A DNA stretch of 64,000 bases from Pseudomonadota bacterium (GTDB lineage: Bacteria; Desulfobacterota; Desulfobacteria; Desulfobacterales; JAHIVH01), in the NCBI GenBank assembly GCA_018816735.1, contig JAHIVH010000016.1:9-64008 (forward strand), written 5' to 3'. Both the position numbers and the translations under genes were made by a program. Below, one piece after another: positions 1-64,000 of the stretch (the stretch's first letter is position 1; every line of letters begins with the position of its first letter). The notes beneath the pieces were generated by a model. It saw only the letters and a program-made list of their open reading frames with translations, made no database searches and was not told the origin of the DNA.

Positions 1-271
1 CTGAGGGGCAATCGACATTAAAGGGTTCGAGTTCATTAAAATCGAGATGCTCTGATCGTTCTGGTATAATTTTATTTTTTAACGTGACTCCTAATTCTTT
101 ATGAGTTCTTCTTTTTAATTTAGCATAGCCTTCATCTTTAAGGGTACGCTCAACTGTCCTTGAAGAAATTTTGATAGCGTCTTCGAAAAGACGATCTTGA
201 ATATCAGAAGCAGACAACCTCATTTTCCTATATTCAATAATTTTGTCTTGTACGTCAGGTATTGGCGTGAG
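1..271 (-). mobile_element. Putative transposase fragment (HTH region), runs off window edge, 5' end missing
   Basis: Not in ORF track. Minus strand reads open TPIPDVQDKIIEYRKMRLSASDIQDRLFEDAIKISSRTVERTLKDEGYAKLKRRTHKELG..., resembling the HTH/'GF.KL.RR' segment of IS transposases. Confidence 0.55.
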
Positions 272-287
272 AGTATTTACACGCCAA

Positions 288-1078
288 TATTCGGAAACAG
301 ATATGCTTCTTCTTTTTGAAGCAGATGAAGAAACCGGTCGCCTTGCCATTGAAATGAAAAAGCGGCATCCCTCCATGAAGGTGGTTCAAAGCGCGTCTCT
401 CTCGTCATCAATCGGTTCCCTTGTGGCAGTTGATGAAGGGCTTTCAGGTTCGCCATCGGTTATATTGGGTCAATTGAAAGACGCGTTAATTGAAATGGGC
501 GAAGGAATATCTCCTGATGATTCATGGTGCGAGACGTTATTGGCTGAAAAAAAGGTGCTTGAGGCGGAGATCATGAGTTCATTTGATGGACGATCCCTGT
601 TGTCCGGCCTTTTACTGCCATGAGAACGGTCAGTGAACTTATAAAGCCCCAGGACATGATTATCTGTGAAGGAGAACTTCTTTCAAAAATGGCCATGATC
701 CATCTTGAAAATGTCGGATTGCACAACATTATTTTTACCGGAGATTCACCAGTCCCAGGGGCGGGTTTGCCACTGTCGATTGGTGTGAAAATCGCAAGGC
801 CGGAAAGCCGGGTGTTTCTTTTTACAGATACAAGGAATCTTAAACGGCATCATCGGGAATTCCAGACAGCCAGCCGGTATCATCTTCCGGTGACCACATT
901 TTTGTTTCAGGGTAACAAGGAAAAACCTGACGAGGAAGTCGATTTTTCCATATTGTCCGAAAGTTTGGGCGTACCGTCCAGGCGGATTTCAGATCCTTCG
1001 GAATCATTGACGGCAAGTGAAGTTGAGTCTTCATTTGATTCCCTGAAAGGCATGCTTTTTGATATGTCATCCTGTTGA
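288..1078 (+). pseudogene. Thiamine-pyrophosphate-binding (acetolactate synthase-like) protein, C-terminal remnant with frameshift
   Basis: ORFs 243-623 and 620-1078 join if one T is added to the run at 610-613 (GLFTAMRTV). GAGLPLSIGVKIARPESRV and EFQTASRYHLPV match the TPP C-terminal domain. N-terminus absent. Confidence 0.6.
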
Positions 1079-1100
1079 TGGGTCGGTGTTGATTTGTTCC

Positions 1101-2491
1101 CTATAGCGAAAAATCAAAAGATTCGGGCCGCTCAAGTTTGACCGGAATATCAAAACCGTAATGATCTATATAGTCTTTATATCTCTTGTAAATCGTTTCT
1201 TTTCGAAATCCGTATTCTTCCAGAGTATACTTATGCCTGCCGTATTTACCCTGTTTATTGCTTTTCAGATAAATTTTCATTTTTTCTTCAAATTCATGGG
1301 TGTAATCCAGATCAAATTTCCGGTAAATTTTTTTTACTACCGCAATTGGGTCTGAAAACAATTCTTCATACACACAATCAAATATGTGTTCCTCTTTTTC
1401 TAAATTTTTTTTTCGATACGTGAAAGGCACCATGAAACATTTCTCAAAATGCGTCTGCTGAAATTGCCCAAATCGATATTTGTCAAAAGAATTTTTTTTA
1501 TCGAAAGGAAGCAGGAAAGACTCTGTAAGACGACAAAAGGATGGGAGGGTGACAACAGGGTTTCGATGGGTGAGGACGATTCGTGCGTCAGGGTATTCTT
1601 CAAAAATGGTGGGGAAATAATGCGCATAATTCGGGGCTTTAAGTGTCCAATGCGACTTTGCGGGGTGATAGGCATCGAGCATTGTAAAAAAAATCCGTTC
1701 GTAACGGAATACCGGATGCTTCCCTTGTAATTTGCAGAAGTCGTCTATATAGGTCTTTCCTGCGGTTACACTATTCATGGCAAATATCCCGTTATGGGCG
1801 AGCATATACATCAAAGACTCTTCTTTCTCGGTTGCGGACCACAAATGGGATTCTGCACATTTTCCATGAAACCTCGAGCCAATCGTGACATGATCGTCAC
1901 AGCGGAGCTGCTGCTATTAATCCTCCTGTCATTCAGCGGATTGGCTTTGGATGTCAGTGGCGGGATGGGAATTTCCATCTCAAAAGTATAAGGCGAACGC
2001 GTATTGGGATCTTCACTCATCAAACGATGCAACAGGGTTGTGCCTGACCGGGGTGGGCCCGTTATGATAACAGGGGCCTTAAGTTTTCCGTTGGCTTCTA
2101 TAAAGGTCTTGTTCGCATGATAGTATTGAAGTACCTTTTTCCGATTTTTTAACCAGTTCAGTACTATTTTTTTAAGCAGGAATCTGCCAACAGGAGATAG
2201 AAACGGGTTGTTATCAAATCCATCACAAAACGATATAATGAGGTCTCTGATATCATTTATCTCCTCTTTTGTTCCCACATAATGATCCAGATGACCAGCG
2301 CTATCGAATTCCTTCAGCAAGGTTTTCTTCAGCCTGAACGCCTGAGAATTGAATGCACGATATATGGCGTCTATCCATTCAACAGGTTTCAACACAGAAG
2401 AGTACTTAACATGATTGTTTGGAAAACGTTCCATGGGAATGTCTTTGCCATTTTGAGGAAACTGTCCGTAATAATTGGAAAAATCAGGCAT
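1101..2491 (-). pseudogene. Sulfotransferase family protein split by a 1-bp frameshift
   Basis: PAPS-binding motif ITGPPRSGTT in the upstream ORF. KAPNY and LTHRNPV in the downstream ORF. Adding one A to the run at 1860-1863 restores FMEKCAESHLWSATE. ATG 2491 overlaps the MMPL 3' end. Confidence 0.75.
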
Positions 2492-4949
2492 TTTTCTGCA
2501 TTCCTTTTTTCCTGCGTTTATTATTGCCACCGGTAGCAAGGACCATCAATGCCGGTGCGACAAAAAAATCAGCCAGCAATGCCAGTATTAAGGTGAATCC
2601 TGTCAGCATTCCAAAGGTAGAGATATTATTCATGCTGGCAAATATAAAAATAAAGAAACCGGTTGAAAGGACACAGGTTGTAATTAACATCGCGTGACCG
2701 GCAGTATTAAGGGCCTCCATGACAGCAAACACCGGATCATTTTTTATTTCATAATATTTTCTAAAATTGTGCATAAAATGGATGGTATCATCTACGGCAA
2801 GGCCAATGGCAATACTGCCGATCAACATGTTAAATGGGCCTAAATATATTTTTAGCCAGCCCATGATGCCTAATATGACAGCGATAGGCAACAGGTTGGG
2901 TATCATGCTTAGAATGCCCAATTTGATGTCACCGATTAAAAGAATCATTAGGATCGATATAACGATAAATGCCACAATATAACTGCGGGCCATGCTGGTG
3001 GCTGTATTGACAAGTGTTCTGCAAAAAAGGGGGATCATGCCGGTCAGAACATACTTGGCATCTGGAAAGGTCTCCTGAAAATAGTGATTGATAGAATCTA
3101 AGAAATCCATATAGAGAAAAGCATCATTTAATGGGAAGATCATGGTCAATCGGGCTTTTTTAAACTGCTCGTCCGTAAAATATTCCAGGTCGGTGGAACC
3201 TCTGTTTTCAAAAAGAAGAAATTCCTGGGAAATCAAATATTCATCCCCGGGTATCGCATAAGACACTTTTTCATTGTTATTCAGGGCCCGATTGATTTCC
3301 TTTAGAATGGCAGTAACAGACCAGGCTTTTCCGATATAGATGTCACCTGATTTTAAATTTTCGAGGTATGCTGTCGATTGGTCCAGTTTTTTCAGTGTGA
3401 CGGGATCATGAAGGCCATTTTTTTTACCGGTATCTATAACAATTTCCGAATACATTGATCCGTGCATATTTTTATCAATGGTTTCAGTTGCAACACGAAT
3501 GGGGTTATCCCTGGGGAGCCACTTTGTAGAATTATAAGCAAATCGGAGCCTTGTTAGACCGATAGATGCAAAAAAAAGGATAACCAGAGAAACAGTCAAT
3601 ACGCGAAGGGGATATTTGACCGCAATCGTTCCTGCTTTTGTTATCAGGGGATCAATGATGTTCACTTTGACTCGTGTTTTTTTATGTATAACAGGTTTTA
3701 AGGGGATGAGTGCAATAAGTGCAGGCAAAAGAAATATTGTGTAAAAAAAAGCAATTAAAACACCGATGCTTCCATATATGCCCAAGTCTATGATAGGCGC
3801 GATTTTCGCTGTTGACAGGGACAAAAGGCCGCCTGCTGTTGTAATTGAAGTCATCAGAATCGCTAACCCTGAATGACCAAAAGCATAAATAATCGCCGCC
3901 TCTTTATTGTTGCTTTTATTGAAGTGCTGAAAAAAAATCGCAAGAATATGCACGGCATCCCCCATGCCAACAGCAAGCAGGAAGGAAGGTAAAATAGATG
4001 TGGGCAATTTGAGAACTGCGCCGGTAGCGGCCATGATTCCTATCGTTGATAAAAGTGAGAGATATACGACTAAAAGAGGCAACACAACACCTGACATTCT
4101 TAAAAATATCGCATAAAGAAAGATGGATATGGTGACGATGGTTAACCCCATAAATAGTGTCATATCATGCGTCGTGTCAGCGTTTAAAAAATATTGTAAT
4201 ACTGGCGAACCGGTGAGATAAATTTTTATTGTGGGGGATTTATGTGTTTCAATACTATCAATAACGGCTTTGATAGCTTCGTTGGTTTGTGCTTCGGTTA
4301 TCAGATCAACATTCCCGGTATTATTTTTATTCGCCGATGGTTTTGCTAAGTCGGCATCCATAGCGATATCTTCACCAAACCCATCTAAATTATTTTCTTT
4401 TTTATCGTTCGGAAGATATACTTGGGTTTTTATGATAATGGTTGTATAGGTGTCGTCATCGGAGATCAGAAGATTTCGATAAAGCGGATTTTCAGAAATT
4501 CGGTTTTTTAAAACCAAAAGGTCTTCAGGTGTTTCTGGCCAGTGTTCAAAAAGTTCTTCCACAATCAACTGATTGTCATTGCCCCGAATATTTCTGGCGT
4601 TAATCAGGCTCGTGACCTCTTCCACATAAGGCACATTTTCTTTGATATCGGTATGAAGTGCCTTCAGTTGCCGTAAAAAATTCAGATCGTAAACATTTTT
4701 TGTATGGATCGCGACGATGATCCGTTCGTCACGGCCGAATTCCTTACGAAAATCATTGTACACCAAAAGGTCAGGATCATTTTTTTGCAACATCCCTTCA
4801 AGCGATGTATCAATTGTAATTTTAGGGAGATAAAATAAGGTTGGGAGTATCACAACAAACATGATGACACATGTTTTAACCGGATGATGATATCCGGTAA
4901 ACGCGATATTTTTAAACCATTTTTCAATCGTTAACCTGAAACTGGACAT
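2484..4949 (-). CDS. MMPL/RND-superfamily transporter
   Basis: 821 aa with two repeats of periplasmic domain plus TM bundle. Motifs GMGDAVHIL and IGLAVDDTIHF. Confidence 0.9.
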   Translation of the reverse strand: MSSFRLTIEKWFKNIAFTGYHHPVKTCVIMFVVILPTLFYLPKITIDTSLEGMLQKNDPDLLVYNDFRKEFGRDERIIVAIHTKNVYDLNFLRQLKALHTDIKENVPYVEEVTSLINARNIRGNDNQLIVEELFEHWPETPEDLLVLKNRISENPLYRNLLISDDDTYTTIIIKTQVYLPNDKKENNLDGFGEDIAMDADLAKPSANKNNTGNVDLITEAQTNEAIKAVIDSIETHKSPTIKIYLTGSPVLQYFLNADTTHDMTLFMGLTIVTISIFLYAIFLRMSGVVLPLLVVYLSLLSTIGIMAATGAVLKLPTSILPSFLLAVGMGDAVHILAIFFQHFNKSNNKEAAIIYAFGHSGLAILMTSITTAGGLLSLSTAKIAPIIDLGIYGSIGVLIAFFYTIFLLPALIALIPLKPVIHKKTRVKVNIIDPLITKAGTIAVKYPLRVLTVSLVILFFASIGLTRLRFAYNSTKWLPRDNPIRVATETIDKNMHGSMYSEIVIDTGKKNGLHDPVTLKKLDQSTAYLENLKSGDIYIGKAWSVTAILKEINRALNNNEKVSYAIPGDEYLISQEFLLFENRGSTDLEYFTDEQFKKARLTMIFPLNDAFLYMDFLDSINHYFQETFPDAKYVLTGMIPLFCRTLVNTATSMARSYIVAFIVISILMILLIGDIKLGILSMIPNLLPIAVILGIMGWLKIYLGPFNMLIGSIAIGLAVDDTIHFMHNFRKYYEIKNDPVFAVMEALNTAGHAMLITTCVLSTGFFIFIFASMNNISTFGMLTGFTLILALLADFFVAPALMVLATGGNNKRRKKGMQKNA

Positions 4950-5435
4950 GATTTGACGGTTGACTCCCTGATCGTATCTACTGTACAGTCTGTAATATAT
5001 TTTAGAGATTTATAAACATTATTGATCGTGGGTGTCAACCTAAAAATATAAAATGTCGTGTGATGCCTGAGGCCGGATTGCGAAACGCCCAAACCGGATA
5101 ATATTGTTCGAATTAGACAACAAAGACGTATTTCAGACATGAAGATTGCTATTGGCCGGCGGAACTGTTATTAACCCTGCAGTTGCATAAAAAATGCGAT
5201 GAAGTGATTGTAAACCTTGGGAAACGTTATTTTACACGAAAAAAACATCATTTCTGAAATCAACCGTAAATGTCATCCAGAAATGGATGAGCCTGTCTTT
5301 TGACACAAGCATCTTTGGGAAAAAAAGTGGGGTCTTCCTCTAAGCCCTTGATGATTCCGGATGTATATTGGCGTGGCCCAATGAGTTTGCTTATATTTTT
5401 TAAAATATATTTACACTGTGTACATTTGTTAAAAA

Positions 5436-6347
5436 TCACCTGATAAAATCGATGTAATATCGGGCGGTTTCCGCAGGCCTCTCTATCATAGGAACATGTC
5501 CGCACTTCTTCATGATAATGACCTGGGAGTCGTCAATCCCTTTATCGAGAACTTCAGCGCTGGAAGCAGGGAATACCTTGTCCATATCTCCCCATATAAT
5601 CAGGGTTTTTGCATGTATATCCATCATTTTTCTTTCAAGCTGGTCTGCAGGTCTCGCTTCGGCAAACACTTTTTGATAGAATTCTTTTCTCTTCACGGCC
5701 TTGTCACCCAGATAATTTTTTACCATGCCCGGAATAAAGGGCGGATTCTCAAAAACAAAATTGATAAAATTTTTGTATTCAGATGCCTCAGAAACAACAA
5801 GAGGATTCTTTCCCTTTTTTAGCGCTATGGTGAGTTGGCTCATTTCGCGGTCAAGCACGCCGCCCGGATCAATGAGGCCCAGGCTTAAAACATCATCGGG
5901 ATAGGTTGCTGCATAAACGCCCGAGATCAATCCACCCATGGAATTTCCGGCAATATGAAATTTTGTCATGCCGATGGCCCTGGTAAATTCATGAATCCGT
6001 TTAACCTGAGAGTCTATGTCATACTGTTCGTTCATCAGCATGGTACTATCTCCGAATCCTGGAAGGTCAGGGGCCACAATATGATATGATCCCTTGAGGT
6101 AACGCGCAAAGCGGATCCAGTTGTCTTTGTCTGCGCCGAATCCGTGAAGAAGCAGAACAGATGTACCCGTGCCCCCTTCGAGATACGCTATGGCGAACTT
6201 GTCGATATGAACAGATTTCTCCTGCAACCCGGCCAGTTTTCTCCTGGCTGTGCTGTCCATGTTATATAGGCCTGAGGCACAGGCGCTCAAAAGGAGCAGA
6301 AAACTTACCATGGGCACTATCAGTATCTTATTTGTTTTAAAGGTCAT
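5436..6347 (-). CDS. Alpha/beta hydrolase (lipase/esterase), predicted lipoprotein
   Basis: HGFG oxyanion motif, GNSMG nucleophile elbow, lipobox LSAC. ATG 6347 preceded by GAGG. Confidence 0.85.
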   Translation of the reverse strand: MTFKTNKILIVPMVSFLLLLSACASGLYNMDSTARRKLAGLQEKSVHIDKFAIAYLEGGTGTSVLLLHGFGADKDNWIRFARYLKGSYHIVAPDLPGFGDSTMLMNEQYDIDSQVKRIHEFTRAIGMTKFHIAGNSMGGLISGVYAATYPDDVLSLGLIDPGGVLDREMSQLTIALKKGKNPLVVSEASEYKNFINFVFENPPFIPGMVKNYLGDKAVKRKEFYQKVFAEARPADQLERKMMDIHAKTLIIWGDMDKVFPASSAEVLDKGIDDSQVIIMKKCGHVPMIERPAETARYYIDFIR

Positions 6348-6365
6348 CGTGATCCTCATTGATAC

Positions 6366-6399
6366 AAAAGGCAATCCACATCATGACGGATTGCCTTTT
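6366..6399. terminator. Rho-independent terminator downstream of the MaoC gene
   Basis: AAAAGGCAATCC-N10-GGATTGCCTTTT perfect inverted repeat with T tails on both strands. Confidence 0.7.
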
Positions 6400-6425
6400 A
6401 CCGTTTTATATATGCCACACTCAGA

Positions 6426-6884
6426 TTAAACGAAATACATCATCAGCCATTCAGCCACAAGGGAGGGTTTCTCCTTTCCTTCCACCTGCACCGTATGGGT
6501 GACGGTCATTAAAACCTTTCCATTGGATTTTTCTTCAATGCTCGTCAACTGCATGGTGTCCTGAATTTTTGATCCGGATGGCACAGGGTCTACAAAGCGG
6601 ACTTTGTTGAATCCGTAATTAATGGCCGCTTTTATCCCTTCAGGCATCCATGTGCCTTCGGACGCCATTCGGGTCAGCAGGGAAAGGGTCAGGAATCCAT
6701 GCGCGATGGTTGTGCCAAACGGACCTTGTTTTGCCAGTTCTTCGTCCACATGAATAAACTGGTGATCATCCGTGCAATCTGCGAATTGATTGATTCGTTC
6801 CTGACTGATTACCATCCATTCGCTTTTCTTTTCTTCACCAATGCATTCTTTAAGTTTGTCTAATGGCAATACCGTGATCGACAT
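6426..6884 (-). CDS. MaoC/NodN family dehydratase
   Basis: FADCTDDHQFIHVD and TIAHGFLTLSL hotdog-fold motifs. Confidence 0.92.
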   Translation of the reverse strand: MSITVLPLDKLKECIGEEKKSEWMVISQERINQFADCTDDHQFIHVDEELAKQGPFGTTIAHGFLTLSLLTRMASEGTWMPEGIKAAINYGFNKVRFVDPVPSGSKIQDTMQLTSIEEKSNGKVLMTVTHTVQVEGKEKPSLVAEWLMMYFV

Positions 6885-7049
6885 TTTTGTTCCTCCTCCT
6901 TATATGGTTTAGATTTTTTTTAATGGACTTTATGTGTCCTGATCGTATTTAGTCAAGCATAAATCACGTTAACCTCCTGAATATCGGTTTTTCTCCTGGG
7001 GGCATATCTGAATGGGCAGTTTGACCGGGGCATAAATAAACAAAAAAGT

Positions 7050-7913
7050 CTATTTCCATCGTTTGTGTACCCATATCCATTGTTCCGGGTGTTGTCTGAT
7101 GAACGCTTCAATAACATCATTGAATTTTTGGGTTGAAAAAAGAACGGTTTCATCCTTTGTGCTTCCGGTGACCAATGGAATTTCAGGGCCAGAGGTCAGA
7201 TAATGGATGCCATCCTCCCGCCAGTTAAATACAGGCACCACTGGTGTGCCGGTTTTCACGGCGATCATGGCCACCGCCTTCATGGTCGATGCCGGGCGGT
7301 TGAAAAAATTGACATTGACCCCTTTATTGCCACCCATATGCTGATCAAATATCATTCCGATGATTTTATTCTGCTTGAGCAGTCTTAAAATGGCGAACAA
7401 TGATTTTTTTTTGGGGAGAAATTTAACGCCCTTGTCTTCCCTGATTTTCTGCCAGTATTCGTTGATGGATTTGTTCCGGATCTTTTTGGTGATGATATAC
7501 GTGTCAAAGCCTGCGATTGACTGAGCGATGGCCATCAAATCGAAATTCCCGTAATGACCGCAGATGACAATGAGTCCCTTTCCTTTTAAAAGCGCCTTTT
7601 CAATATGGCTTGTGTCCAGAATTTTAATTCTTTTTTCAAGGTCGTCTCTGTCCAGTCCGGGGAGGCGCAGGAATTCCACAAGGTAAATGCCATAGTGGAT
7701 AAAATTGTCTCTTGCCAGGCGAAGAATTTCCGCTTCGCTTTTTTCCTGGGAAAACGCCTTTCGCAGGTTATCGATAACGAGGCTTCTTCTGTACCGGATG
7801 ACGTGAAACCAGAAAAGGCCCAGTTTTTTTCCGAAGCTAAGCGCCGTGTTTTCCGGTATCCTTTGAAATATATATAAGACTGCTCTGATGAGAATGACCT
7901 GAATATGCTTCAT
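7050..7913 (-). CDS. Lipid A late acyltransferase (LpxL/HtrB family)
   Basis: GHYGNFD (HX4D), MIFDQ, C-terminal PEQWIWVHKRWK. Confidence 0.88.
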   Translation of the reverse strand: MKHIQVILIRAVLYIFQRIPENTALSFGKKLGLFWFHVIRYRRSLVIDNLRKAFSQEKSEAEILRLARDNFIHYGIYLVEFLRLPGLDRDDLEKRIKILDTSHIEKALLKGKGLIVICGHYGNFDLMAIAQSIAGFDTYIITKKIRNKSINEYWQKIREDKGVKFLPKKKSLFAILRLLKQNKIIGMIFDQHMGGNKGVNVNFFNRPASTMKAVAMIAVKTGTPVVPVFNWREDGIHYLTSGPEIPLVTGSTKDETVLFSTQKFNDVIEAFIRQHPEQWIWVHKRWK

Positions 7914-7944
7914 TGTTTGCCGTATTTGAAATGGTATTTGTCAA

Positions 7945-8562
7945 TCAAAGGTTAATGACATGATCTGCAACCTGCAGGGATGTTATGATATCAAGCATAT
8001 TTGTTGTTTCACCCACCTGCTTTTTTTCAAGAAGGTTGAAATGAGTCAAACATGTGCCGCAGACCAGAATGCTGACGCCTTTTTCCTCAAGCTCTTTCAG
8101 ATGGGGAAGCGATTCCGCACCTTCAATGGCAAGCTTGACACCGCTGTTGACACAAACAATACGCCACAGCTCATTTCCCATTTCTTTTAATGTGGAAATG
8201 AAGCTTTTCATCAGTTTTTGGCCCAGATCATCATCACCATGCCCCATCCGGTCCGAGCTGATCATCACCAGGATTTGGGAGCTGTTCCTGTCTGTTCCGG
8301 CCATATCCGCTTCCTGCTGACCTGCTGTGCCCGGTCCTCTTTTTCCGACTATTTTGATATCATTTCCCTCTGTTGTCACCGTTGTTTGAAATTTCCGGAA
8401 TTCAAGAAATCGGACCACATTTTGTCTGGCGGCCTCGTTATCAACGGTTATCTGAATCATTTCAGGATCTTCCTTGTCGATCATCGCCTTGGTCTGCAAT
8501 ACAGGCGTCGGGCAGGCAAGCCCTCTGGCATCGATGGTTTTCATTTGGTTATCTCCATCCAT
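7945..8562 (-). CDS. yedF: Selenium metabolism protein YedF (SirA/TusA plus DsrE-like domains)
   Basis: IDARGLACPTPV N-terminus, CGTCL and TTNMLDI C-terminus, directly downstream of selD. Confidence 0.9.
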   Translation of the reverse strand: MDGDNQMKTIDARGLACPTPVLQTKAMIDKEDPEMIQITVDNEAARQNVVRFLEFRKFQTTVTTEGNDIKIVGKRGPGTAGQQEADMAGTDRNSSQILVMISSDRMGHGDDDLGQKLMKSFISTLKEMGNELWRIVCVNSGVKLAIEGAESLPHLKELEEKGVSILVCGTCLTHFNLLEKKQVGETTNMLDIITSLQVADHVINL

Positions 8563-8564
8563 TT

Positions 8565-9614
8565 TTATTTAACGTGTATCATTCCTTTTTTCCCGGTGTT
8601 GATATACCCGACAATGGCTGCGGTGTCCATACTGTTTTGCCGAAGCCGGGAAAGAAGTTCATCTGCATGGGAGGGCGGCAGCGCAATCAGAAGACCTCCG
8701 GATGTCTGGGGGTCAAACAGAATATCGCGGGTCACCGGATCAATTTCCTCTGAAAATTGAACCATGGATTCTCTGAATTCCCGGTTTTTATAAGCGCCTC
8801 CAGGAACAAAGCCCATGGATGCGAATTCTATTGCTTCAGGTATGACGGGAATATCTTCCCTTTGGATCACAGCCCCCATATTAGAACCCCAGATCATTTC
8901 GGCAAGGTGTCCCAAAAAGCCGAATCCCGTAATATCCGTGCAGGCATGGACAGGAAATGCCGACATGATTTCGGCCGCGTTTTTGTTGAGCATGGCCATC
9001 TGACGGGTAACTTTTTCAATGACATCATCTGGCGCCAGACCGCCTTTTATGGCTGTATTGATGATGCCTGTGCCAAGCGGTTTGGTAAGAATCAGTTTGT
9101 CACCCGGTTTCATGTTGTGTTTGGTTAATATGCGATCCGGATGAATCAGACCGGTTATGGACAACCCGTATTTCAGTTCATTGTCTTCAATGCTGTGGCC
9201 ACCGATTAAAACAACGCCGGCCTCTTTCAGCTTGTCAATGCCGCCTCTAATGATTTCCCTTAAAACGGAAACCGGCATTGTTTTAATCGGAAACGCCACA
9301 AGATTCATGGCGGTTTTGGGCACACCGCCCATGGCATAGACATCGGAGAGCGCATTTGCAGCCGCAATCTGGCCAAACCAGTAGGGATCATCCACAATGG
9401 GTGTAAAAAAGTCCACGGTCTGAATCAGGGCGATATCGTCTGTAATTTTATACACGCCTGCGTCGTCTGCCCGATCCAGGCCAACAATCACATTCGGGTC
9501 TGTTGGAAATTCAATCCCGCATAATGCCTTGGCCAGGTCCCCTGGCGCCAGTTTGGACGCTCACCCTGCGCCGGTTACGGTTCGGGTGAGAAAAAGTCTG
9601 TTTTCAGATGACAT
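8565..9614 (-). CDS. selD: Selenide, water dikinase (selenophosphate synthetase), selenocysteine-containing
   Basis: Extending the ORF upstream in frame gives MSSENRLFLTRTVTGAG-UGA-ASKLAPGDL, with UGA (9563-9561) at the catalytic C/U position. Also DDAGVY, TVDFFTP, LFDPQTSGGLL. Confidence 0.95.
9532..9546 (-). promoter_or_regulatory. Candidate bacterial SECIS apical hairpin in selD mRNA
   Basis: GCCAGG-GGA-CCUGGC stem-loop starting 14 nt after the in-frame UGA, G-led loop. Confidence 0.7.
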
Positions 9615-9709
9615 GTTTTCCATTCCCTTGTATGATGCATTGCCGTTTCAACTCGATATATGACATATCTTTACAGGTCATATAAAGCACATGAAGATAT
9701 GTCAAAATA

Positions 9710-10378
9710 TCAGTTCAACTCTTTTTTCAGGTTATCTGAACCCGCACACATGATATCTTCAAGTGACTTTCTCTGGGCCTCAAATTCTTCCGGTGTTTCC
9801 GGTGTATCAAATTTGATCATTTCCCCGTATCGGAGAATGACTTTTGAAAATGGTTTGGGAAGCATGAACTTATCCCAACTTTTGAAATACCAGGCATTGT
9901 CCGATGCAGTGTAAAAGGGAACAATCACGGCATTTGATTCATGGGCCATGCGGAGTACGCCTGCTTTAACCTTGAATGCCGGTCCTTGAGGCCCGTCAAC
10001 GATATGGGCGGCAAGCCGGTTCTCTTTCATGTGATCGATCATCATTTTTAGCGCTGCTATGCCACCCCGTGTGGACGATCCCCGAACCGTCACCCATCCG
10101 GTCCGTTTTGCAACCCCTGCAATGATTTCACCATCACGGCTCTGACTGATCATCAGGCCGGGTTTGTAGTGTCGGTAACCCCTGAAATAGCGGATCGCTG
10201 AAACAAACTGTTGATGATAGACACACAAAATAACAGCCCCCCCTTTTTTGTAATGATCCAGCCATTGTTTTTCATTTTCAACCCTGAAACGGAACAGTGA
10301 GGAATACAACCGGATGAAATGGTATAGTAATGTTTGCATCAGCCCTGAATAATACAGTTTCTTTTTAATCGCCCGCAT
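9710..10378 (-). CDS. DUF374 / lysophospholipid acyltransferase family (LpxJ-like)
   Basis: MISQSRDGEII, VRGSSTRGG, VDGPQGP, SWDKFMLPKPFS motifs. Confidence 0.85.
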   Translation of the reverse strand: MRAIKKKLYYSGLMQTLLYHFIRLYSSLFRFRVENEKQWLDHYKKGGAVILCVYHQQFVSAIRYFRGYRHYKPGLMISQSRDGEIIAGVAKRTGWVTVRGSSTRGGIAALKMMIDHMKENRLAAHIVDGPQGPAFKVKAGVLRMAHESNAVIVPFYTASDNAWYFKSWDKFMLPKPFSKVILRYGEMIKFDTPETPEEFEAQRKSLEDIMCAGSDNLKKELN

Positions 10379-10540
10379 GTTGCTCCTGACCCGGCCAAAT
10401 GGAATACGTTACGGAAGGAAATATTTATTGTAAGCAGATTGTCGACAATGCCAAATTGGTGAATAAAACATGTAATTGCTTGATGATCAAGTTTTTTTAC
10501 AGTTTTTTAACATGGAATACCATGGTGCAAAGCAGCGGTT

Positions 10541-11824
10541 TCAGGTACACGCATTCTCGACAACAGAATCAACAATTTTTCGGCATTCTGAAAGACGGTC
10601 GGTTTCTATGTATTGATACGCCCCGTCCTGCGTATCCAATGAACGGGCGATAATCTTTCGGCAATGCGGGCCTCCGAAAGTGTCCTGTATTTTGAGATAT
10701 AGACTCCTGCAGCGGTTATATAAACGGGCAGGGAGGAATCGCTTCTCATCCTCAAATATGCGGTCGTTTTTAATCAGGCCGTGAAGGATGATCCGCACCG
10801 TGTCGGAATATCCCGAATTTCTTAAATCGACGTTTTCCTGGAGTCCCATACATAGAACACCCCCTAACAGTGCACCGCAGACTGTGCCATTTAATCCGAT
10901 ATCACCTATGAATCCGCGGGAAGCGTCTCTGATCGCATCAATATTAAGCCCGGTTTTTTTGTGTACTGTTTCAATGACACTCTGGCAGCAGTGAAAATTA
11001 TAGGATTCAAAATGATTGGTGATCCTTTGAATGGCTTCCATATCATGCGTATTCAGGAAGTTCATCTCCCCTCTGGTTACATTCAACGCCAGTTTGTCTA
11101 ATATTTCTGCCCCGTTTTTCAAAATGGCCATGCACTTTAAAGGTGTTCCGGTCAGAACGGCACGACGGAAATTGCGTGTCAGATGATGCCCGCCGTGGAC
11201 AAGACCGCAGTTTGGTGTGTGAACCCGTTTTTCAAGCTGTCTGTAAAATTCGGAGCACAGCGGATAAAATTCATCTGAACGGAGTTCCGGGAATTTTTTC
11301 CCGAGAATGATCGTTCCACCGTTTGCGGTACCCCGAATCACAAACCCAGGTGATCGCCGTTTTTTGCTCCCGAGATCTGACAGAATGGGGGTGATACCAA
11401 AAGGGTCAAATACCTTAAGGGAAACAATTCCCCATAAGAAGCCGCTGATTGCGATCAATACCATGGCATGGGGCAGAAGCTTCAACTGAAGGGGGAACTG
11501 AAAAATGATCGTGTTTGATGGCTGCCAAAGGAGTACTGTAAAGGAAAGAACCATACTTGACAAAATGGAAAAGGTCATCCCCTGGTAATGACTTTGAATG
11601 AAGGAAGATAGCCAGCTTTTAAACGACTTACGTACCATGACACTGTGCTGGATGAAAAATACGATTGAAATAAATCCGTCCCAAATCAACAACTGGACTT
11701 CCGGACCATCGAAGCGGAAGATGGTAAAAGGGCCAAGGATTATAAAGCTACCAAATAGAAGAAACGATCCTCCAAAAAGAATGATGGATAGCGCTATTAT
11801 AGCTTGAGCAGCAAATCGATGCAT
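10541..11824 (-). other. In-frame chimera: N-terminal part of a NnrU/nurim/MddA-like membrane methyltransferase fused to the C-terminal part of a C-GCAxxG-C-C redox protein
   Basis: FFIQHSVM..., FDPFG..., GFVIRG stops where GPY..VRHP is expected (~11328), then GTANGG, HCCQSV, VCGALLGG, GGPHC. Confidence 0.65.
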
Positions 11825-11836
11825 GGAAAACTCCTT

Positions 11837-12352
11837 TTATTTTTTATCCATGATTTGAGTGCCTTGATTGGTCTGGTTACTGCAACAAGAGCTTAGAAGC
11901 TGCCTGAACGCACTGTTCTGATGATCCAAAAGACGCGTTATTTCTTCAATCGATTCGAGGAGAATTTTCTGCTTGCTTTCAGGAACAAGATCTATAAGGC
12001 CTGCAATTACCTGGTTGCATTGAATATCGAGATATTGATACGTTTTTTTTCCTTCATCGGTTAATTGGACTTCAACTTTTCGCTGGTTGCCCGAAAGGCG
12101 TGCCCGATTTACATAACCTTGTTTTTCAAGTTTTTCCACAATCCGGCTGAGCGTACTCTGGTGCAGGGCCACTTCGGAAGCCAACTCGTTCATGGCCTTG
12201 GGACCATCTGCAAGGGCTTCAAGCGTGTAGCATTGCTGAACGGTGACAGGGCTGTTGGCAAGCTGTTCACGCATCAGTTGATTGACGAAACGGGCCAGGC
12301 GAGTAAACGCCTTTCTACTTCTTAAAATAAGTTGAGATTTTTCAGATTCCAT
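11837..12352 (-). CDS. MarR family transcriptional regulator with C-terminal Cys-Cys
   Basis: wHTH ELASEVALHQSTLSRIVEKLEKQGYV..RKVEVQLT. GGAGG precedes ATG 12352. Confidence 0.88.
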   Translation of the reverse strand: MESEKSQLILRSRKAFTRLARFVNQLMREQLANSPVTVQQCYTLEALADGPKAMNELASEVALHQSTLSRIVEKLEKQGYVNRARLSGNQRKVEVQLTDEGKKTYQYLDIQCNQVIAGLIDLVPESKQKILLESIEEITRLLDHQNSAFRQLLSSCCSNQTNQGTQIMDKK

Positions 12353-12386
12353 TAAATGCCTCCCGGGAATGTTTGCTACGGACAAT

Positions 12387-12419
12387 ATTTGCTAACAGCA
12401 TAACATGCTGTTAGCAAAT
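12387..12419. promoter_or_regulatory. Perfect 14-bp inverted repeat, probable MarR operator
   Basis: ATTTGCTAACAGCA-TAACA-TGCTGTTAGCAAAT about 35 bp upstream of the marR start. Confidence 0.65.
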
Positions 12420-12557
12420 GTAAAATGGTTTTTAAAAAATAGTCCATTTTTTTCATTTGGATCTAACCACCTGGAATTAAGGCTTTTTGGATGAAAGGCC
12501 TTGCTTGGGTTGCGGCAGAATTGGGGAAATGATTTAAACCGAGATGATGCTATGCGG

Positions 12558-13271
12558 CTATCTTGACACATGGTGTTTACGCGGAAGATCCGGAACAAAG
12601 CAGCCGGGATCGATGGTAAACGGATCCCCATTGACCGCATAAGAGAGGCATTTTAATCCCCCCCTGCACTGGTTGACGTAGATTGGGCATGACGGTGATC
12701 AGGCTGTCTCCGGCCTTGCACGAATAGGGCTGGCCGCCACCTGCCAAAAACTGAAGCGCCCGGTGCATTGAGATCTGACTTTTTTTAAACCATGACCGGT
12801 TTGAGTTCCGCTTTTCACGATACATGATTTCAAAGAATGCCCTTGTTCTTTCCTTTCCCAGAACCAGATCTGACTGCCCGGGATCGGTCCTTAAGGGCAC
12901 GAACCGGTCTGACCAGATTCGAGAGACTTTCAGTCTGGTACAGGCGCGTACGACATCCTTAAATTGAGAGACGTTTTTTTGGTGGGCCGTAAACGAAACC
13001 GAAATGGGAATGTCGTTTTTTTTAAGCATTTTTATGGCTGATACACATGCTTGATAATTACCCCTGCCACGGATTGAATCATGAACTGCCCGGTTCCCTT
13101 CCACGCTGAGCTGAATATAGAGCGGTGAAAATGTTTTGAGCATCTTTGTATTTTCAGGAGTAAACAGTGTGCCGTTTGTAAGTATTGAAAATGTAAACAT
13201 ATCGTTATGGGCGCATATCTCTTCGATCAGTTCAAACAGATCATTTCCGAGAAAGGGTTCGCCGCCGGTGA
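12558..13271 (-). pseudogene. Radical SAM/SPASM protein remnant
   Basis: TGGEPF, ILTNGT, QLSVEG, CKAG present. CxxxCxxC N-terminus absent. SPASM interrupted at ~12681, and the tail YVNQCRGGLKCLSYAVNGDPFTIDPGC is in another frame. Confidence 0.8.
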
Positions 13272-14172
13272 AAACGCCGGTATCATTGCACCGGTTATGG
13301 CCAATATGCCGGTTGTTCTTCTTGCCCGATGGGATGCGGCGGCCGTGCTCACGGCCATTGATCGATATCATGTCACCGGACTGGTCGCCGTGGTAGACGG
13401 CCTGCTTGAAATAATGAACCATCCTGATTTCAGTCAGTATGACTTGCGTTCGCTCCGTTCGGTAACCGTATCCTCCTTTGTCACAAAACTGAACGTCGAC
13501 ATCCGCAGACGTTGGGAGAAATTGACCGGTGTTACGGTAAGGGAAAATTCCTACGGCATGACGGAAACCCACACGTCAGATACATTCACAAACAGCATGC
13601 AGACAGATGATATGGATCTGAAGTCCGGGCCCGGGTTTTGCGGATTCCCTGTCCCAGGCACACAGATCAAGATTGTCGATTTTGCGACCCAAAAACCGGT
13701 TCCCTTGGGAGAAGAGGGCGAAATCGCCATCAAAACGCCTTCCCTCATGAAAGGATACTGGCGGAACCCGGAGGCAAGCCGAAAAGATATTGTGGATGGC
13801 TGGTTCCATACAGGCGACATCGGGATGTTGGATAAAGAAGGATACGTCCATTACCTGGGCCGCACCAAAGAGATGCTGAAGATAAAAGGCATGAGTATCT
13901 TCCCAACGGAAATAGAAGGGCTTTTGGCCATGCACCCTGCTGTTGACGGATGTGCTGTCATCGGCATGGCGGATCTGAAAAAAGGTGAAATACCGGTTGC
14001 CTTTGTGCAGCTGAGGCCGGATCATCAGGGGCGGATTACCGAAGATGAGCTGGCTTCATGGTGTCTCGACAACATGGCCGTATACAAGGTGCCAGCCATC
14101 CGGTTCATCAACAATCTGCCATTGACTGATACCGGCAAAGTGAACAAGAAAGTTTTATATTCAAGGCTTTAA
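13263..14172 (+). pseudogene. AMP-dependent acyl-CoA ligase, C-terminal half only
   Basis: YGMTET, GWFHTGDIG, LPLTDTGKVNKK present. P-loop (TSGTTG) and N-terminus absent. Confidence 0.8.
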
Positions 14173-14481
14173 GCGTCTGTTATCCGGGTAACCGCATTTG
14201 GATTTTCAGTGATCGGTGGTGTTAAAACTAACCTGCTGAAATTGATATAGCTGGATCAGGATGATGAGTTTTTCTGTAATGGTCTTCTCAGATGGCGGCC
14301 ATCATGACGCCGTCATACATCTCTTGACAAATACCTAATTCCTATCCTATATGTCTTGGCCAATTTCTGGTTGACAACAACCAAAAAAACCAGAAAAGGG
14401 GGGCAAGATGCATGAAGACGGCCCGTGGCGGTTACTGAAAACGTCTCTACGCGCGGCTGCGCGTTGAGCAAGGAGTTAATT

Positions 14482-15207
14482 TTGGATAAAGAACACAGAC
14501 CTTATTATGTCAAAGCTTCAATGATTTGGGCCCATAAGTTTTACGCGAATCATTTTCTAAAGCCTCATTTTAAAAGCGTCGGCAGGGGTACGACTTTCGC
14601 GTACCCATGGAATATTGAAGTCTTCGGACCTTCCATCACAGTGGGAAAATATGTAAATATCATCGCCGCTCCGGGGAAGAGGACGAGTATCACTGTCTGG
14701 CCATTGACAAAGGCAGGTGGAAGCATAACCATCGGGGATTACACCGTTATCAGCCATTGCGCGCGCATATCGGCCGGCATCAATATCGATATTGGAAAAA
14801 ACTGCCTGATCGCCGGATATACCTATCTCACGGACTGCGACTGGCACGATATCGTCAACCGGACGTTTTCCGGTGTGCCGCGCCCGATCAAACTGGAAGA
14901 CAACGTCTGGATTGGGGATAACGCTATCGTTTGCAAAGGTGTTACAATTGGCAAGAACAGCGTGATTGGCGCTGGGTCGGTGGTGCGCACCGACATTCCA
15001 GCCGACTCGGTGGCTGTGGGAAACCCGGCCCGGGTTGTCCGCGAACTCGATCCGGAAACCAAGTACGTTACCAGGGAGAACCTGTTGACGACCCAACCCC
15101 ATGATTTTGTAAACAATCTCAGAAAATTGGAAAGGGAAATGCTGCAGGACAACACGCTCTTCGGCTGGCTGAGACAAGTCATCTTTCCCACCACAAACGG
15201 ACGATAG
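14482..15207 (+). CDS. Hexapeptide-repeat (LbH) acyltransferase
   Basis: PIKLEDNVWIG, GVTIGKNSVIGAGSVV, VGNPARVV. AAGGAG precedes TTG 14482. Confidence 0.88.
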   Translation: MDKEHRPYYVKASMIWAHKFYANHFLKPHFKSVGRGTTFAYPWNIEVFGPSITVGKYVNIIAAPGKRTSITVWPLTKAGGSITIGDYTVISHCARISAGINIDIGKNCLIAGYTYLTDCDWHDIVNRTFSGVPRPIKLEDNVWIGDNAIVCKGVTIGKNSVIGAGSVVRTDIPADSVAVGNPARVVRELDPETKYVTRENLLTTQPHDFVNNLRKLEREMLQDNTLFGWLRQVIFPTTNGR

Positions 15208-15299
15208 CAGTGTGAGTATTTTGACAGAATCCTATGGTTTGAAAGAGAATAGCCCAAAAGTTGGTTTTGTTGTAAGGGAATAGGGGACATACAAATAAT

Positions 15300-15854
15300 C
15301 ATTATTGCATGCTGGAAGATGCCGAGCGTACTGACCTGCGTGCCATAATCCAGGTGTTTATCGCTGAAAAACATTGGGAAGGAGCCGGTGGACTAGAACT
15401 TACCGATGAGATCCGTGTCACGGTTTCCGCTCAGGCCTGTCTGCTTCTTCTGGGACTGCCCCACGATTACTACCGGAATGTTGAATCCATTATTGTCTAT
15501 CCCTCTACTGTTGTTCCACCTCAGCGCAAGCCGGGTTTTTTTGAAACGTCACTTTTACCAGTTGAACTTGAACATCCCATTATCGGCCAGGCATTCCTCC
15601 ATGGGCCGGTCATTATTATCTGGGACGCAGCCTTGCGTGACGGCCGCCATCCTGAGTATGGGCACAACTTGATTTATCACGAATTTGCCCACAAACTGGA
15701 CATGCTTGATGGTGCGGCCGACGGGACACCTCCTTTGCGCGACCGGGATGAATACCATGACTGGGCACTGACATGCGCCAACGAGTATCTGCGTCTCAAA
15801 CAAGACGCCAAAAAAGGAAAAAAATCTTTCCTCAATGCCTATGGTGCAACAAAT
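15300..15854 (+). pseudogene. MtfA/M90 family zinc peptidase remnant, truncated at both ends
   Basis: SAQACLLLL, NLIYHEFAHKLD, ADGTPP. Ends at YGATN without the following E-F-F-A-V segment that carries the third ligand. Confidence 0.78.
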
Positions 15855-15855
15855 C

Positions 15856-16115
15856 TATATCGTTCGCATGTTTAAACCTTCGAAAAGGTCACATAGGGAG
15901 GAATGGGCAGACATACCACCTGATGGGTATTTACGTCATCAAGGGCTTTTTACCGGGTTTTCCCGTGTTGCGGTAACATTTCGTGCCCTTTCAGCAATGG
16001 TGATCCACTTATCCAGAAACCTGTATAAAAATCCAGCACCATAAGTCTGGTGGAGGTTGAATTCTGAAATCGATGTGGGATCAAAAACTTTCTTTTTGTT
16101 AACCCCTGTCTTTAT
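15856..16115 (-). pseudogene. Probable amidohydrolase-family remnant
   Basis: Frameshifted RARNVTATREN / ALDDVNTHQVVCLPIPPYVTF resembles the N-terminal region of amidohydrolase_2 proteins. No HxH start and no C-terminus. Confidence 0.4.
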
Positions 16116-18108
16116 GGCCGTCAACCCTTCTTTCCGGTTCGCAGAGGACGTCGTGAATTTTTTGAGATAATTTTTCGATGGTAAAGGGCTTTTGAATAAA
16201 GGCGTTGCATCCCTTGTTCATTATTTCTGTGGCCATACCGTTTATGCTGTATCCGGTTGAGAGGAGAACCTTCACTTCCGGATCGATCGCTTTGAGATGG
16301 TCGTAAATTTCACATCCATTCATTTCAGGCAAAATCATATCAAGGATGACCAGATCGATCGTGTCTTTCGTCTCCTTGAAGGTTTGAATCGCCGTCATGC
16401 CATTTTGGGCGGTAATGACAGTGTACCCCAATAGGCTTAATATCTCTGACGCGGTTTCGACGATCCTGTCCTCATCTTCGATCAGGAGGATTGTACCGGT
16501 TCCTTTTTTTATCTGATCCGGGAATTGAATATCTTCTGTTATGGCCTTATCAGATGCCGGCAGATAAATATTGAAGGTCGTTCCAATCCCAACCTCACTG
16601 TAGGCATTGATAATGCCTTTATGGTTTTTGATGATTCCGTATGCCGAAGCAAGTCCCAATCCGGTTCCCCGGCTTTTTTCACGGGTTGTAAAAAATGGAT
16701 CGAATATCCGTTTCAAAGTGGCTTCATCCATGCCGGTGCCTGTATCTGTAACAGAAATCTTCACGAATTTTCCCGGATCGGTCAGGTAGGGTTTAATGAA
16801 ATTTTCATCGAGTATCGTATTCTCTGTATCGATGAACAGCTCTCCCCCTTTGGGCATTGCCTGGGAGGCATTGACAAACAGGTTTAACAGAACCTGATCA
16901 ATCTGGGTGGGGTCGGCTTCAACCGTCCAGATATCGTTTTGCAGTTTTTTGTGAATTTTGATTTCTTTTTTTGTCGGGGTGAACATGTTCACGGCATTTT
17001 CTATCAGACCGTTCAGGTTCAGGGGTTTGACTTCAAATTTGCCGCCTCTTGCAAAACCCAGCAATTGGCGGGTGATCCCTGCACCACTTCCGATAAGCTG
17101 TTCGATCGATTTCAGGTTTTCGTAAAAAGGGTGATCTTCATCAATTCGATATAACATGACAGATGCTTTGCCCAGAATGCTCATTAAAAGATTGTTGAAG
17201 TCATGGGCAATACCCCCTGCAAGGGTTCCTATGGCTTCCATTTTTTTGATCTGCTGGAGTTGAGCCTCCATTTTTTTTCTTTCTTCTTCTGCCCGGATAC
17301 GCTCAGCGATATTTCGAATCAGGCCCCGAAAGCCTAAAGGTTTTCCTTCTTTGTCCCTTATCAGTGAAATCGAAAGCTCATGAACGCCAATGCTGCCGTC
17401 TTTTCGGATCACCTTGTAGTTTTCAATGGTTGCCGAGTTTCCTGTTTTATATACTGTATGAAAGACCTTATACATTTTATCCGCTATATCCGGAAAGGCC
17501 TTTTTCAGCTTTTCTTTCCAGTAGTTCACTCCCAGAAGTTCTTCTTTTGTGTACCCCAGCATTCGGGAATAGGCACCATTTAAAAAGGTAATCCTTCCTG
17601 ATAGATCAAGCTCGTAGTAACCTTCTTCCATATTTTCCAGGATAGTCCGGTATTTTTCTTCACTCTCCAGCAGCAGATCTTCGGCAGCTTTTCGATCACT
17701 GATATCCCTGCCGACTGCCACAAAATGATTCTTTTCCAAAATGGAAAGAATCCGCCATTCTATCCATTTGCAGGAACCGTCTTTGCATATAAACCTGTTG
17801 GACGCACGGATATTCATTTTTCCCTTGACTGCATCGGCCAAGGTTTTCTTTGCTATTTTTAAATCATCTTCATGAATAAAATTGATAAATGGTTTTTGGA
17901 TAAATTCTTCTTCCGAATAACCGAGAATGCGCGTAATTGAATTGTTGACTTTTGTAAAATACCCTTTTAAATTTCCCCAGCCCAGTATATCCGGTGATAG
18001 ATCAAAGACTCTTTCGAGCTGTTCATGCAGATGCTTGTCCTGAATGATCTGGTTTTCCAGGTCCGCTATTTTCTGCAGCAGTTTTTCATCGGGTGTTTTT
18101 TTACCCAT
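16099..18108 (-). CDS. PAS-PAS hybrid sensor histidine kinase/response regulator
   Basis: LAGGIAHDFNN, FDPFFTT, GTGLGL, receiver LVILDMILP. Confidence 0.93.
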   Translation of the reverse strand: MGKKTPDEKLLQKIADLENQIIQDKHLHEQLERVFDLSPDILGWGNLKGYFTKVNNSITRILGYSEEEFIQKPFINFIHEDDLKIAKKTLADAVKGKMNIRASNRFICKDGSCKWIEWRILSILEKNHFVAVGRDISDRKAAEDLLLESEEKYRTILENMEEGYYELDLSGRITFLNGAYSRMLGYTKEELLGVNYWKEKLKKAFPDIADKMYKVFHTVYKTGNSATIENYKVIRKDGSIGVHELSISLIRDKEGKPLGFRGLIRNIAERIRAEEERKKMEAQLQQIKKMEAIGTLAGGIAHDFNNLLMSILGKASVMLYRIDEDHPFYENLKSIEQLIGSGAGITRQLLGFARGGKFEVKPLNLNGLIENAVNMFTPTKKEIKIHKKLQNDIWTVEADPTQIDQVLLNLFVNASQAMPKGGELFIDTENTILDENFIKPYLTDPGKFVKISVTDTGTGMDEATLKRIFDPFFTTREKSRGTGLGLASAYGIIKNHKGIINAYSEVGIGTTFNIYLPASDKAITEDIQFPDQIKKGTGTILLIEDEDRIVETASEILSLLGYTVITAQNGMTAIQTFKETKDTIDLVILDMILPEMNGCEIYDHLKAIDPEVKVLLSTGYSINGMATEIMNKGCNAFIQKPFTIEKLSQKIHDVLCEPERRVDGHKDRG

Positions 18109-18165
18109 TTGTCTACCTTCATCCGGGTTGGATTGGAAAAAAATCAGTAACTTTAAAAAAGGATC

Positions 18166-19056
18166 TTATAAAATCCGTTTGCCGAAAAGGGATACGGCAA
18201 GATCTACAGCCATTTGACCGGTTTTGTTCAATTTGTCAAGAATCGGGTTGATTTCAACAAGATCGAGGGAATTCAGGCGTTTTGAGTCCGCAATGATTTC
18301 CATGATCAGGTGGGCCTCCCGATAGGACAGTCCACCCGGAACCGGAGTCCCCACACCCGGTGCTTCCATCGGGTCAAGCCCGTCAAGGTCAAGACTCACA
18401 TGAATCGCAGGAAGGTGGCTTAACCGGATCAAGGCATCATTTGCCACATGGCTGATGCCAAGTTCATCGATCTCCCGCATGGTATAGATGGTAATGCCAC
18501 TTTGACTCAACCTTTTTTTTTCTATGGGATCAAGAGACCGGATACCGATCATGACGATATCTTCAGGCTTGAGTTTGGGGCCGGGCCGTCCGATGTCGAC
18601 CAGTTCAGGGGAACCCTGACCCAACAGGACCGACAGTGCCATACCATGAATATTCCCGGTGGGGGAAGTCTCCGGCGTGTTATAGTCTCCATGGGCGTCA
18701 ATCCAGATCACGCCTGTGGGATGTTCATGGGAGATGCCACCTATGGTGCCAATGGCGATGGAATGATCGCCTCCCAGGAAGATAGGGATCTCATTTTTTG
18801 AAATGGCGTCAGCCCCTTTCTGATAGATTTTTTCACAGGCATGTTTGATTTCAGCAACAAATTTATCCGGTGTCAGGGTATCTCTTACCTTCACATCAAT
18901 ATTTCCGGAATCATGAATCTGGTACCCCAGGTTTTTCAGCCGGGAGGCCAATCCCGCATAACGAACCGCACTGGGCCCCATGTCCACACCTCGCTGAGAC
19001 TGGCCAAGATCCATGGGCACGCCAATAATCCGGATCGATTTTTTAACCATTTTCAT
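18166..19056 (-). CDS. rocF: Arginase
   Basis: GGDHSIA, WIDAHGD, GNIHGM, SLDLDGLDP, VEINP. Confidence 0.95.
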   Translation of the reverse strand: MKMVKKSIRIIGVPMDLGQSQRGVDMGPSAVRYAGLASRLKNLGYQIHDSGNIDVKVRDTLTPDKFVAEIKHACEKIYQKGADAISKNEIPIFLGGDHSIAIGTIGGISHEHPTGVIWIDAHGDYNTPETSPTGNIHGMALSVLLGQGSPELVDIGRPGPKLKPEDIVMIGIRSLDPIEKKRLSQSGITIYTMREIDELGISHVANDALIRLSHLPAIHVSLDLDGLDPMEAPGVGTPVPGGLSYREAHLIMEIIADSKRLNSLDLVEINPILDKLNKTGQMAVDLAVSLFGKRIL

Positions 19057-19062
19057 TTCCTT

Positions 19063-20163
19063 TTATTGTTTTTTAGCGAGATTGTTCCAGAGATTGATCA
19101 TAAAATCCTGCACGTTGGTCAAGATGGCGACAGCCTGACCAGACCCTCTGTTGGCGAGTTTGTCTGCGCTGAATTCGGTCATATCCACGATATAAAAAAA
19201 GACAGGCCGTATCTTGCCGTTTTTCAAAACACGGTAACTGGGGGTCATATTCCCGAAGGCAATTGAATGAAGCTGGGTGGCAAGTGTAATGACGGTCGTG
19301 GCCCGTCTGGCGTATTGTCGCATCGCATCCTGTGCTTTATATACATCTGCGATGACTTCCGGAAGCGGACCGTCATCCCGGATGGACCCGGCAAGCACAT
19401 AGGGCACCTTCTTCTTCTCGCAGGCAAAGATAATCCCGTCTTTTAATTTCAGTTTTTTGATGGCCTCTTTTGTGGAGTCTTCTTTCCGGATGGCGTTTAA
19501 AATATCAAGATGGTTGTAATGTCCCAGGGGCTGAAGCTCCTGAGTGTAGATATCCTGACCCAGGCCGGTTCGGAAATTGGCGGCTTCCAGATCGTGGGTG
19601 GCAAGGGCATTTCCTGCAAGCAGTGCATGGCAATACCCGTTCTCGATCAACCCCTGCATGGAATCCCGGCTGTCTTTGTCAAAGGCCACGGCAGGACCCA
19701 ATACCCATACGATATAGCCGTTTTTCCGGTCGTATCGCAATAGATCGTACAGTTGATCGTAACTTCTTGAAAAAGGTGTTTCCCGTGTGCCCCGTGTCCT
19801 GAAGGAAAATTTATCCTCTGTTTTCGAAGATACCGGATCAAATCCCTTTGTGTATACGTAAATACCTTCCTCTCCGTTTTCCGTCCGCCCGACGACCACC
19901 GGGTCGCCCTTTTTCAGACGTCTTGCTTCGACGATATCGGTATTTCCGTTATTGAAGACAATCACACAATCCATGCGGTTGTCTTCCACAAGGATCCATT
20001 TGCCTTTGCCTGAATGAACATATTCGGGATGATTGGATGTGGCATGAAAATTGTCCGGCGCCACGCCATCTTTCGGCGCAGGTTCGATCCTGACTGCAGG
20101 TGCGTTTGAGAGCGTATTTTCTGAAAAATCAGGTGGTTGAAAATAGGGAAGTTTAAACGTCAT
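19063..20163 (-). CDS. LOR/SDH-region protein, homologous to the C-terminal ornithine cyclodeaminase part of ArgZ/AgrE
   Basis: DGVAPDNFHATSNHP, LAGNALATHDLE, VLAGSIRDDGPLP, KLANRGS. Confidence 0.8.
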   Translation of the reverse strand: MTFKLPYFQPPDFSENTLSNAPAVRIEPAPKDGVAPDNFHATSNHPEYVHSGKGKWILVEDNRMDCVIVFNNGNTDIVEARRLKKGDPVVVGRTENGEEGIYVYTKGFDPVSSKTEDKFSFRTRGTRETPFSRSYDQLYDLLRYDRKNGYIVWVLGPAVAFDKDSRDSMQGLIENGYCHALLAGNALATHDLEAANFRTGLGQDIYTQELQPLGHYNHLDILNAIRKEDSTKEAIKKLKLKDGIIFACEKKKVPYVLAGSIRDDGPLPEVIADVYKAQDAMRQYARRATTVITLATQLHSIAFGNMTPSYRVLKNGKIRPVFFYIVDMTEFSADKLANRGSGQAVAILTNVQDFMINLWNNLAKKQ

Positions 20164-20219
20164 TTTTACTCCTTAAGTGAAGGTTTCCGTTTCAAATCAT
20201 CTTTGTTCTGCCAATCCGT

Positions 20220-21014
20220 TTAACCTTTTTCCTGTTTCATGATCAGTTGTGCAATTTTTTCATAGAATTCAGGTGCATTGTCATTCATGGCAAAATGGCC
20301 GCTTCCGGATATGCCCAGCGTTTGAATGCCGTCGAGTTTTTTCAGGACACGGGCATTGCTGTTTTTGGCCCCATAGACATATGCTTTGCGACATTTAAGA
20401 TTTTGAAATTTTTTTAAGAGTTTGCCACTGTCAGACCATGACACCAGAGATTTGGCGCTCTTATAAAATGCAAGGGGAGAGGCAGATTCAAGGCTGAACA
20501 GCCTGTAATCGGTATTCCAGATCGGGTTTCTGGTTTTTTTGTAAAGGTTTGTGGCAAATGTTTCAAAAGAGACCCGGGATGATTCCCTGCTGATGAGCCC
20601 GCAGTCATCCCGGATCAGGTTGCCCTCGATATTGATGAACGTGGTTATCGATTTAAGAACGTTTTCAGAGAGAAGCAAACCGATGGCCCCCCCCATGCTG
20701 TGTGCCACAATGTGGCGTCTGTAGTCCGGATATATGGCAAGGAGATGTTCGATGCCTTCAGCATGAGACTCGAGGGAATAGGACAGGTGATCAGCCCGTG
20801 AGGATTTACCGAAGCCTAAGAAATCAAGGGACAGTATTGAAAAACCGTCCAACATTTTTGCGTCAAAGGCCATGTCGAATGATTTCATGGAACACCCGAG
20901 TCCATGCAGAAAAACGATCAGATCCTTTGATACATGCCTGAACCTGAAAGCGATATTGCATGTGGCATCGTCAATCGACGTGTTGAAATATTTAACGGTT
21001 GTGTCCATCTTCAT
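20220..21014 (-). CDS. Alpha/beta hydrolase
   Basis: FLHGLG, AHSMGG, SGHFAM. Start moved to avoid the pepF overlap. Confidence 0.85.
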   Translation of the reverse strand: MKMDTTVKYFNTSIDDATCNIAFRFRHVSKDLIVFLHGLGCSMKSFDMAFDAKMLDGFSILSLDFLGFGKSSRADHLSYSLESHAEGIEHLLAIYPDYRRHIVAHSMGGAIGLLLSENVLKSITTFINIEGNLIRDDCGLISRESSRVSFETFATNLYKKTRNPIWNTDYRLFSLESASPLAFYKSAKSLVSWSDSGKLLKKFQNLKCRKAYVYGAKNSNARVLKKLDGIQTLGISGSGHFAMNDNAPEFYEKIAQLIMKQEKG

Positions 21015-21048
21015 GGGGGTATCCGGTTTAATTTTTTTTAAAAAAATA

Positions 21049-22860
21049 TCACAGTTTACCGTAAATGTCCATGAACCGTTCCACAAGATTGTTAAAATGG
21101 GTGATGGCATTTTCAACAGGCTCAGGCGTCCTCATATCGACACCTGCAGAAAGAAGCTCATCTATGGGGAATCGACTTCCCCCCAGTTTAAGGAAGTCTA
21201 AATAGGCTTGTGTGGCTTTCTCCCCAATGTGGATAATTTTATTGGCCAGTGAAATGGCCGCAGAAATGCCTGTGGCATATTTATACACATAAAATGCAGA
21301 ATAAAAATGCGGAATTCTCAGGCATTCAAGCTCAAGATCATCATCGATGATCAGTGACTTTCCAAAATAGGTTTCAAGAAGTTTCCGGTATTCTCCCGTC
21401 AAGGTAGAAAGTGTCAGCGGCTGGTTTTTTTCTGCGCAATTATGCGTGAACACCTCAAATTCGGCGAACATCGTCTGGCGGTAAAGTGTTGCCCGGATAT
21501 TGTCGATTTCCCTGTTCAGAATATAACTCTGCATTTCAGGGCTTTCTCTGTACAGCTCAAGCAGGTAATGGCTCAAAAGCGTTTCATTCAGCGTTGATGC
21601 CACTTCTGCCACAAAAATTGTATATTCATGGTCGTGGTAAGGCTGGGCTTGAATGGCATAATAGGAGTGCATGGAGTGCCCTGCCTCATGGATCAGTGTA
21701 TAAAGGCTGTTCAGATTCCTGGAATCATAATTCATCAGGATATAGGGGGGGGAGTCATAGCATCCTGAGGAATAGGCGCCACTTCTTTTGCCGGAATTTT
21801 CATAGCGGTCCACCCATCTGTTTACAAGGCCCTTTTTTAAAACATCCGTGTAGGTTTGCCCCAGCGGCTTGAGCGCTTTGACGCAGGTATCAACCGCTTC
21901 TTCATAAGGCATGTCGAATTTGACATCACTTGTCAAGGGGACATATGTATCGTAAAAGTGAAGATCATCCAGGTGAAGGGTTTTTTTTCTGAAATCAAGG
22001 TAGGTAAGGAGCGGTGTCAGATTGTTTTTAACGGTTTTTGTCAGATGATCGTAAACCGTTTCCGGGATATTTTCGTTAAACAGGGATGCGTGCCTGCATG
22101 ACTTGAATTTCCTGGCCTGGGTATAGAAGAGATCTTTTTTGACGGACGCGGATAGTGTCGTAGAGAGTGTATGCTGATGGTCACGGTAAGCTTTGTAATA
22201 CTGGAAAAATGCCTTTTCCCGGATGTCTCTTTTGGGGTTCATCAAAAATGTCGTGAAGTTGCCATGGCTGAGCTCTGTTTCCCGGTCATTCTCATCCCGG
22301 ATCATGCCGAACGTCATGTCGGAGTTGTCCAGTTGACCGAAAACTTCCGAGGACGTGTGGGCAAGGTCGGCACTCATGGCAAGAATTTTTTCTGTTTCCT
22401 TGCTGAGTGTATGCGGTTTGTTCCTCAGTATTTTTTCAAGATAAAACGTATAGTCATGAAGGGCAGGGTCCTTGATAAATCCTTTCATCACGTCATCCGG
22501 GATCGATTGAATTTCAGGGATCATGAAGCTTGCGGCTTCTGAAATCCGGGTATAAAGTGTCATGGCTTTCTGGTAAAAGCCAAGATACAGCTGGTTTTTT
22601 TTGTCTTCGTCGGTTTTCAAATGGGCATAGGTATAGATGCGGTCCAATTCTCTTGAAACTGACATATCGAACAGAATCGCTTCCTTCAGTTGATTTGCAG
22701 ACTCTCCCAGCTTGCCGGCAAATTTTTCAAAGGTGGAAATGGTGGTTTCAAGAGCGTCATACGCTTTTTCCCATTCAGGATCAGAAGGAAAGAGTGTTGT
22801 CAGATCCCATGTGTCTTTTTCCAGTATAGCGTCTCTTTTCGGTATGGATGTCTGTGTCAT
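21049..22860 (-). CDS. pepF: Oligoendopeptidase F (M3B)
   Basis: GKRSGAYS, HEAGHSMH, FVAEVAST, RIPHFY. Confidence 0.95.
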   Translation of the reverse strand: MTQTSIPKRDAILEKDTWDLTTLFPSDPEWEKAYDALETTISTFEKFAGKLGESANQLKEAILFDMSVSRELDRIYTYAHLKTDEDKKNQLYLGFYQKAMTLYTRISEAASFMIPEIQSIPDDVMKGFIKDPALHDYTFYLEKILRNKPHTLSKETEKILAMSADLAHTSSEVFGQLDNSDMTFGMIRDENDRETELSHGNFTTFLMNPKRDIREKAFFQYYKAYRDHQHTLSTTLSASVKKDLFYTQARKFKSCRHASLFNENIPETVYDHLTKTVKNNLTPLLTYLDFRKKTLHLDDLHFYDTYVPLTSDVKFDMPYEEAVDTCVKALKPLGQTYTDVLKKGLVNRWVDRYENSGKRSGAYSSGCYDSPPYILMNYDSRNLNSLYTLIHEAGHSMHSYYAIQAQPYHDHEYTIFVAEVASTLNETLLSHYLLELYRESPEMQSYILNREIDNIRATLYRQTMFAEFEVFTHNCAEKNQPLTLSTLTGEYRKLLETYFGKSLIIDDDLELECLRIPHFYSAFYVYKYATGISAAISLANKIIHIGEKATQAYLDFLKLGGSRFPIDELLSAGVDMRTPEPVENAITHFNNLVERFMDIYGKL

Positions 22861-22881
22861 GATAAAATCCTTTTTTCTGAT

Positions 22882-23688
22882 TTAAACATATCCTTTTCGG
22901 GTCGCATTCTTAAACAAACGGGTCTGCTTTCCCAGAAGCTCAGGCAAATCATCGTCCTCAAGATGATTTTCTATCAATCGTTCAAAGGCGCTTCCAATAA
23001 CGATGCCATCTGCCATTTTTGAAATGGCGCGGACATCCTCAGGTGTGGAAATGCCAAATCCCACACAAATGGGAAGATGGGTGACGGATCGGAGCGTCTT
23101 GACATAAGATTCGATGGCTGAGGTATCCAGGCCGTCACTGCCCGTCACCCCTGTTTTGGAAACCATATATAAAAAACCGGATGCGGAATCTGAAATGGTT
23201 TTCATGCGTTCAACCGGCGTGGTCGGGGCAATGAGCCGTATGAGAGACAGTTCGTTACCTTCCCATACGCCTGTCATTTCATCTGACTCCTCAGGCGGCA
23301 GATCGACGATAAGGACGCCATCCGCACCTTTTTCAAGGGCAAACGTGTAAAACTGTCTGGCACCGAACGCAAATACAGGGTTGTAGTAGCTGAAGAGAAT
23401 GATCGGAATATCGGAATATTCACGGATTCGCCGGGTCATCTCAAGCACGGTTTCAAGGGTGATTCCTTTTTCAAGAGCTCTTGCGGAAGATCTTTGGATC
23501 ACCGGCCCGTCAGCAGTCGGATCGGAAAAGGGGACTCCCAGTTCAAGAATGTCCAGGCCCGCCTCACACATGTTTCGGATAATTTCAAGAGATGTCTCCA
23601 TATCCGGGTCACCTGCAGAGACAAATCCCACAAGCGCTTTTTCTCCTTTTTCCGCCAAACGGTCGAAGGTTTTTTTTAATCTGTCCAT
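22882..23688 (-). CDS. trpA: Tryptophan synthase alpha
   Basis: ELGVPFSDPTADGPVIQ, VGFGIS. Confidence 0.97.
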   Translation of the reverse strand: MDRLKKTFDRLAEKGEKALVGFVSAGDPDMETSLEIIRNMCEAGLDILELGVPFSDPTADGPVIQRSSARALEKGITLETVLEMTRRIREYSDIPIILFSYYNPVFAFGARQFYTFALEKGADGVLIVDLPPEESDEMTGVWEGNELSLIRLIAPTTPVERMKTISDSASGFLYMVSKTGVTGSDGLDTSAIESYVKTLRSVTHLPICVGFGISTPEDVRAISKMADGIVIGSAFERLIENHLEDDDLPELLGKQTRLFKNATRKGYV

Positions 23689-23767
23689 AAACTTACTCCT
23701 TCAATATATTAACCGGTGCACGGTTATCATTACTCATTTCATATCTATCTGGAAAAAGGCCGGCCAT

Positions 23768-24967
23768 CTATTTTTTCGAATCGAAAATGGAAAAAACCGT
23801 TCCCAGATCCTTGTCTCCGCGTCCTGAAAGATTGACGATGATGACATCTTCAGATGACCTCTCCTTGGCTGTTGAAACCGCACAGGCAATAGCATGAGAG
23901 CTTTCCAGAGCCGGGATAATGCCTTCCAGTGTACAAAGAATCCTGAATCCTTCCAATGCTTCCTTGTCGGTTATCGACACATATGTGGCGCGTTTGATGT
24001 CTTTTAACAGCGCGTGTTCCGGTCCCACCCCCGGATAATCCAGGCCTGCGGATATGGAGTGCGCTTCCATGATCTGGCCGAATTTATCCTGAAGCACATA
24101 GGATTTTGATCCATGCAGCACCCCAATGCTTCCCATGCCCAACGTTGCCGCATGCTTGTCCGTGTCTATGCCTAACCCGGCTGCTTCTACACCGATCATT
24201 TCAACGTCGTCATCGATAAACGGATAAAAAAGCCCCATGGCATTGCTGCCGCCACCAACACAGGCAATCAACGTGGTGGGAAGTTTTCCGGTTATTTCAA
24301 GAATCTGGTCTCTGGCTTCGATGCCGATAATTTTCTGAAAGTCTCTCACCATCACCGGATACGGATGCGGACCGGCCACAGACCCGATGATATAAAACGT
24401 GTCTTCAACCGCGCCTACCCAATACCTCATGGCTTCGTTCATGGCATCCTTGAGCGTGCCGGTTCCTGAATCGACCGGAACGACCGTGGCGCCCAACAAT
24501 TCCATGCGTTTCACATTGGGGGCCTGTCTTTTGATATCTTCAACGCCCATGAAGATTTTGCATGCCATGCCGAAAAGGGCGGCTGTGGTGGCTGTTGCCA
24601 CGCCGTGCTGGCCTGCGCCGGTTTCGGCAATCAGTTTTTTCTTCCCCATATACCGGGCAAGAAGGGCTTGACCCAATGTGTTGTTTATTTTATGCGCGCC
24701 GGTGTGTGCCAGATCTTCCCGTTTCAGATAAATGGCTGCTCCCTTTAGATGGTCGCTCAGCCTTTTGGCATGATAGAGCGGGGTGGGGCGCCCCACATAC
24801 CGGGAGAGAAGGGTTCCCAGCTCGGAAATGAAGGCCGGTTCTTTTGCATAGGTGTGATAGGCTTCCTCAAGTTCGAGAATGGCAGGCATGAGTGTTTCTC
24901 CCACATATCTGCCGCCATAGGGGCCAAAGTGGCCTTTTAAATCCGGGTATGCGTGTTCTGTGGACAT
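23768..24967 (-). CDS. trpB: Tryptophan synthase beta
   Basis: [28 protein letters not shown]. Confidence 0.98.
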
Positions 24968-25653
24968 TAAAAAATTCTCCTTACTATTTTTCTGTCATTT
25001 GAATCTTCATGGGAAGATTGAAATACCTGTTCGATAAATGACTTTACTTTTGACATATCCTTCCTTCCTGGGCTCGATTCCACACCGGAGCTGATATCAA
25101 CGGCATCGGGACTGGCTTCTGAAATGGCCGTTCTAACGGTTTCATGGGTCAGGCCGCCGGCCAGAATGAACGGATGCAACTTGCCAAAGTCCTTGGCCCT
25201 TCCCCAGTTCCATGACAGGGCGTTTCCACCCGGAAGAATTCCTTTTTTACATTCAACAAGGTAGGCGGAAGCGTTGTAGGTATCGGCATCGGTCAGGAAC
25301 GGTTCATTCTCCATATAAAGGCATTTGATGATGGTCAGTTTCGTGTCCATGAGCCGGTTCACCAGGTCAGGGGGTTCTGTGCCGTGCAGCTGGACAGCGG
25401 AAAGTCCGCAGAAGTTCACATGATCCATGATGAAATCAAAGGTTTCATTCACAAAAACCCCTACTGTCGACACATGGCCGGGAAGATTTTCGACAATTTC
25501 TCTGGCCTGCTCCCGGTCAAGATTCCGGGGACTTTTTTTGAAAAAAACCAATCCAATAGCATCTGCACCCAGCTCGGCACACTTTCTTGCCTCGTCAGTT
25601 CGGGTCAGGCCGCAGATTTTGATCTGGGGGCGATGGAGATGGTCTTCGTTCAT
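24967..25653 (-). CDS. trpF: Phosphoribosylanthranilate isomerase
   Basis: KICGLT, VQLHG, LAGGL, DISSGVE. Confidence 0.95.
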
Positions 25654-26453
25654 GGTTCTTCACCTCTCAACTGTTTTAAAAAGGCTGCCGTGTCTTTGGC
25701 TCTCACAAGACTTTCCCCGATCAGAAAATTGTAGATGCCCGCTTTTTGACTGGCAGTGATGTCTGATTTCATGGATATGCCGCTTGCCGCCACAGCAATC
25801 TGTTCTGTTGACAACATGGACGAGAACCGCATGGCTGTATGGATGTCTGTATCAAAGGAACTCAAGTTTCTGTTGTTGATGCCGATCAGTTTTGCATGGG
25901 CGTCATTTGCCTTTTCAAGATCGTCTTCCGAGTGGATCTCAACCAGGGCATCCATGGAAAGCTCGGAAGAAAGTGCCAGGTATTCTTTTAACTGTTCCTT
26001 TTCAAGAATACGCGCAATGAGGAGAATCGCATCTGCGCCCAGCACCCGCGACTCATAAACCTGATATTCGTCGACCAGAAAATCTTTTCTGAGCATGGGA
26101 AGCGTTGACGCTTTCCTGGCCATCAGAAAGTCGTTGAAACTGCCTTTGAAGAATTTTTCATCTGTGAGAACGGAAAGGGCAGAGGCCCCGCCTTTTTCGT
26201 ATTCACGGGCAAGTGAGGAGGGGTCAAGTTCAGGATGAATATCTCCCTTGGAAGGAGACGCTCTTTTGATCTCTGCGATGATATTGACCGTACTGGCTCC
26301 GTAAAATCGTTTCAGATTTTCAAGAAACGGTCTTTTCCCCTCGATGGCATACGCATTCCGTCTCAATTCCCCTTCAGGCATTTTCTTTTTGGAAGCGGCA
26401 ACCTCTTCGTGCTTGTTTGAGACAATAATTTTTAAAAAGTCTTTTCCCATCAC
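25650..26453 (-). CDS. trpC: Indole-3-glycerol phosphate synthase
   Basis: IAEIKRASPSKG, LRKDF, GINNRNL. Confidence 0.97.
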   Translation of the reverse strand: MMGKDFLKIIVSNKHEEVAASKKKMPEGELRRNAYAIEGKRPFLENLKRFYGASTVNIIAEIKRASPSKGDIHPELDPSSLAREYEKGGASALSVLTDEKFFKGSFNDFLMARKASTLPMLRKDFLVDEYQVYESRVLGADAILLIARILEKEQLKEYLALSSELSMDALVEIHSEDDLEKANDAHAKLIGINNRNLSSFDTDIHTAMRFSSMLSTEQIAVAASGISMKSDITASQKAGIYNFLIGESLVRAKDTAAFLKQLRGEEP

Positions 26454-27475
26454 TACCCGTTTTCCTGTGTAAACTGAATCAGTTTATCGAGTTTATCCAT
26501 TGCCGACCCGGAGTCTATCGCATTTTCAGCAAGGGTTATCCCATCCTTGAAGTTCTTGGCTTTTCCGGCAGCGACCAGGGCTGCGGATGCGTTGATCAGG
26601 ATGACATTTCTTTTGGGACCTTTTTCACCCTTCAAGACGGCTTTGGTGATCGCCACGTTTTTTTCAACCGCTCCTCCGAGAAGATCTGTTGCATCTGCCC
26701 GTTCACCAAAATAATCTTCCGGATTCAGATCAAATGTGGTGATTTTGCCCTCGTTCAGTTCCGAAATCCTTGTGGGTGCGCAGATGGAAATTTCATCAAG
26801 ACCGTCATGGCCATGCACGACAAATGCGCGCCTGGCTCCCAGAAGGTTCAGTGCCTGGGTGAACATTTCCGTCAGTTCAGGGGCATATACGCCTAAAAGC
26901 TGGCAGTTTGCAGCCGCAGGATTGGTCAACGGCCCCAGCATGTTAAAAATACTTCTGATGCCCACTTCCTTCCTGGCATTGATGGCATATTTCATGGCCC
27001 CGTGGTATTTGGGGGCAAAAAGAAAACCGATACCGATTTCTCCAATGGCTTCCTCCACAATTTCAGGCGGGGTATCAAGCTTGATGCCTAAGGCTTCCAG
27101 AACATCGGCACTGCCGCATTTGCTGGATACACTTCGGTTGCCATGTTTGGCCACCGTCACATCACAGCCTGCAACCACAAAGGCGGTCGTGGTTGAAATG
27201 TTGAATGTGTTTGCACCATCCCCTCCGGTTCCGCAGGTGTCTACCACAGTGCCCGAAGCGGTTTGAATACGGACGGCTTTTTTCCTCATGGCCTTGGCTG
27301 CACCCGCAAGCTCTTCAAAGGTTTCCCCTTTTGTGGCAAGGGCCGCCATCATTGCGCCGATCTGCGCATCGGTCGTGTTTCCTGAAAAGATGTCGTTAAT
27401 CATGGCGGCCATCTCCTGTTCAGTGAGATTGATGCCTTTAATAATTTTGTTCAGATTTTCACGGAACATGATCAA
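26453..27475 (-). CDS. trpD: Anthranilate phosphoribosyltransferase
   Basis: DTCGTGGD, NISTT, KHGNRSVSS. Confidence 0.97.
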   Translation of the reverse strand: MIMFRENLNKIIKGINLTEQEMAAMINDIFSGNTTDAQIGAMMAALATKGETFEELAGAAKAMRKKAVRIQTASGTVVDTCGTGGDGANTFNISTTTAFVVAGCDVTVAKHGNRSVSSKCGSADVLEALGIKLDTPPEIVEEAIGEIGIGFLFAPKYHGAMKYAINARKEVGIRSIFNMLGPLTNPAAANCQLLGVYAPELTEMFTQALNLLGARRAFVVHGHDGLDEISICAPTRISELNEGKITTFDLNPEDYFGERADATDLLGGAVEKNVAITKAVLKGEKGPKRNVILINASAALVAAGKAKNFKDGITLAENAIDSGSAMDKLDKLIQFTQENG

Positions 27476-27529
27476 TTTTCCTTATTCATAAACAGTTAGT
27501 AAGTCATTTTAAGAATGCATGCATTCGTT

Positions 27530-28105
27530 CTAAATCGCCCCTGCCGTATTTAAAAAATTTCTCAACAGTCTTTTACCCACCGGTGTCATGATCGATTCAG
27601 GATGGAACTGAATACCTTCTATTTCAAAGGTTTTATGACGAAGGCCCATGATTTCGCCATCTTCTGTTTCTGACGTGATTTCAAGACAGTCCGGAAAACC
27701 TTCCCGTGAGACGGCAAGGGAATGATACCGCATGGCCTGAAACGGCTTTGTAATTCCTTTATAGAGGTGCCGGCCGTTTGCATGGACCATGGATGTTTTC
27801 CCATGCATCAGTTTTTTTGCCGGAACCACTTGGCCGCCAAATGCCTGCGCAATGCTCTGGTGTCCCAGGCAGACACCCAGGATCGGTTTTACGCCTGAGA
27901 ATTGACGGATCACGTCAAGGGTCAATCCTGCATCTTCTGGCCGGCCCGGTCCCGGAGAAATGACGAGCCCCTTTGGGTCCATTTCCTTCATCTCATCCAT
28001 CGTAAACTGATCGTTTCTGAACACCTTAACGGTTGCCCCCAGCATTTCCATATACTGGAAAAGATTATAAGTAAAAGAATCATAATTGTCTATCATTACA
28101 ATCAT
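27530..28105 (-). CDS. trpG: Anthranilate synthase component II
   Basis: IDNYDSFTYN, GVCLGHQ, QFHPES. Confidence 0.96.
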   Translation of the reverse strand: MIVMIDNYDSFTYNLFQYMEMLGATVKVFRNDQFTMDEMKEMDPKGLVISPGPGRPEDAGLTLDVIRQFSGVKPILGVCLGHQSIAQAFGGQVVPAKKLMHGKTSMVHANGRHLYKGITKPFQAMRYHSLAVSREGFPDCLEITSETEDGEIMGLRHKTFEIEGIQFHPESIMTPVGKRLLRNFLNTAGAI

Positions 28106-28107
28106 GG

Positions 28108-29604
28108 CTATTCCTCCAGATTTATAGTTTTACGCTTTAACAGATGCAAGGCTTTTTCAATGGCTTTTGCCTTGTTTACGGTTTCAATCCGTTCTTTTTC
28201 AGGATCAGAGTCTGCGACAATTCCCGCACCCGCCCGTACGGTCAGTTTCCCCTTTTCCACGATAGCCGTTCTGATGGTAATGGCCAGATCCATGTTCCCG
28301 CTGAAAGACACATACCCCACAGCCCCGCCATAAGGCCCTCTGGGTTCATTTTCCAGTTCGGCGATGATTTCCATGGCCCTTACCTTGGGTGCACCGGACA
28401 GGGTTCCTGCAGGGAAGGTGGCCCGGATCAGATCCCAGGCATCCTTATCCGGTTTGATGTCACAATTGATGTTTGAAACCAGATGCATGACATGGGAATA
28501 TCTTTCAACGATCATGAGATCGGTTACCTGAACCGTACCGGTTTCTGCGATTCTTCCCAGATCGTTTCTTCCCAGGTCTACAAGCATCAGATGTTCGGCT
28601 TTTTCCTTTTCATCGGATAAAAGTTCATCCGCCAGTTCGCGGTCTTCCTTCTCCGATTTTCCCCTGGCGCGCGTCCCTGCAATCGGGCGCAGGGTGGCGA
28701 TATCGTTTTCAAGCCGAACCATGACCTCAGGAGACGACCCCACAAGTGCTGTGTCTCCATAATCCATGAAAAACAGATAGGGTGACGGATTGATATAGCG
28801 CTTTGCCCTGTAAAGTTCGATAAGGTCAGTGGGTGCGTCGCAGACAAATGGCTGTGAGATGACAGACTGAATGATATCTCCTGCAAGAATATATTCTTTT
28901 GTCCGGATGACTTTTTGCCGGTAGTCCTCATCGTCATATACCGCCAGGGGGGACAGATGAAAGTCTAATGTCCTCTCGTCCCGGGGAGAAACAGCCATCT
29001 CCATTCGTTTCAGCATGCCTTTAATCCGGTGGGACGCGTCATTGTATCTCTTGCCTGGATCGTCTCCGTCTTCGGAAAAAGTCACCACCACACAAAGGAG
29101 CGTGTTTCTGACATTATCAAAAATGATCAGTTCATCCGGTATGATGAAATGGGCGATAGGGTTTCCTTCCGGAAGACGGTTCGGGATTTTTTCAAAAAAT
29201 GACACCATTTCATAGGTCATGTAGCCCACCAGCCCTCCCCAGAATCTGGGGAGTTCATTGATTTGTGCGGGTTTAAAACGATTCATGAAGGTTCTCAGAA
29301 CAGCCAGTGGATCTCCGTTGTGAGGTATTTTTTCACATGATCCGTTCATTTTTATTTCCACATCATTTGAAAAAATGCGGATGTGCGTCCGTGCAGACGT
29401 CCCTATAAAACTGTATCTTCCCCATCGTTCACCACCCTCAACGCTTTCGAAGAGAAAAACCGGGCTTTCCCGGTCATGAAATTTTTTAAGAAGTGACACA
29501 GGCGTTTCCGTATCTGCAAGTATCTCCGCACATACAGGAATGACGTTATGCCTTTCGGCCAGTTCTATGAACTGGTTTATTTCCGGGAAATGATTAAGCA
29601 GCAT
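28108..29604 (-). CDS. trpE: Anthranilate synthase component I
   Basis: FLFESVEGGE, NPSPY, EHLMLVDLGRND, GAPKVRAM. Confidence 0.97.
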   Translation of the reverse strand: MLLNHFPEINQFIELAERHNVIPVCAEILADTETPVSLLKKFHDRESPVFLFESVEGGERWGRYSFIGTSARTHIRIFSNDVEIKMNGSCEKIPHNGDPLAVLRTFMNRFKPAQINELPRFWGGLVGYMTYEMVSFFEKIPNRLPEGNPIAHFIIPDELIIFDNVRNTLLCVVVTFSEDGDDPGKRYNDASHRIKGMLKRMEMAVSPRDERTLDFHLSPLAVYDDEDYRQKVIRTKEYILAGDIIQSVISQPFVCDAPTDLIELYRAKRYINPSPYLFFMDYGDTALVGSSPEVMVRLENDIATLRPIAGTRARGKSEKEDRELADELLSDEKEKAEHLMLVDLGRNDLGRIAETGTVQVTDLMIVERYSHVMHLVSNINCDIKPDKDAWDLIRATFPAGTLSGAPKVRAMEIIAELENEPRGPYGGAVGYVSFSGNMDLAITIRTAIVEKGKLTVRAGAGIVADSDPEKERIETVNKAKAIEKALHLLKRKTINLEE

Positions 29605-29649
29605 AATGACTCCTTGTTAATGATTATTTTTTCCTCGATTCGAATCTCC

Positions 29650-29685
29650 AAAAAAAAAGGATCGCTTTTTTTAACGATCCTTTTT
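29650..29685 (-). terminator. Second terminator-like hairpin in the trp leader
   Basis: AAAAAGGATCG-N10-CGATCC followed by about 9 T on the minus strand. Confidence 0.55.
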
Positions 29686-29692
29686 CTAAAAT

Positions 29693-29781
29693 AAAAAAGA
29701 CCGTGAGCTTGAGGCGCCCACGGTCTTTGTTTTTTGTTTTTCCGGCTTTTTTATGCTGGAGAAAAAACGTGGAGCAGCCTC
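29693..29781 (-). promoter_or_regulatory. trp attenuator (antiterminator/terminator)
   Basis: Terminator AAAGACCGTGGGC-GCCTCAA-GCTCACGGTCTTTTTT. GAGGCTGCTCCACG in the leader can pair with CGTGGGCGCCTC of the terminator 5' arm and loop. Confidence 0.85.
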
Positions 29782-29858
29782 ATATTAATGCGCCACCACC
29801 AGCAGCAATTCAGTACAACGTTGTTTGGGGTTTTAAAGCCGTTTATGTTCATCATCAT
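29751..29858 (-). CDS. trpL: trp operon leader peptide
   Basis: MMMNINGFKTPNNVVLNCCWWWRINMRLLHVFSPA*. Three tandem TGG codons at 29801-29793, AAGGA RBS, TTGACA upstream. Confidence 0.88.
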   Translation of the reverse strand: MMMNINGFKTPNNVVLNCCWWWRINMRLLHVFSPA

Positions 29859-29941
29859 ATCCTTAATTTTTCGAAAACTAAACGTTATTTAGCCATGTTT
29901 GTCAAGTTATTTTTGATAGCATCGTAAAAAGGGACACACCT

Positions 29942-30577
29942 TTATAAATTGCTTATTTCTGCCTGAGTAAGGGGAATACCTTTTTGAAAAATAGCAGACA
30001 GTAGCCTGGCAAGTCTCCGGATATGATTTTTGATATCTTCCTTTTCTCTTCCCGGATAATTCCTGAATGACATAAGCAGACCTGTTATAGACGAAAGAAA
30101 CACATGGGAGAAAAGCCTTAAGTGGCTGGTTGCTCCTGTTTCCCTGATCACCTGGTCTATTCTGTCTATAAAAGCGCGTTGAAGTGCGTTGAATTTTTGC
30201 AGGAGTTCCGGATTCATTTTACCCTTGATCATCAAAAAGCTCATCATCTGGAAGGTTGGCTCGCTTTCAATCAGGTGGTCGGCGATGGCCAGAGAAAAAT
30301 CTTCAATAGACATGGGTTTGCCTTTCATTTTTTTCTCAAGCCAGAATTGAAATACACTCATATCTTTAATAAAGGCCTCTACAAACAGATCTTCTCTGCT
30401 TGTAAAGTAACGGTAAATGGATGCTGCAGACACACCAACTTCAGCAGCAATATCACGCATGCCTATTTCATCAAAAGGCATTTTTTCAAGAAGATTCAAT
30501 GTCGCATAAATAAACAGTTCTCTTCTCGCCTCTCTTTCTTCATCCTTGAGTTTCATGAATTTTGATTTTTCAGGCAT
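29942..30577 (-). CDS. TetR/AcrR family regulator
   Basis: MRDIAAEVGVSAASIYRYF HTH. Confidence 0.92.
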   Translation of the reverse strand: MPEKSKFMKLKDEEREARRELFIYATLNLLEKMPFDEIGMRDIAAEVGVSAASIYRYFTSREDLFVEAFIKDMSVFQFWLEKKMKGKPMSIEDFSLAIADHLIESEPTFQMMSFLMIKGKMNPELLQKFNALQRAFIDRIDQVIRETGATSHLRLFSHVFLSSITGLLMSFRNYPGREKEDIKNHIRRLARLLSAIFQKGIPLTQAEISNL

Positions 30578-30960
30578 TTTAAAATCTCCTTAATTCCGGT
30601 TGTGGCTGTTCAAGTGGAATTTGTTTTCAATGAAACGGTTTACCAGATCGAAAGCGTTGGTCTCAGGACTGATGGAATGTTAAAAAAAACCGGTCTGGTT
30701 ATCCAGAAGACGACCTGATTTAACATCTGAAACAGTAATGTCAGAACAATACCAAAGTTTAGTCATGGTTTCAAGGGAATAGTCACACAGGTATTAATTA
30801 CGCGGTTTGATGTGGTTTCGTTTGACACCAATTTGTTTTTGATTTATGCAATTCAGAAGCGAATTTCAAGTCATCTTCATTATGCTTTAAAAAAACGGTC
30901 AATTTTATCATGGCCATATTCATACAAAACACCTAACCTGGAATCCAATGGAAGGAGGGA

Positions 30961-31791
30961 TTGAAAATGCGTCGAGTGATTTTTAATCAAAAAGGCGGCG
31001 TCGGAAAATCCACGATTACATGTAATCTGGCAGCGATAAGTGCGGCTGAAGGGAAAAAAACGCTTGTAATCGATCTGGACCCGCAAGGCAATTCGACCCA
31101 GTATATATCTGGTGCCGAAGCCATTGATCTGACACCGACGGTGTATAATTTTTTTCAGGATCTTTTGACATTCAGCTTCTATCCGACATCCATTGAGGAC
31201 TGTATTCACCAGACACCTTTTCCCAATCTGGCCATCCTGCCTGCCAATCCGCTTTTAAATGACATTCAGTCAAAGCTCGAGTCCCGGTATAAAATGTATA
31301 AATTAAGGGACGCACTCGATAATCTTCAGGGATATGAAGACGTCTACATCGATACCCCACCTGCGTTGAATTTTTACACGCGCTCCGCACTGATCGCATC
31401 AAGTTCATGCCTGATCCCTTTTGATTGTGATGATTTTTCAAGAAAAGCGCTTTATACGCTGATTGAAAACGTTTACGAAATTCAAAATGATCACAACCCG
31501 GTTCTGGAAATAGAAGGCATTATCGTCAATAATTTTCAACCCAGGGCAAATCTTCCCCGGCAAATTGTGACGGAGCTGATTGATGAAGGCTTACCCGTGA
31601 TAGATGCATTTTTATCTACTTCCGTGAAGATCAGAGAGTCACATGAACAGAAAAAACCGATGATTGTTATGGCACCAAAGCATAAACTGACACTTGAATA
31701 TCAGGAATTATACAGAAAACTTAATAGTACGGGAAAAAATAAAGAACGGAAACAGGGGTTTGACATAGAAGAATTGTTCCTGAATGATTGA
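30961..31791 (+). CDS. ParA/Soj family ATPase (no adjacent parB)
   Basis: NQKGGVGKST, IDLDPQGN, IDTPP. Confidence 0.92.
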   Translation: MKMRRVIFNQKGGVGKSTITCNLAAISAAEGKKTLVIDLDPQGNSTQYISGAEAIDLTPTVYNFFQDLLTFSFYPTSIEDCIHQTPFPNLAILPANPLLNDIQSKLESRYKMYKLRDALDNLQGYEDVYIDTPPALNFYTRSALIASSSCLIPFDCDDFSRKALYTLIENVYEIQNDHNPVLEIEGIIVNNFQPRANLPRQIVTELIDEGLPVIDAFLSTSVKIRESHEQKKPMIVMAPKHKLTLEYQELYRKLNSTGKNKERKQGFDIEELFLND

Positions 31792-31857
31792 CCTGAATGA
31801 ATCGGAATTGACTTTTGCTAATGATATTTGTGAAGGGATCTGAACACAAGCAGACCT

Positions 31858-32784
31858 ATGAGGAGAACTGAACAGATGAGCGAGACCTTGCTGTCGGACC
31901 TGATGAAGACGGATTCTCTCCCTTCGGTTATCAAGGAAGTCAGACACATTCTTGATGCCATATTGCCTGGTATCGATTTCTCAATGGTTATTGCTGCATT
32001 TAATATGACGGTTGATCTTTATGAAGGGCGATTTCCCGGATATCAGGCGTGTAATACCGATTATCACGACTTGAGACACACCACAGATACGATTATTGCC
32101 ATGGTGCGTTTGATCCATGGCGCCTCTATAAAGGGGCAACGGTTTACCGACCGGCAGATCATGCTGGGAATGATCACCGCCCTGTTTCATGATGCAGGTT
32201 ATATTTTAGAGGAATTCGATAATGAAGGCACAGGGGCGAAATATACGGCATTTCATGTGGACAGAAGCATGGCGTTTCTGGGACGGTTTGGGGAGGACCT
32301 GGGGCTTGATCACAGTGAAATCGTAGATGGCCAGCAGATCATTCTCTGTACGGACCTTGAGGCCAAAATACCGGAAATCCGGTTTTCGTCAAAAGAAATT
32401 GAGCTTCTTGGAAAGATGCTCGGTGTGGCTGATCTTTTTGCACAAATGGCTGACAGAACTTATCTTGAAAAACTGAAATTCCTTTATTCGGAATTCAAGG
32501 AAGGACAGATAGGGGATTATACAAGCGAGATTGATCTTTTAAAGAAAACAGTCGGTTTTTATGATTTTATTGAAACGCGGGTAAAGACAATTCTGTCAGG
32601 GACGGATAAATATATGAAGCCCCATTTTGCTCAAAGATGGGGGATTAGTGAGGATCTTTATCATAAGTCCATTTCCAATCAGAAAGCATACCTAAAAAAA
32701 ATACTCGCCAATCCGGACTCGATTGACCCACGGAAATTTTTGAAACGACAAAAAATACAATCCAAATCAGAAAGACAGTGTTAA
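31858..32784 (+). CDS. HD-domain metal-dependent phosphohydrolase
   Basis: YHDLRHT, ALFHDAGY, HVDRS, ADLFAQMA. Confidence 0.8.
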   Translation: MRRTEQMSETLLSDLMKTDSLPSVIKEVRHILDAILPGIDFSMVIAAFNMTVDLYEGRFPGYQACNTDYHDLRHTTDTIIAMVRLIHGASIKGQRFTDRQIMLGMITALFHDAGYILEEFDNEGTGAKYTAFHVDRSMAFLGRFGEDLGLDHSEIVDGQQIILCTDLEAKIPEIRFSSKEIELLGKMLGVADLFAQMADRTYLEKLKFLYSEFKEGQIGDYTSEIDLLKKTVGFYDFIETRVKTILSGTDKYMKPHFAQRWGISEDLYHKSISNQKAYLKKILANPDSIDPRKFLKRQKIQSKSERQC

Positions 32785-32952
32785 CGACCGTTAACACCTC
32801 GCTATTATTTTCATGGTCCTGTTGATTTTTAAAATTTAATGGTATACGATCCTTTCACCTTTTTAAAAGGGACCGATAAGAAAAAAACATACCTGAATAA
32901 AAACAGATCATTGCTGAGCTATATATATTAGACACGTGTCTAATGGAAAGCC

Positions 32953-35160
32953 ATGTTTATGAAACAAATTATGCAGAATTATAAAACCGGAGAATTGAAG
33001 ATTGAGGATGTCCCTACGCCGTTAACAAGGCGGGGTGGTGCGAAGATCAGGACAAGGTACTCCTTGATCAGCGCGGGCACAGAACGGGCGACGCTTGAAA
33101 TATCCAGAAAAAATCTGCTTGGGAAAGCAAAGGCCAGGCCTGATCTTGTAAAAAAAGTCATGGATACCACACGAAAAATCGGGATTAAAAACACCTTTGA
33201 TCTGGTCATGAACAAACTGAATGCCAGTGTCCCCTTGGGTTACAGCCTGTCAGGGGTGGTTCTGGAAATCGCTGATGATGTTTCCGGTATCAGAAAGGGT
33301 GACCGTGTGGCATGTGCAGGTGCAGGGTACGCCAATCATTCGGAGGAGGTTTTTGTCCCCAGAAATTTAATGGCCAAAATTCCTGATTCCGTTACAGATC
33401 AGGAGGCCGCCTTTACAACTGTGGGAAGCATTGCCCTTCACGGTGTGCGTCAGGCCGGGGTTCATATTGGCGACAATGTGGGGGTGATAGGTCTCGGGCT
33501 TGTGGGACAGATGACCGTATCCTTGCTTAAAGCCCATGGTTGCCGGGTATTGGGTATTGATTTAAATGAAAGGTCCGTCTCTCTTTCAAAAGAGATGGGT
33601 GCGGAAATGGCTGTTTTGCGAAATGATTCCCTGCTTGAAGAAAAGATGGAACGCTTTACAAACGGGATTGGACTGGACAGCATTATTATCACTGCCGGAA
33701 CAGATTCCAATGATCCCTTTATGCTTTCAAGCCAGGTCATGCGGGACAGGGGTGTTCTCGTTGTTGTCGGCGGTATCCGGATGGAAATCGTAAAATCCGT
33801 TTCAAGCCTGTTTTATTTGAAGGAAATCGATATCCGGTTCTCGCGGTCATACGGTCCGGGCAGGTACGATGCCCAGTATGAGGAAAAAGGTAATGATTAT
33901 CCGCCGGGTTATGTCCGATGGACGGAAAACAGAAATATGATCTGCTTTCTTGACCTGATTGAGACTGGCAAAATCGATATCAAACCGCTTGTCACCCATA
34001 CGTTCCCTTTTTCCAATGCAATGGATGCTTACAAAATCATTGAAGGAGAGCAATCGGAATTTTATGTTGGCATCCTGTTATCCTATGAGGAACGAAAAAA
34101 ACATGAGCCTGCGAAAATTTTTGTAAATGAACATGAGGCGCTTAAAGGAACGCTTTCTATCGGCATGATCGGCGCCGGAAATTTTGCCCAGGCCAATATT
34201 CTGCCTTTTCTAAAGGGAAACCCGGATGTGAGACTGAATGGCATTTGCACGGCAAAGGGAATGACAGCAAAAAGCGTCGCGGAAAAATTCAGATTCAAAT
34301 ACTGTGCGGGTGATCCATTGGAAATTCTTGATGATAAGGACAGCCAGCTTGTTTTTATCGCCACCCGTCATGATTCTCACGCAGAATACGTGGTAAGGGC
34401 GTTAAGAAAGGGCAAGCACGTATTTGTGGAAAAACCGTTATGTGTCTCACTGCCGCAGCTGGAAGAAATTATCAAAACGGTTGCCCACTTGAAAGACACG
34501 GGAAAGCTGTACGGACTGATGGTGGGCTACAACAGACGGTTTGCACCCTCAAGTTTGAAACTGAAATCGTTTTTTGGCGGATCAGATGCACCGGTAACGC
34601 TTATTTACAGAGTCAATGCCGGTTATATGCCACCGGATAACTGGTATCAGGACCCGGCTCAGGGTGGACGGTTTGTTGGTGAAGGGTGCCACTTTGTGGA
34701 TTTTGCCCAGTTCATTACAGGTTCTGTCCCGGTGTCGGTTCATGCGTTTGGTATCCCCGAAAAACAGAAGACGTCTTCTCTGGTGGACAATCTCACCGTA
34801 TCCATACAGATGAAGAACGGTTCGCTGGTGGTCATTGTTTATAATGCCAGTGGCGCGCCCAATATGCCAAAGGAACGTGTAGAGGTTCTCGGTATGAACA
34901 GTTCAGCCGTACTTGATGATTTTAAGGCCCTTACGTTGTACAGAGGAGGAAAAAAAACAGTAAAACGATTCCCACAGGACAAAGGGTATCATGGAGAAAT
35001 AGCGTCTTATCTGTTGCATGTCAAAACCGGTAAGGGCCAACTGATATCATTTAACAGTCTTGTGGTGACATCCTTGACCACCTTTGCTGCCGTAGAAAGC
35101 ATGAAGGAGAGAAAAAGAATTGATCTTGATACATTCTGCCCTGACATTAAACTGACCTGA
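32953..35160 (+). CDS. Bi-domain oxidoreductase (MDR dehydrogenase plus Gfo/Idh/MocA)
   Basis: SLISAGTE, GLGLVG, SRSYGPGRYD, IGAGNFA, VEKP, VGYNRRF. Confidence 0.9.
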   Translation: MFMKQIMQNYKTGELKIEDVPTPLTRRGGAKIRTRYSLISAGTERATLEISRKNLLGKAKARPDLVKKVMDTTRKIGIKNTFDLVMNKLNASVPLGYSLSGVVLEIADDVSGIRKGDRVACAGAGYANHSEEVFVPRNLMAKIPDSVTDQEAAFTTVGSIALHGVRQAGVHIGDNVGVIGLGLVGQMTVSLLKAHGCRVLGIDLNERSVSLSKEMGAEMAVLRNDSLLEEKMERFTNGIGLDSIIITAGTDSNDPFMLSSQVMRDRGVLVVVGGIRMEIVKSVSSLFYLKEIDIRFSRSYGPGRYDAQYEEKGNDYPPGYVRWTENRNMICFLDLIETGKIDIKPLVTHTFPFSNAMDAYKIIEGEQSEFYVGILLSYEERKKHEPAKIFVNEHEALKGTLSIGMIGAGNFAQANILPFLKGNPDVRLNGICTAKGMTAKSVAEKFRFKYCAGDPLEILDDKDSQLVFIATRHDSHAEYVVRALRKGKHVFVEKPLCVSLPQLEEIIKTVAHLKDTGKLYGLMVGYNRRFAPSSLKLKSFFGGSDAPVTLIYRVNAGYMPPDNWYQDPAQGGRFVGEGCHFVDFAQFITGSVPVSVHAFGIPEKQKTSSLVDNLTVSIQMKNGSLVVIVYNASGAPNMPKERVEVLGMNSSAVLDDFKALTLYRGGKKTVKRFPQDKGYHGEIASYLLHVKTGKGQLISFNSLVVTSLTTFAAVESMKERKRIDLDTFCPDIKLT

Positions 35161-35170
35161 TGGATGATTC

Positions 35171-36352
35171 ATGAAAAAAAAAGCACTTATATTTATTGAA
35201 GATGGTTCATATACTTATGATAATCGAGTGATCAGAGAAGCCTCTGCGCTTGTGGATGCGGGGTGGGATATTACGGTGGTTTGCCCGAAATATTCTGATG
35301 ATCCTTTTAAAAGAGAGATAAATGATGCGTTGCGGATTTATTTTTATCCCAAACCCAATGCTGAAAACGTTCTTGGGCATATTTTCGAACATATGGTGTC
35401 GCTGATTCTGGGATCGGCCTTGACATTCTATATAGCTATCAGGCATGGATTTTCGGTCTTTCATGCCTGTAATCCCATGGATATTCTATGGCTGGTGGCC
35501 CTGCCTTACAAGCTTGCCGGTAAAAAATTCATTTTTGATCATCATGACCTGTGTCCGGAACTCCTCCTTTCCAGAAAAGAAGGGAACAAAAGTAGTTTTT
35601 TTTATAAAACACTTATTTTTTTGGAGAAGTTTTCATTTAGAATGGCAGATGTGGTGATCACTACCAATACATCATATAAAGATGTGGCTGTCCGCCGGGG
35701 GGGGAAAAAAGAAGACAGCATCTTTGTGGTAAGAAACGGCCCTGACCTGAATAAATTTAAAAAGGTGCCACCTAAAAATGGCCTAAAGAAGGAGAATGAA
35801 ATCCTCGTGGGCTATCTGGGCAATATGAATTATCAGGATGGCGTGGACTACCTTTTAAAAACTGCAAAGCATGTGGTATCAAATCGGCAGGATATAAAAT
35901 TTGTATTGATAGGCGGGGGAGGATACCAGGCCAACCTGAAAGAACTTGCAGCAGATATGGGGTTAAACGGAAATGTGATCTTTACCGGTCGCCTGCCTGA
36001 CGAAGAGATGCTGCAAACCCTTTGTGCCTGTGACATCTGTGTCCAGCCAGACCCGGTCAACGCATTGAATAATGTCTCCACGATGAACAAGGCCATGGAA
36101 TATATGGCGCTTGAAAAACCGGTCATTACATTTGATTTGAAAGAAACCCGCGTGTCATGCGGAGAGGCGGCCATTTATGTCACACCCAATAATACGGAAG
36201 AATTTGCCGAAAAAATTCTTCATCTGGCCGACAATACCCGCCTGAGGAAAAGAATGGCCAGGAAGGCCATGGAACGCGTCAGCAAATATTTGTCCTGGGA
36301 TCATTCCATTCCTTATCTTTTAAAGGCCTATGATTTTGCACTAAAAAGATAG
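35171..36352 (+). CDS. Glycosyltransferase family 4
   Basis: DNRVIREA, FDHHDLCPE, STMNKAMEYMA. Confidence 0.9.
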   Translation: MKKKALIFIEDGSYTYDNRVIREASALVDAGWDITVVCPKYSDDPFKREINDALRIYFYPKPNAENVLGHIFEHMVSLILGSALTFYIAIRHGFSVFHACNPMDILWLVALPYKLAGKKFIFDHHDLCPELLLSRKEGNKSSFFYKTLIFLEKFSFRMADVVITTNTSYKDVAVRRGGKKEDSIFVVRNGPDLNKFKKVPPKNGLKKENEILVGYLGNMNYQDGVDYLLKTAKHVVSNRQDIKFVLIGGGGYQANLKELAADMGLNGNVIFTGRLPDEEMLQTLCACDICVQPDPVNALNNVSTMNKAMEYMALEKPVITFDLKETRVSCGEAAIYVTPNNTEEFAEKILHLADNTRLRKRMARKAMERVSKYLSWDHSIPYLLKAYDFALKR

Positions 36353-36354
36353 AC

Positions 36355-37845
36355 TCAGACAGAAGGCCTTTTCCCAAACCAGGGGCATGCATTTTCGAGC
36401 TGGCCAGCCAGGCGGAAAAGGGTTTTTTCATCACCAAAAGGCGCCATAAATTGAACACCTATGGGTAAATTGTTGGGCGCCCAGTGAAGGGGCAGGGTCA
36501 TGGCCGGCTGGCCTGTAAGATTGGGCAGTTGCGTGAATGGTGTTTTTTCAAGGCTCGTTATCGCGGTCTTTTTATGCATGCCGGAGGCCACAAGAAGTTT
36601 TCCAAGGTCAAGGGCGTTGATGATTTTCATTCCCAGCAGCTCATAAGGTTTGGGTTTGAGCTCTCCGATTTTGATCGGTGGAAATGCAAGGGTCGGTGTC
36701 ATGTAGATGTCCCATGTCTGATGAAACCTGCCCATGATTCGCGCCGCTTCATCCCATTTGTTGATGGCATCAACAAAATCGCCTGCGGTAACGGTTCGGC
36801 CGATGAGGCCGATTGTCCAGGTCATCATTTCCACATCCTCTCTTCTGGCAGGCCTTCCCAAAACGGATTTTATTTTTTTCAGTTCAGCCGCTACCGTGCC
36901 ATAGTACATGGTAAAGTAGCTCTGGGCAAGTGCTTCTCCGTCAATTTCAGGTTCTTTTTCTTCAACACGATGACCCATATCTTCAAGGATTTTGACCGCA
37001 CGTTCAACGGCTTTGATGCATTCCGGGTGGACATCCGTGTGAATGGGCGATTTCGTGCAGAATGCGATCTTAAGGCTGCCGGGATTTTTCGCCACTTCGG
37101 AAAGATACGGACCCTCCGGAGGGATAATCGTAAACGGTGCACCCGGATCAGGGCCGTTTGTCCTGTCGAGCATGGCGGCGCTGTCTCTTACGGATCTGCT
37201 GATCACCCCTTCTGTGGCCGCGCCCTGCCAGAGCCTGCCATCTTTGGGACCGGAAGGATTTCTCCCCCGGGACGGTTTCAGTCCGAAAAGACCGCAGCAG
37301 GACGCGGGAATCCGGATGGACCCGCCGCCATCATTTCCGGATGCCATGGGAACCATGCCGCCTGCCACAGCCGCACCTGAACCGCCGCTTGAGCCGCCGG
37401 GTGTATGATTGGTATTCCATGGGTTCTTAGACGGACCAAACGCTTCAGGCTCCGTAATGCCCATCAGGCCGAACTCCGGCAGATTGGTTTTGCCGAATAT
37501 AACGAGCCCTGATTTTTTAAAGCGAGTGACAATTTCACTGTCATAATCAGAAATATAGTTGAGGTAGGCTTTTGAGCCGCTGGTCATGCGGACGCCCTTA
37601 TAGCTGGTAAGACCGTCCTTGATTAAAAAAGGCACACCTTTGAAGATATCTTCCGGAAGAGGATTTTTCAGGGTTTCCCGGGCAATGTCAAACATAGGCG
37701 TTACCACGGCATTCAATTTGGGATTTATTTCTTCGGTCCTCTTGATGGCTTCTTCCAGAAGTTCTACAGGTGAGATTTTTTTTGTGTTTACAAGTTCGCC
37801 AAGGCCTATGGCATCGTACTGATCATATTCCTTAAATCCGCTCAT
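36355..37845 (-). CDS. Amidase (amidase signature family)
   Basis: GKTNLPE, GGSSGGS, DGGGSIRIPAS. Confidence 0.94.
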   Translation of the reverse strand: MSGFKEYDQYDAIGLGELVNTKKISPVELLEEAIKRTEEINPKLNAVVTPMFDIARETLKNPLPEDIFKGVPFLIKDGLTSYKGVRMTSGSKAYLNYISDYDSEIVTRFKKSGLVIFGKTNLPEFGLMGITEPEAFGPSKNPWNTNHTPGGSSGGSGAAVAGGMVPMASGNDGGGSIRIPASCCGLFGLKPSRGRNPSGPKDGRLWQGAATEGVISRSVRDSAAMLDRTNGPDPGAPFTIIPPEGPYLSEVAKNPGSLKIAFCTKSPIHTDVHPECIKAVERAVKILEDMGHRVEEKEPEIDGEALAQSYFTMYYGTVAAELKKIKSVLGRPARREDVEMMTWTIGLIGRTVTAGDFVDAINKWDEAARIMGRFHQTWDIYMTPTLAFPPIKIGELKPKPYELLGMKIINALDLGKLLVASGMHKKTAITSLEKTPFTQLPNLTGQPAMTLPLHWAPNNLPIGVQFMAPFGDEKTLFRLAGQLENACPWFGKRPSV

Positions 37846-37866
37846 GATAGTCTCCTTTGTCTTCCA

Positions 37867-39126
37867 TTATATTGCGGCAAATGGAATGCCAATTAATTTT
37901 TCATCGATCATCGTGACTTTTTTATCATTATGGATGACGATACCGTAGGGGCAGTCTCTTTCCCGGATAAAGTCTTTGATTCCTCTCAGCTCTTTTGAAT
38001 TGACGGTCTGACCGTATTTGATTTCTATGGGCAAAAGACCGAATTCTCCTTCAAGGATTAAATCGATTTCAGCTCCTGCACTTGTCCGATAATAGTAGTA
38101 ATCAAATTGGGCTCCCAATGCATTGAAGCCTCGGATGATATTTTCAATAACCAACGCTTCCCAGGATCCGCCCATGGACGGGTGAACAAGAAGTTCGTTC
38201 AGGGTATATTGGTGAAGCATGAAATGAAGAAGTCCGGTATCTCTCAGATATCCTCTGGGGTGCTTGACGATTCGTTTGACTGCGTTTTTTTCATATGCAG
38301 GAATGCTTCGCCATAAAAAGGTGCCATGCGCAATCTGAAAATAGTCTCTTGTCGTCGGCTGCGATACGCCAAGAGATCGGGCCACCGTTGAATAGTTGAT
38401 AATCGTTCCGGATAAATTGGATAGCATTTGAATAAACATTCTGTATTTTCCACTGTTCAACCCTGGAAACAGTTTTAAAATATCGCGGTCCAGATATGTT
38501 TTAATGTAATTTTGCATCCAGAGTTTGAAAAATCTTGGATTATTCTTAATCCATGGTTCCGGATAGCCGCCTCTCAGCCAGTACTCATGAATCTTTGATA
38601 TGTCTACCTTAGGTTTGAGCTGATCATGGAATGCTTTGGGTTTTTCCCCTGACAGTATCATTTTGAAAAAATCGGATTGAGAATATTCACAGGCTTCAGT
38701 CAGTGAAAACGGGGCAAGTTCAATAATGGCGACTCGGCCTGCAAGACTTTCTGAAATATTTTTCAGAAGTTCAGGAGAGCTTGATCCGGTAATGATATAT
38801 CTTCCGGTTTTCTCTCGGTCGGAATCGATGGCTGCTCTCAGTGCCGGGAAAAGATAAGGCATCATCTGGCATTCATCGATGGCTGTAAATTCAGCATTTA
38901 ACCGTAAAAAAAGATCCGGGTCATTGGAAATTAGCTGAAAATCGCTATTTGTTTCAAGGTCAAAAATAGTCCATGTGTCCGGCAGCATCTTCAGGAGTGT
39001 TGTTTTGCCGCATTGCCTGACACCCAGAATTGCTACGCAGGGAAAAAGCTCGATCAGCTCATTTAATAATGAAAGATAATGTCGTTTCATACATTGAAAT
39101 TTAAAATATTGACTTTGAAAATGCAA
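37867..39126 (-). CDS. AAA+ ATPase with DUF4143 C-terminal domain
   Basis: GVRQCGKTT, IDECQ, ITGSS, GGYP, EIDLI..PIEIK. Confidence 0.88.
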   Translation of the reverse strand: MHFQSQYFKFQCMKRHYLSLLNELIELFPCVAILGVRQCGKTTLLKMLPDTWTIFDLETNSDFQLISNDPDLFLRLNAEFTAIDECQMMPYLFPALRAAIDSDREKTGRYIITGSSSPELLKNISESLAGRVAIIELAPFSLTEACEYSQSDFFKMILSGEKPKAFHDQLKPKVDISKIHEYWLRGGYPEPWIKNNPRFFKLWMQNYIKTYLDRDILKLFPGLNSGKYRMFIQMLSNLSGTIINYSTVARSLGVSQPTTRDYFQIAHGTFLWRSIPAYEKNAVKRIVKHPRGYLRDTGLLHFMLHQYTLNELLVHPSMGGSWEALVIENIIRGFNALGAQFDYYYYRTSAGAEIDLILEGEFGLLPIEIKYGQTVNSKELRGIKDFIRERDCPYGIVIHNDKKVTMIDEKLIGIPFAAI

Positions 39127-39236
39127 GGTTAAAAATGACTATATGCTGGAAAGATTAAACTGGAATAAGATGTCAAATTTTTTGAAAACACTCAAAAAAC
39201 GTATTTCCATTTATAAAACAATGTCAAAAAAAAGTG

Positions 39237-42200
39237 TTAATCTTCACTGTATTTAGGGAAAAAAATCCTTACGGTGGTTCCCTTTCCGTATTCACTGTCT
39301 ACCAGAATTTCACCGTTGTGGGCGTGAACGATGCCATGCACTACAGAGAGGCCCAACCCCGATCCCTTGTCCACGTCTCTTGTTGTGAAGTACGGGTCAA
39401 ATATGCGTTCCCTGATATCGGGATGAATGCCATAACCTGTGTCTTTTATGGAAAGTTCAACATATTTCCCGGCAGGCAGATCAAAATAAGGATAGGATAC
39501 TTTTTCTGTGAATTCCCTGTTGGCCAGATGGATATCAATTGATCCGTTGTTATTATCTATCGCCTGAACCGAATTCATGCAGAGATTAATGATGAGCTGG
39601 CTGATTTGTGCTGCAGACGCGTTAACAGGTTCGATGTCTTCTGAAATTATTTTTCGAAGGGCTATGTTTTCCGGAATGGAGGCTCTTAACAGCGTACTGG
39701 CTTCTTCAATCACTCTATCAAGCCGGGTTGATTTTTTGAATGTCTCCGGTACTTTGCTTACGCTTAATAGTTGTCTCACCACATTTTTTGCCCGGAGGCT
39801 TGCAGATTTGATTTCTTCAAGATTCAAATGGACGGCATGACTTTCAGGTATGTCATCCTGTGCCAGCTCGACATTTCCAATAATGATTCCCAGTATGTTG
39901 TTGAAGTCATGGGCGATGCCTCCGGCAAGCGTTCCAATGGCTTCTATTTTACGGGCTTTACGAACTTGGGATTCCCTTTTTTCTTTTTCTTTCAGTGAAT
40001 GAATTAACGTTTCCTGACTTTGGCGCGTTCTGGCAATTTCCATGGAGGCCGTTGCATGCATAAGAAGATATTCTGAAATTTCAACGTGCGTTTCATCAAA
40101 CGCATTTGGAAAAAGATAGTTTTCAAGATAGAGAACACCTGTTGGCACGCCATTATTTTTAACAGGAAGAATAAGAACGGATTTCGGCAGAAGGGTAGAT
40201 ATGCAGGGGGCGTTTTCGAATGTGGATTCTTTTGTGGGGTTATGGAGAAGGATTCTTTCGTTCTTGTTTATGACCTCTTGGATGGATGATTTCAAAAGAT
40301 GAGGATAATTTTCAACAGGGATGGCGGGTTTGACATGAATGACATCTCCATTGTCTGTGGTCATGGCATCAATATAGAGGTTCCCGTTTTCTTTATAAGT
40401 GACCGATACCGTTTTTTCCGAACCAGTGAGTTCTGATATTATTATCATTGTGGTTGCCAGAAGTTTGTCCGGTTCTGTTTGACGAGACAAGCGCCTGGTG
40501 GCATTCATGAAAGATTTAAGATCGAATGGTTCCGGTAGTCTGCCGGGTGGAGATTCGTCATGGCCGGGAATGATAGAAAGAGAAGAAATGAACGGGAATG
40601 TTTGTTCAATGTTTTTGACCAGTGCGTCTGCGTGCCAATTTTTATAACACAAAAGTGCTTTTGACAAATATGTATTTGCAAAAGCATGTTCTCCTTTTCT
40701 TTGCCAGAATTTACCTGCGAGTTCATTTGAAAGACTTTCAACAAGAACAAGTCGATTTTTTTCCGCAGCCTTGATTGCTTCGTTGTAAAGCCTGATTGCC
40801 TGAATGTCATTTTCGAAAATTCTTTCTTTTTCAGCAGAAATGAGAAGTTCATAGGCGGAGATATCTTTCGGGTAAGAACGAACCCATTTTTTTATAGCAC
40901 GGGACCAATTCTCAATTTCTTTCTCGATTTTATTGTGCTCCTTTTGAGGTGCTTTTTTGTGCTGGCAGATAAGGATGAGTATTTTGAAAAACAGGAGATG
41001 ATCTCTTTCCGGGTAGTAGCTAAGGACGGTCAGGTTACTCTTTTCAAAAATTGAAATCGCCTGGGATTCAAGCCCCAATAAATAAAAAGCCATAAGTTTG
41101 TATGCATCAAGGTTGGCCATTAAAACAGGTATATCCTTATATTGCTTTCTGAAGTCTTCTTCGTTGAAGTCATTGTGATCAAATGATCCCAATGTTTGTG
41201 TTTCTCCCTTTAGAGACAATATGAACGCCTTGAATATTTCGATGATCAGCGCTGTTTTGAAATGACCTTTATGAGGTTTTAGATAGCGTTCTATTTCAAG
41301 GAGGTCTTTAAAAATGATGTCAAGGGGTATGCCTGAAAAAAATTCTTCCTTGAGAAAATTTGATGCATCAATCCAGGTAGAAAAACAATCACCAGATGTC
41401 AGGGTTTCCATGACCTTTTTTTTGAAATGAGGTATTGTGTCTGAGCCTTGTGCTGCAGGATGAGATATAAAATTACCCAAAATATGCGGCAGTCTGGATG
41501 ATGTATGGTCGTTTTTTTTTGCTTTTGCATTCAGTTTTTCTGCGAATTCAGAAAATTGATACGCGGATTCATAGTCTTCCTGTGAAGCCAAAACCGCAGA
41601 TTGATAAGCATACCCCAGGGGGGACATCCGCGTATAACCCTTCTGGCGGCTTCGGTTTATCATGGTTAAGGTGATAACCTTCAAATACTCAGGAATCTCA
41701 AGAATGACGTAATCAAGAAGCATTGACAATATGCCCGTCACCATATTTTCTTCAGGAGACTTGTTAATCATTGCCGTTTCCAGATGATCAGAAGAAGGCA
41801 GTGAAGGTTGCATGTCAAATCGGGATTTTTGATGAGTGTGATACAGGCTTATGGCTTCTGAATCAAACGGGTCCGGTAAAAAAACGTTCATTTTTTGAAG
41901 GGCTTTAATGCCCAGAGAAATTGCTTTCTTATCGTTACCTTTGAATGATAAGGCAGACATTTCAATTAAATATAACTGGCATGTTTCCAGGTCAGTGACA
42001 CATTTTTCGGATGCTACGGAAAGCAGTTGTTTGAATCCAGTTTTATTGCTTGTAACAAATTCACAGAAAATACTTTCCATGTAAATTTCAAATGCGAGTT
42101 CACGATGCGTTTCCCAGGCATCCTGATGGAGCATTCCCCGTGCGACAGACAGAAAATAACGGGCCTTTTTAAAGAGAAATCTATTTTTCATGCGTCTGCC

Positions 42201-42692
42201 TGCATTCAGATTCAATTCGGAAAGCATGATTCGTTCGGTTGGATTGATGATGAAATCCTGGCCCAGATTCATGTGCTTCACGATCTGGAAGATATTGTCA
42301 CTCAAGGTGTTTGGAGAAATACCTGCGATGAGTTTCCGGCCAATTGTTAAATGAATACTTTTATTTTTTCTGTGATCTGACAGGCGATGAAAAAAAAATC
42401 TGAATTCTTTTTTGGCAAATCTATAAGACCCATGGCGTATATGCGGACTGTCTTTTATGAAGTCCTTTGGCGTGGGATTCTTTTCATCTGTTTGTATTTC
42501 CGGAATGATGACTTTTGACTGGATGGCAGGCCAAAGTATATTATATATGTCTTTTGAAGGAAGATTTTCTGCAACAGCAAGATGCTCAGTAAAGAATCTG
42601 TGGCCAAGAAAGCTCGCAGTGCAGAGCAGGCGTTTTGCAGAATCAGTCATATCTTCAAGTACTGGGTCATTTTTTTCAAGATCATCACTCAT
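39237..42692 (-). CDS. GAF histidine kinase with a long helical/TPR-like N-terminus
   Basis: LAGGIAHDFNN, GVLYLEN GAF, FDPYFTT. N-terminus resembles the region that follows the AAA domain in S/T-kinase-AAA-GAF-HK proteins. Confidence 0.75.
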   Translation of the reverse strand: MSDDLEKNDPVLEDMTDSAKRLLCTASFLGHRFFTEHLAVAENLPSKDIYNILWPAIQSKVIIPEIQTDEKNPTPKDFIKDSPHIRHGSYRFAKKEFRFFFHRLSDHRKNKSIHLTIGRKLIAGISPNTLSDNIFQIVKHMNLGQDFIINPTERIMLSELNLNAGRRMKNRFLFKKARYFLSVARGMLHQDAWETHRELAFEIYMESIFCEFVTSNKTGFKQLLSVASEKCVTDLETCQLYLIEMSALSFKGNDKKAISLGIKALQKMNVFLPDPFDSEAISLYHTHQKSRFDMQPSLPSSDHLETAMINKSPEENMVTGILSMLLDYVILEIPEYLKVITLTMINRSRQKGYTRMSPLGYAYQSAVLASQEDYESAYQFSEFAEKLNAKAKKNDHTSSRLPHILGNFISHPAAQGSDTIPHFKKKVMETLTSGDCFSTWIDASNFLKEEFFSGIPLDIIFKDLLEIERYLKPHKGHFKTALIIEIFKAFILSLKGETQTLGSFDHNDFNEEDFRKQYKDIPVLMANLDAYKLMAFYLLGLESQAISIFEKSNLTVLSYYPERDHLLFFKILILICQHKKAPQKEHNKIEKEIENWSRAIKKWVRSYPKDISAYELLISAEKERIFENDIQAIRLYNEAIKAAEKNRLVLVESLSNELAGKFWQRKGEHAFANTYLSKALLCYKNWHADALVKNIEQTFPFISSLSIIPGHDESPPGRLPEPFDLKSFMNATRRLSRQTEPDKLLATTMIIISELTGSEKTVSVTYKENGNLYIDAMTTDNGDVIHVKPAIPVENYPHLLKSSIQEVINKNERILLHNPTKESTFENAPCISTLLPKSVLILPVKNNGVPTGVLYLENYLFPNAFDETHVEISEYLLMHATASMEIARTRQSQETLIHSLKEKEKRESQVRKARKIEAIGTLAGGIAHDFNNILGIIIGNVELAQDDIPESHAVHLNLEEIKSASLRAKNVVRQLLSVSKVPETFKKSTRLDRVIEEASTLLRASIPENIALRKIISEDIEPVNASAAQISQLIINLCMNSVQAIDNNNGSIDIHLANREFTEKVSYPYFDLPAGKYVELSIKDTGYGIHPDIRERIFDPYFTTRDVDKGSGLGLSVVHGIVHAHNGEILVDSEYGKGTTVRIFFPKYSED

Positions 42693-43049
42693 TATGATTT
42701 TTTTTATATGGCCTGGTCATAGCCCATACGTTCCCTGTGCATATAGAAACGGTTCAAGGTGTTAATATAAAGGAAAGTATCATCAACCCGGCGCTGCATG
42801 CCAGAATACCAGGTGATATTTAAGTTGGCCCTGAATGGTCCCTATTTTATTTTTTTTGGATATCCCTGATTCAGTTAAGTTGTCTAAACACAATTGTTCT
42901 AAAGAATCAAATTGTTTTTTGTGTATTATAAGTATTTGAAATAACATATTTTATTTTCAACAAATAAATCCAGTTGCTTTTTTAAATGGTTGTTCTATCC
43001 TTGCGAAAAAATAGGAAATAAATGAATTCTCAGAAGGAGGAATGAATAT

Positions 43050-45803
43050 ATGACAAAAAAATGGGTTTATCTTTTTACAGAATTTGGCCAGGCGTTAAAA
43101 GATGTCGGTAATGTCTGGGATGAGGCAAGAGGGCTTCTGGGAGGAAAAGGTGCCAATCTTGCGGATATGGCCAGGATAAACGTGCCGGTACCTCCTGGTT
43201 TTACAGTGACAACAGAAGCCTGCCGGGCATATATTGAATCGGGAAATGTGTTCCCCGAAGGCATGTGGGAACAAATGAAGGAATCCATGGGGGTTATTGA
43301 ATCCCAGGCCGGCAAACGATTTGGGGGAAAAGAAAATCCATTGCTGGTATCCTGCCGTTCCGGGGCGAAATTTTCCATGCCGGGTATGATGGACACGGTT
43401 TTGAATGTGGGATTGAATGATGAAACGGCGGAAAGCATGGCCAATCTGACAGGTGATCCCCGATTTGTATACGATTCCTACAGGCGGTTGATTCAAATGT
43501 ATGGAACGGTTGTAAGAGGGCTTCCTGATGAATTGTTTGAAAACGTCATCCACCGGGTTAAACTGAAAGCAAACGTTCAGAATGATACAGACCTTTCCGA
43601 AGCGCATTTAAGAGAAATCACCCATGAATTCAAGGCTCTTTTCCTGCGGAATGTGGGGCATGAGTTTCCGAGCGACCCTTACCAGCAGTTATCCTGGGCA
43701 ACGGAGGCTGTTTTTAAAAGCTGGAACAGCAAGCGGGCCATGGATTACAGGAATGCCACCGGCATTCCCCATGATCTTGGCACGGCTGTCAGTATTGTGG
43801 CCATGGTTTTTGGAAATATGGGAAACGACTGTGCCACGGGTGTGGCGATGACCCGAGACGGATCTACCGGAGAAAGGCATATGGAGGGGGATTATCTGAC
43901 AAATGCCCAGGGAGAAGACGTGGTCGCAGGCATCCGGCAGACATGTGATATCGGTCTCTTGAAAAAAGAAATGCCGAAAGCCTATGCAGAGCTTGCCGGT
44001 ATCGCCAAAAGGCTTGAGGAACACTATCGTGACATGCAGGATATCGAATTCACGATAGAAAAACAAAAACTATGGATGCTTCAGACCCGTGATGGAAAAA
44101 GAACGGCCCGCGCTACGGTGAGGATTGCGGTGGACATGGCGGAAGAGGGCTTGATATCAAGGGAGGAAGCCGTGTTACGAGTATCTCCCGAGCATGTGGA
44201 CTTTTTTCTGCATCCCCAGTTTGATAATTCGGCCATCGTGCTTGCCAGGAATCAGGGGAGACTTCTTGCCAGAGGCTTGAACGTTTCACCGGGTGCGGCC
44301 TGCGGGATGGTTGTTTTTGATGCCAATCGGGCCGAAGCCTGGGCAAAAGAAGGGAAATCCGTTATCATGGCAAGACCTGAGACCAAGCCCGATGATGTGC
44401 ATGGGATGCTGGCCTCAAAAGGGATCATGACCAGCAGGGGAGGCCGGACAAGTCACGCAGCTCTTGTGGCCAGACAATTCGGCCGGCCGGCCGTGGTGGG
44501 CATTTCCTCCCTGGAGATCGATGTGGATAAGCGCCAGATGACCGTCAATAATAAAGTGATCATCGAGGGCGAATGGCTTTCACTGGATGGCAATACCGGT
44601 GAAATTTTTGAAGGCAACATCGAAACCCTGATCCCGGATATTAAAGACCCGTGGCTGATCAAACTGCTTTCATGGGCAGACGAGTTCAGAAGGCTTGAGA
44701 TATGGGCCAATGCCGATTATCCTCATGATGCCAAACTCGCGAGAAGCTACGGTGCGCAAGGAATCGGCCTATGCCGTTCCGAGCATATGTTTTTTGAAGC
44801 GGAAAGGCTGGTTCATGTCCAGAAAATGATCATGTCCAACTATCCGATGGAGCGCCGGGAAGCACTCGAGGCAGTGCAGGTATTTCAACGGGACGACTTT
44901 ATCAAGCTGTTTCGGGTAATGCAGGGCCTGCCGGTGGTTATCCGTCTGATTGACCCGCCGTTACATGAATTTCTGCCAAACCGGATTGATCTGTTGAGAG
45001 ACCTGGCGGATTTGAAAATCCGGCTGCAACATGCCGGAAATTTGAAAGAGATCGATGGATTGATCAGCATGGTGAAAGAAAAGGAAACCATTCTGGAGCG
45101 GGTTGAACGACTGTACGAACAGAATCCCATGCTGGGCTTGAGAGGAATTCGCCTGGGGATTCTGATTCCTGAGATCATATCCATGCAGGTGCGGGCTATT
45201 TTTGAAGCGGTCTGCCAGGTAAAAAAAGAGGGGATGGATGTCTACCTGAAAATCATGATCCCGCTCGTCAGTCATGCCAATGAATTAAAGATCATGAAAA
45301 GCCGTATAGAAGATGAAGCGTCAAAAATAGTTCAAGATCATGCCATTCAATTTGATTACCAGTTCGGCACCATGATCGAGCTTCCCAGAGCTGCACTGAC
45401 TGCCGACAAGATTGCCGAATACGTTTCGTTTGTCTCTTTCGGAACCAATGACCTGACCCAGACCACGTATGGTATTTCAAGAGATGACGCTGAAACTGGA
45501 TTCTTGATTGAATATATCGATAAAGGTATTCTGCCCGATAATCCTTTCGCCATTTTAGATAAGGATGGCGTGGGAGAGTTGATCCGAATAGCTGTGGAAA
45601 AAGGACGGTCAAGGAGAGACGATCTGGAGTGTGGCATATGCGGAGAGCATGGCGGGGAACCAAAGTCGATTCATTTATGTAACGCATTGAAACTGAATTA
45701 TGTTTCCTGTTCTCCATATCGGGTTCCGGTTGCGAGAATTGCAGCGGCACATGCAAGTATTCAGGAAAGAAAAGCGAACAGAAAAGGACCTGACTCATAT
45801 TGA
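43050..45803 (+). CDS. ppdK: Pyruvate, phosphate dikinase
   Basis: LGGKGANL, SMPGMMDT, GGRTSHAA, SFGTNDLTQ, GICGEHGG. Confidence 0.97.
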   Translation: MTKKWVYLFTEFGQALKDVGNVWDEARGLLGGKGANLADMARINVPVPPGFTVTTEACRAYIESGNVFPEGMWEQMKESMGVIESQAGKRFGGKENPLLVSCRSGAKFSMPGMMDTVLNVGLNDETAESMANLTGDPRFVYDSYRRLIQMYGTVVRGLPDELFENVIHRVKLKANVQNDTDLSEAHLREITHEFKALFLRNVGHEFPSDPYQQLSWATEAVFKSWNSKRAMDYRNATGIPHDLGTAVSIVAMVFGNMGNDCATGVAMTRDGSTGERHMEGDYLTNAQGEDVVAGIRQTCDIGLLKKEMPKAYAELAGIAKRLEEHYRDMQDIEFTIEKQKLWMLQTRDGKRTARATVRIAVDMAEEGLISREEAVLRVSPEHVDFFLHPQFDNSAIVLARNQGRLLARGLNVSPGAACGMVVFDANRAEAWAKEGKSVIMARPETKPDDVHGMLASKGIMTSRGGRTSHAALVARQFGRPAVVGISSLEIDVDKRQMTVNNKVIIEGEWLSLDGNTGEIFEGNIETLIPDIKDPWLIKLLSWADEFRRLEIWANADYPHDAKLARSYGAQGIGLCRSEHMFFEAERLVHVQKMIMSNYPMERREALEAVQVFQRDDFIKLFRVMQGLPVVIRLIDPPLHEFLPNRIDLLRDLADLKIRLQHAGNLKEIDGLISMVKEKETILERVERLYEQNPMLGLRGIRLGILIPEIISMQVRAIFEAVCQVKKEGMDVYLKIMIPLVSHANELKIMKSRIEDEASKIVQDHAIQFDYQFGTMIELPRAALTADKIAEYVSFVSFGTNDLTQTTYGISRDDAETGFLIEYIDKGILPDNPFAILDKDGVGELIRIAVEKGRSRRDDLECGICGEHGGEPKSIHLCNALKLNYVSCSPYRVPVARIAAAHASIQERKANRKGPDSY

Positions 45804-47236
45804 TATCATTTTCTTCCTTTCATCTGAGCTTACGGACCCAGCTTTTGATCGTCATGGTATCCATGATGATACTGTCGGTTGGAAGCCTTACCTATCTTCA
45901 GGAAGTCACGGAAGACCGCATTTTTGATTTGATCCAGGACGAAATTAACGGTCTGACCAAAGCCATTGAAATCAGTGTGGAGCAGATTACAGCCGCAGGA
46001 TCCACCAATGAGGCCCGATTGAAGAACTATTTTGATCAGTTGCAGAAGCGTGGCATTGGGGAAGTCTCCATCCTGAGTTCACAGCAGGAAGTGATTCAAA
46101 GCTCAAATCCGCGCATCATCGGAAGCAGGCTAAGCGTCGACAAAAATGAACTGCTGATCACCCAGAACATCGGAGAAAATGAAGGCAGCAGATCAAAAAA
46201 AATTTACAGTGCCTTTGTGCCGGTCATTTCCAGAGGTGGCCTGGAAGGATATATTCATATCCGTATGTATTTTGATGATCTGGAAAACATGAGCAAGGAA
46301 ATGCTCACCAAAAGAACCCTTTGGACATTGACCATTTTCAGCATCGGTTTCCTCTTGTGCATATTAATTTCATACCAGTATACCAAACCCATTCCGGTGT
46401 TGATCGAGGCCATCCGGTCCATTGCCCAGGGGCGGATGCCCCATCTGCCCAGAATTCCCCGAACCGACATCCGCACCCTTGCAGATTCCCTGGGTGAAAT
46501 GATTCGCAAACTGGAAGAACAAAAAACCATGGAGGAAAAACTCAAGCGCGCGGAACAGCAGGCCATGCTGTCGCAACTGGCATCGGGCATTGCCCATGAA
46601 ATACGTAATCCTTTGAATTTTATAAGCCTTTCAGTTGACCATTTGGGCACCCTCAAACGCCTGGAATCTGCTGGTGGCAAAAACAGCCCGGAAGACCTCA
46701 TCCAAAAAACGAAACTTGAAATCCGGCGGGTGAACCAGATGGTGACAAATTTTCTGGACCTTGGACGGGAGCTGATACTTTGCCCTGTTCATCTGAAAGC
46801 TGACCTCCCTCTGGAGGAAGCCCTGGGATTGAGTGGCCATCTGCTGAAAGATCGCGGTATTGAGATTGTCAGGTCGTACTGTGATCCGTTACCGGAAGTA
46901 AATGTGGATATTGACCGGATGAAATCCTGTTTTCAGAATCTGATCAATAACGCTGCCGATGCCATGCCCCAGGGAGGAAGCCTTGATATATCCATTGACG
47001 TCAGAAACGGAAATGTGGAATTCTCTTTCAAAGACATGGGCGAAGGCATTAAACCTGACGATCTGGAAAGGATATTTGAGCCATATTTCACAACCAAGAA
47101 AACAGGGACCGGCCTTGGCCTGGCCATCTGTAAACGCATTGTCGCGGCCCATAAAGGCAATATCAGCATTTTAAGTGAGCCCGGTAAAGGGACGTGTGCC
47201 AAGGTGTCGATTCCCATATCGGGCGGGAGTATGTAA
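45800..47236 (+). CDS. Membrane HAMP sensor histidine kinase
   Basis: Two TM segments, IAHEIRNPL, FEPYFTTK, GTGLGL. Confidence 0.9.
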   Translation: MISFSSFHLSLRTQLLIVMVSMMILSVGSLTYLQEVTEDRIFDLIQDEINGLTKAIEISVEQITAAGSTNEARLKNYFDQLQKRGIGEVSILSSQQEVIQSSNPRIIGSRLSVDKNELLITQNIGENEGSRSKKIYSAFVPVISRGGLEGYIHIRMYFDDLENMSKEMLTKRTLWTLTIFSIGFLLCILISYQYTKPIPVLIEAIRSIAQGRMPHLPRIPRTDIRTLADSLGEMIRKLEEQKTMEEKLKRAEQQAMLSQLASGIAHEIRNPLNFISLSVDHLGTLKRLESAGGKNSPEDLIQKTKLEIRRVNQMVTNFLDLGRELILCPVHLKADLPLEEALGLSGHLLKDRGIEIVRSYCDPLPEVNVDIDRMKSCFQNLINNAADAMPQGGSLDISIDVRNGNVEFSFKDMGEGIKPDDLERIFEPYFTTKKTGTGLGLAICKRIVAAHKGNISILSEPGKGTCAKVSIPISGGSM

Positions 47237-48645
47237 TGGAAACGTGGAAGATTCTCATTGTGGACGACGAGGCTTACCAGAGGGATATTCTGCAGGTGAT
47301 TCTGGAGAGTGAGGGCTTTAATGCAAAATGTGCTGAAAACGGCCGTCGGGCCCTTGAAATGAGTGCTTCATTTGCGCCGGATGTTGTGCTGTGCGATCTG
47401 AAGCTGCCGGATATGGAAGGAACAGAAGTGATGGAAAAACTCCTGACATCCAATCGGCAAAAGCTCGAATTCATTATATTTACTGCCCATGGCACCATTG
47501 AATCCGCTGTCGAAGCCATCAAAAAAGGCGCGTTTGATTACATCACCAAACCTGTGGAGCGGGAAAAACTGATCCTTACCACCCATCGCGCCTGTGAGCG
47601 CCTGGCGCTGGTCCGGGAAAATATGCAGCTGAAAAAACAGCTGGCACGCCCATTTACTATCGAGGGGATCATTACCAAACATCCCAAGATGATCAAGGTT
47701 CTTGATTTTATCAAAATGGTCGGCCCCCTGAACGTTACGGTGTTGATAACCGGTGAAACCGGGACCGGAAAAGATCTGGCGGCACGTGCCATCCATGCCT
47801 GCGGTCACCGGAAGCAGAAGGCCTTTCAGGCTGTCAACTGCGCATCCATGCCGGAAACCCTGTTGGAAAGTGAACTTTTTGGTTATGAAAAAGGCGCATT
47901 CACCGGTGCATTTTCCCAAAAACAGGGATTGATTGAAAGTGCTGACGGCGGCACATTGTTTCTGGATGAAATCGGCGAAATGCCCATGGCGCCCCAGGCC
48001 AAACTTCTTCGATTCCTGGAAGAAAAAAAAATCCGGCGCATCGGCGGTAAACAGGAAATTCATATGGACGTGCGGCTGATTGCCGCCACCAACAAGAAAC
48101 TGGGTGACGAGATAAAAAATGGACAGTTCAGGGAAGACCTGTTCTACCGCTTCAGGGGATTTGTCATTGATCTGCCGCCTTTAAGGGATCGGGTTTCGGA
48201 TATTTATCTCCTTGCCCAATCGTTTATCGAAAAATACAATCTGATTTTCAACAAAAACGTCCGTGGTTTAAATAGCGAAGCCATGCGGATACTGATGGCA
48301 TTTCACTGGCCAGGCAATGTGCGGCAGCTTGACTCGGTAATCGAGAAAGCCGTTCTGGTGACCAACAGCGATTTGATCGCCCCTGAAGATATCGATTTGC
48401 CGGTGCCGCAGGAAAACCGGAACGGCCTGAAGCCCGATTTCGATCTTCCTGTTGGCAACATGTCCCTGGATGAAATCGAACGCCAGGTGATCGTAAGGGC
48501 CATTGAAAAATCCGACGGCTGCATGACAAAGGCGGCCAAACTCCTCGGGACCACTTACCGGACGGTTGAGTATCGGGTGAAAAAATATGGTATATCCCGG
48601 GTTCATCACCCCAATGGTGAAGGGGAGCCGCCAAATTATAAATAA
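47236..48645 (+). CDS. Sigma-54-dependent response regulator (NtrC/AtoC family)
   Basis: Receiver, GETGTGKD, GAFTGA, WPGNVRQL, Fis HTH. ATG overlaps the kinase TAA. Confidence 0.93.
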   Translation: METWKILIVDDEAYQRDILQVILESEGFNAKCAENGRRALEMSASFAPDVVLCDLKLPDMEGTEVMEKLLTSNRQKLEFIIFTAHGTIESAVEAIKKGAFDYITKPVEREKLILTTHRACERLALVRENMQLKKQLARPFTIEGIITKHPKMIKVLDFIKMVGPLNVTVLITGETGTGKDLAARAIHACGHRKQKAFQAVNCASMPETLLESELFGYEKGAFTGAFSQKQGLIESADGGTLFLDEIGEMPMAPQAKLLRFLEEKKIRRIGGKQEIHMDVRLIAATNKKLGDEIKNGQFREDLFYRFRGFVIDLPPLRDRVSDIYLLAQSFIEKYNLIFNKNVRGLNSEAMRILMAFHWPGNVRQLDSVIEKAVLVTNSDLIAPEDIDLPVPQENRNGLKPDFDLPVGNMSLDEIERQVIVRAIEKSDGCMTKAAKLLGTTYRTVEYRVKKYGISRVHHPNGEGEPPNYK

Positions 48646-48916
48646 AGGCTAACGTTTATTTTATTGTATCTTCTATCCTTTTTGTATATTATGCATTTTA
48701 AATATGAATCAATGCGGATAACTTTTTAATCATTCGCGAAATTCATGAAGGCTTCATAATGACGTTGATTTTTTTTAGCAAGGAAGCCTAACTATCCAAG
48801 CACCATCGTGAAAACCAGGATGCCGGGCAACTTCAGCTTACACTGACTTCATCAAACCTTGTAACCATCAATATCCTTTGGTCCGATTTTCCCAATATAA
48901 AACAAGAAGGCAACCC

Positions 48917-51900
48917 ATGCCAGTAAAAAAGAAATCCGGCGATACGCCAGAGAAGAAAAGAAAATCAACGCCAAAGACATCAAAAAGTCCTTTACCATCC
49001 CACGCTGCCAAAGAACCCGAGAACCTGAAACCCGCTGATAATGACCGTTTTTTCATTGTGGGCATGGGCGCATCTGCAGGCGGCTTGGATGCGTTGGAAA
49101 AATTTTTTCAACACATGCCGCATGACAGCCATATGGCCTTTATTGTTGTAACCCACCTTGATCCCAATCATGTAAGCATCATGCCTGAACTGATCCGGAA
49201 ACAAACCCAGATGACGGTGCTGACCATTGCAGACGGATTGAAGGTTGACCCTGACTGCATATACATCGTGCCGCCCAACAACGATGTGGGGATAATACAC
49301 GGGTTCCTTCAACTCATCGAATTTGTGGAGGGCACTAGCCATCGGTCGCCCATCAACTATTTTTTTAAAACCCTTGCGGCTGATCAAAAAGAAAAAGCCA
49401 TCGGTATCATCTTGTCCGGGATGGGAACGGACGGCACTCTGGGATTAAAAGCCATAAAGGAAGAACAGGGCATGGCCATGGTGCACGATCCTGAAACCGC
49501 GAAATTTGACGGCATGCCAAAAAGCGCCATTGAAACCGGACGGGCAGATTATATTTTGCCACCTGAAAAAATGCCGGATCAGCTCATAAAGTATATCAAG
49601 GGCACTTTTGCCACCACAGATCAAGCGGTTGATTTGAGCAAAAAGTCAATGGGCATCTTGCAAAAAATCTTTATTACGATTCGATCCCAAACCGGGCATG
49701 ACTTCTCACATTATAAGAAAAATACAATCCTGAGACGCATTGAACGCCGGATGAATGTCCACCAGATTGACAGCATTACCCATTATTATAAATATCTTCA
49801 ACAAAGCGCCACTGAAGTTAAGATATTGTTCAACGATTTTTTGATCGGCGTGACCCGCTTTTTCAGGGATTCGGAAGCGTTTGATGCGCTGAGTAAAAAT
49901 GGGTTTCCAAAACTGTTAGAAAACAAACCCGGTGATTACACCCTGAGAATGTGGGTCCCGGGTTGCTCCACCGGTGAAGAAGCCTATTCCATAGGGATTG
50001 TTCTAAAGGAATTTATGGATCGGAACAACCTGAATGTGAACGTCCAGATATTTGCCACCGATCTTGACCCTGACACGATAGACATTGCCAGAAAAGGCCT
50101 TTTCCCGGCAAGCACCGCGGAAGATGTGGGAAAAGAGCGCCTGAGCCGTTATTTTGCGAAACAGGGTGACGGTTTTCAGATCCGGACAGAGATCCGGGAA
50201 ATGATCGTGTTTGCTGCCCAGGATATTATCAAGGACCCGCCGTTTACCAAACTGGACCTGATATCCTGCCGCAATTTATTGATTTATTTTGACAATGACC
50301 TGCAAAAAATGCTCATACCGCTGTTCCATTATGCACTCAACCCAAACGGGGTTCTTTTTTTAGGCACCTCTGAAACCATTGGCGGGTTTCTGGATCTGTT
50401 TTCGGTCATGGATAAAAAATGGAAAATCTATGAGCGCAAACCCGGCACACACGCAAAACATGCTTTTATTCAGTTTCCCGTCTCATTACCGGTTACACAG
50501 GCTGTTTCTAACGCACCACCCCAAATAGCCAACGTTTCAAATCATCAGCTTATAGAGCGTGTCCTGCTTAGAGATATTGCACCGCCTTGTGTCTTGATCA
50601 ATGAAAAAGGGGAAATACTTTATATCCACGGCAGAACCGGCAAGTATCTGGAACCGGCCCCAGGAGAGTTTCAGCTCAATATTCTTGATATGGCCCGGAA
50701 AGGATTGAAATTCAAACTGTCTGCCGCCATCAGAAAGGCGGTAAATACGCAAAAGGAAATTGTTTCAGCGGGCCTTACGATTGAGGGTAACAGCCATCCT
50801 CAGATGATCAACCTGATTGTAAAACCCCTTCACGAATCCAATACCCAACACGGTCAATTGCTGATCATATTCGAAGATTTAAAAATACCCGTAAAAGAAG
50901 ACCACAGTGAACATAAACTTGGCCCAGATGACAAAACAGCGGAAAGCATAAAAAAGGTTGAAGCAGAGCTGCAATATGCCAAAGAAAACCTGCAGACCAC
51001 CATTGAAGAACTGGAAACGTCCAATGAAGAACTCAAATCGACCAACGAAGAGCTGCAAAGCACCAACGAAGAATTGCAAAGTACCAATGAGGAGCTGAAA
51101 ACATCCAAGGAAGAGCAGCAATCGTTAAGCGAAGAACTGCAAACCGTTAATTCGGAACTTCAGAAAAAAATTGAAGCGTTCTCCCAGGCAAACAATGACA
51201 TGAAAAACCTGTTGGATAGCATGGAAATTCCCACGCTATTTCTGGATAATCGTCTGTGCATCAAACGGTTTACCGCCCCCATCCATAAAATCATGAATCT
51301 GATCCCATCAGATATCGGGCGCCCCATCAATGATATGGTGGTCAAATTGAAAGATACAATCATTGTCAATCTTGCTGAAAAAGTCTTAAAGGATCTGGCG
51401 TTCAGGGAAAAAGAAGTCATCACTCACGACGGGCACTGGTATTTAATGCGGATTCGTCCTTATCGCACACTGGATAACATCATTGACGGGCTGGTCGTGA
51501 TATTTTTGGACATTGACGATCAAAAATCCGCCATGAAAAAAATAGAAACCTTAAATACTGAAAACCAGGATGCCCGTAATTATTCGGAAAGCATCATTGA
51601 AACACTCAGGGAATCGATCCTGGTACTTGATCATGAACTGAGAATCATATCTGCCAACAAATCATTCTATCGGTATTTTAAAGTATCTGAACAAGAAACG
51701 ATTGGGAAAAAGCTCTATGACCTGGGAAATGGGCAATGGGACATCCCGGATCTTAGACGGTTACTCGATGAAATCATCCCCCAGGATACTGCGTTTGACG
51801 ATTATAAAATTGAGCATGACTTTAAATCGATCGGCTTAAAAAAACTGACCCTGAATGCCCGAAAAATTGTGGCCAATGGCAGCAAAAAGGAAAAGATACT

Positions 51901-51922
51901 TTTGGCCATAGAGGCTTCATAA
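48917..51922 (+). CDS. CheB/CheR fusion protein with PAS domains
   Basis: [40 protein letters not shown] coiled-coil repeats. Confidence 0.92.
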
Positions 51923-51948
51923 AAAATATTTGAAAAATCAGACTGCTG

Positions 51949-54276
51949 TTGAAGGAGAAAACAATGGAAGCGTATTCAACCCATTCCCTGTCCAATATCA
52001 GAGCCCGGGCAGAGAAGATCCTCCGGGAAAACCCGGAAAATCTATACAAAATACCTGCCCATGATATCCAGAAGCTCCTGCATGAGCTCTATGTCCACCA
52101 GATCGAGCTTGAACTTTCAAATGAAGAGCTGCGATCTGCCCAAAAAATATCAGAAGAAGCAAAACAAAGGTATTTTGATTTATATGACCTTGCACCGGTG
52201 GGCTATTTTACACTCACCAAAACCGGCCAGATTCTGGAAGTCAACCTTTCAGGCGCTGACTTGCTGGGCGTTGAAAGAAAAAAACTGATCAATACCTGGT
52301 TCAGGCAGTTTATTGTTCCGGAGGATAGCGATGCATTTTATCTCCATCTGAATACATGCCTGAAGACCTGTACCAAAGAGACCTGTGACCTTAAAATGAA
52401 AACAATAGATGGTATTCCGTTTTATGTTCACATGGAAAGTGTGGCGGATCTGGATGACAATGACAGGGAAGATGTCCTCAAGGTCACACTCACAAACATC
52501 GATAAGCTTAAATCGGCTGAGGCCTGCCAACAACTGACCATAGACATCCTTTTACAGATCAATCAGACGGACGAAACCGTGGACCTGGTCCGGAATATCC
52601 TTCTCCTGATTAAAACGTTTTCTGAATCGGAAGCGGTTGGCATCCGCCTGAATGATGGTGAGGATTTTCCGTATTATTTTACCAATGGGTTTTCATCTGA
52701 TTTTGTCCAGGCTGAAAACCATCTTTGCGTCAAAGATGCAGATGGAAAAACAGTAAGAGATGCAGCGGGAAATCCCGTGCTTGAATGCATGTGCGGCAAT
52801 GTCATTTGCGGCAGAACCGACCCGGCGCTTCCCTTTTTCACCCAGCATGGCAGCTTTTGGACCAATAGCACCACAGCGCTTTTGGCGGCTACCTCGGAAA
52901 AGGACCGGCAGGCCCGGACAAGAAATCGCTGCCATGGCGAAGGATATGAATCCGTTGCCCTGATTCCGTTACGTTCCGGAAAGAAAGTACTTGGCCTCCT
53001 TCAGTTGAATGATCGTCGCAAAGACCGGTTGTCTCTTGACCGGATTCATTTTTTGGAAGGCATCGGAAACAGTATTGGCATTGCCCTGGATCGAAAAAGG
53101 GTCATGGAAGAAAAAGGGGTGCTTGCGGAACAGCTCCGTCAGTCCCAAAAAATGGAGGCCATCGGCACCCTGGCAGGGGGTATTGCCCATGATTTCAATA
53201 ACATGCTCGGTGTGGTTATCGGCAATGTTTCCTATGCGATATCCAGCCTGAATCCAAAAGAGGACATCGCTGCGATTTTAATCGATGTATTAAATGGCTC
53301 AAAGCAAGCCCAAGCCCTTACCCGGCAGCTTCTGACATTTGCCAAGGGGGGCGCGCCCATCCTGAAAGTCTCGAACATCAACCGGTTGATTCAGGATTCT
53401 GCGACGTTTGCGATCAGTGGTGCAAACGCAAAATGTGAATTCAGCCTGGCCGATGATCTTTGGACGACTGAAGTGGATGAGGGACAAATCAATCAAGTCA
53501 TCAGCAACCTAGTGATCAATGCCAACCAGGCCATGCCCCAGGGCGGTATCATTACCATACGGACCGAGAATACAGAAATCGGACCTCAACGTGGCGAGCC
53601 CCTACCTTTGGGGCGATACATTAAAATCAGTGTTGAAGATCAGGGCGTAGGCATTTCAGAAAAACATATTTCTCATATTTTTGACCCTTATTTTTCGACA
53701 AAACAGGCAGGAAGAGGCTTAGGACTTGCAATCACCTATTCCATCATCAAAAGGCATGGCGGAACGATTACCGTTCATTCCAAACTCAATCAGGGAACCA
53801 TTTTCCATATTTACCTGCCTGTCTCTTTGAAGGAACGCCAGAAAACCGAAGGAAAGAAATATGCGGTGCATCACGGTCATGGTAAAATCCTGATCATGGA
53901 CGATCAGGAGGCTATATTAAGAATGGTGGGTAATATGCTGGCCAGTATGGGATATGAGACGGTTGGTGCCACAGATGGCACCCAGGCGATTGAATTGTAT
54001 CAAGCGGCTTATCAATCTCAAACTCCCTTTGATCTGGTCATTCTCGACCTCACCGTGCCGGGAGGTATGGGCGGCGTCAAGGTCATTTCCGAATTATTGA
54101 AAATAGATGCAAGTGTTAAAGCCATTGTCTCAAGCGGCTATTCCAACGATCCCATCATGGCCGGTTATCAGGATTATGGGTTTTGTGGTGTTGTCCCAAA
54201 GCCATATACGAAGGATCAAATGGCGGAACTATTAAACAAGGTTCTGTCTGTGGGCAACGAACAACACAGATATTGA
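51949..54276 (+). CDS. PAS-GAF hybrid histidine kinase
   Basis: LYDLAPVGY PAS, Cys-rich GAF, IAHDFNN, receiver LVILDLTVP. Confidence 0.9.
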   Translation: MKEKTMEAYSTHSLSNIRARAEKILRENPENLYKIPAHDIQKLLHELYVHQIELELSNEELRSAQKISEEAKQRYFDLYDLAPVGYFTLTKTGQILEVNLSGADLLGVERKKLINTWFRQFIVPEDSDAFYLHLNTCLKTCTKETCDLKMKTIDGIPFYVHMESVADLDDNDREDVLKVTLTNIDKLKSAEACQQLTIDILLQINQTDETVDLVRNILLLIKTFSESEAVGIRLNDGEDFPYYFTNGFSSDFVQAENHLCVKDADGKTVRDAAGNPVLECMCGNVICGRTDPALPFFTQHGSFWTNSTTALLAATSEKDRQARTRNRCHGEGYESVALIPLRSGKKVLGLLQLNDRRKDRLSLDRIHFLEGIGNSIGIALDRKRVMEEKGVLAEQLRQSQKMEAIGTLAGGIAHDFNNMLGVVIGNVSYAISSLNPKEDIAAILIDVLNGSKQAQALTRQLLTFAKGGAPILKVSNINRLIQDSATFAISGANAKCEFSLADDLWTTEVDEGQINQVISNLVINANQAMPQGGIITIRTENTEIGPQRGEPLPLGRYIKISVEDQGVGISEKHISHIFDPYFSTKQAGRGLGLAITYSIIKRHGGTITVHSKLNQGTIFHIYLPVSLKERQKTEGKKYAVHHGHGKILIMDDQEAILRMVGNMLASMGYETVGATDGTQAIELYQAAYQSQTPFDLVILDLTVPGGMGGVKVISELLKIDASVKAIVSSGYSNDPIMAGYQDYGFCGVVPKPYTKDQMAELLNKVLSVGNEQHRY

Positions 54277-54445
54277 AGTTCGGCAGGCGAAGTACTTGAA
54301 TAATTGCGTTCAAAATCCAGCAGAGATATTCTATTCTCTGACAGGATAAATACAGAAACTAGGGTGACACGCGGCTTCATTTTAATTTTTTTTGACAGGA
54401 CCTGTTGACAATGGTCTTCTCGGAAGGCCCAGTGACGGAGGTATT

Positions 54446-54643
54446 ATGAAAGGTATTGTTTTTTCTGAATTTCTCGATATGGTCGATGGGAAGTTTTCCA
54501 TCGAGATGAGTGAACGCCTTGTCAGTGAGGTAAAACCACCTTCCGGCGGCGCATATACAACAGTGGGCACTTACGATGCCCAAGAAATTGTGGATTTGGT
54601 GTCAAAGCTATCCTCTATTACCGACATCTCCGTTCCTGATCTA
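54446..54643 (+). pseudogene. Heme NO-binding (HNOB/H-NOX) domain, N-terminal remnant
   Basis: GGAGG RBS, MKGIVFSEFLDMV..GAYTTVGTYD. Ends after about 66 aa. Confidence 0.82.
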
Positions 54644-54869
54644 TCAGGAGGTCGAACGCCTTTCCCGCATTGATCCACTTACAGAAATAAGCAACCGTCG
54701 CAGTTTCATTACCGATGCGCTTCGCCTTATACAGTTGGCAATCCGTCATCAAAAAAAACTGTCCTGCGCCATGCTGGATATTGATTTTTTCAAACAGGTT
54801 AACGACACCTATGGCCTTTATAAGGCTAAAGAAAACGGACGAAACCGTATTGTTCTCTGGAAAGATTGA
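54642..54869 (+). pseudogene. GGDEF diguanylate cyclase remnant with core deleted
   Basis: DPLTEISNRR, MLDIDFFKQVNDTYG joined directly to LYKAKENGRNR, so the GG(D/E)EF motif is absent. Confidence 0.85.
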
Positions 54870-55087
54870 GAGTGAAGTTGGGGGAAGGGGAAAAGGATAG
54901 GTTTGCGATAAAACTGCCTGTTTCAAGAGTACCCTGTCTGCACCGCCTTTAAAATAGAGATTCCCACCCAGATAGCTGCATCAATACACGTTAATCAATC
55001 TGGGCGGGATTGCTATCATGGCATCCCACTTATACCTGCCAACCTGAATCTGCGGCATCCTTTCAAAAAAAAACGCTCATTTGTCTG

Positions 55088-55639
55088 TTATGGGGCTTTC
55101 GTCGCACTCATGGCCGCTTCAACACCTTTGCTGAAATCGGTCGGGACCGTCATCATTCGTGCGGCAAGCTCCCGGTCCAGCATCAATAACGCATGGGGAT
55201 CGTTATTGATGAGTTTGAGTTGAAGAATGATATCATTGTCATTCTCCTCTTCTTCCACCTGTTCGTTGACATACCACTGCAGGAAGATTTGCGAGGCATG
55301 ATCCTTATGCTTTATGGCCAGTTCCATCAGATCGTTGATCGATCGGGTGATAAACTGTTCGTGCGAAAGGGTCTGGGTGAACATGTCCATGGGGGATTTG
55401 AACTCCACCGGTGGTTCCTTAAGGGCCTTCAACCTTACCTGAGCGCCCTGGCGCTGAATGTACTCATAGAATTTCATGGCATGCACCATTTCCTCGTGAT
55501 ACTGGACCATGAACCAGTTGGCAAACCCTTTGAGGCCGATGGAACTGCTGTAGGCTGACATGGACATGTAGAGAAAGGCCGAATACATCTCCCGGTTGAT
55601 CTGTTCATTGATTGCGTTAACGATTTCATCTTTCAGCAT
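55088..55639 (-). CDS. ftnA: Non-heme ferritin
   Basis: NEQINREMYS, EEMVHA, LQWYVNEQVEEE. GGAGG precedes ATG 55639. Confidence 0.92.
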   Translation of the reverse strand: MLKDEIVNAINEQINREMYSAFLYMSMSAYSSSIGLKGFANWFMVQYHEEMVHAMKFYEYIQRQGAQVRLKALKEPPVEFKSPMDMFTQTLSHEQFITRSINDLMELAIKHKDHASQIFLQWYVNEQVEEEENDNDIILQLKLINNDPHALLMLDRELAARMMTVPTDFSKGVEAAMSATKAP

Positions 55640-55685
55640 AATAACCTCCATTTTTAGTGTTATAAGTTGTGTTTTGACTTCATAT

Positions 55686-55815
55686 TCATATTACATGGGG
55701 CACTACCAAGACAGGCACGGGCGCCTGTCGAAGGACCAGTTCCGTTGTTTTTCCCATCACTGTGTCTGCCAGGAATGGTTTGTGATTGGCACCCAGAATA
55801 ATGAGATTGACATCC
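55686..55815 (-). pseudogene. Universal stress protein C-terminal remnant
   Basis: Not in ORF track. Reads DVNLIILGANHKPFLADTVMGKTTELVLRQAPVPVLVVPHVI*. Confidence 0.78.
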
Positions 55816-56524
55816 AAAGGCCAATGCCAGAGGCGAGTTTTCCGATGGAATCTTTTGAGTGCACTAATTCCCGGAGTCCCAGCAAAAGCGTTGCTGCCAG
55901 AAGGGGAATGAGATAATAACTGCCGCGATAGGCCAGAAGAACGCCAATCATTTCCGTGGACGGTATGAACGGCGACATGAGCAGCAGCATCGCTGTTTCA
56001 AACACGCCGACACCTCCTGGAATCTGGCTGGCAATCCCTGCAATCTGGGCCAGGAGGAAAAGACCGAGAAATCCGGTCCAGGAAACCGGGGCTGTGTCTG
56101 GAAGCAAGACATACAGTATGCTGCCGGCAAGAGCCCAGTCCAGAATGGCGATTCCCAAAAGCATTCCCTGCAGGTTGACGGTTGGTCGCGAAAAATCCCA
56201 GTCACCTATCTTGAAACTTGTTTTGCCGATACGATTGAAAACGATGTCGGCTATGATAATGCCGATGCCGATCGCGCCAACCAGCCGCAGGGGATGATTT
56301 ACATATCGGACGCCTGCCGTATCATAAGCAGTCATGTTGAGATAATTCAGCATTGTCAATAGCAGGGCTGCCGCTACCTGCCCCATTGGAATTTGTCTGA
56401 TGCCCGCAAGGATGCCGGCCAAATGATAACTGGCCAGTTCCCGGCTAAGTATCCAGACAGCCAGGATGAACAGCGCAAGCCCGATAAACGGAATGATTCT
56501 TGACATGATTTTGGTGTGTATCAT
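55809..56524 (-). pseudogene. mprF: MprF (lysyl-PG flippase/synthase) N-terminal remnant
   Basis: SQIPGGVGVFE, LLAYRGSYYLIP. Apparent internal deletion at ~56290 and no synthase domain. Confidence 0.72.
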
Positions 56525-57082
56525 ATACCGCGATTACCTAAGAATTTATTGTTCGGGTGGTTTCAGAACGTTTTAGGTTGTTAAAGAATGCGATTATAAA
56601 CCAGATATTTAATCAATGGGCCACCAAAAATCAACACATATTTATTCAATCCATACGACAAGGAACGTATCGCGCTCAATTGGACAGATTGGCTTTGTGC
56701 TGTGAAACAGCCTGTGGGCTATTTGAGAATTAAAGACCAAGTGATTGCGCCGTATAGAGGGCGCTGCCAACCTGATGAGGATGTCCTGTTATTTTCCAGT
56801 GATGGGCGCTATGCGGCTGGTGGTCAATCAGATAGAACGAACCGGGTTTGTATTTATCAAAAAGATAAGGGTATACGATGAAACGTTCCGTTTTTGCAAG
56901 TTTGAGAGCCATGGCTACAGATGAACAGGCAAGCGCGCCGGTACCGCAGGATAGGGTTTCTTTGTTGATCGCTCTTTCAAAACACCTGTATCGGATAATG
57001 GATTGTGATGTATTGGGCGTGTTGACAATCTGTGCAAAAGTGAGATTCAGGCCTTTGGGGAAGAGATGTTTATAATCCTGAT

Positions 57083-60000
57083 GATGAGGGAAAGTCCATT
57101 GCCGATCTGTCGATCCTGCCGGAACATGAAAAAGATCTGATTCTAAACCGGTTTACCCGCGTGTCGACCCCATACCCCAAAGAAAAAAACCTGGTCCAAC
57201 TGGTGTGGGCTCAGGCGGAAAAAGCCCCGGATAATCCTGCGGTCATCACCGGGGACTCACGCGTTACCTACCGGGAATTGACCGAGCGGGCAGGATGTCT
57301 TTCTTATGCTCTTAAAGAAGAATTTCATGCCCGGCAAGGTGAGTATATCGTCGTGTTGATGGCCGACAGCGAAGCTCTTGTCCAGGCGATTATAGGCATT
57401 CTGGGAGCCGGATGCATATACGTCCCCCTTGATCTCTCTTTTCCTGAAAAAAGGGTCCGGCATGTGCTGGATGACACCCAATGTCGTATCATGGTTACAG
57501 ATACAGGTAATAAATCCGTTTTGGAAGACCAATATCCTGAGGTATCGGTTGTGGATGCCATGGATGTGAACGGCCGATCCGGGTTCAAAGGAGACGATTT
57601 GCCTGGTTTGAAACTTTCCGGTGGCGACATCGCCTATGTGATGTATACATCCGGCACCACCGGCAGACCCAAGGGAAGTCTTATCCGCCATCAGTCAATC
57701 TCAAGACTGGTTGTGAACACGAATTTTATTACCTTTCAGCCATCGGACAGCATATTGAAGACAGGAACCGTGGCCTTTGACGCCTCCACCTTTGAAATTT
57801 GGGGAGCCCTTTTAAATGGCGCGTCCTATTGTCTTCCGGAAGAAAAAACAATCCTCGATATCATTGCATTGAAAAAATGTATTCGAAAATGGGAGATCAC
57901 CATCTCCTTTTTCACCACCAGCCTTTTCAATACACTGGTTGACCTGGATGATGATCTGGACAGTGGGTTGTTCAGCGGCCTCAGGTATGTGGTGACCGGC
58001 GGGGAGAAAATATCACAGACCCATGCCAAACGATTTAAGGTGCGTTACCCGGATATTGCCTGTAAAAACCCGGTCCCAGGAAATAACCGGAGAAATCTGG
58101 TCCCAGCTTTTAAATGTGGATCATGTTGATATTGACGATGATTTTTTTAGCCTTGGCGGCCATTCTCTCAAGGCAACCCAGGCAGTATCCCGTGTGAACG
58201 AGACGTTCGGCATCCATTTTTCGGTGAAAACACTATTTGAGTATTCGGATCTGTTCTCTTTTTGCAGTCAGATTGACCAGGCCCTTAAGATGAAAGGCTG
58301 GCTGGATATCCGTGCGCTTGAAAAAGCCATTAATGAAATCGTGCGGCGTCATGAACCGTTGAGAACCTTTTTTATCAAGAAGGACAGAGCCCCGGTACAG
58401 AAAATCGCCCCCATGGCCCATATTCCGCTGAACGTTACCAATCTTGAAAAAAAGACTGATGAAGAAACACAGGAAGCACTTGCCATGGCGCTTGCAAAAG
58501 ACGCAGGAGAGATTTCTCCCTTACAAAATCGCCCTTGATCAGGGTGCATCTTTACCGGCTCGGGGATGCTACCCATCTTTTTTCCTGCGTGATTCATCAT
58601 ATTGTTGCAGACGGATGGTCGATTGGTGTTTTCGCAATGGAGCTGGGACGTTTGTACAACGCGTTTTCTTCAGGTCAAAAGAGTCCCTTGCCGGAGATAG
58701 CGATTCAATATAAGGATTTTGCCCACTGGCAGCGCGCCTATCTCTCAGGGGATGTCTTTGAAAAACAAAAAAATTACTGGCTTGAACGGTTAAAAAATTT
58801 TGAGACGCTGACGCTTCCCAAAGACAGGCCCCGGCCGGAAATCCCCACCTTTAAAGGGGGAAATGTTGGTATTGAGATCGATCCTGAATTGACGCGGTTG
58901 CTTTATAAGGCCAGGGAAAAAACAAATTGCTCCTTATTTATGCTTCTGATGAGTGCGTTTGCAGCCCTTCTGTCAAGGTATTCGGGACAGGATGATGTGG
59001 TGACCGGGACGGCTATTGCCAACCGTAACCGGAAAGATATTGAACCGCTTATCGGTTTTTTTGTCAATACCCTTATCCTCCGGTTTGATTTTTCAAAGGA
59101 AGTGACGGTTAAAGCGTTCATCGCCCAGGCAAGAGAGATAATTCTCGATGCCTACGCCAACCAGGATTTTCCTTTTGAAAAACTGGTGGAAGTGCTGGTG
59201 CCGGAGAGAGAACTTGGCGGTTACCCCATATCCCAGGTGAACCTGACATTTCAGAACATGCCGCTATCGATGCCGGAGATGAAGGCGTTGACCATAGAAG
59301 GCGTGAATCCGCAGGATCATACGGTCCGGTTTGATCTTGAGATTGATTTCTGGGAACAGGAAGATCGCATCCTGGGTCATTTCAGATACGCATCGGAACT
59401 GTTCAACCGGTCAACCATTGAAAGGATGGCCAGTCATTTTAAAGTACTTCTTTTCTCCATGCTTGAAAATCCGGATGCCCGCGTATCTGATCTGGCCATG
59501 CTGACCGAATCTGAAATAACATCACTCCATGCTTTGAGCGGCAATACTACTCCTGTAATCACAGAAAAAAAGTTGCTTCCCGAGTTATTCCGAAAACAGG
59601 CTCAACTGCATCCGAAAGCCATCGCCCTCATATGCGAAGACAGACAGATGACCTATGAAGAACTGGAGACCTATTCTAACCAGGTGGCTGCCTGTTTAAC
59701 ATCAAAAGGCGCAGGTCCCGGTAACCTGATCGGGTTGTGCATGAACCGCTCAATTGAAACCATGGCCTCATTAATCGGCATTTTTAAATCCGGGTCTGTT
59801 TATGTGCCTATCGATCCTGACTATCCTCAGGAACGGATTTCATATATCATAAAAGACGCCGGGCTCCGTACCATACTGACCCAGGATGCATGGGTCGCTG
59901 CCGGACTTTTTGAAGGCCATGACCTTGATATGATCTGCCGGGAACAGGTTGTGGGAAAAATCACGGATATGGATTTTTCTTCTGTTTCTCAGGAGAAAGG

Positions 60001-63000
60001 AGACGCTAACGACCCGGCCTATGTGATCTATACATCAGGCTCTACGGGAAATCCAAAAGGGATTCTGGTTTCAAAACAAAGCCTTTCACAGCATTGCCTG
60101 AATGCCGCAGGTTTTTACAGGATTACAGAAAAAGACAGGGTGCTTGAGTTTGCCTCCCTGAGTTTCGATCCTTCCCTGGAGCAGGTTTTTGTGACGCTCA
60201 TCAAGGGGGCGTCCCCTTGATGGCAGGCGGGCCTATGTCCTTGACAGGCATCATCATTTACTGCCCCATGGCATTCCCGGCGAATTGATTTTAGGGGGGG
60301 ACGGCGTGGCACTGGGCTACCTGAACCGGCCGGAACTGACAAGGACAAAATTTATTCAAAGCCCGTTTCCGGAAAAAGCCGCAGGCACGATGTACAAGAC
60401 CGGGGATCTCGTCCGATGGTTTGATGACGGGACGATCGCATTTTTAGGAAGAACCGACAATCAGGTAAAAGTCAGGGGATTCCGTATTGAACCTGAGGAA
60501 ATAGAATACTGCCTTGCCGGTCACCCGTTTGTCAAACAGGCGGTTGTTGCCGTAAAAAAGGATTCAACCGGACAGAATCAACTGGTTGGCTATATTGTTC
60601 CGGATCTGGAGGCAGCAACAGACAGAAACGAAAAAAAGGACTGTGAAACGTCCCTGCTGGACTGGCATCGCGCCATTCACAACCATTATACGGACATGGA
60701 TGTGGCAGAGCTGACTTTTAATATCAGCGGCTGGAACTCCAGTTATACGGGGCAGCCTATTCCTTCATCTGACATGCGCCAGTGGGCGGAAAGAACGGCA
60801 GAACAGATTATCGCCCTAAAGCCTGTGCATGTGCTTGAAATTGGGTGTGGCACGGGACTCATCCTGTCAAGAGTCGCCCCTGTATGCAAAAGCTATGTGG
60901 GGATTGATTTTTCAACGGCGGCCCTGGACTTCACCCGGCAGATGATCAACAAAACGAAAAATCTAAGTCATGTGCGTGTTCAGGAACAGGAGGCCAGGGA
61001 TTTCCGCGGTTTTGAGAAGGAAACCGTTGACACGATTATTATCAATTCCGTCATTCAGTATTTTCCGGATGCCGCCTATATTCTTGAGGTGATAAAAAAC
61101 GCCTTGATCGTTCTTAAACCCGGCGGAAAGATTTTTATTGGCGATGTCAGGAATTTAAAACTGCAAAAGGAATTCTATGTTTCGGTTGAACGGTTTAAAC
61201 GCGGGCCATCCGCTGATGTTAAAGATATTATCGCCGGAGTGAATCATGCAAAGGCAAACGAAGAAGAACTTTTTGTCGACCCGGATTTCTTTTATGACTT
61301 ACGGGCGAAATTTCCTGAAACCGGGCATATCGCCGTCAGACCCAAGCCAGGCCAGTATCGCAATGAAATGAGTCTCTACCGCTATGATGTGGTCATCTAT
61401 AAGCAGGCGGTTTTGCCCGGTGTCACGGTCAATAAAGGACCGGTTGAAACCATACACGAACTGGTTCGAATGATCCGTGAGCATCCGGGTATCCCGATCA
61501 AAATTGAATCGATCGCCAATGCCAGAAATCAAAAGGATCAATGGATGATGCAGCAATTGGAAAACCATATGGCCGGCGACAAGGCCGAATCGTTTTTAAA
61601 CGATCCGGATATATTCATACCCGCAGGCATTGAACCTGAAGATATCATCAAGGTTTGCCGTTCCTTGTCGGTAACACCTGAATTCTTCATTTCCGGGAAA
61701 TACCATTTTGACCTGATCGTTCAGCCTGAAAATGCACCGCTTGTGTTAACCGAAAAACGGTCAGATGACAGTATTGACCGTCCTGATAAAAAGGCTTCCC
61801 CGTTTACCAATCAGCCGGCCTTGGGTATTTTTATGAAAAAACTGGTTCCCGGTGTCAGGGCGTATCTTAGAAATCATCTGCCCGGCCACATGGTGCCATC
61901 ATTCCTCCTCGTGCTGGAATCGCTTCCTTTACTGCCCGGCGGCAAGATCGACAGAAAAGCATTGCCAGACCCCTTGTCCATGAATATGAGAATACAGGGA
62001 GGGAATATGTAGCGCCTGTCTCCCCCATTGAAAAGCAATTGGTCAATATCTGGCAGGATCTCCTTGGTGTTTCGAAAATAGGCGTTCATGATGATTTTTT
62101 TCTTTTAGGCGGGCAGTCATTGCTTGCCGTCAGCCTGATATCAAAAATAAACACGGAGATGAACAAGGATCTCCCGCTCTCTGTTTTATTTCAAAAATCA
62201 ACCATCCATGACCTGGCCGAATTGATTGAAAAGGAACAACGCCCCTGGTCACCGCTGACTGCTGTCAGAGAAAACGGCACACAAACGCCTTTGTTTTGTT
62301 TTTTCCCTGCAGGAGGAAATATCTACGCCTATTCGGATTTGGCAAATGCCCTTGACACGGATATACCGTTTTATGTGCTGCAGGCTGTGGGCCTTGAAAA
62401 AGGACAGACCCCGATAAACAGTGTTGAGAAGATGGCGGAATACTATATTGAATGGATCAAATCGGTTCAGCCTGAAGGGCCATTTCGATTATCCGGCTGG
62501 TCATTTGGCGGTCTTGTGGCGTTTGAAGCAGCCCGGCAGCTTAAATCACAGGGGTACAAAATTGATTTTTTGGCCCTGTTTGACAGCTCGGCTAAAAATT
62601 CACAGGAGATATTGAATTTGGATATGGAGAATAACGCCGCCTTTATGGCAGGGCTGTTCGCTGAATTTATAACCATTTTACCGGAAGAATTGCAGGGCAT
62701 GTCCGCAGAGGGTCAGATCCGGTTTGTCCTTGAAAAAGCGGTGAAACAGGGCTTTGTTTCTTCAGACCTGGATGTGGCGCAGGCCACCCGCCTTTTAAAT
62801 GTATATAAAAACAATGGCATGTCCGCTATCAATTACCGGGCCGGCGCATATGACGGAGAGATTCTGTTGTTCAAGCCTGAAGAGGAATCCTTGTCGGCAT
62901 TTCAATATACGGAACAAGATTCCCAGGGGTGGGAAGAAGTCACGTCCGACCTTAAAATTTACAAAGTCCCAGGCAAGCATGAAACCATGCTCATGGCAGG

Positions 63001-63052
63001 AAATGTCAAAAAGCTGGCCGGTATCCTGAATAATACCCTTTTAAAAAACTAA
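57083..63052 (+). pseudogene. Degraded non-ribosomal peptide synthetase: A'-PCP-C'-A'(nMT)-PCP-TE
   Basis: YTSGTTGRPKG, FFSLGGHSL, HHIVADG, YTSGSTGNPKG, YKTGD, VLEIGCGTG, GGQSL, GWSFGG. Broken by deletions at ~58060, ~58285, ~60212 and frameshifts at ~58510, ~62000. Confidence 0.88.
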
Positions 63053-63128
63053 GCAGTGCCTGAATGTTGAAGGGGCCGGGGGAGAAAAACCTCTGGCTAC
63101 CCGATTCGGCCCCCTGTCGCTTGTCATA

Positions 63129-63476
63129 TTATGCCGCATGCAACAGGAACTCAACTTTCACGGCTTCGTATGGAAAGACGATGCGTCCGTTTTCTGAGCG
63201 ATCAAGTATGCCAGCGTTTAGTAGTGCTGTAACATCACCGTGAACGGCCTTTACATCACGCCCAACACGTCGTGCTGTTTCGCGAATTGACACAGGGCCT
63301 GCTCCGCAGAGAATTTTAAGCAACTCCCAGCGTTTTGCAGTTAATACCCGCCAAAGTAATTCCGGTTTCGCAAAGCTTATGCGTGCGGATTTTTGTGATT
63401 TTCCTGTTTTCCATGCCCATGTGAACTCTGCCATTGATTCGGCAGGTGTTCGTACATCAAGAGTTAAAGTTTTCAT
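63129..63476 (-). CDS. HVO_A0114-like DNA-binding protein, TumA-type antitoxin
   Basis: LTAKRWELL..GPVSIRETARRVGRDVKAVHGDV HTH, overlapping the DUF6516 gene. Confidence 0.8.
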   Translation of the reverse strand: MKTLTLDVRTPAESMAEFTWAWKTGKSQKSARISFAKPELLWRVLTAKRWELLKILCGAGPVSIRETARRVGRDVKAVHGDVTALLNAGILDRSENGRIVFPYEAVKVEFLLHAA

Positions 63477-63753
63477 GGTTCCACCTCTCTATATCGTTCT
63501 GGAAGTCAGCGACCAACTGCTCCGGTGTCGTGAATGCGTAGTCACTTTCTTTTCCATCAAAATGCCGATGATCATCCTTCCCAGTCTCATTGTCATAGCG
63601 CAAAACGCATTCACCACGTACGATATACGCAAGCCTGTACTTGAACCCGTGTACAGACCCACACAGTGGTTTTGGGAGCCGCCACAATACCAATTCCGCA
63701 AATATCGATTCAGAATAGACGATACGTGTGCTAATGAGTTTAACAGCTTTCAT
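63457..63753 (-). CDS. DUF6516 / TumE-type toxin
   Basis: HGFKYRL, LRYDNETGKDDHRH, YAFTTPEQLVADF. Confidence 0.8.
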   Translation of the reverse strand: MKAVKLISTRIVYSESIFAELVLWRLPKPLCGSVHGFKYRLAYIVRGECVLRYDNETGKDDHRHFDGKESDYAFTTPEQLVADFQNDIERWNHENFNS

Positions 63754-63760
63754 GTTGGAA

Positions 63761-63789
63761 AATATAACAACAAACGTATCTGTTGTCAA
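63761..63789 (-). promoter_or_regulatory. Sigma-70 promoter of the TA pair with overlapping inverted repeat
   Basis: TTGACA-N17-TATATT. ACAACA-N8-TGTTGT overlaps the spacer. Confidence 0.78.
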
Positions 63790-63825
63790 TAACTCCAACA
63801 ACAAAAAGACAGGCGGCAATCACAG

Positions 63826-63924
63826 GCCGAACGTTGGCGTTCAGTGGCCGCCGAGCGAGGCCGAGCGGACAAGGGGAAAGGCTGAAAGCCGCCCCTTGCG
63901 GTTCGCTGTGACAACGGGTTGCGT
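63826..63924 (-). mobile_element. Integron attC recombination site
   Basis: Minus strand: R'' ACGCAAC, 5-nt spacer, L'' GTCACAGC ... L' ACTGAAC, 6-nt spacer, R' GTTCGGC. Imperfect 99-bp palindrome. Confidence 0.7.
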
Positions 63925-64000
63925 GCGCTTTTCTTCCAAAAATAATAGTAGGTTAAGCTGGTATTGCAAGAGGTTCTATTTTTGAAAGATCTATATAAAC

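Follow-up and report, generated by a model that had tools for sequence, protein, structure and literature searches.

Can a bacterial contig in which one gene after another breaks off in midsequence or skips its own middle be a faithful record of deletion in living cells, and if so, which process left it? The question arises from a 64,000-nt stretch of DNA (here, the window) from a groundwater bacterium, in which two remnant-rich flanks bracket an intact core and dispensable genes have been reduced by many separate deletions. The host is a Thermodesulfobacteriota-like MAG with a genome of 6.5 Mb (94.5% complete), a metagenome-derived draft in 135 contigs. The original prediction listed 15 sharp deletion junctions confined to accessory genes. 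We placed joints at the points where homology with full-length relatives breaks off, begins or skips ahead, and by these homologue coordinates 12 of the 15 were confirmed to within a few bases; of the other three, the one at ~280 is the end of an IS, and those at 16115 and 55812 are not demonstrable. The damage does lie in dispensable genes, and the joints there are real and sharp. The affected pieces are bacterial pseudogene remnants: they are homologous to full-length genes and lack essential parts. They derive from a bimodular NRPS, an H-NOX/GGDEF gene, an MprF-like membrane protein, a radical-SAM/SPASM enzyme, an acyl-CoA ligase, an M90 peptidase and a TPP enzyme, and they include an in-frame NnrU-like::C_GCAxxG fusion.

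Among the genes of the intact core between the flanks (16099..54276) are the trp operon, PPDK, arginase and sensor kinases. Of 26 ORFs scanned there, 24 have a Pfam match and not one has the pattern of a split or truncated gene. Intact genes are also interspersed among the remnants. An apparently intact MarR-family regulator (11837..12385, minus strand; MarR_2 profile positions 3 to 60 of 61) and an apparently intact ferritin gene (55088..55651, minus strand; Ferritin profile positions 2 to 141 of 142) each sit between remnants. So does, on the plus strand, an apparently intact hexapeptide-repeat acyltransferase (14425..15207) with a Hexapep match, whose paralogue on contig C7 is 45% identical and spans residues 19 to 255 of 260.

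The left flank begins, at the start of the contig, in an IS transposase gene of which the 5′ part is present (1..259, minus strand) and which is recognized by weak Pfam matches to HTH_Tnp and DDE_Tnp_ISAZ013. This segment is 92% identical in DNA sequence to an IS copy on contig C129, and the match runs to window base 259. The joint listed at ~280 is this end of the IS copy, at ~259, and not a microhomology deletion. The remnant that follows, from a TPP-dependent enzyme (291..1078, plus strand), matches TPP_enzyme_C only at profile positions 30 to 81 of 151; it lacks roughly the first 270 to 290 residues and has a frameshift near 620. In a PDB alignment it corresponds to residues 423 to 478 of a 589-aa enzyme, with a weak match upstream (E = 0.72). 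A sulfotransferase gene (1101..2539, minus strand) is split by a frameshift at ~1811 to 1844, with Sulfotransfer_3 positions 1 to 43 in one ORF and positions 90 to 215 in the next, overlapping ORF.

Farther into the left flank, a 427-aa ORF (10541..11824, minus strand) joins NnrU/Ste14-like residues 1 to 165 to C_GCAxxG residues 57 to 319. At this joint (11328), the NnrU/Ste14-like part ends at 11330 to 11333 and the C_GCAxxG part starts at 11332, with the frame kept (by tblastn). None of 34 database relatives carries both halves; 19 have C_GCAxxG only and 15 have NnrU only. The radical-SAM/SPASM remnant (12594..13269, minus strand), which matches Radical_SAM profile positions 50 to 161 of 166, lacks its N-terminal ~80 to 92 aa and with them the start of the domain, where the cluster is bound. 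At 12681, a further ~20 to 28 aa have been lost inside the same gene and the frame changes, giving two HSPs in different frames; its relatives have open frames of 359 to 376 aa. At 13267, this remnant abuts, head to head, the 3′ part of an acyl-CoA ligase gene (13264..14172, plus strand; AMP-binding profile positions 216 to 384 plus AMP-binding_C). The ligase lacks residues 1 to ~252-263: its relatives align from residue 253 to 264 at base 13264, and those that are not themselves fragments are 540 to 562 aa long. The sole identical database entry is the window's own.

The last left-flank remnant is the core of an M90 metallopeptidase, cut at both ends (15300..15854, plus strand; Peptidase_M90 profile positions 33 to 208 of 243). 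It keeps residues 32 to 216 of ~265 and is 73 to 75% identical in amino acid sequence to the genes of two relatives, and its homology stops exactly at 15300 and 15854, in agreement with the joints at 15298 and 15855. From there to the kinase stop codon (15855..16098), 244 nt have no assignable homology and hold two small ORFs without a Pfam match. The neighboring joint at 16115 is not demonstrable because the receiver domain of the kinase is complete.

The right flank opens with the first 66 residues of an H-NOX (heme-NO-binding) gene (54446..54644, plus strand; HNOB profile positions 1 to 64 of 163). PDB chains of H-NOX proteins (185 to 190 aa) match at residues 1 to 66 only, and at the joint (54642) a GGDEF linker begins. 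The GGDEF remnant itself (54648..54869, plus strand) consists of this linker and the first ~55 residues (GGDEF profile positions 3 to 52 of 161), joined in frame at 54816 (joint 54815) to the last ~16 residues. The ~100 aa that are gone include the catalytic center; the alignment with WspR covers residues 167 to 225 and then 322 to 337. On the minus strand, an MprF-like membrane-domain gene (55757..56524) has lost ~85 internal aa, in frame, at 56285 to 56290 (joint 56290). Of the 150 relatives listed, 140 match it in two separate stretches between which ~85 residues are skipped; the alignment shows the same gap, and tblastn supplies its coordinates. The joint at 55812 is not demonstrable since membrane-only relatives of 310 to 335 aa end there naturally. 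Upstream of the NRPS remnant, 543 nt (56525..57067) have no assignable homology, and the ORFs at 56730-56912 and 56878-57075 have no Pfam match.

The NRPS remnant fills the rest of the flank in five pieces, all on the plus strand and delimited by Pfam and tblastn against multi-module NRPS relatives. The first (57068..58057) runs from the last ~17 aa of a condensation domain through a linker into adenylation positions 2 to 312 of 384; homology begins at 57068, within those ~17 aa and with a stop codon just upstream (joint 57083), and the part of the gene upstream is missing. At 58060, ~214 aa of this adenylation domain have been lost. The second piece (58020..58517) combines a carrier domain (PP-binding positions 5 to 60) with a condensation domain (positions 30 to 115), and the joint within it, at 58285, leads in frame from the carrier to condensation position ~30 with a loss of ~48 aa (166 residues in the window versus 214 in the reference). 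A frameshift follows near 58500. The third piece (58490..60214; tblastn end at 60208 to 60214) holds condensation positions 119 to 452 and adenylation positions 1 to 232, and the fourth (60207..62012; tblastn start at 60207, in another frame) holds the end of that domain, in which a methyltransferase is embedded. Between the two pieces, at the joint 60212 (~60210), ~98 aa of the adenylation domain have been lost. After another frameshift, at 61973 to 62006, the fifth piece (62006..63052) has carrier and thioesterase domains (PP-binding positions 4 to 67 and Thioesterase positions 2 to 223 of 226).

Assembly or whole-genome amplification could in principle have produced such joints without their ever having existed in cells. 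Metagenome-assembly and multiple-displacement amplification chimeras show abrupt switches between unrelated sequences, sometimes at a few shared bases, and the abruptness of the window's joints is similar. Here, however, another assembler reproduces the right-flank joints at full depth. The probable source run was assembled independently in Logan, where one contig of 9,825 nt covers 53166-62990 with no differences and bridges all eight right-flank joints. Its depth is 25.6, compared with 26.3 to 26.7 for core contigs, and no alternative contig is listed (there is one depth figure per contig, at which small local dips are invisible). Contigs from two other studies, covering 56104-56327 and 54574-54724, also have no differences from the window, and each bridges a joint. 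Runs X2 to X4 yielded only scattered contigs at a depth of ~2, so that uncovered parts are uninformative, and just these two bridging contigs were used. The right-flank joints thus exist as DNA in the population, and the chimera that the original prediction had kept in view is ruled out for this flank.

For the window as a whole, the source remains a 135-contig metagenome draft, and the read-level support covers the right flank only. The 13267 joint is head to head, an orientation that is frequent in amplification chimeras. Strand is kept at every joint but this one. Taking both flanks together, we regard a chimeric origin as extremely improbable. The short forms were not shared by relatives of the fusion, the ligase or the MprF-like gene, the cases in which this was checked; two short MprF-like database forms lack a segment other than the one missing from the window gene.

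If the joints are real, the pieces might nevertheless never have been whole in this genome and might instead be pre-fragmented foreign DNA that was taken up and stitched together by illegitimate recombination. Unrelated pieces do abut: the radical-SAM remnant meets the ligase remnant, and DNA without assignable homology lies on either side of the M90 core. Identity to the closest relatives is no higher than 40 to 75%, and a same-genus genome does not carry the pieces. Against this, the five NRPS pieces, two radical-SAM pieces, two MprF-like pieces and H-NOX followed by GGDEF are each collinear, in native order and orientation. Such collinearity fits deletion in place and is not predicted by random stitching, and we consider uptake of ready-made fragments very improbable.

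The undeleted alleles themselves proved elusive. A search of 5.8 billion proteins found none, its best matches being 42% identical for the NRPS and 65% identical for the ligase, and none turned up in the same-genus genome G001 (65% complete). Two exact-match scans of metagenome contigs, with the 13267 joint and with the M90 interior, likewise gave no match, the organism's own records perhaps being excluded there. Comparison of G001 with both flanks and with the core at 44 to 54 kb gave no DNA match apart from short conserved motifs, which makes this genome unusable as an undeleted reference. Searching the organism's own genome for a parent or second copy of the fragments likewise yielded none. 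Deletion sizes therefore rest on relatives of 30 to 75% identity. Microhomology had been proposed at several joints; the alignments of the partner proteins overlap by 0 to 8 nt at 11331, 13264-13269 and 60207-60214, which is within the uncertainty of alignment ends.

With regard to what may have guided the deletions, the only motif that recurs at the joints is a 7-mer, at 3 of the 15. Exactly across the 60210 joint lies a perfect inverted repeat (10-bp stem, 4-nt loop), one of only four such stems of ≥9 bp in the 64 kb. More generally, stems of ≥5 bp occur within 8 nt of 4 of the 15 joints, compared with 9.5% of random positions, a marginal association that was not replicated at five joint positions of remnants on contigs C7, C3 and C71. 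The genome's three CRISPR arrays (57 spacers) gave no evidence of self-targeting, with no match longer than 23 nt to other contigs and none to contig C83; a deleted protospacer would escape such a comparison.

The spectrum of damage is heavily weighted toward deletions: the remnant tracts (12,117 nt) contain at least 12 deletions and 4 frameshifts by our count, and no nonsense codon. Under neutrality, zero nonsense codons become unlikely (P < 0.05) once divergence exceeds ~0.6%, and the deletions and frameshifts would therefore have accumulated within ~75 or fewer substitutions. The deletion share looks high for slow, independent decay. All four frameshifts (~620, 1830, 58500 and 61990) lie in the flanks and none in the 26 core ORFs scanned, as the original prediction had stated. 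Individual genes carry from two to six or more lesions, and several remnants lie side by side. Half of the same-gene joints (4 of 8) are in frame, not significantly different from one third.

These features raise the possibility of a burst, in which a single mutagenic episode of repair or replication, or a small number of them (e.g., template switching during break repair), made several deletions and frameshifts at once in each flank; alternatively, the lineage may have an intrinsically raised rate of medium-sized deletions. Such a burst would account for the many deletions and frameshifts without a nonsense codon, for their interleaving within 6 kb of the single NRPS gene and for the inverted repeat at 60210, and each of the genome's five decayed AMP-binding genes is a remnant of the deletion type. 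Pulling the other way are the missing common motif, the marginal hairpin signal that is unseen at the five further positions, and a pseudogene on contig C127 that does carry stop codons; selection for removing broken genes could also raise the deletion share, as argued in a study of Salmonella pseudogenes (PMC2916853). On balance, we think a burst unlikely. A more specific version, in which a deletion-dominated process laid several template-switch or break-repair deletions and frameshifts together into dispensable DNA of a free-living bacterium that lacks Ku but is otherwise healthy, outpacing substitutions, and formed at least one joint (60210) between the arms of the 10-bp inverted repeat, seems to us distinctly unlikely.

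How far the decay extends beyond the window was assessed in 12 random 20-kb regions (240 kb), where nearly every one of the 229 ORFs has its full length, the ORFs are closely packed and one prophage region looks intact. About two of these ORFs are truncation candidates, unverified, compared with at least 12 joints in ~22 kb of the flanks, which bears out the unusual density claimed for the window. Partial matches also arise from divergent subfamilies, which makes the criterion used (a match to <60% of a Pfam profile) noisy, and the control candidates were therefore judged case by case. Over the whole genome, 82% lies in stop-to-stop frames of ≥200 aa, a measure that did not separate the flanks from the rest.

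The window could still be a mere sample of genome-wide reductive evolution of the kind seen in host-restricted bacteria. Isolated remnants of similar style, with intact neighbors, occur on contigs C7, C3 and C71. AMP-binding fragments are found in three window genes, on C7 and C3 and at a contig edge on C55, among 44 matches, and GGDEF fragments in the window and on C71 and C127, among 29 matches, so that about one copy in ten is fragmentary in these two paralogue-rich families. The intact control regions and prophage, the size of the genome and its long frames point elsewhere, as do recA and mutS, both present and intact, and we judge genome-wide reduction improbable. Active erosion, as originally proposed, is thus not seen across the genome. 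Canonical Ku-LigD end-joining is not supported either: no Ku gene (PF02735) was matched in the genome, at 94.5% completeness, with Bacillus subtilis detected as a control, and there is one ATP-dependent ligase gene, which is intact.

Deletion-biased decay of bacterial pseudogenes is reportedly treated by Kuo & Ochman in 2009 (PMC2817411) and by Mira, Ochman & Moran in 2001. In a later survey, 346 of 378 Salmonella pseudogenes have a single lesion (Kuo & Ochman 2010; PMC2916853). What that survey describes resembles the window in that nonfunctional, dispensable genes are shortened by deletions, with truncations and frameshifts as lesions. Unlike those mostly single-lesion pseudogenes, the remnants here have two to six or more lesions per gene, adjoin one another and lack nonsense codons over 12.1 kb (PMC2916853). 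Such multi-hit remnants are not what a free-living genome usually shows.

A second parallel comes from leaf-nodule “Candidatus Burkholderia,” in which microhomology was found at 171 of 396 pseudogene deletion sites and attributed to alternative end-joining without Ku/LigD (PMC6054270). The systems are alike in being dominated by deletions and in that Ku was not found, and the in-frame joints here parallel its excess of 3n deletions, although not significantly in our case (PMC6054270). However, the bacteria described there are symbionts restricted to their hosts, decay affects their genomes throughout, and the deletions analyzed were mostly small, whereas the window belongs to a large genome with local decay and deletions of ~60 bp to >1 kb. 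Among host-restricted bacteria, Sodalis glossinidius, about half of whose genes are reportedly pseudogenes, likewise has adjoining multi-lesion remnants, but here random regions are intact (PMC7067036).

Taken together, we consider it likely that the window records ordinary deletion-biased pseudogene decay, locally dense, in dispensable and probably accessory genes. As to mechanism, we infer the ordinary bacterial deletional bias acting on unselected DNA. The genes would have lost function, or have been losing it, while separate deletions struck, removing gene cores, gene ends or the DNA between neighbors; a few 1-bp-type frameshifts and one IS insertion would have added to the damage. The most likely route would be RecA-independent illegitimate recombination or break repair with short or no homology and without Ku. 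The contrast between damaged flanks and clean core would then reflect selection, since deletions arise throughout the genome and survive only in places where they damage nothing that is needed. No special process is required to explain why they are confined to accessory genes, because purifying selection removes deletions elsewhere.

For annotation, the affected ORFs are best treated as pseudogene remnants, and the NRPS cluster should be left out of the organism's biosynthetic capacity. More broadly, MAG contigs with many chimeric-looking joints can be genuine. Removal of unused DNA has so far been measured mostly in host-restricted lineages; if the excess of deletions over substitutions holds in comparison with sister alleles, this locus would offer a natural record of the speed and breakpoints of that removal in a free-living bacterium.

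Contig C83, of which the window is bases 9-64008, is 65,171 nt long and belongs to a draft genome of 6.50 Mb in 135 contigs (G+C content, 43.8%; completeness, 94.5%). We scanned 15 open reading frames (ORFs) from the left flank and 14 from the right flank against Pfam and found many domains matched over part of the profile only. On the left these were TPP_enzyme_C (profile positions 30-81 of 151), Radical_SAM (50-161 of 166), AMP-binding (216-384 of 384), and Peptidase_M90 (33-208 of 243). On the right they were HNOB (1-64 of 163), GGDEF (3-52 of 161), LPG_synthase_TM (209-301 of 302), and a series of NRPS pieces of adenylation (A), carrier (T), condensation (C), and thioesterase (TE) domains: A(2-312); T(5-60) plus C(30-115); C(119-452) plus A(1-232); an A tail plus methyltransferase; and T plus TE. 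Intact genes (DUF374, MarR, hexapeptide acyltransferase, and ferritin) are interspersed among these remnants. Short open frames at 56730-56912 (minus strand) and 15855-16098, in unassignable DNA between remnants, may be further unrecognisable gene pieces.

Full-length relatives were used to place the joints; the comparison genomes were one same-genus relative (65% complete) and members of other families in the same order. The original prediction had listed 15 deletion joints at coordinates that proved accurate, and homologue coordinates confirm 12 of them. Its joint at ~280 marks where an IS copy ends (base 259), and two are not demonstrable: 16115, because the kinase receiver domain is complete, and 55812, because membrane-only relatives naturally end there.

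In the left flank, the 427-aa ORF at 10541-11824 is a chimera. Among 34 database relatives, 19 (C_GCAxxG family; 319-350 aa, with one at 274 aa) are restricted to its last ~60%, 15 (NnrU/Ste14-like; 244-257 aa) are restricted to its first 28-43%, and none covers both halves; the two homology tracts meet in frame at 11330-11333. Homology to the acyl-CoA ligase begins at base 13264, which corresponds to residue 253-264 of 562-aa relatives. Of 150 other genomes in the order, 5 contain relatives of the radical-SAM (rSAM)/SPASM gene (E ≤ 1e-20); these relatives have open frames of 359-376 aa. They align from 13269 down to about 12658, and their last 30-45 residues align to 12722/12680-12594 in a different frame, a pattern indicating that the window gene lacks the N-terminal 80-92 residues and has lost an internal segment near 12681. 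The M90 genes of two relatives (73-75% aa identity) align only to 15300-15854 (residues 32-216 of ~265).

In the right flank, H-NOX structures (185-190 aa) match over their residues 1-66 only, and the GGDEF piece aligns to WspR residues 167-225 and then 322-337, in frame. The MprF-like ORF gives a two-stretch match with a gap of ~85 residues in 140 of 150 relatives among the matches listed; in the alignment, two short MprF-like database forms are missing a different segment. The NRPS pieces are collinear with multi-module NRPS relatives, against which homology starts at 57068 (inside the condensation-domain end, directly past a stop codon), losses fall near 58055 (about 214 aa), near 58285 (about 48 aa, in frame), and at 60207-60214 (about 98 aa), and frameshifts lie near 58500 and at 61973-62006.

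The original prediction had also allowed for an assembly or amplification chimera. The window sequence occurs in groundwater metagenome runs, and our read-level comparison was limited to window bases 44001-64000. In the probable source run, which is not an independent sample, a different assembler's contig covers 53166-62990 (9,825 nt) with no differences and spans all 8 right-flank joints, at a depth of 25.6 versus 26.3-26.7 for core-covering contigs. Contigs covering 56104-56327 and 54574-54724, from runs of two other studies that possibly belong to one campaign, also show no differences, and each bridges one joint with >31 nt on either side. These matching contigs exclude, for the right flank only, a chimera that arose in a single assembly or amplification reaction. 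For the left flank, two exact-match scans of metagenome contigs, with the 13267 joint and an interior stretch of the M90 remnant, gave no match in a collection that may omit this organism's records.

To assess the genomic background, we drew 12 regions of 20 kb at random from contigs ≥25 kb long, excluding C83. All 229 greedy-selected ORFs of ≥70 aa were scanned, and domain matches nearly always ran end to end. Three partial matches simply run off the end of the retrieved region, some others were weak or typical for divergent subfamilies, and 2 of the 229 ORFs (control regions L021:15510-16229 and L025:600-1214) are candidate truncations. One region (L031; C57:26855-46854) is prophage-like, with densely arranged ORFs (tape measure, head-tail attachment, and major capsid protein E) and no decay seen. 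Across the whole genome, 44 AMP-binding matches included fragments beyond the window at C7:485.6-486.3 kb, C3:963-1568, and the edge of contig C55; 29 GGDEF matches included a fragment at C71:188.0 kb, and the copy at C127:226-690 has two stop codons. By Pfam, remnants elsewhere carry damage of the same style (internal or terminal losses, neighbours intact where scanned), namely, AMP-binding remnants at C7:485553-486792 and C3:632-1544 that lack about 160 and about 220 internal aa and a 104-aa GGDEF tail at C71:188022-188333. Deletion-type remnants are thus scattered genome-wide, with two dense clusters in the window. The proposal of genome-wide erosion is unsupported.

The selenophosphate synthetase (SelD) ORF at 8565-9569 (minus strand) appears N-terminally short under table 11; it looks like a selenoprotein rather than another truncation, because reading an in-frame TGA as selenocysteine restores a start and a GAGU motif. 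The DNA at 9502-9628 is 76-88% conserved in many of the order's families. Between the rSAM remnant and the MarR start codon, immediately 5' of the latter, is a perfect 15-bp inverted repeat (12387-12419; loop, 3 nt) that may act as a MarR operator or as a terminator. The final ~58 codons of the thioesterase gene, together with a few more bases (62880-63053), recur 1.2 kb downstream (64099-64272; 90% DNA identity), the copies flanking a TumE-like toxin/HVO_A0114-like antitoxin pair (63129-63819), and C8:13310-13520 carries a third copy (80%). Metagenome depth is 2-4 times higher across this stretch and variant contigs are present; the stretch could represent another gene remnant or the edge of a mobile cassette.

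Within each gene the order and strand of the pieces are preserved, which fits deletion in place and speaks against foreign fragments having been stitched in. The joints have no sequence motif in common. The genome has three CRISPR arrays (C72:16048-16845, 32-nt repeat, 12 copies; C104:6919-7902, 29 nt, 17 copies; C111:3890-6082, 37 nt, 31 copies), and the region is matched by none of their 57 spacers. Short-homology deletion or alternative end-joining had been proposed from apparent microhomology; partner alignments overlap by ≤3 nt at 11331, 6 nt at 13264-13269, and 5-8 nt at 60207-60214, overlaps that agree with the proposal but fall within alignment-end noise. In lineages without Ku/LigD, microhomology was reported for 171 of 396 deletion sites (PMC6054270). 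The genome encodes RecA (356-aa frame), MutS (890-aa frame), and one ATP-dependent ligase; Ku was not found in this 94.5% complete genome. The window has four stems of ≥9 bp, and one of them, a perfect 10-bp inverted repeat (60199-60222; loop, 4 nt), lies exactly over the 60210 joint, its two arms coming from opposite sides of the deleted ~98 codons. Beyond this case, hairpins are only marginally associated with joints, and five joint positions in other parts of the genome have none.

Nonsense codons are absent from the 17 remnant tracts (12,117 nt), although 1,453 stop-creating single-base changes are possible, an outcome that is unlikely (P < 0.05) above about 0.6% neutral divergence. At least 12 deletions and 4 frameshifts therefore accumulated within few substitutions. 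This fits a deletion rate that is high relative to substitutions, or a burst; it also fits selection favouring the removal of broken genes, as argued for Salmonella (PMC2916853). Deletion-biased pseudogene decay is well described in bacteria. The window remnants stand apart in their local density and in how many lesions single genes carry; among Salmonella pseudogenes, 346 of 378 have one lesion (PMC2916853). The genome is, moreover, large and otherwise intact. The flank joints are a real feature of this genome and ordinary biology, unusually dense locally.
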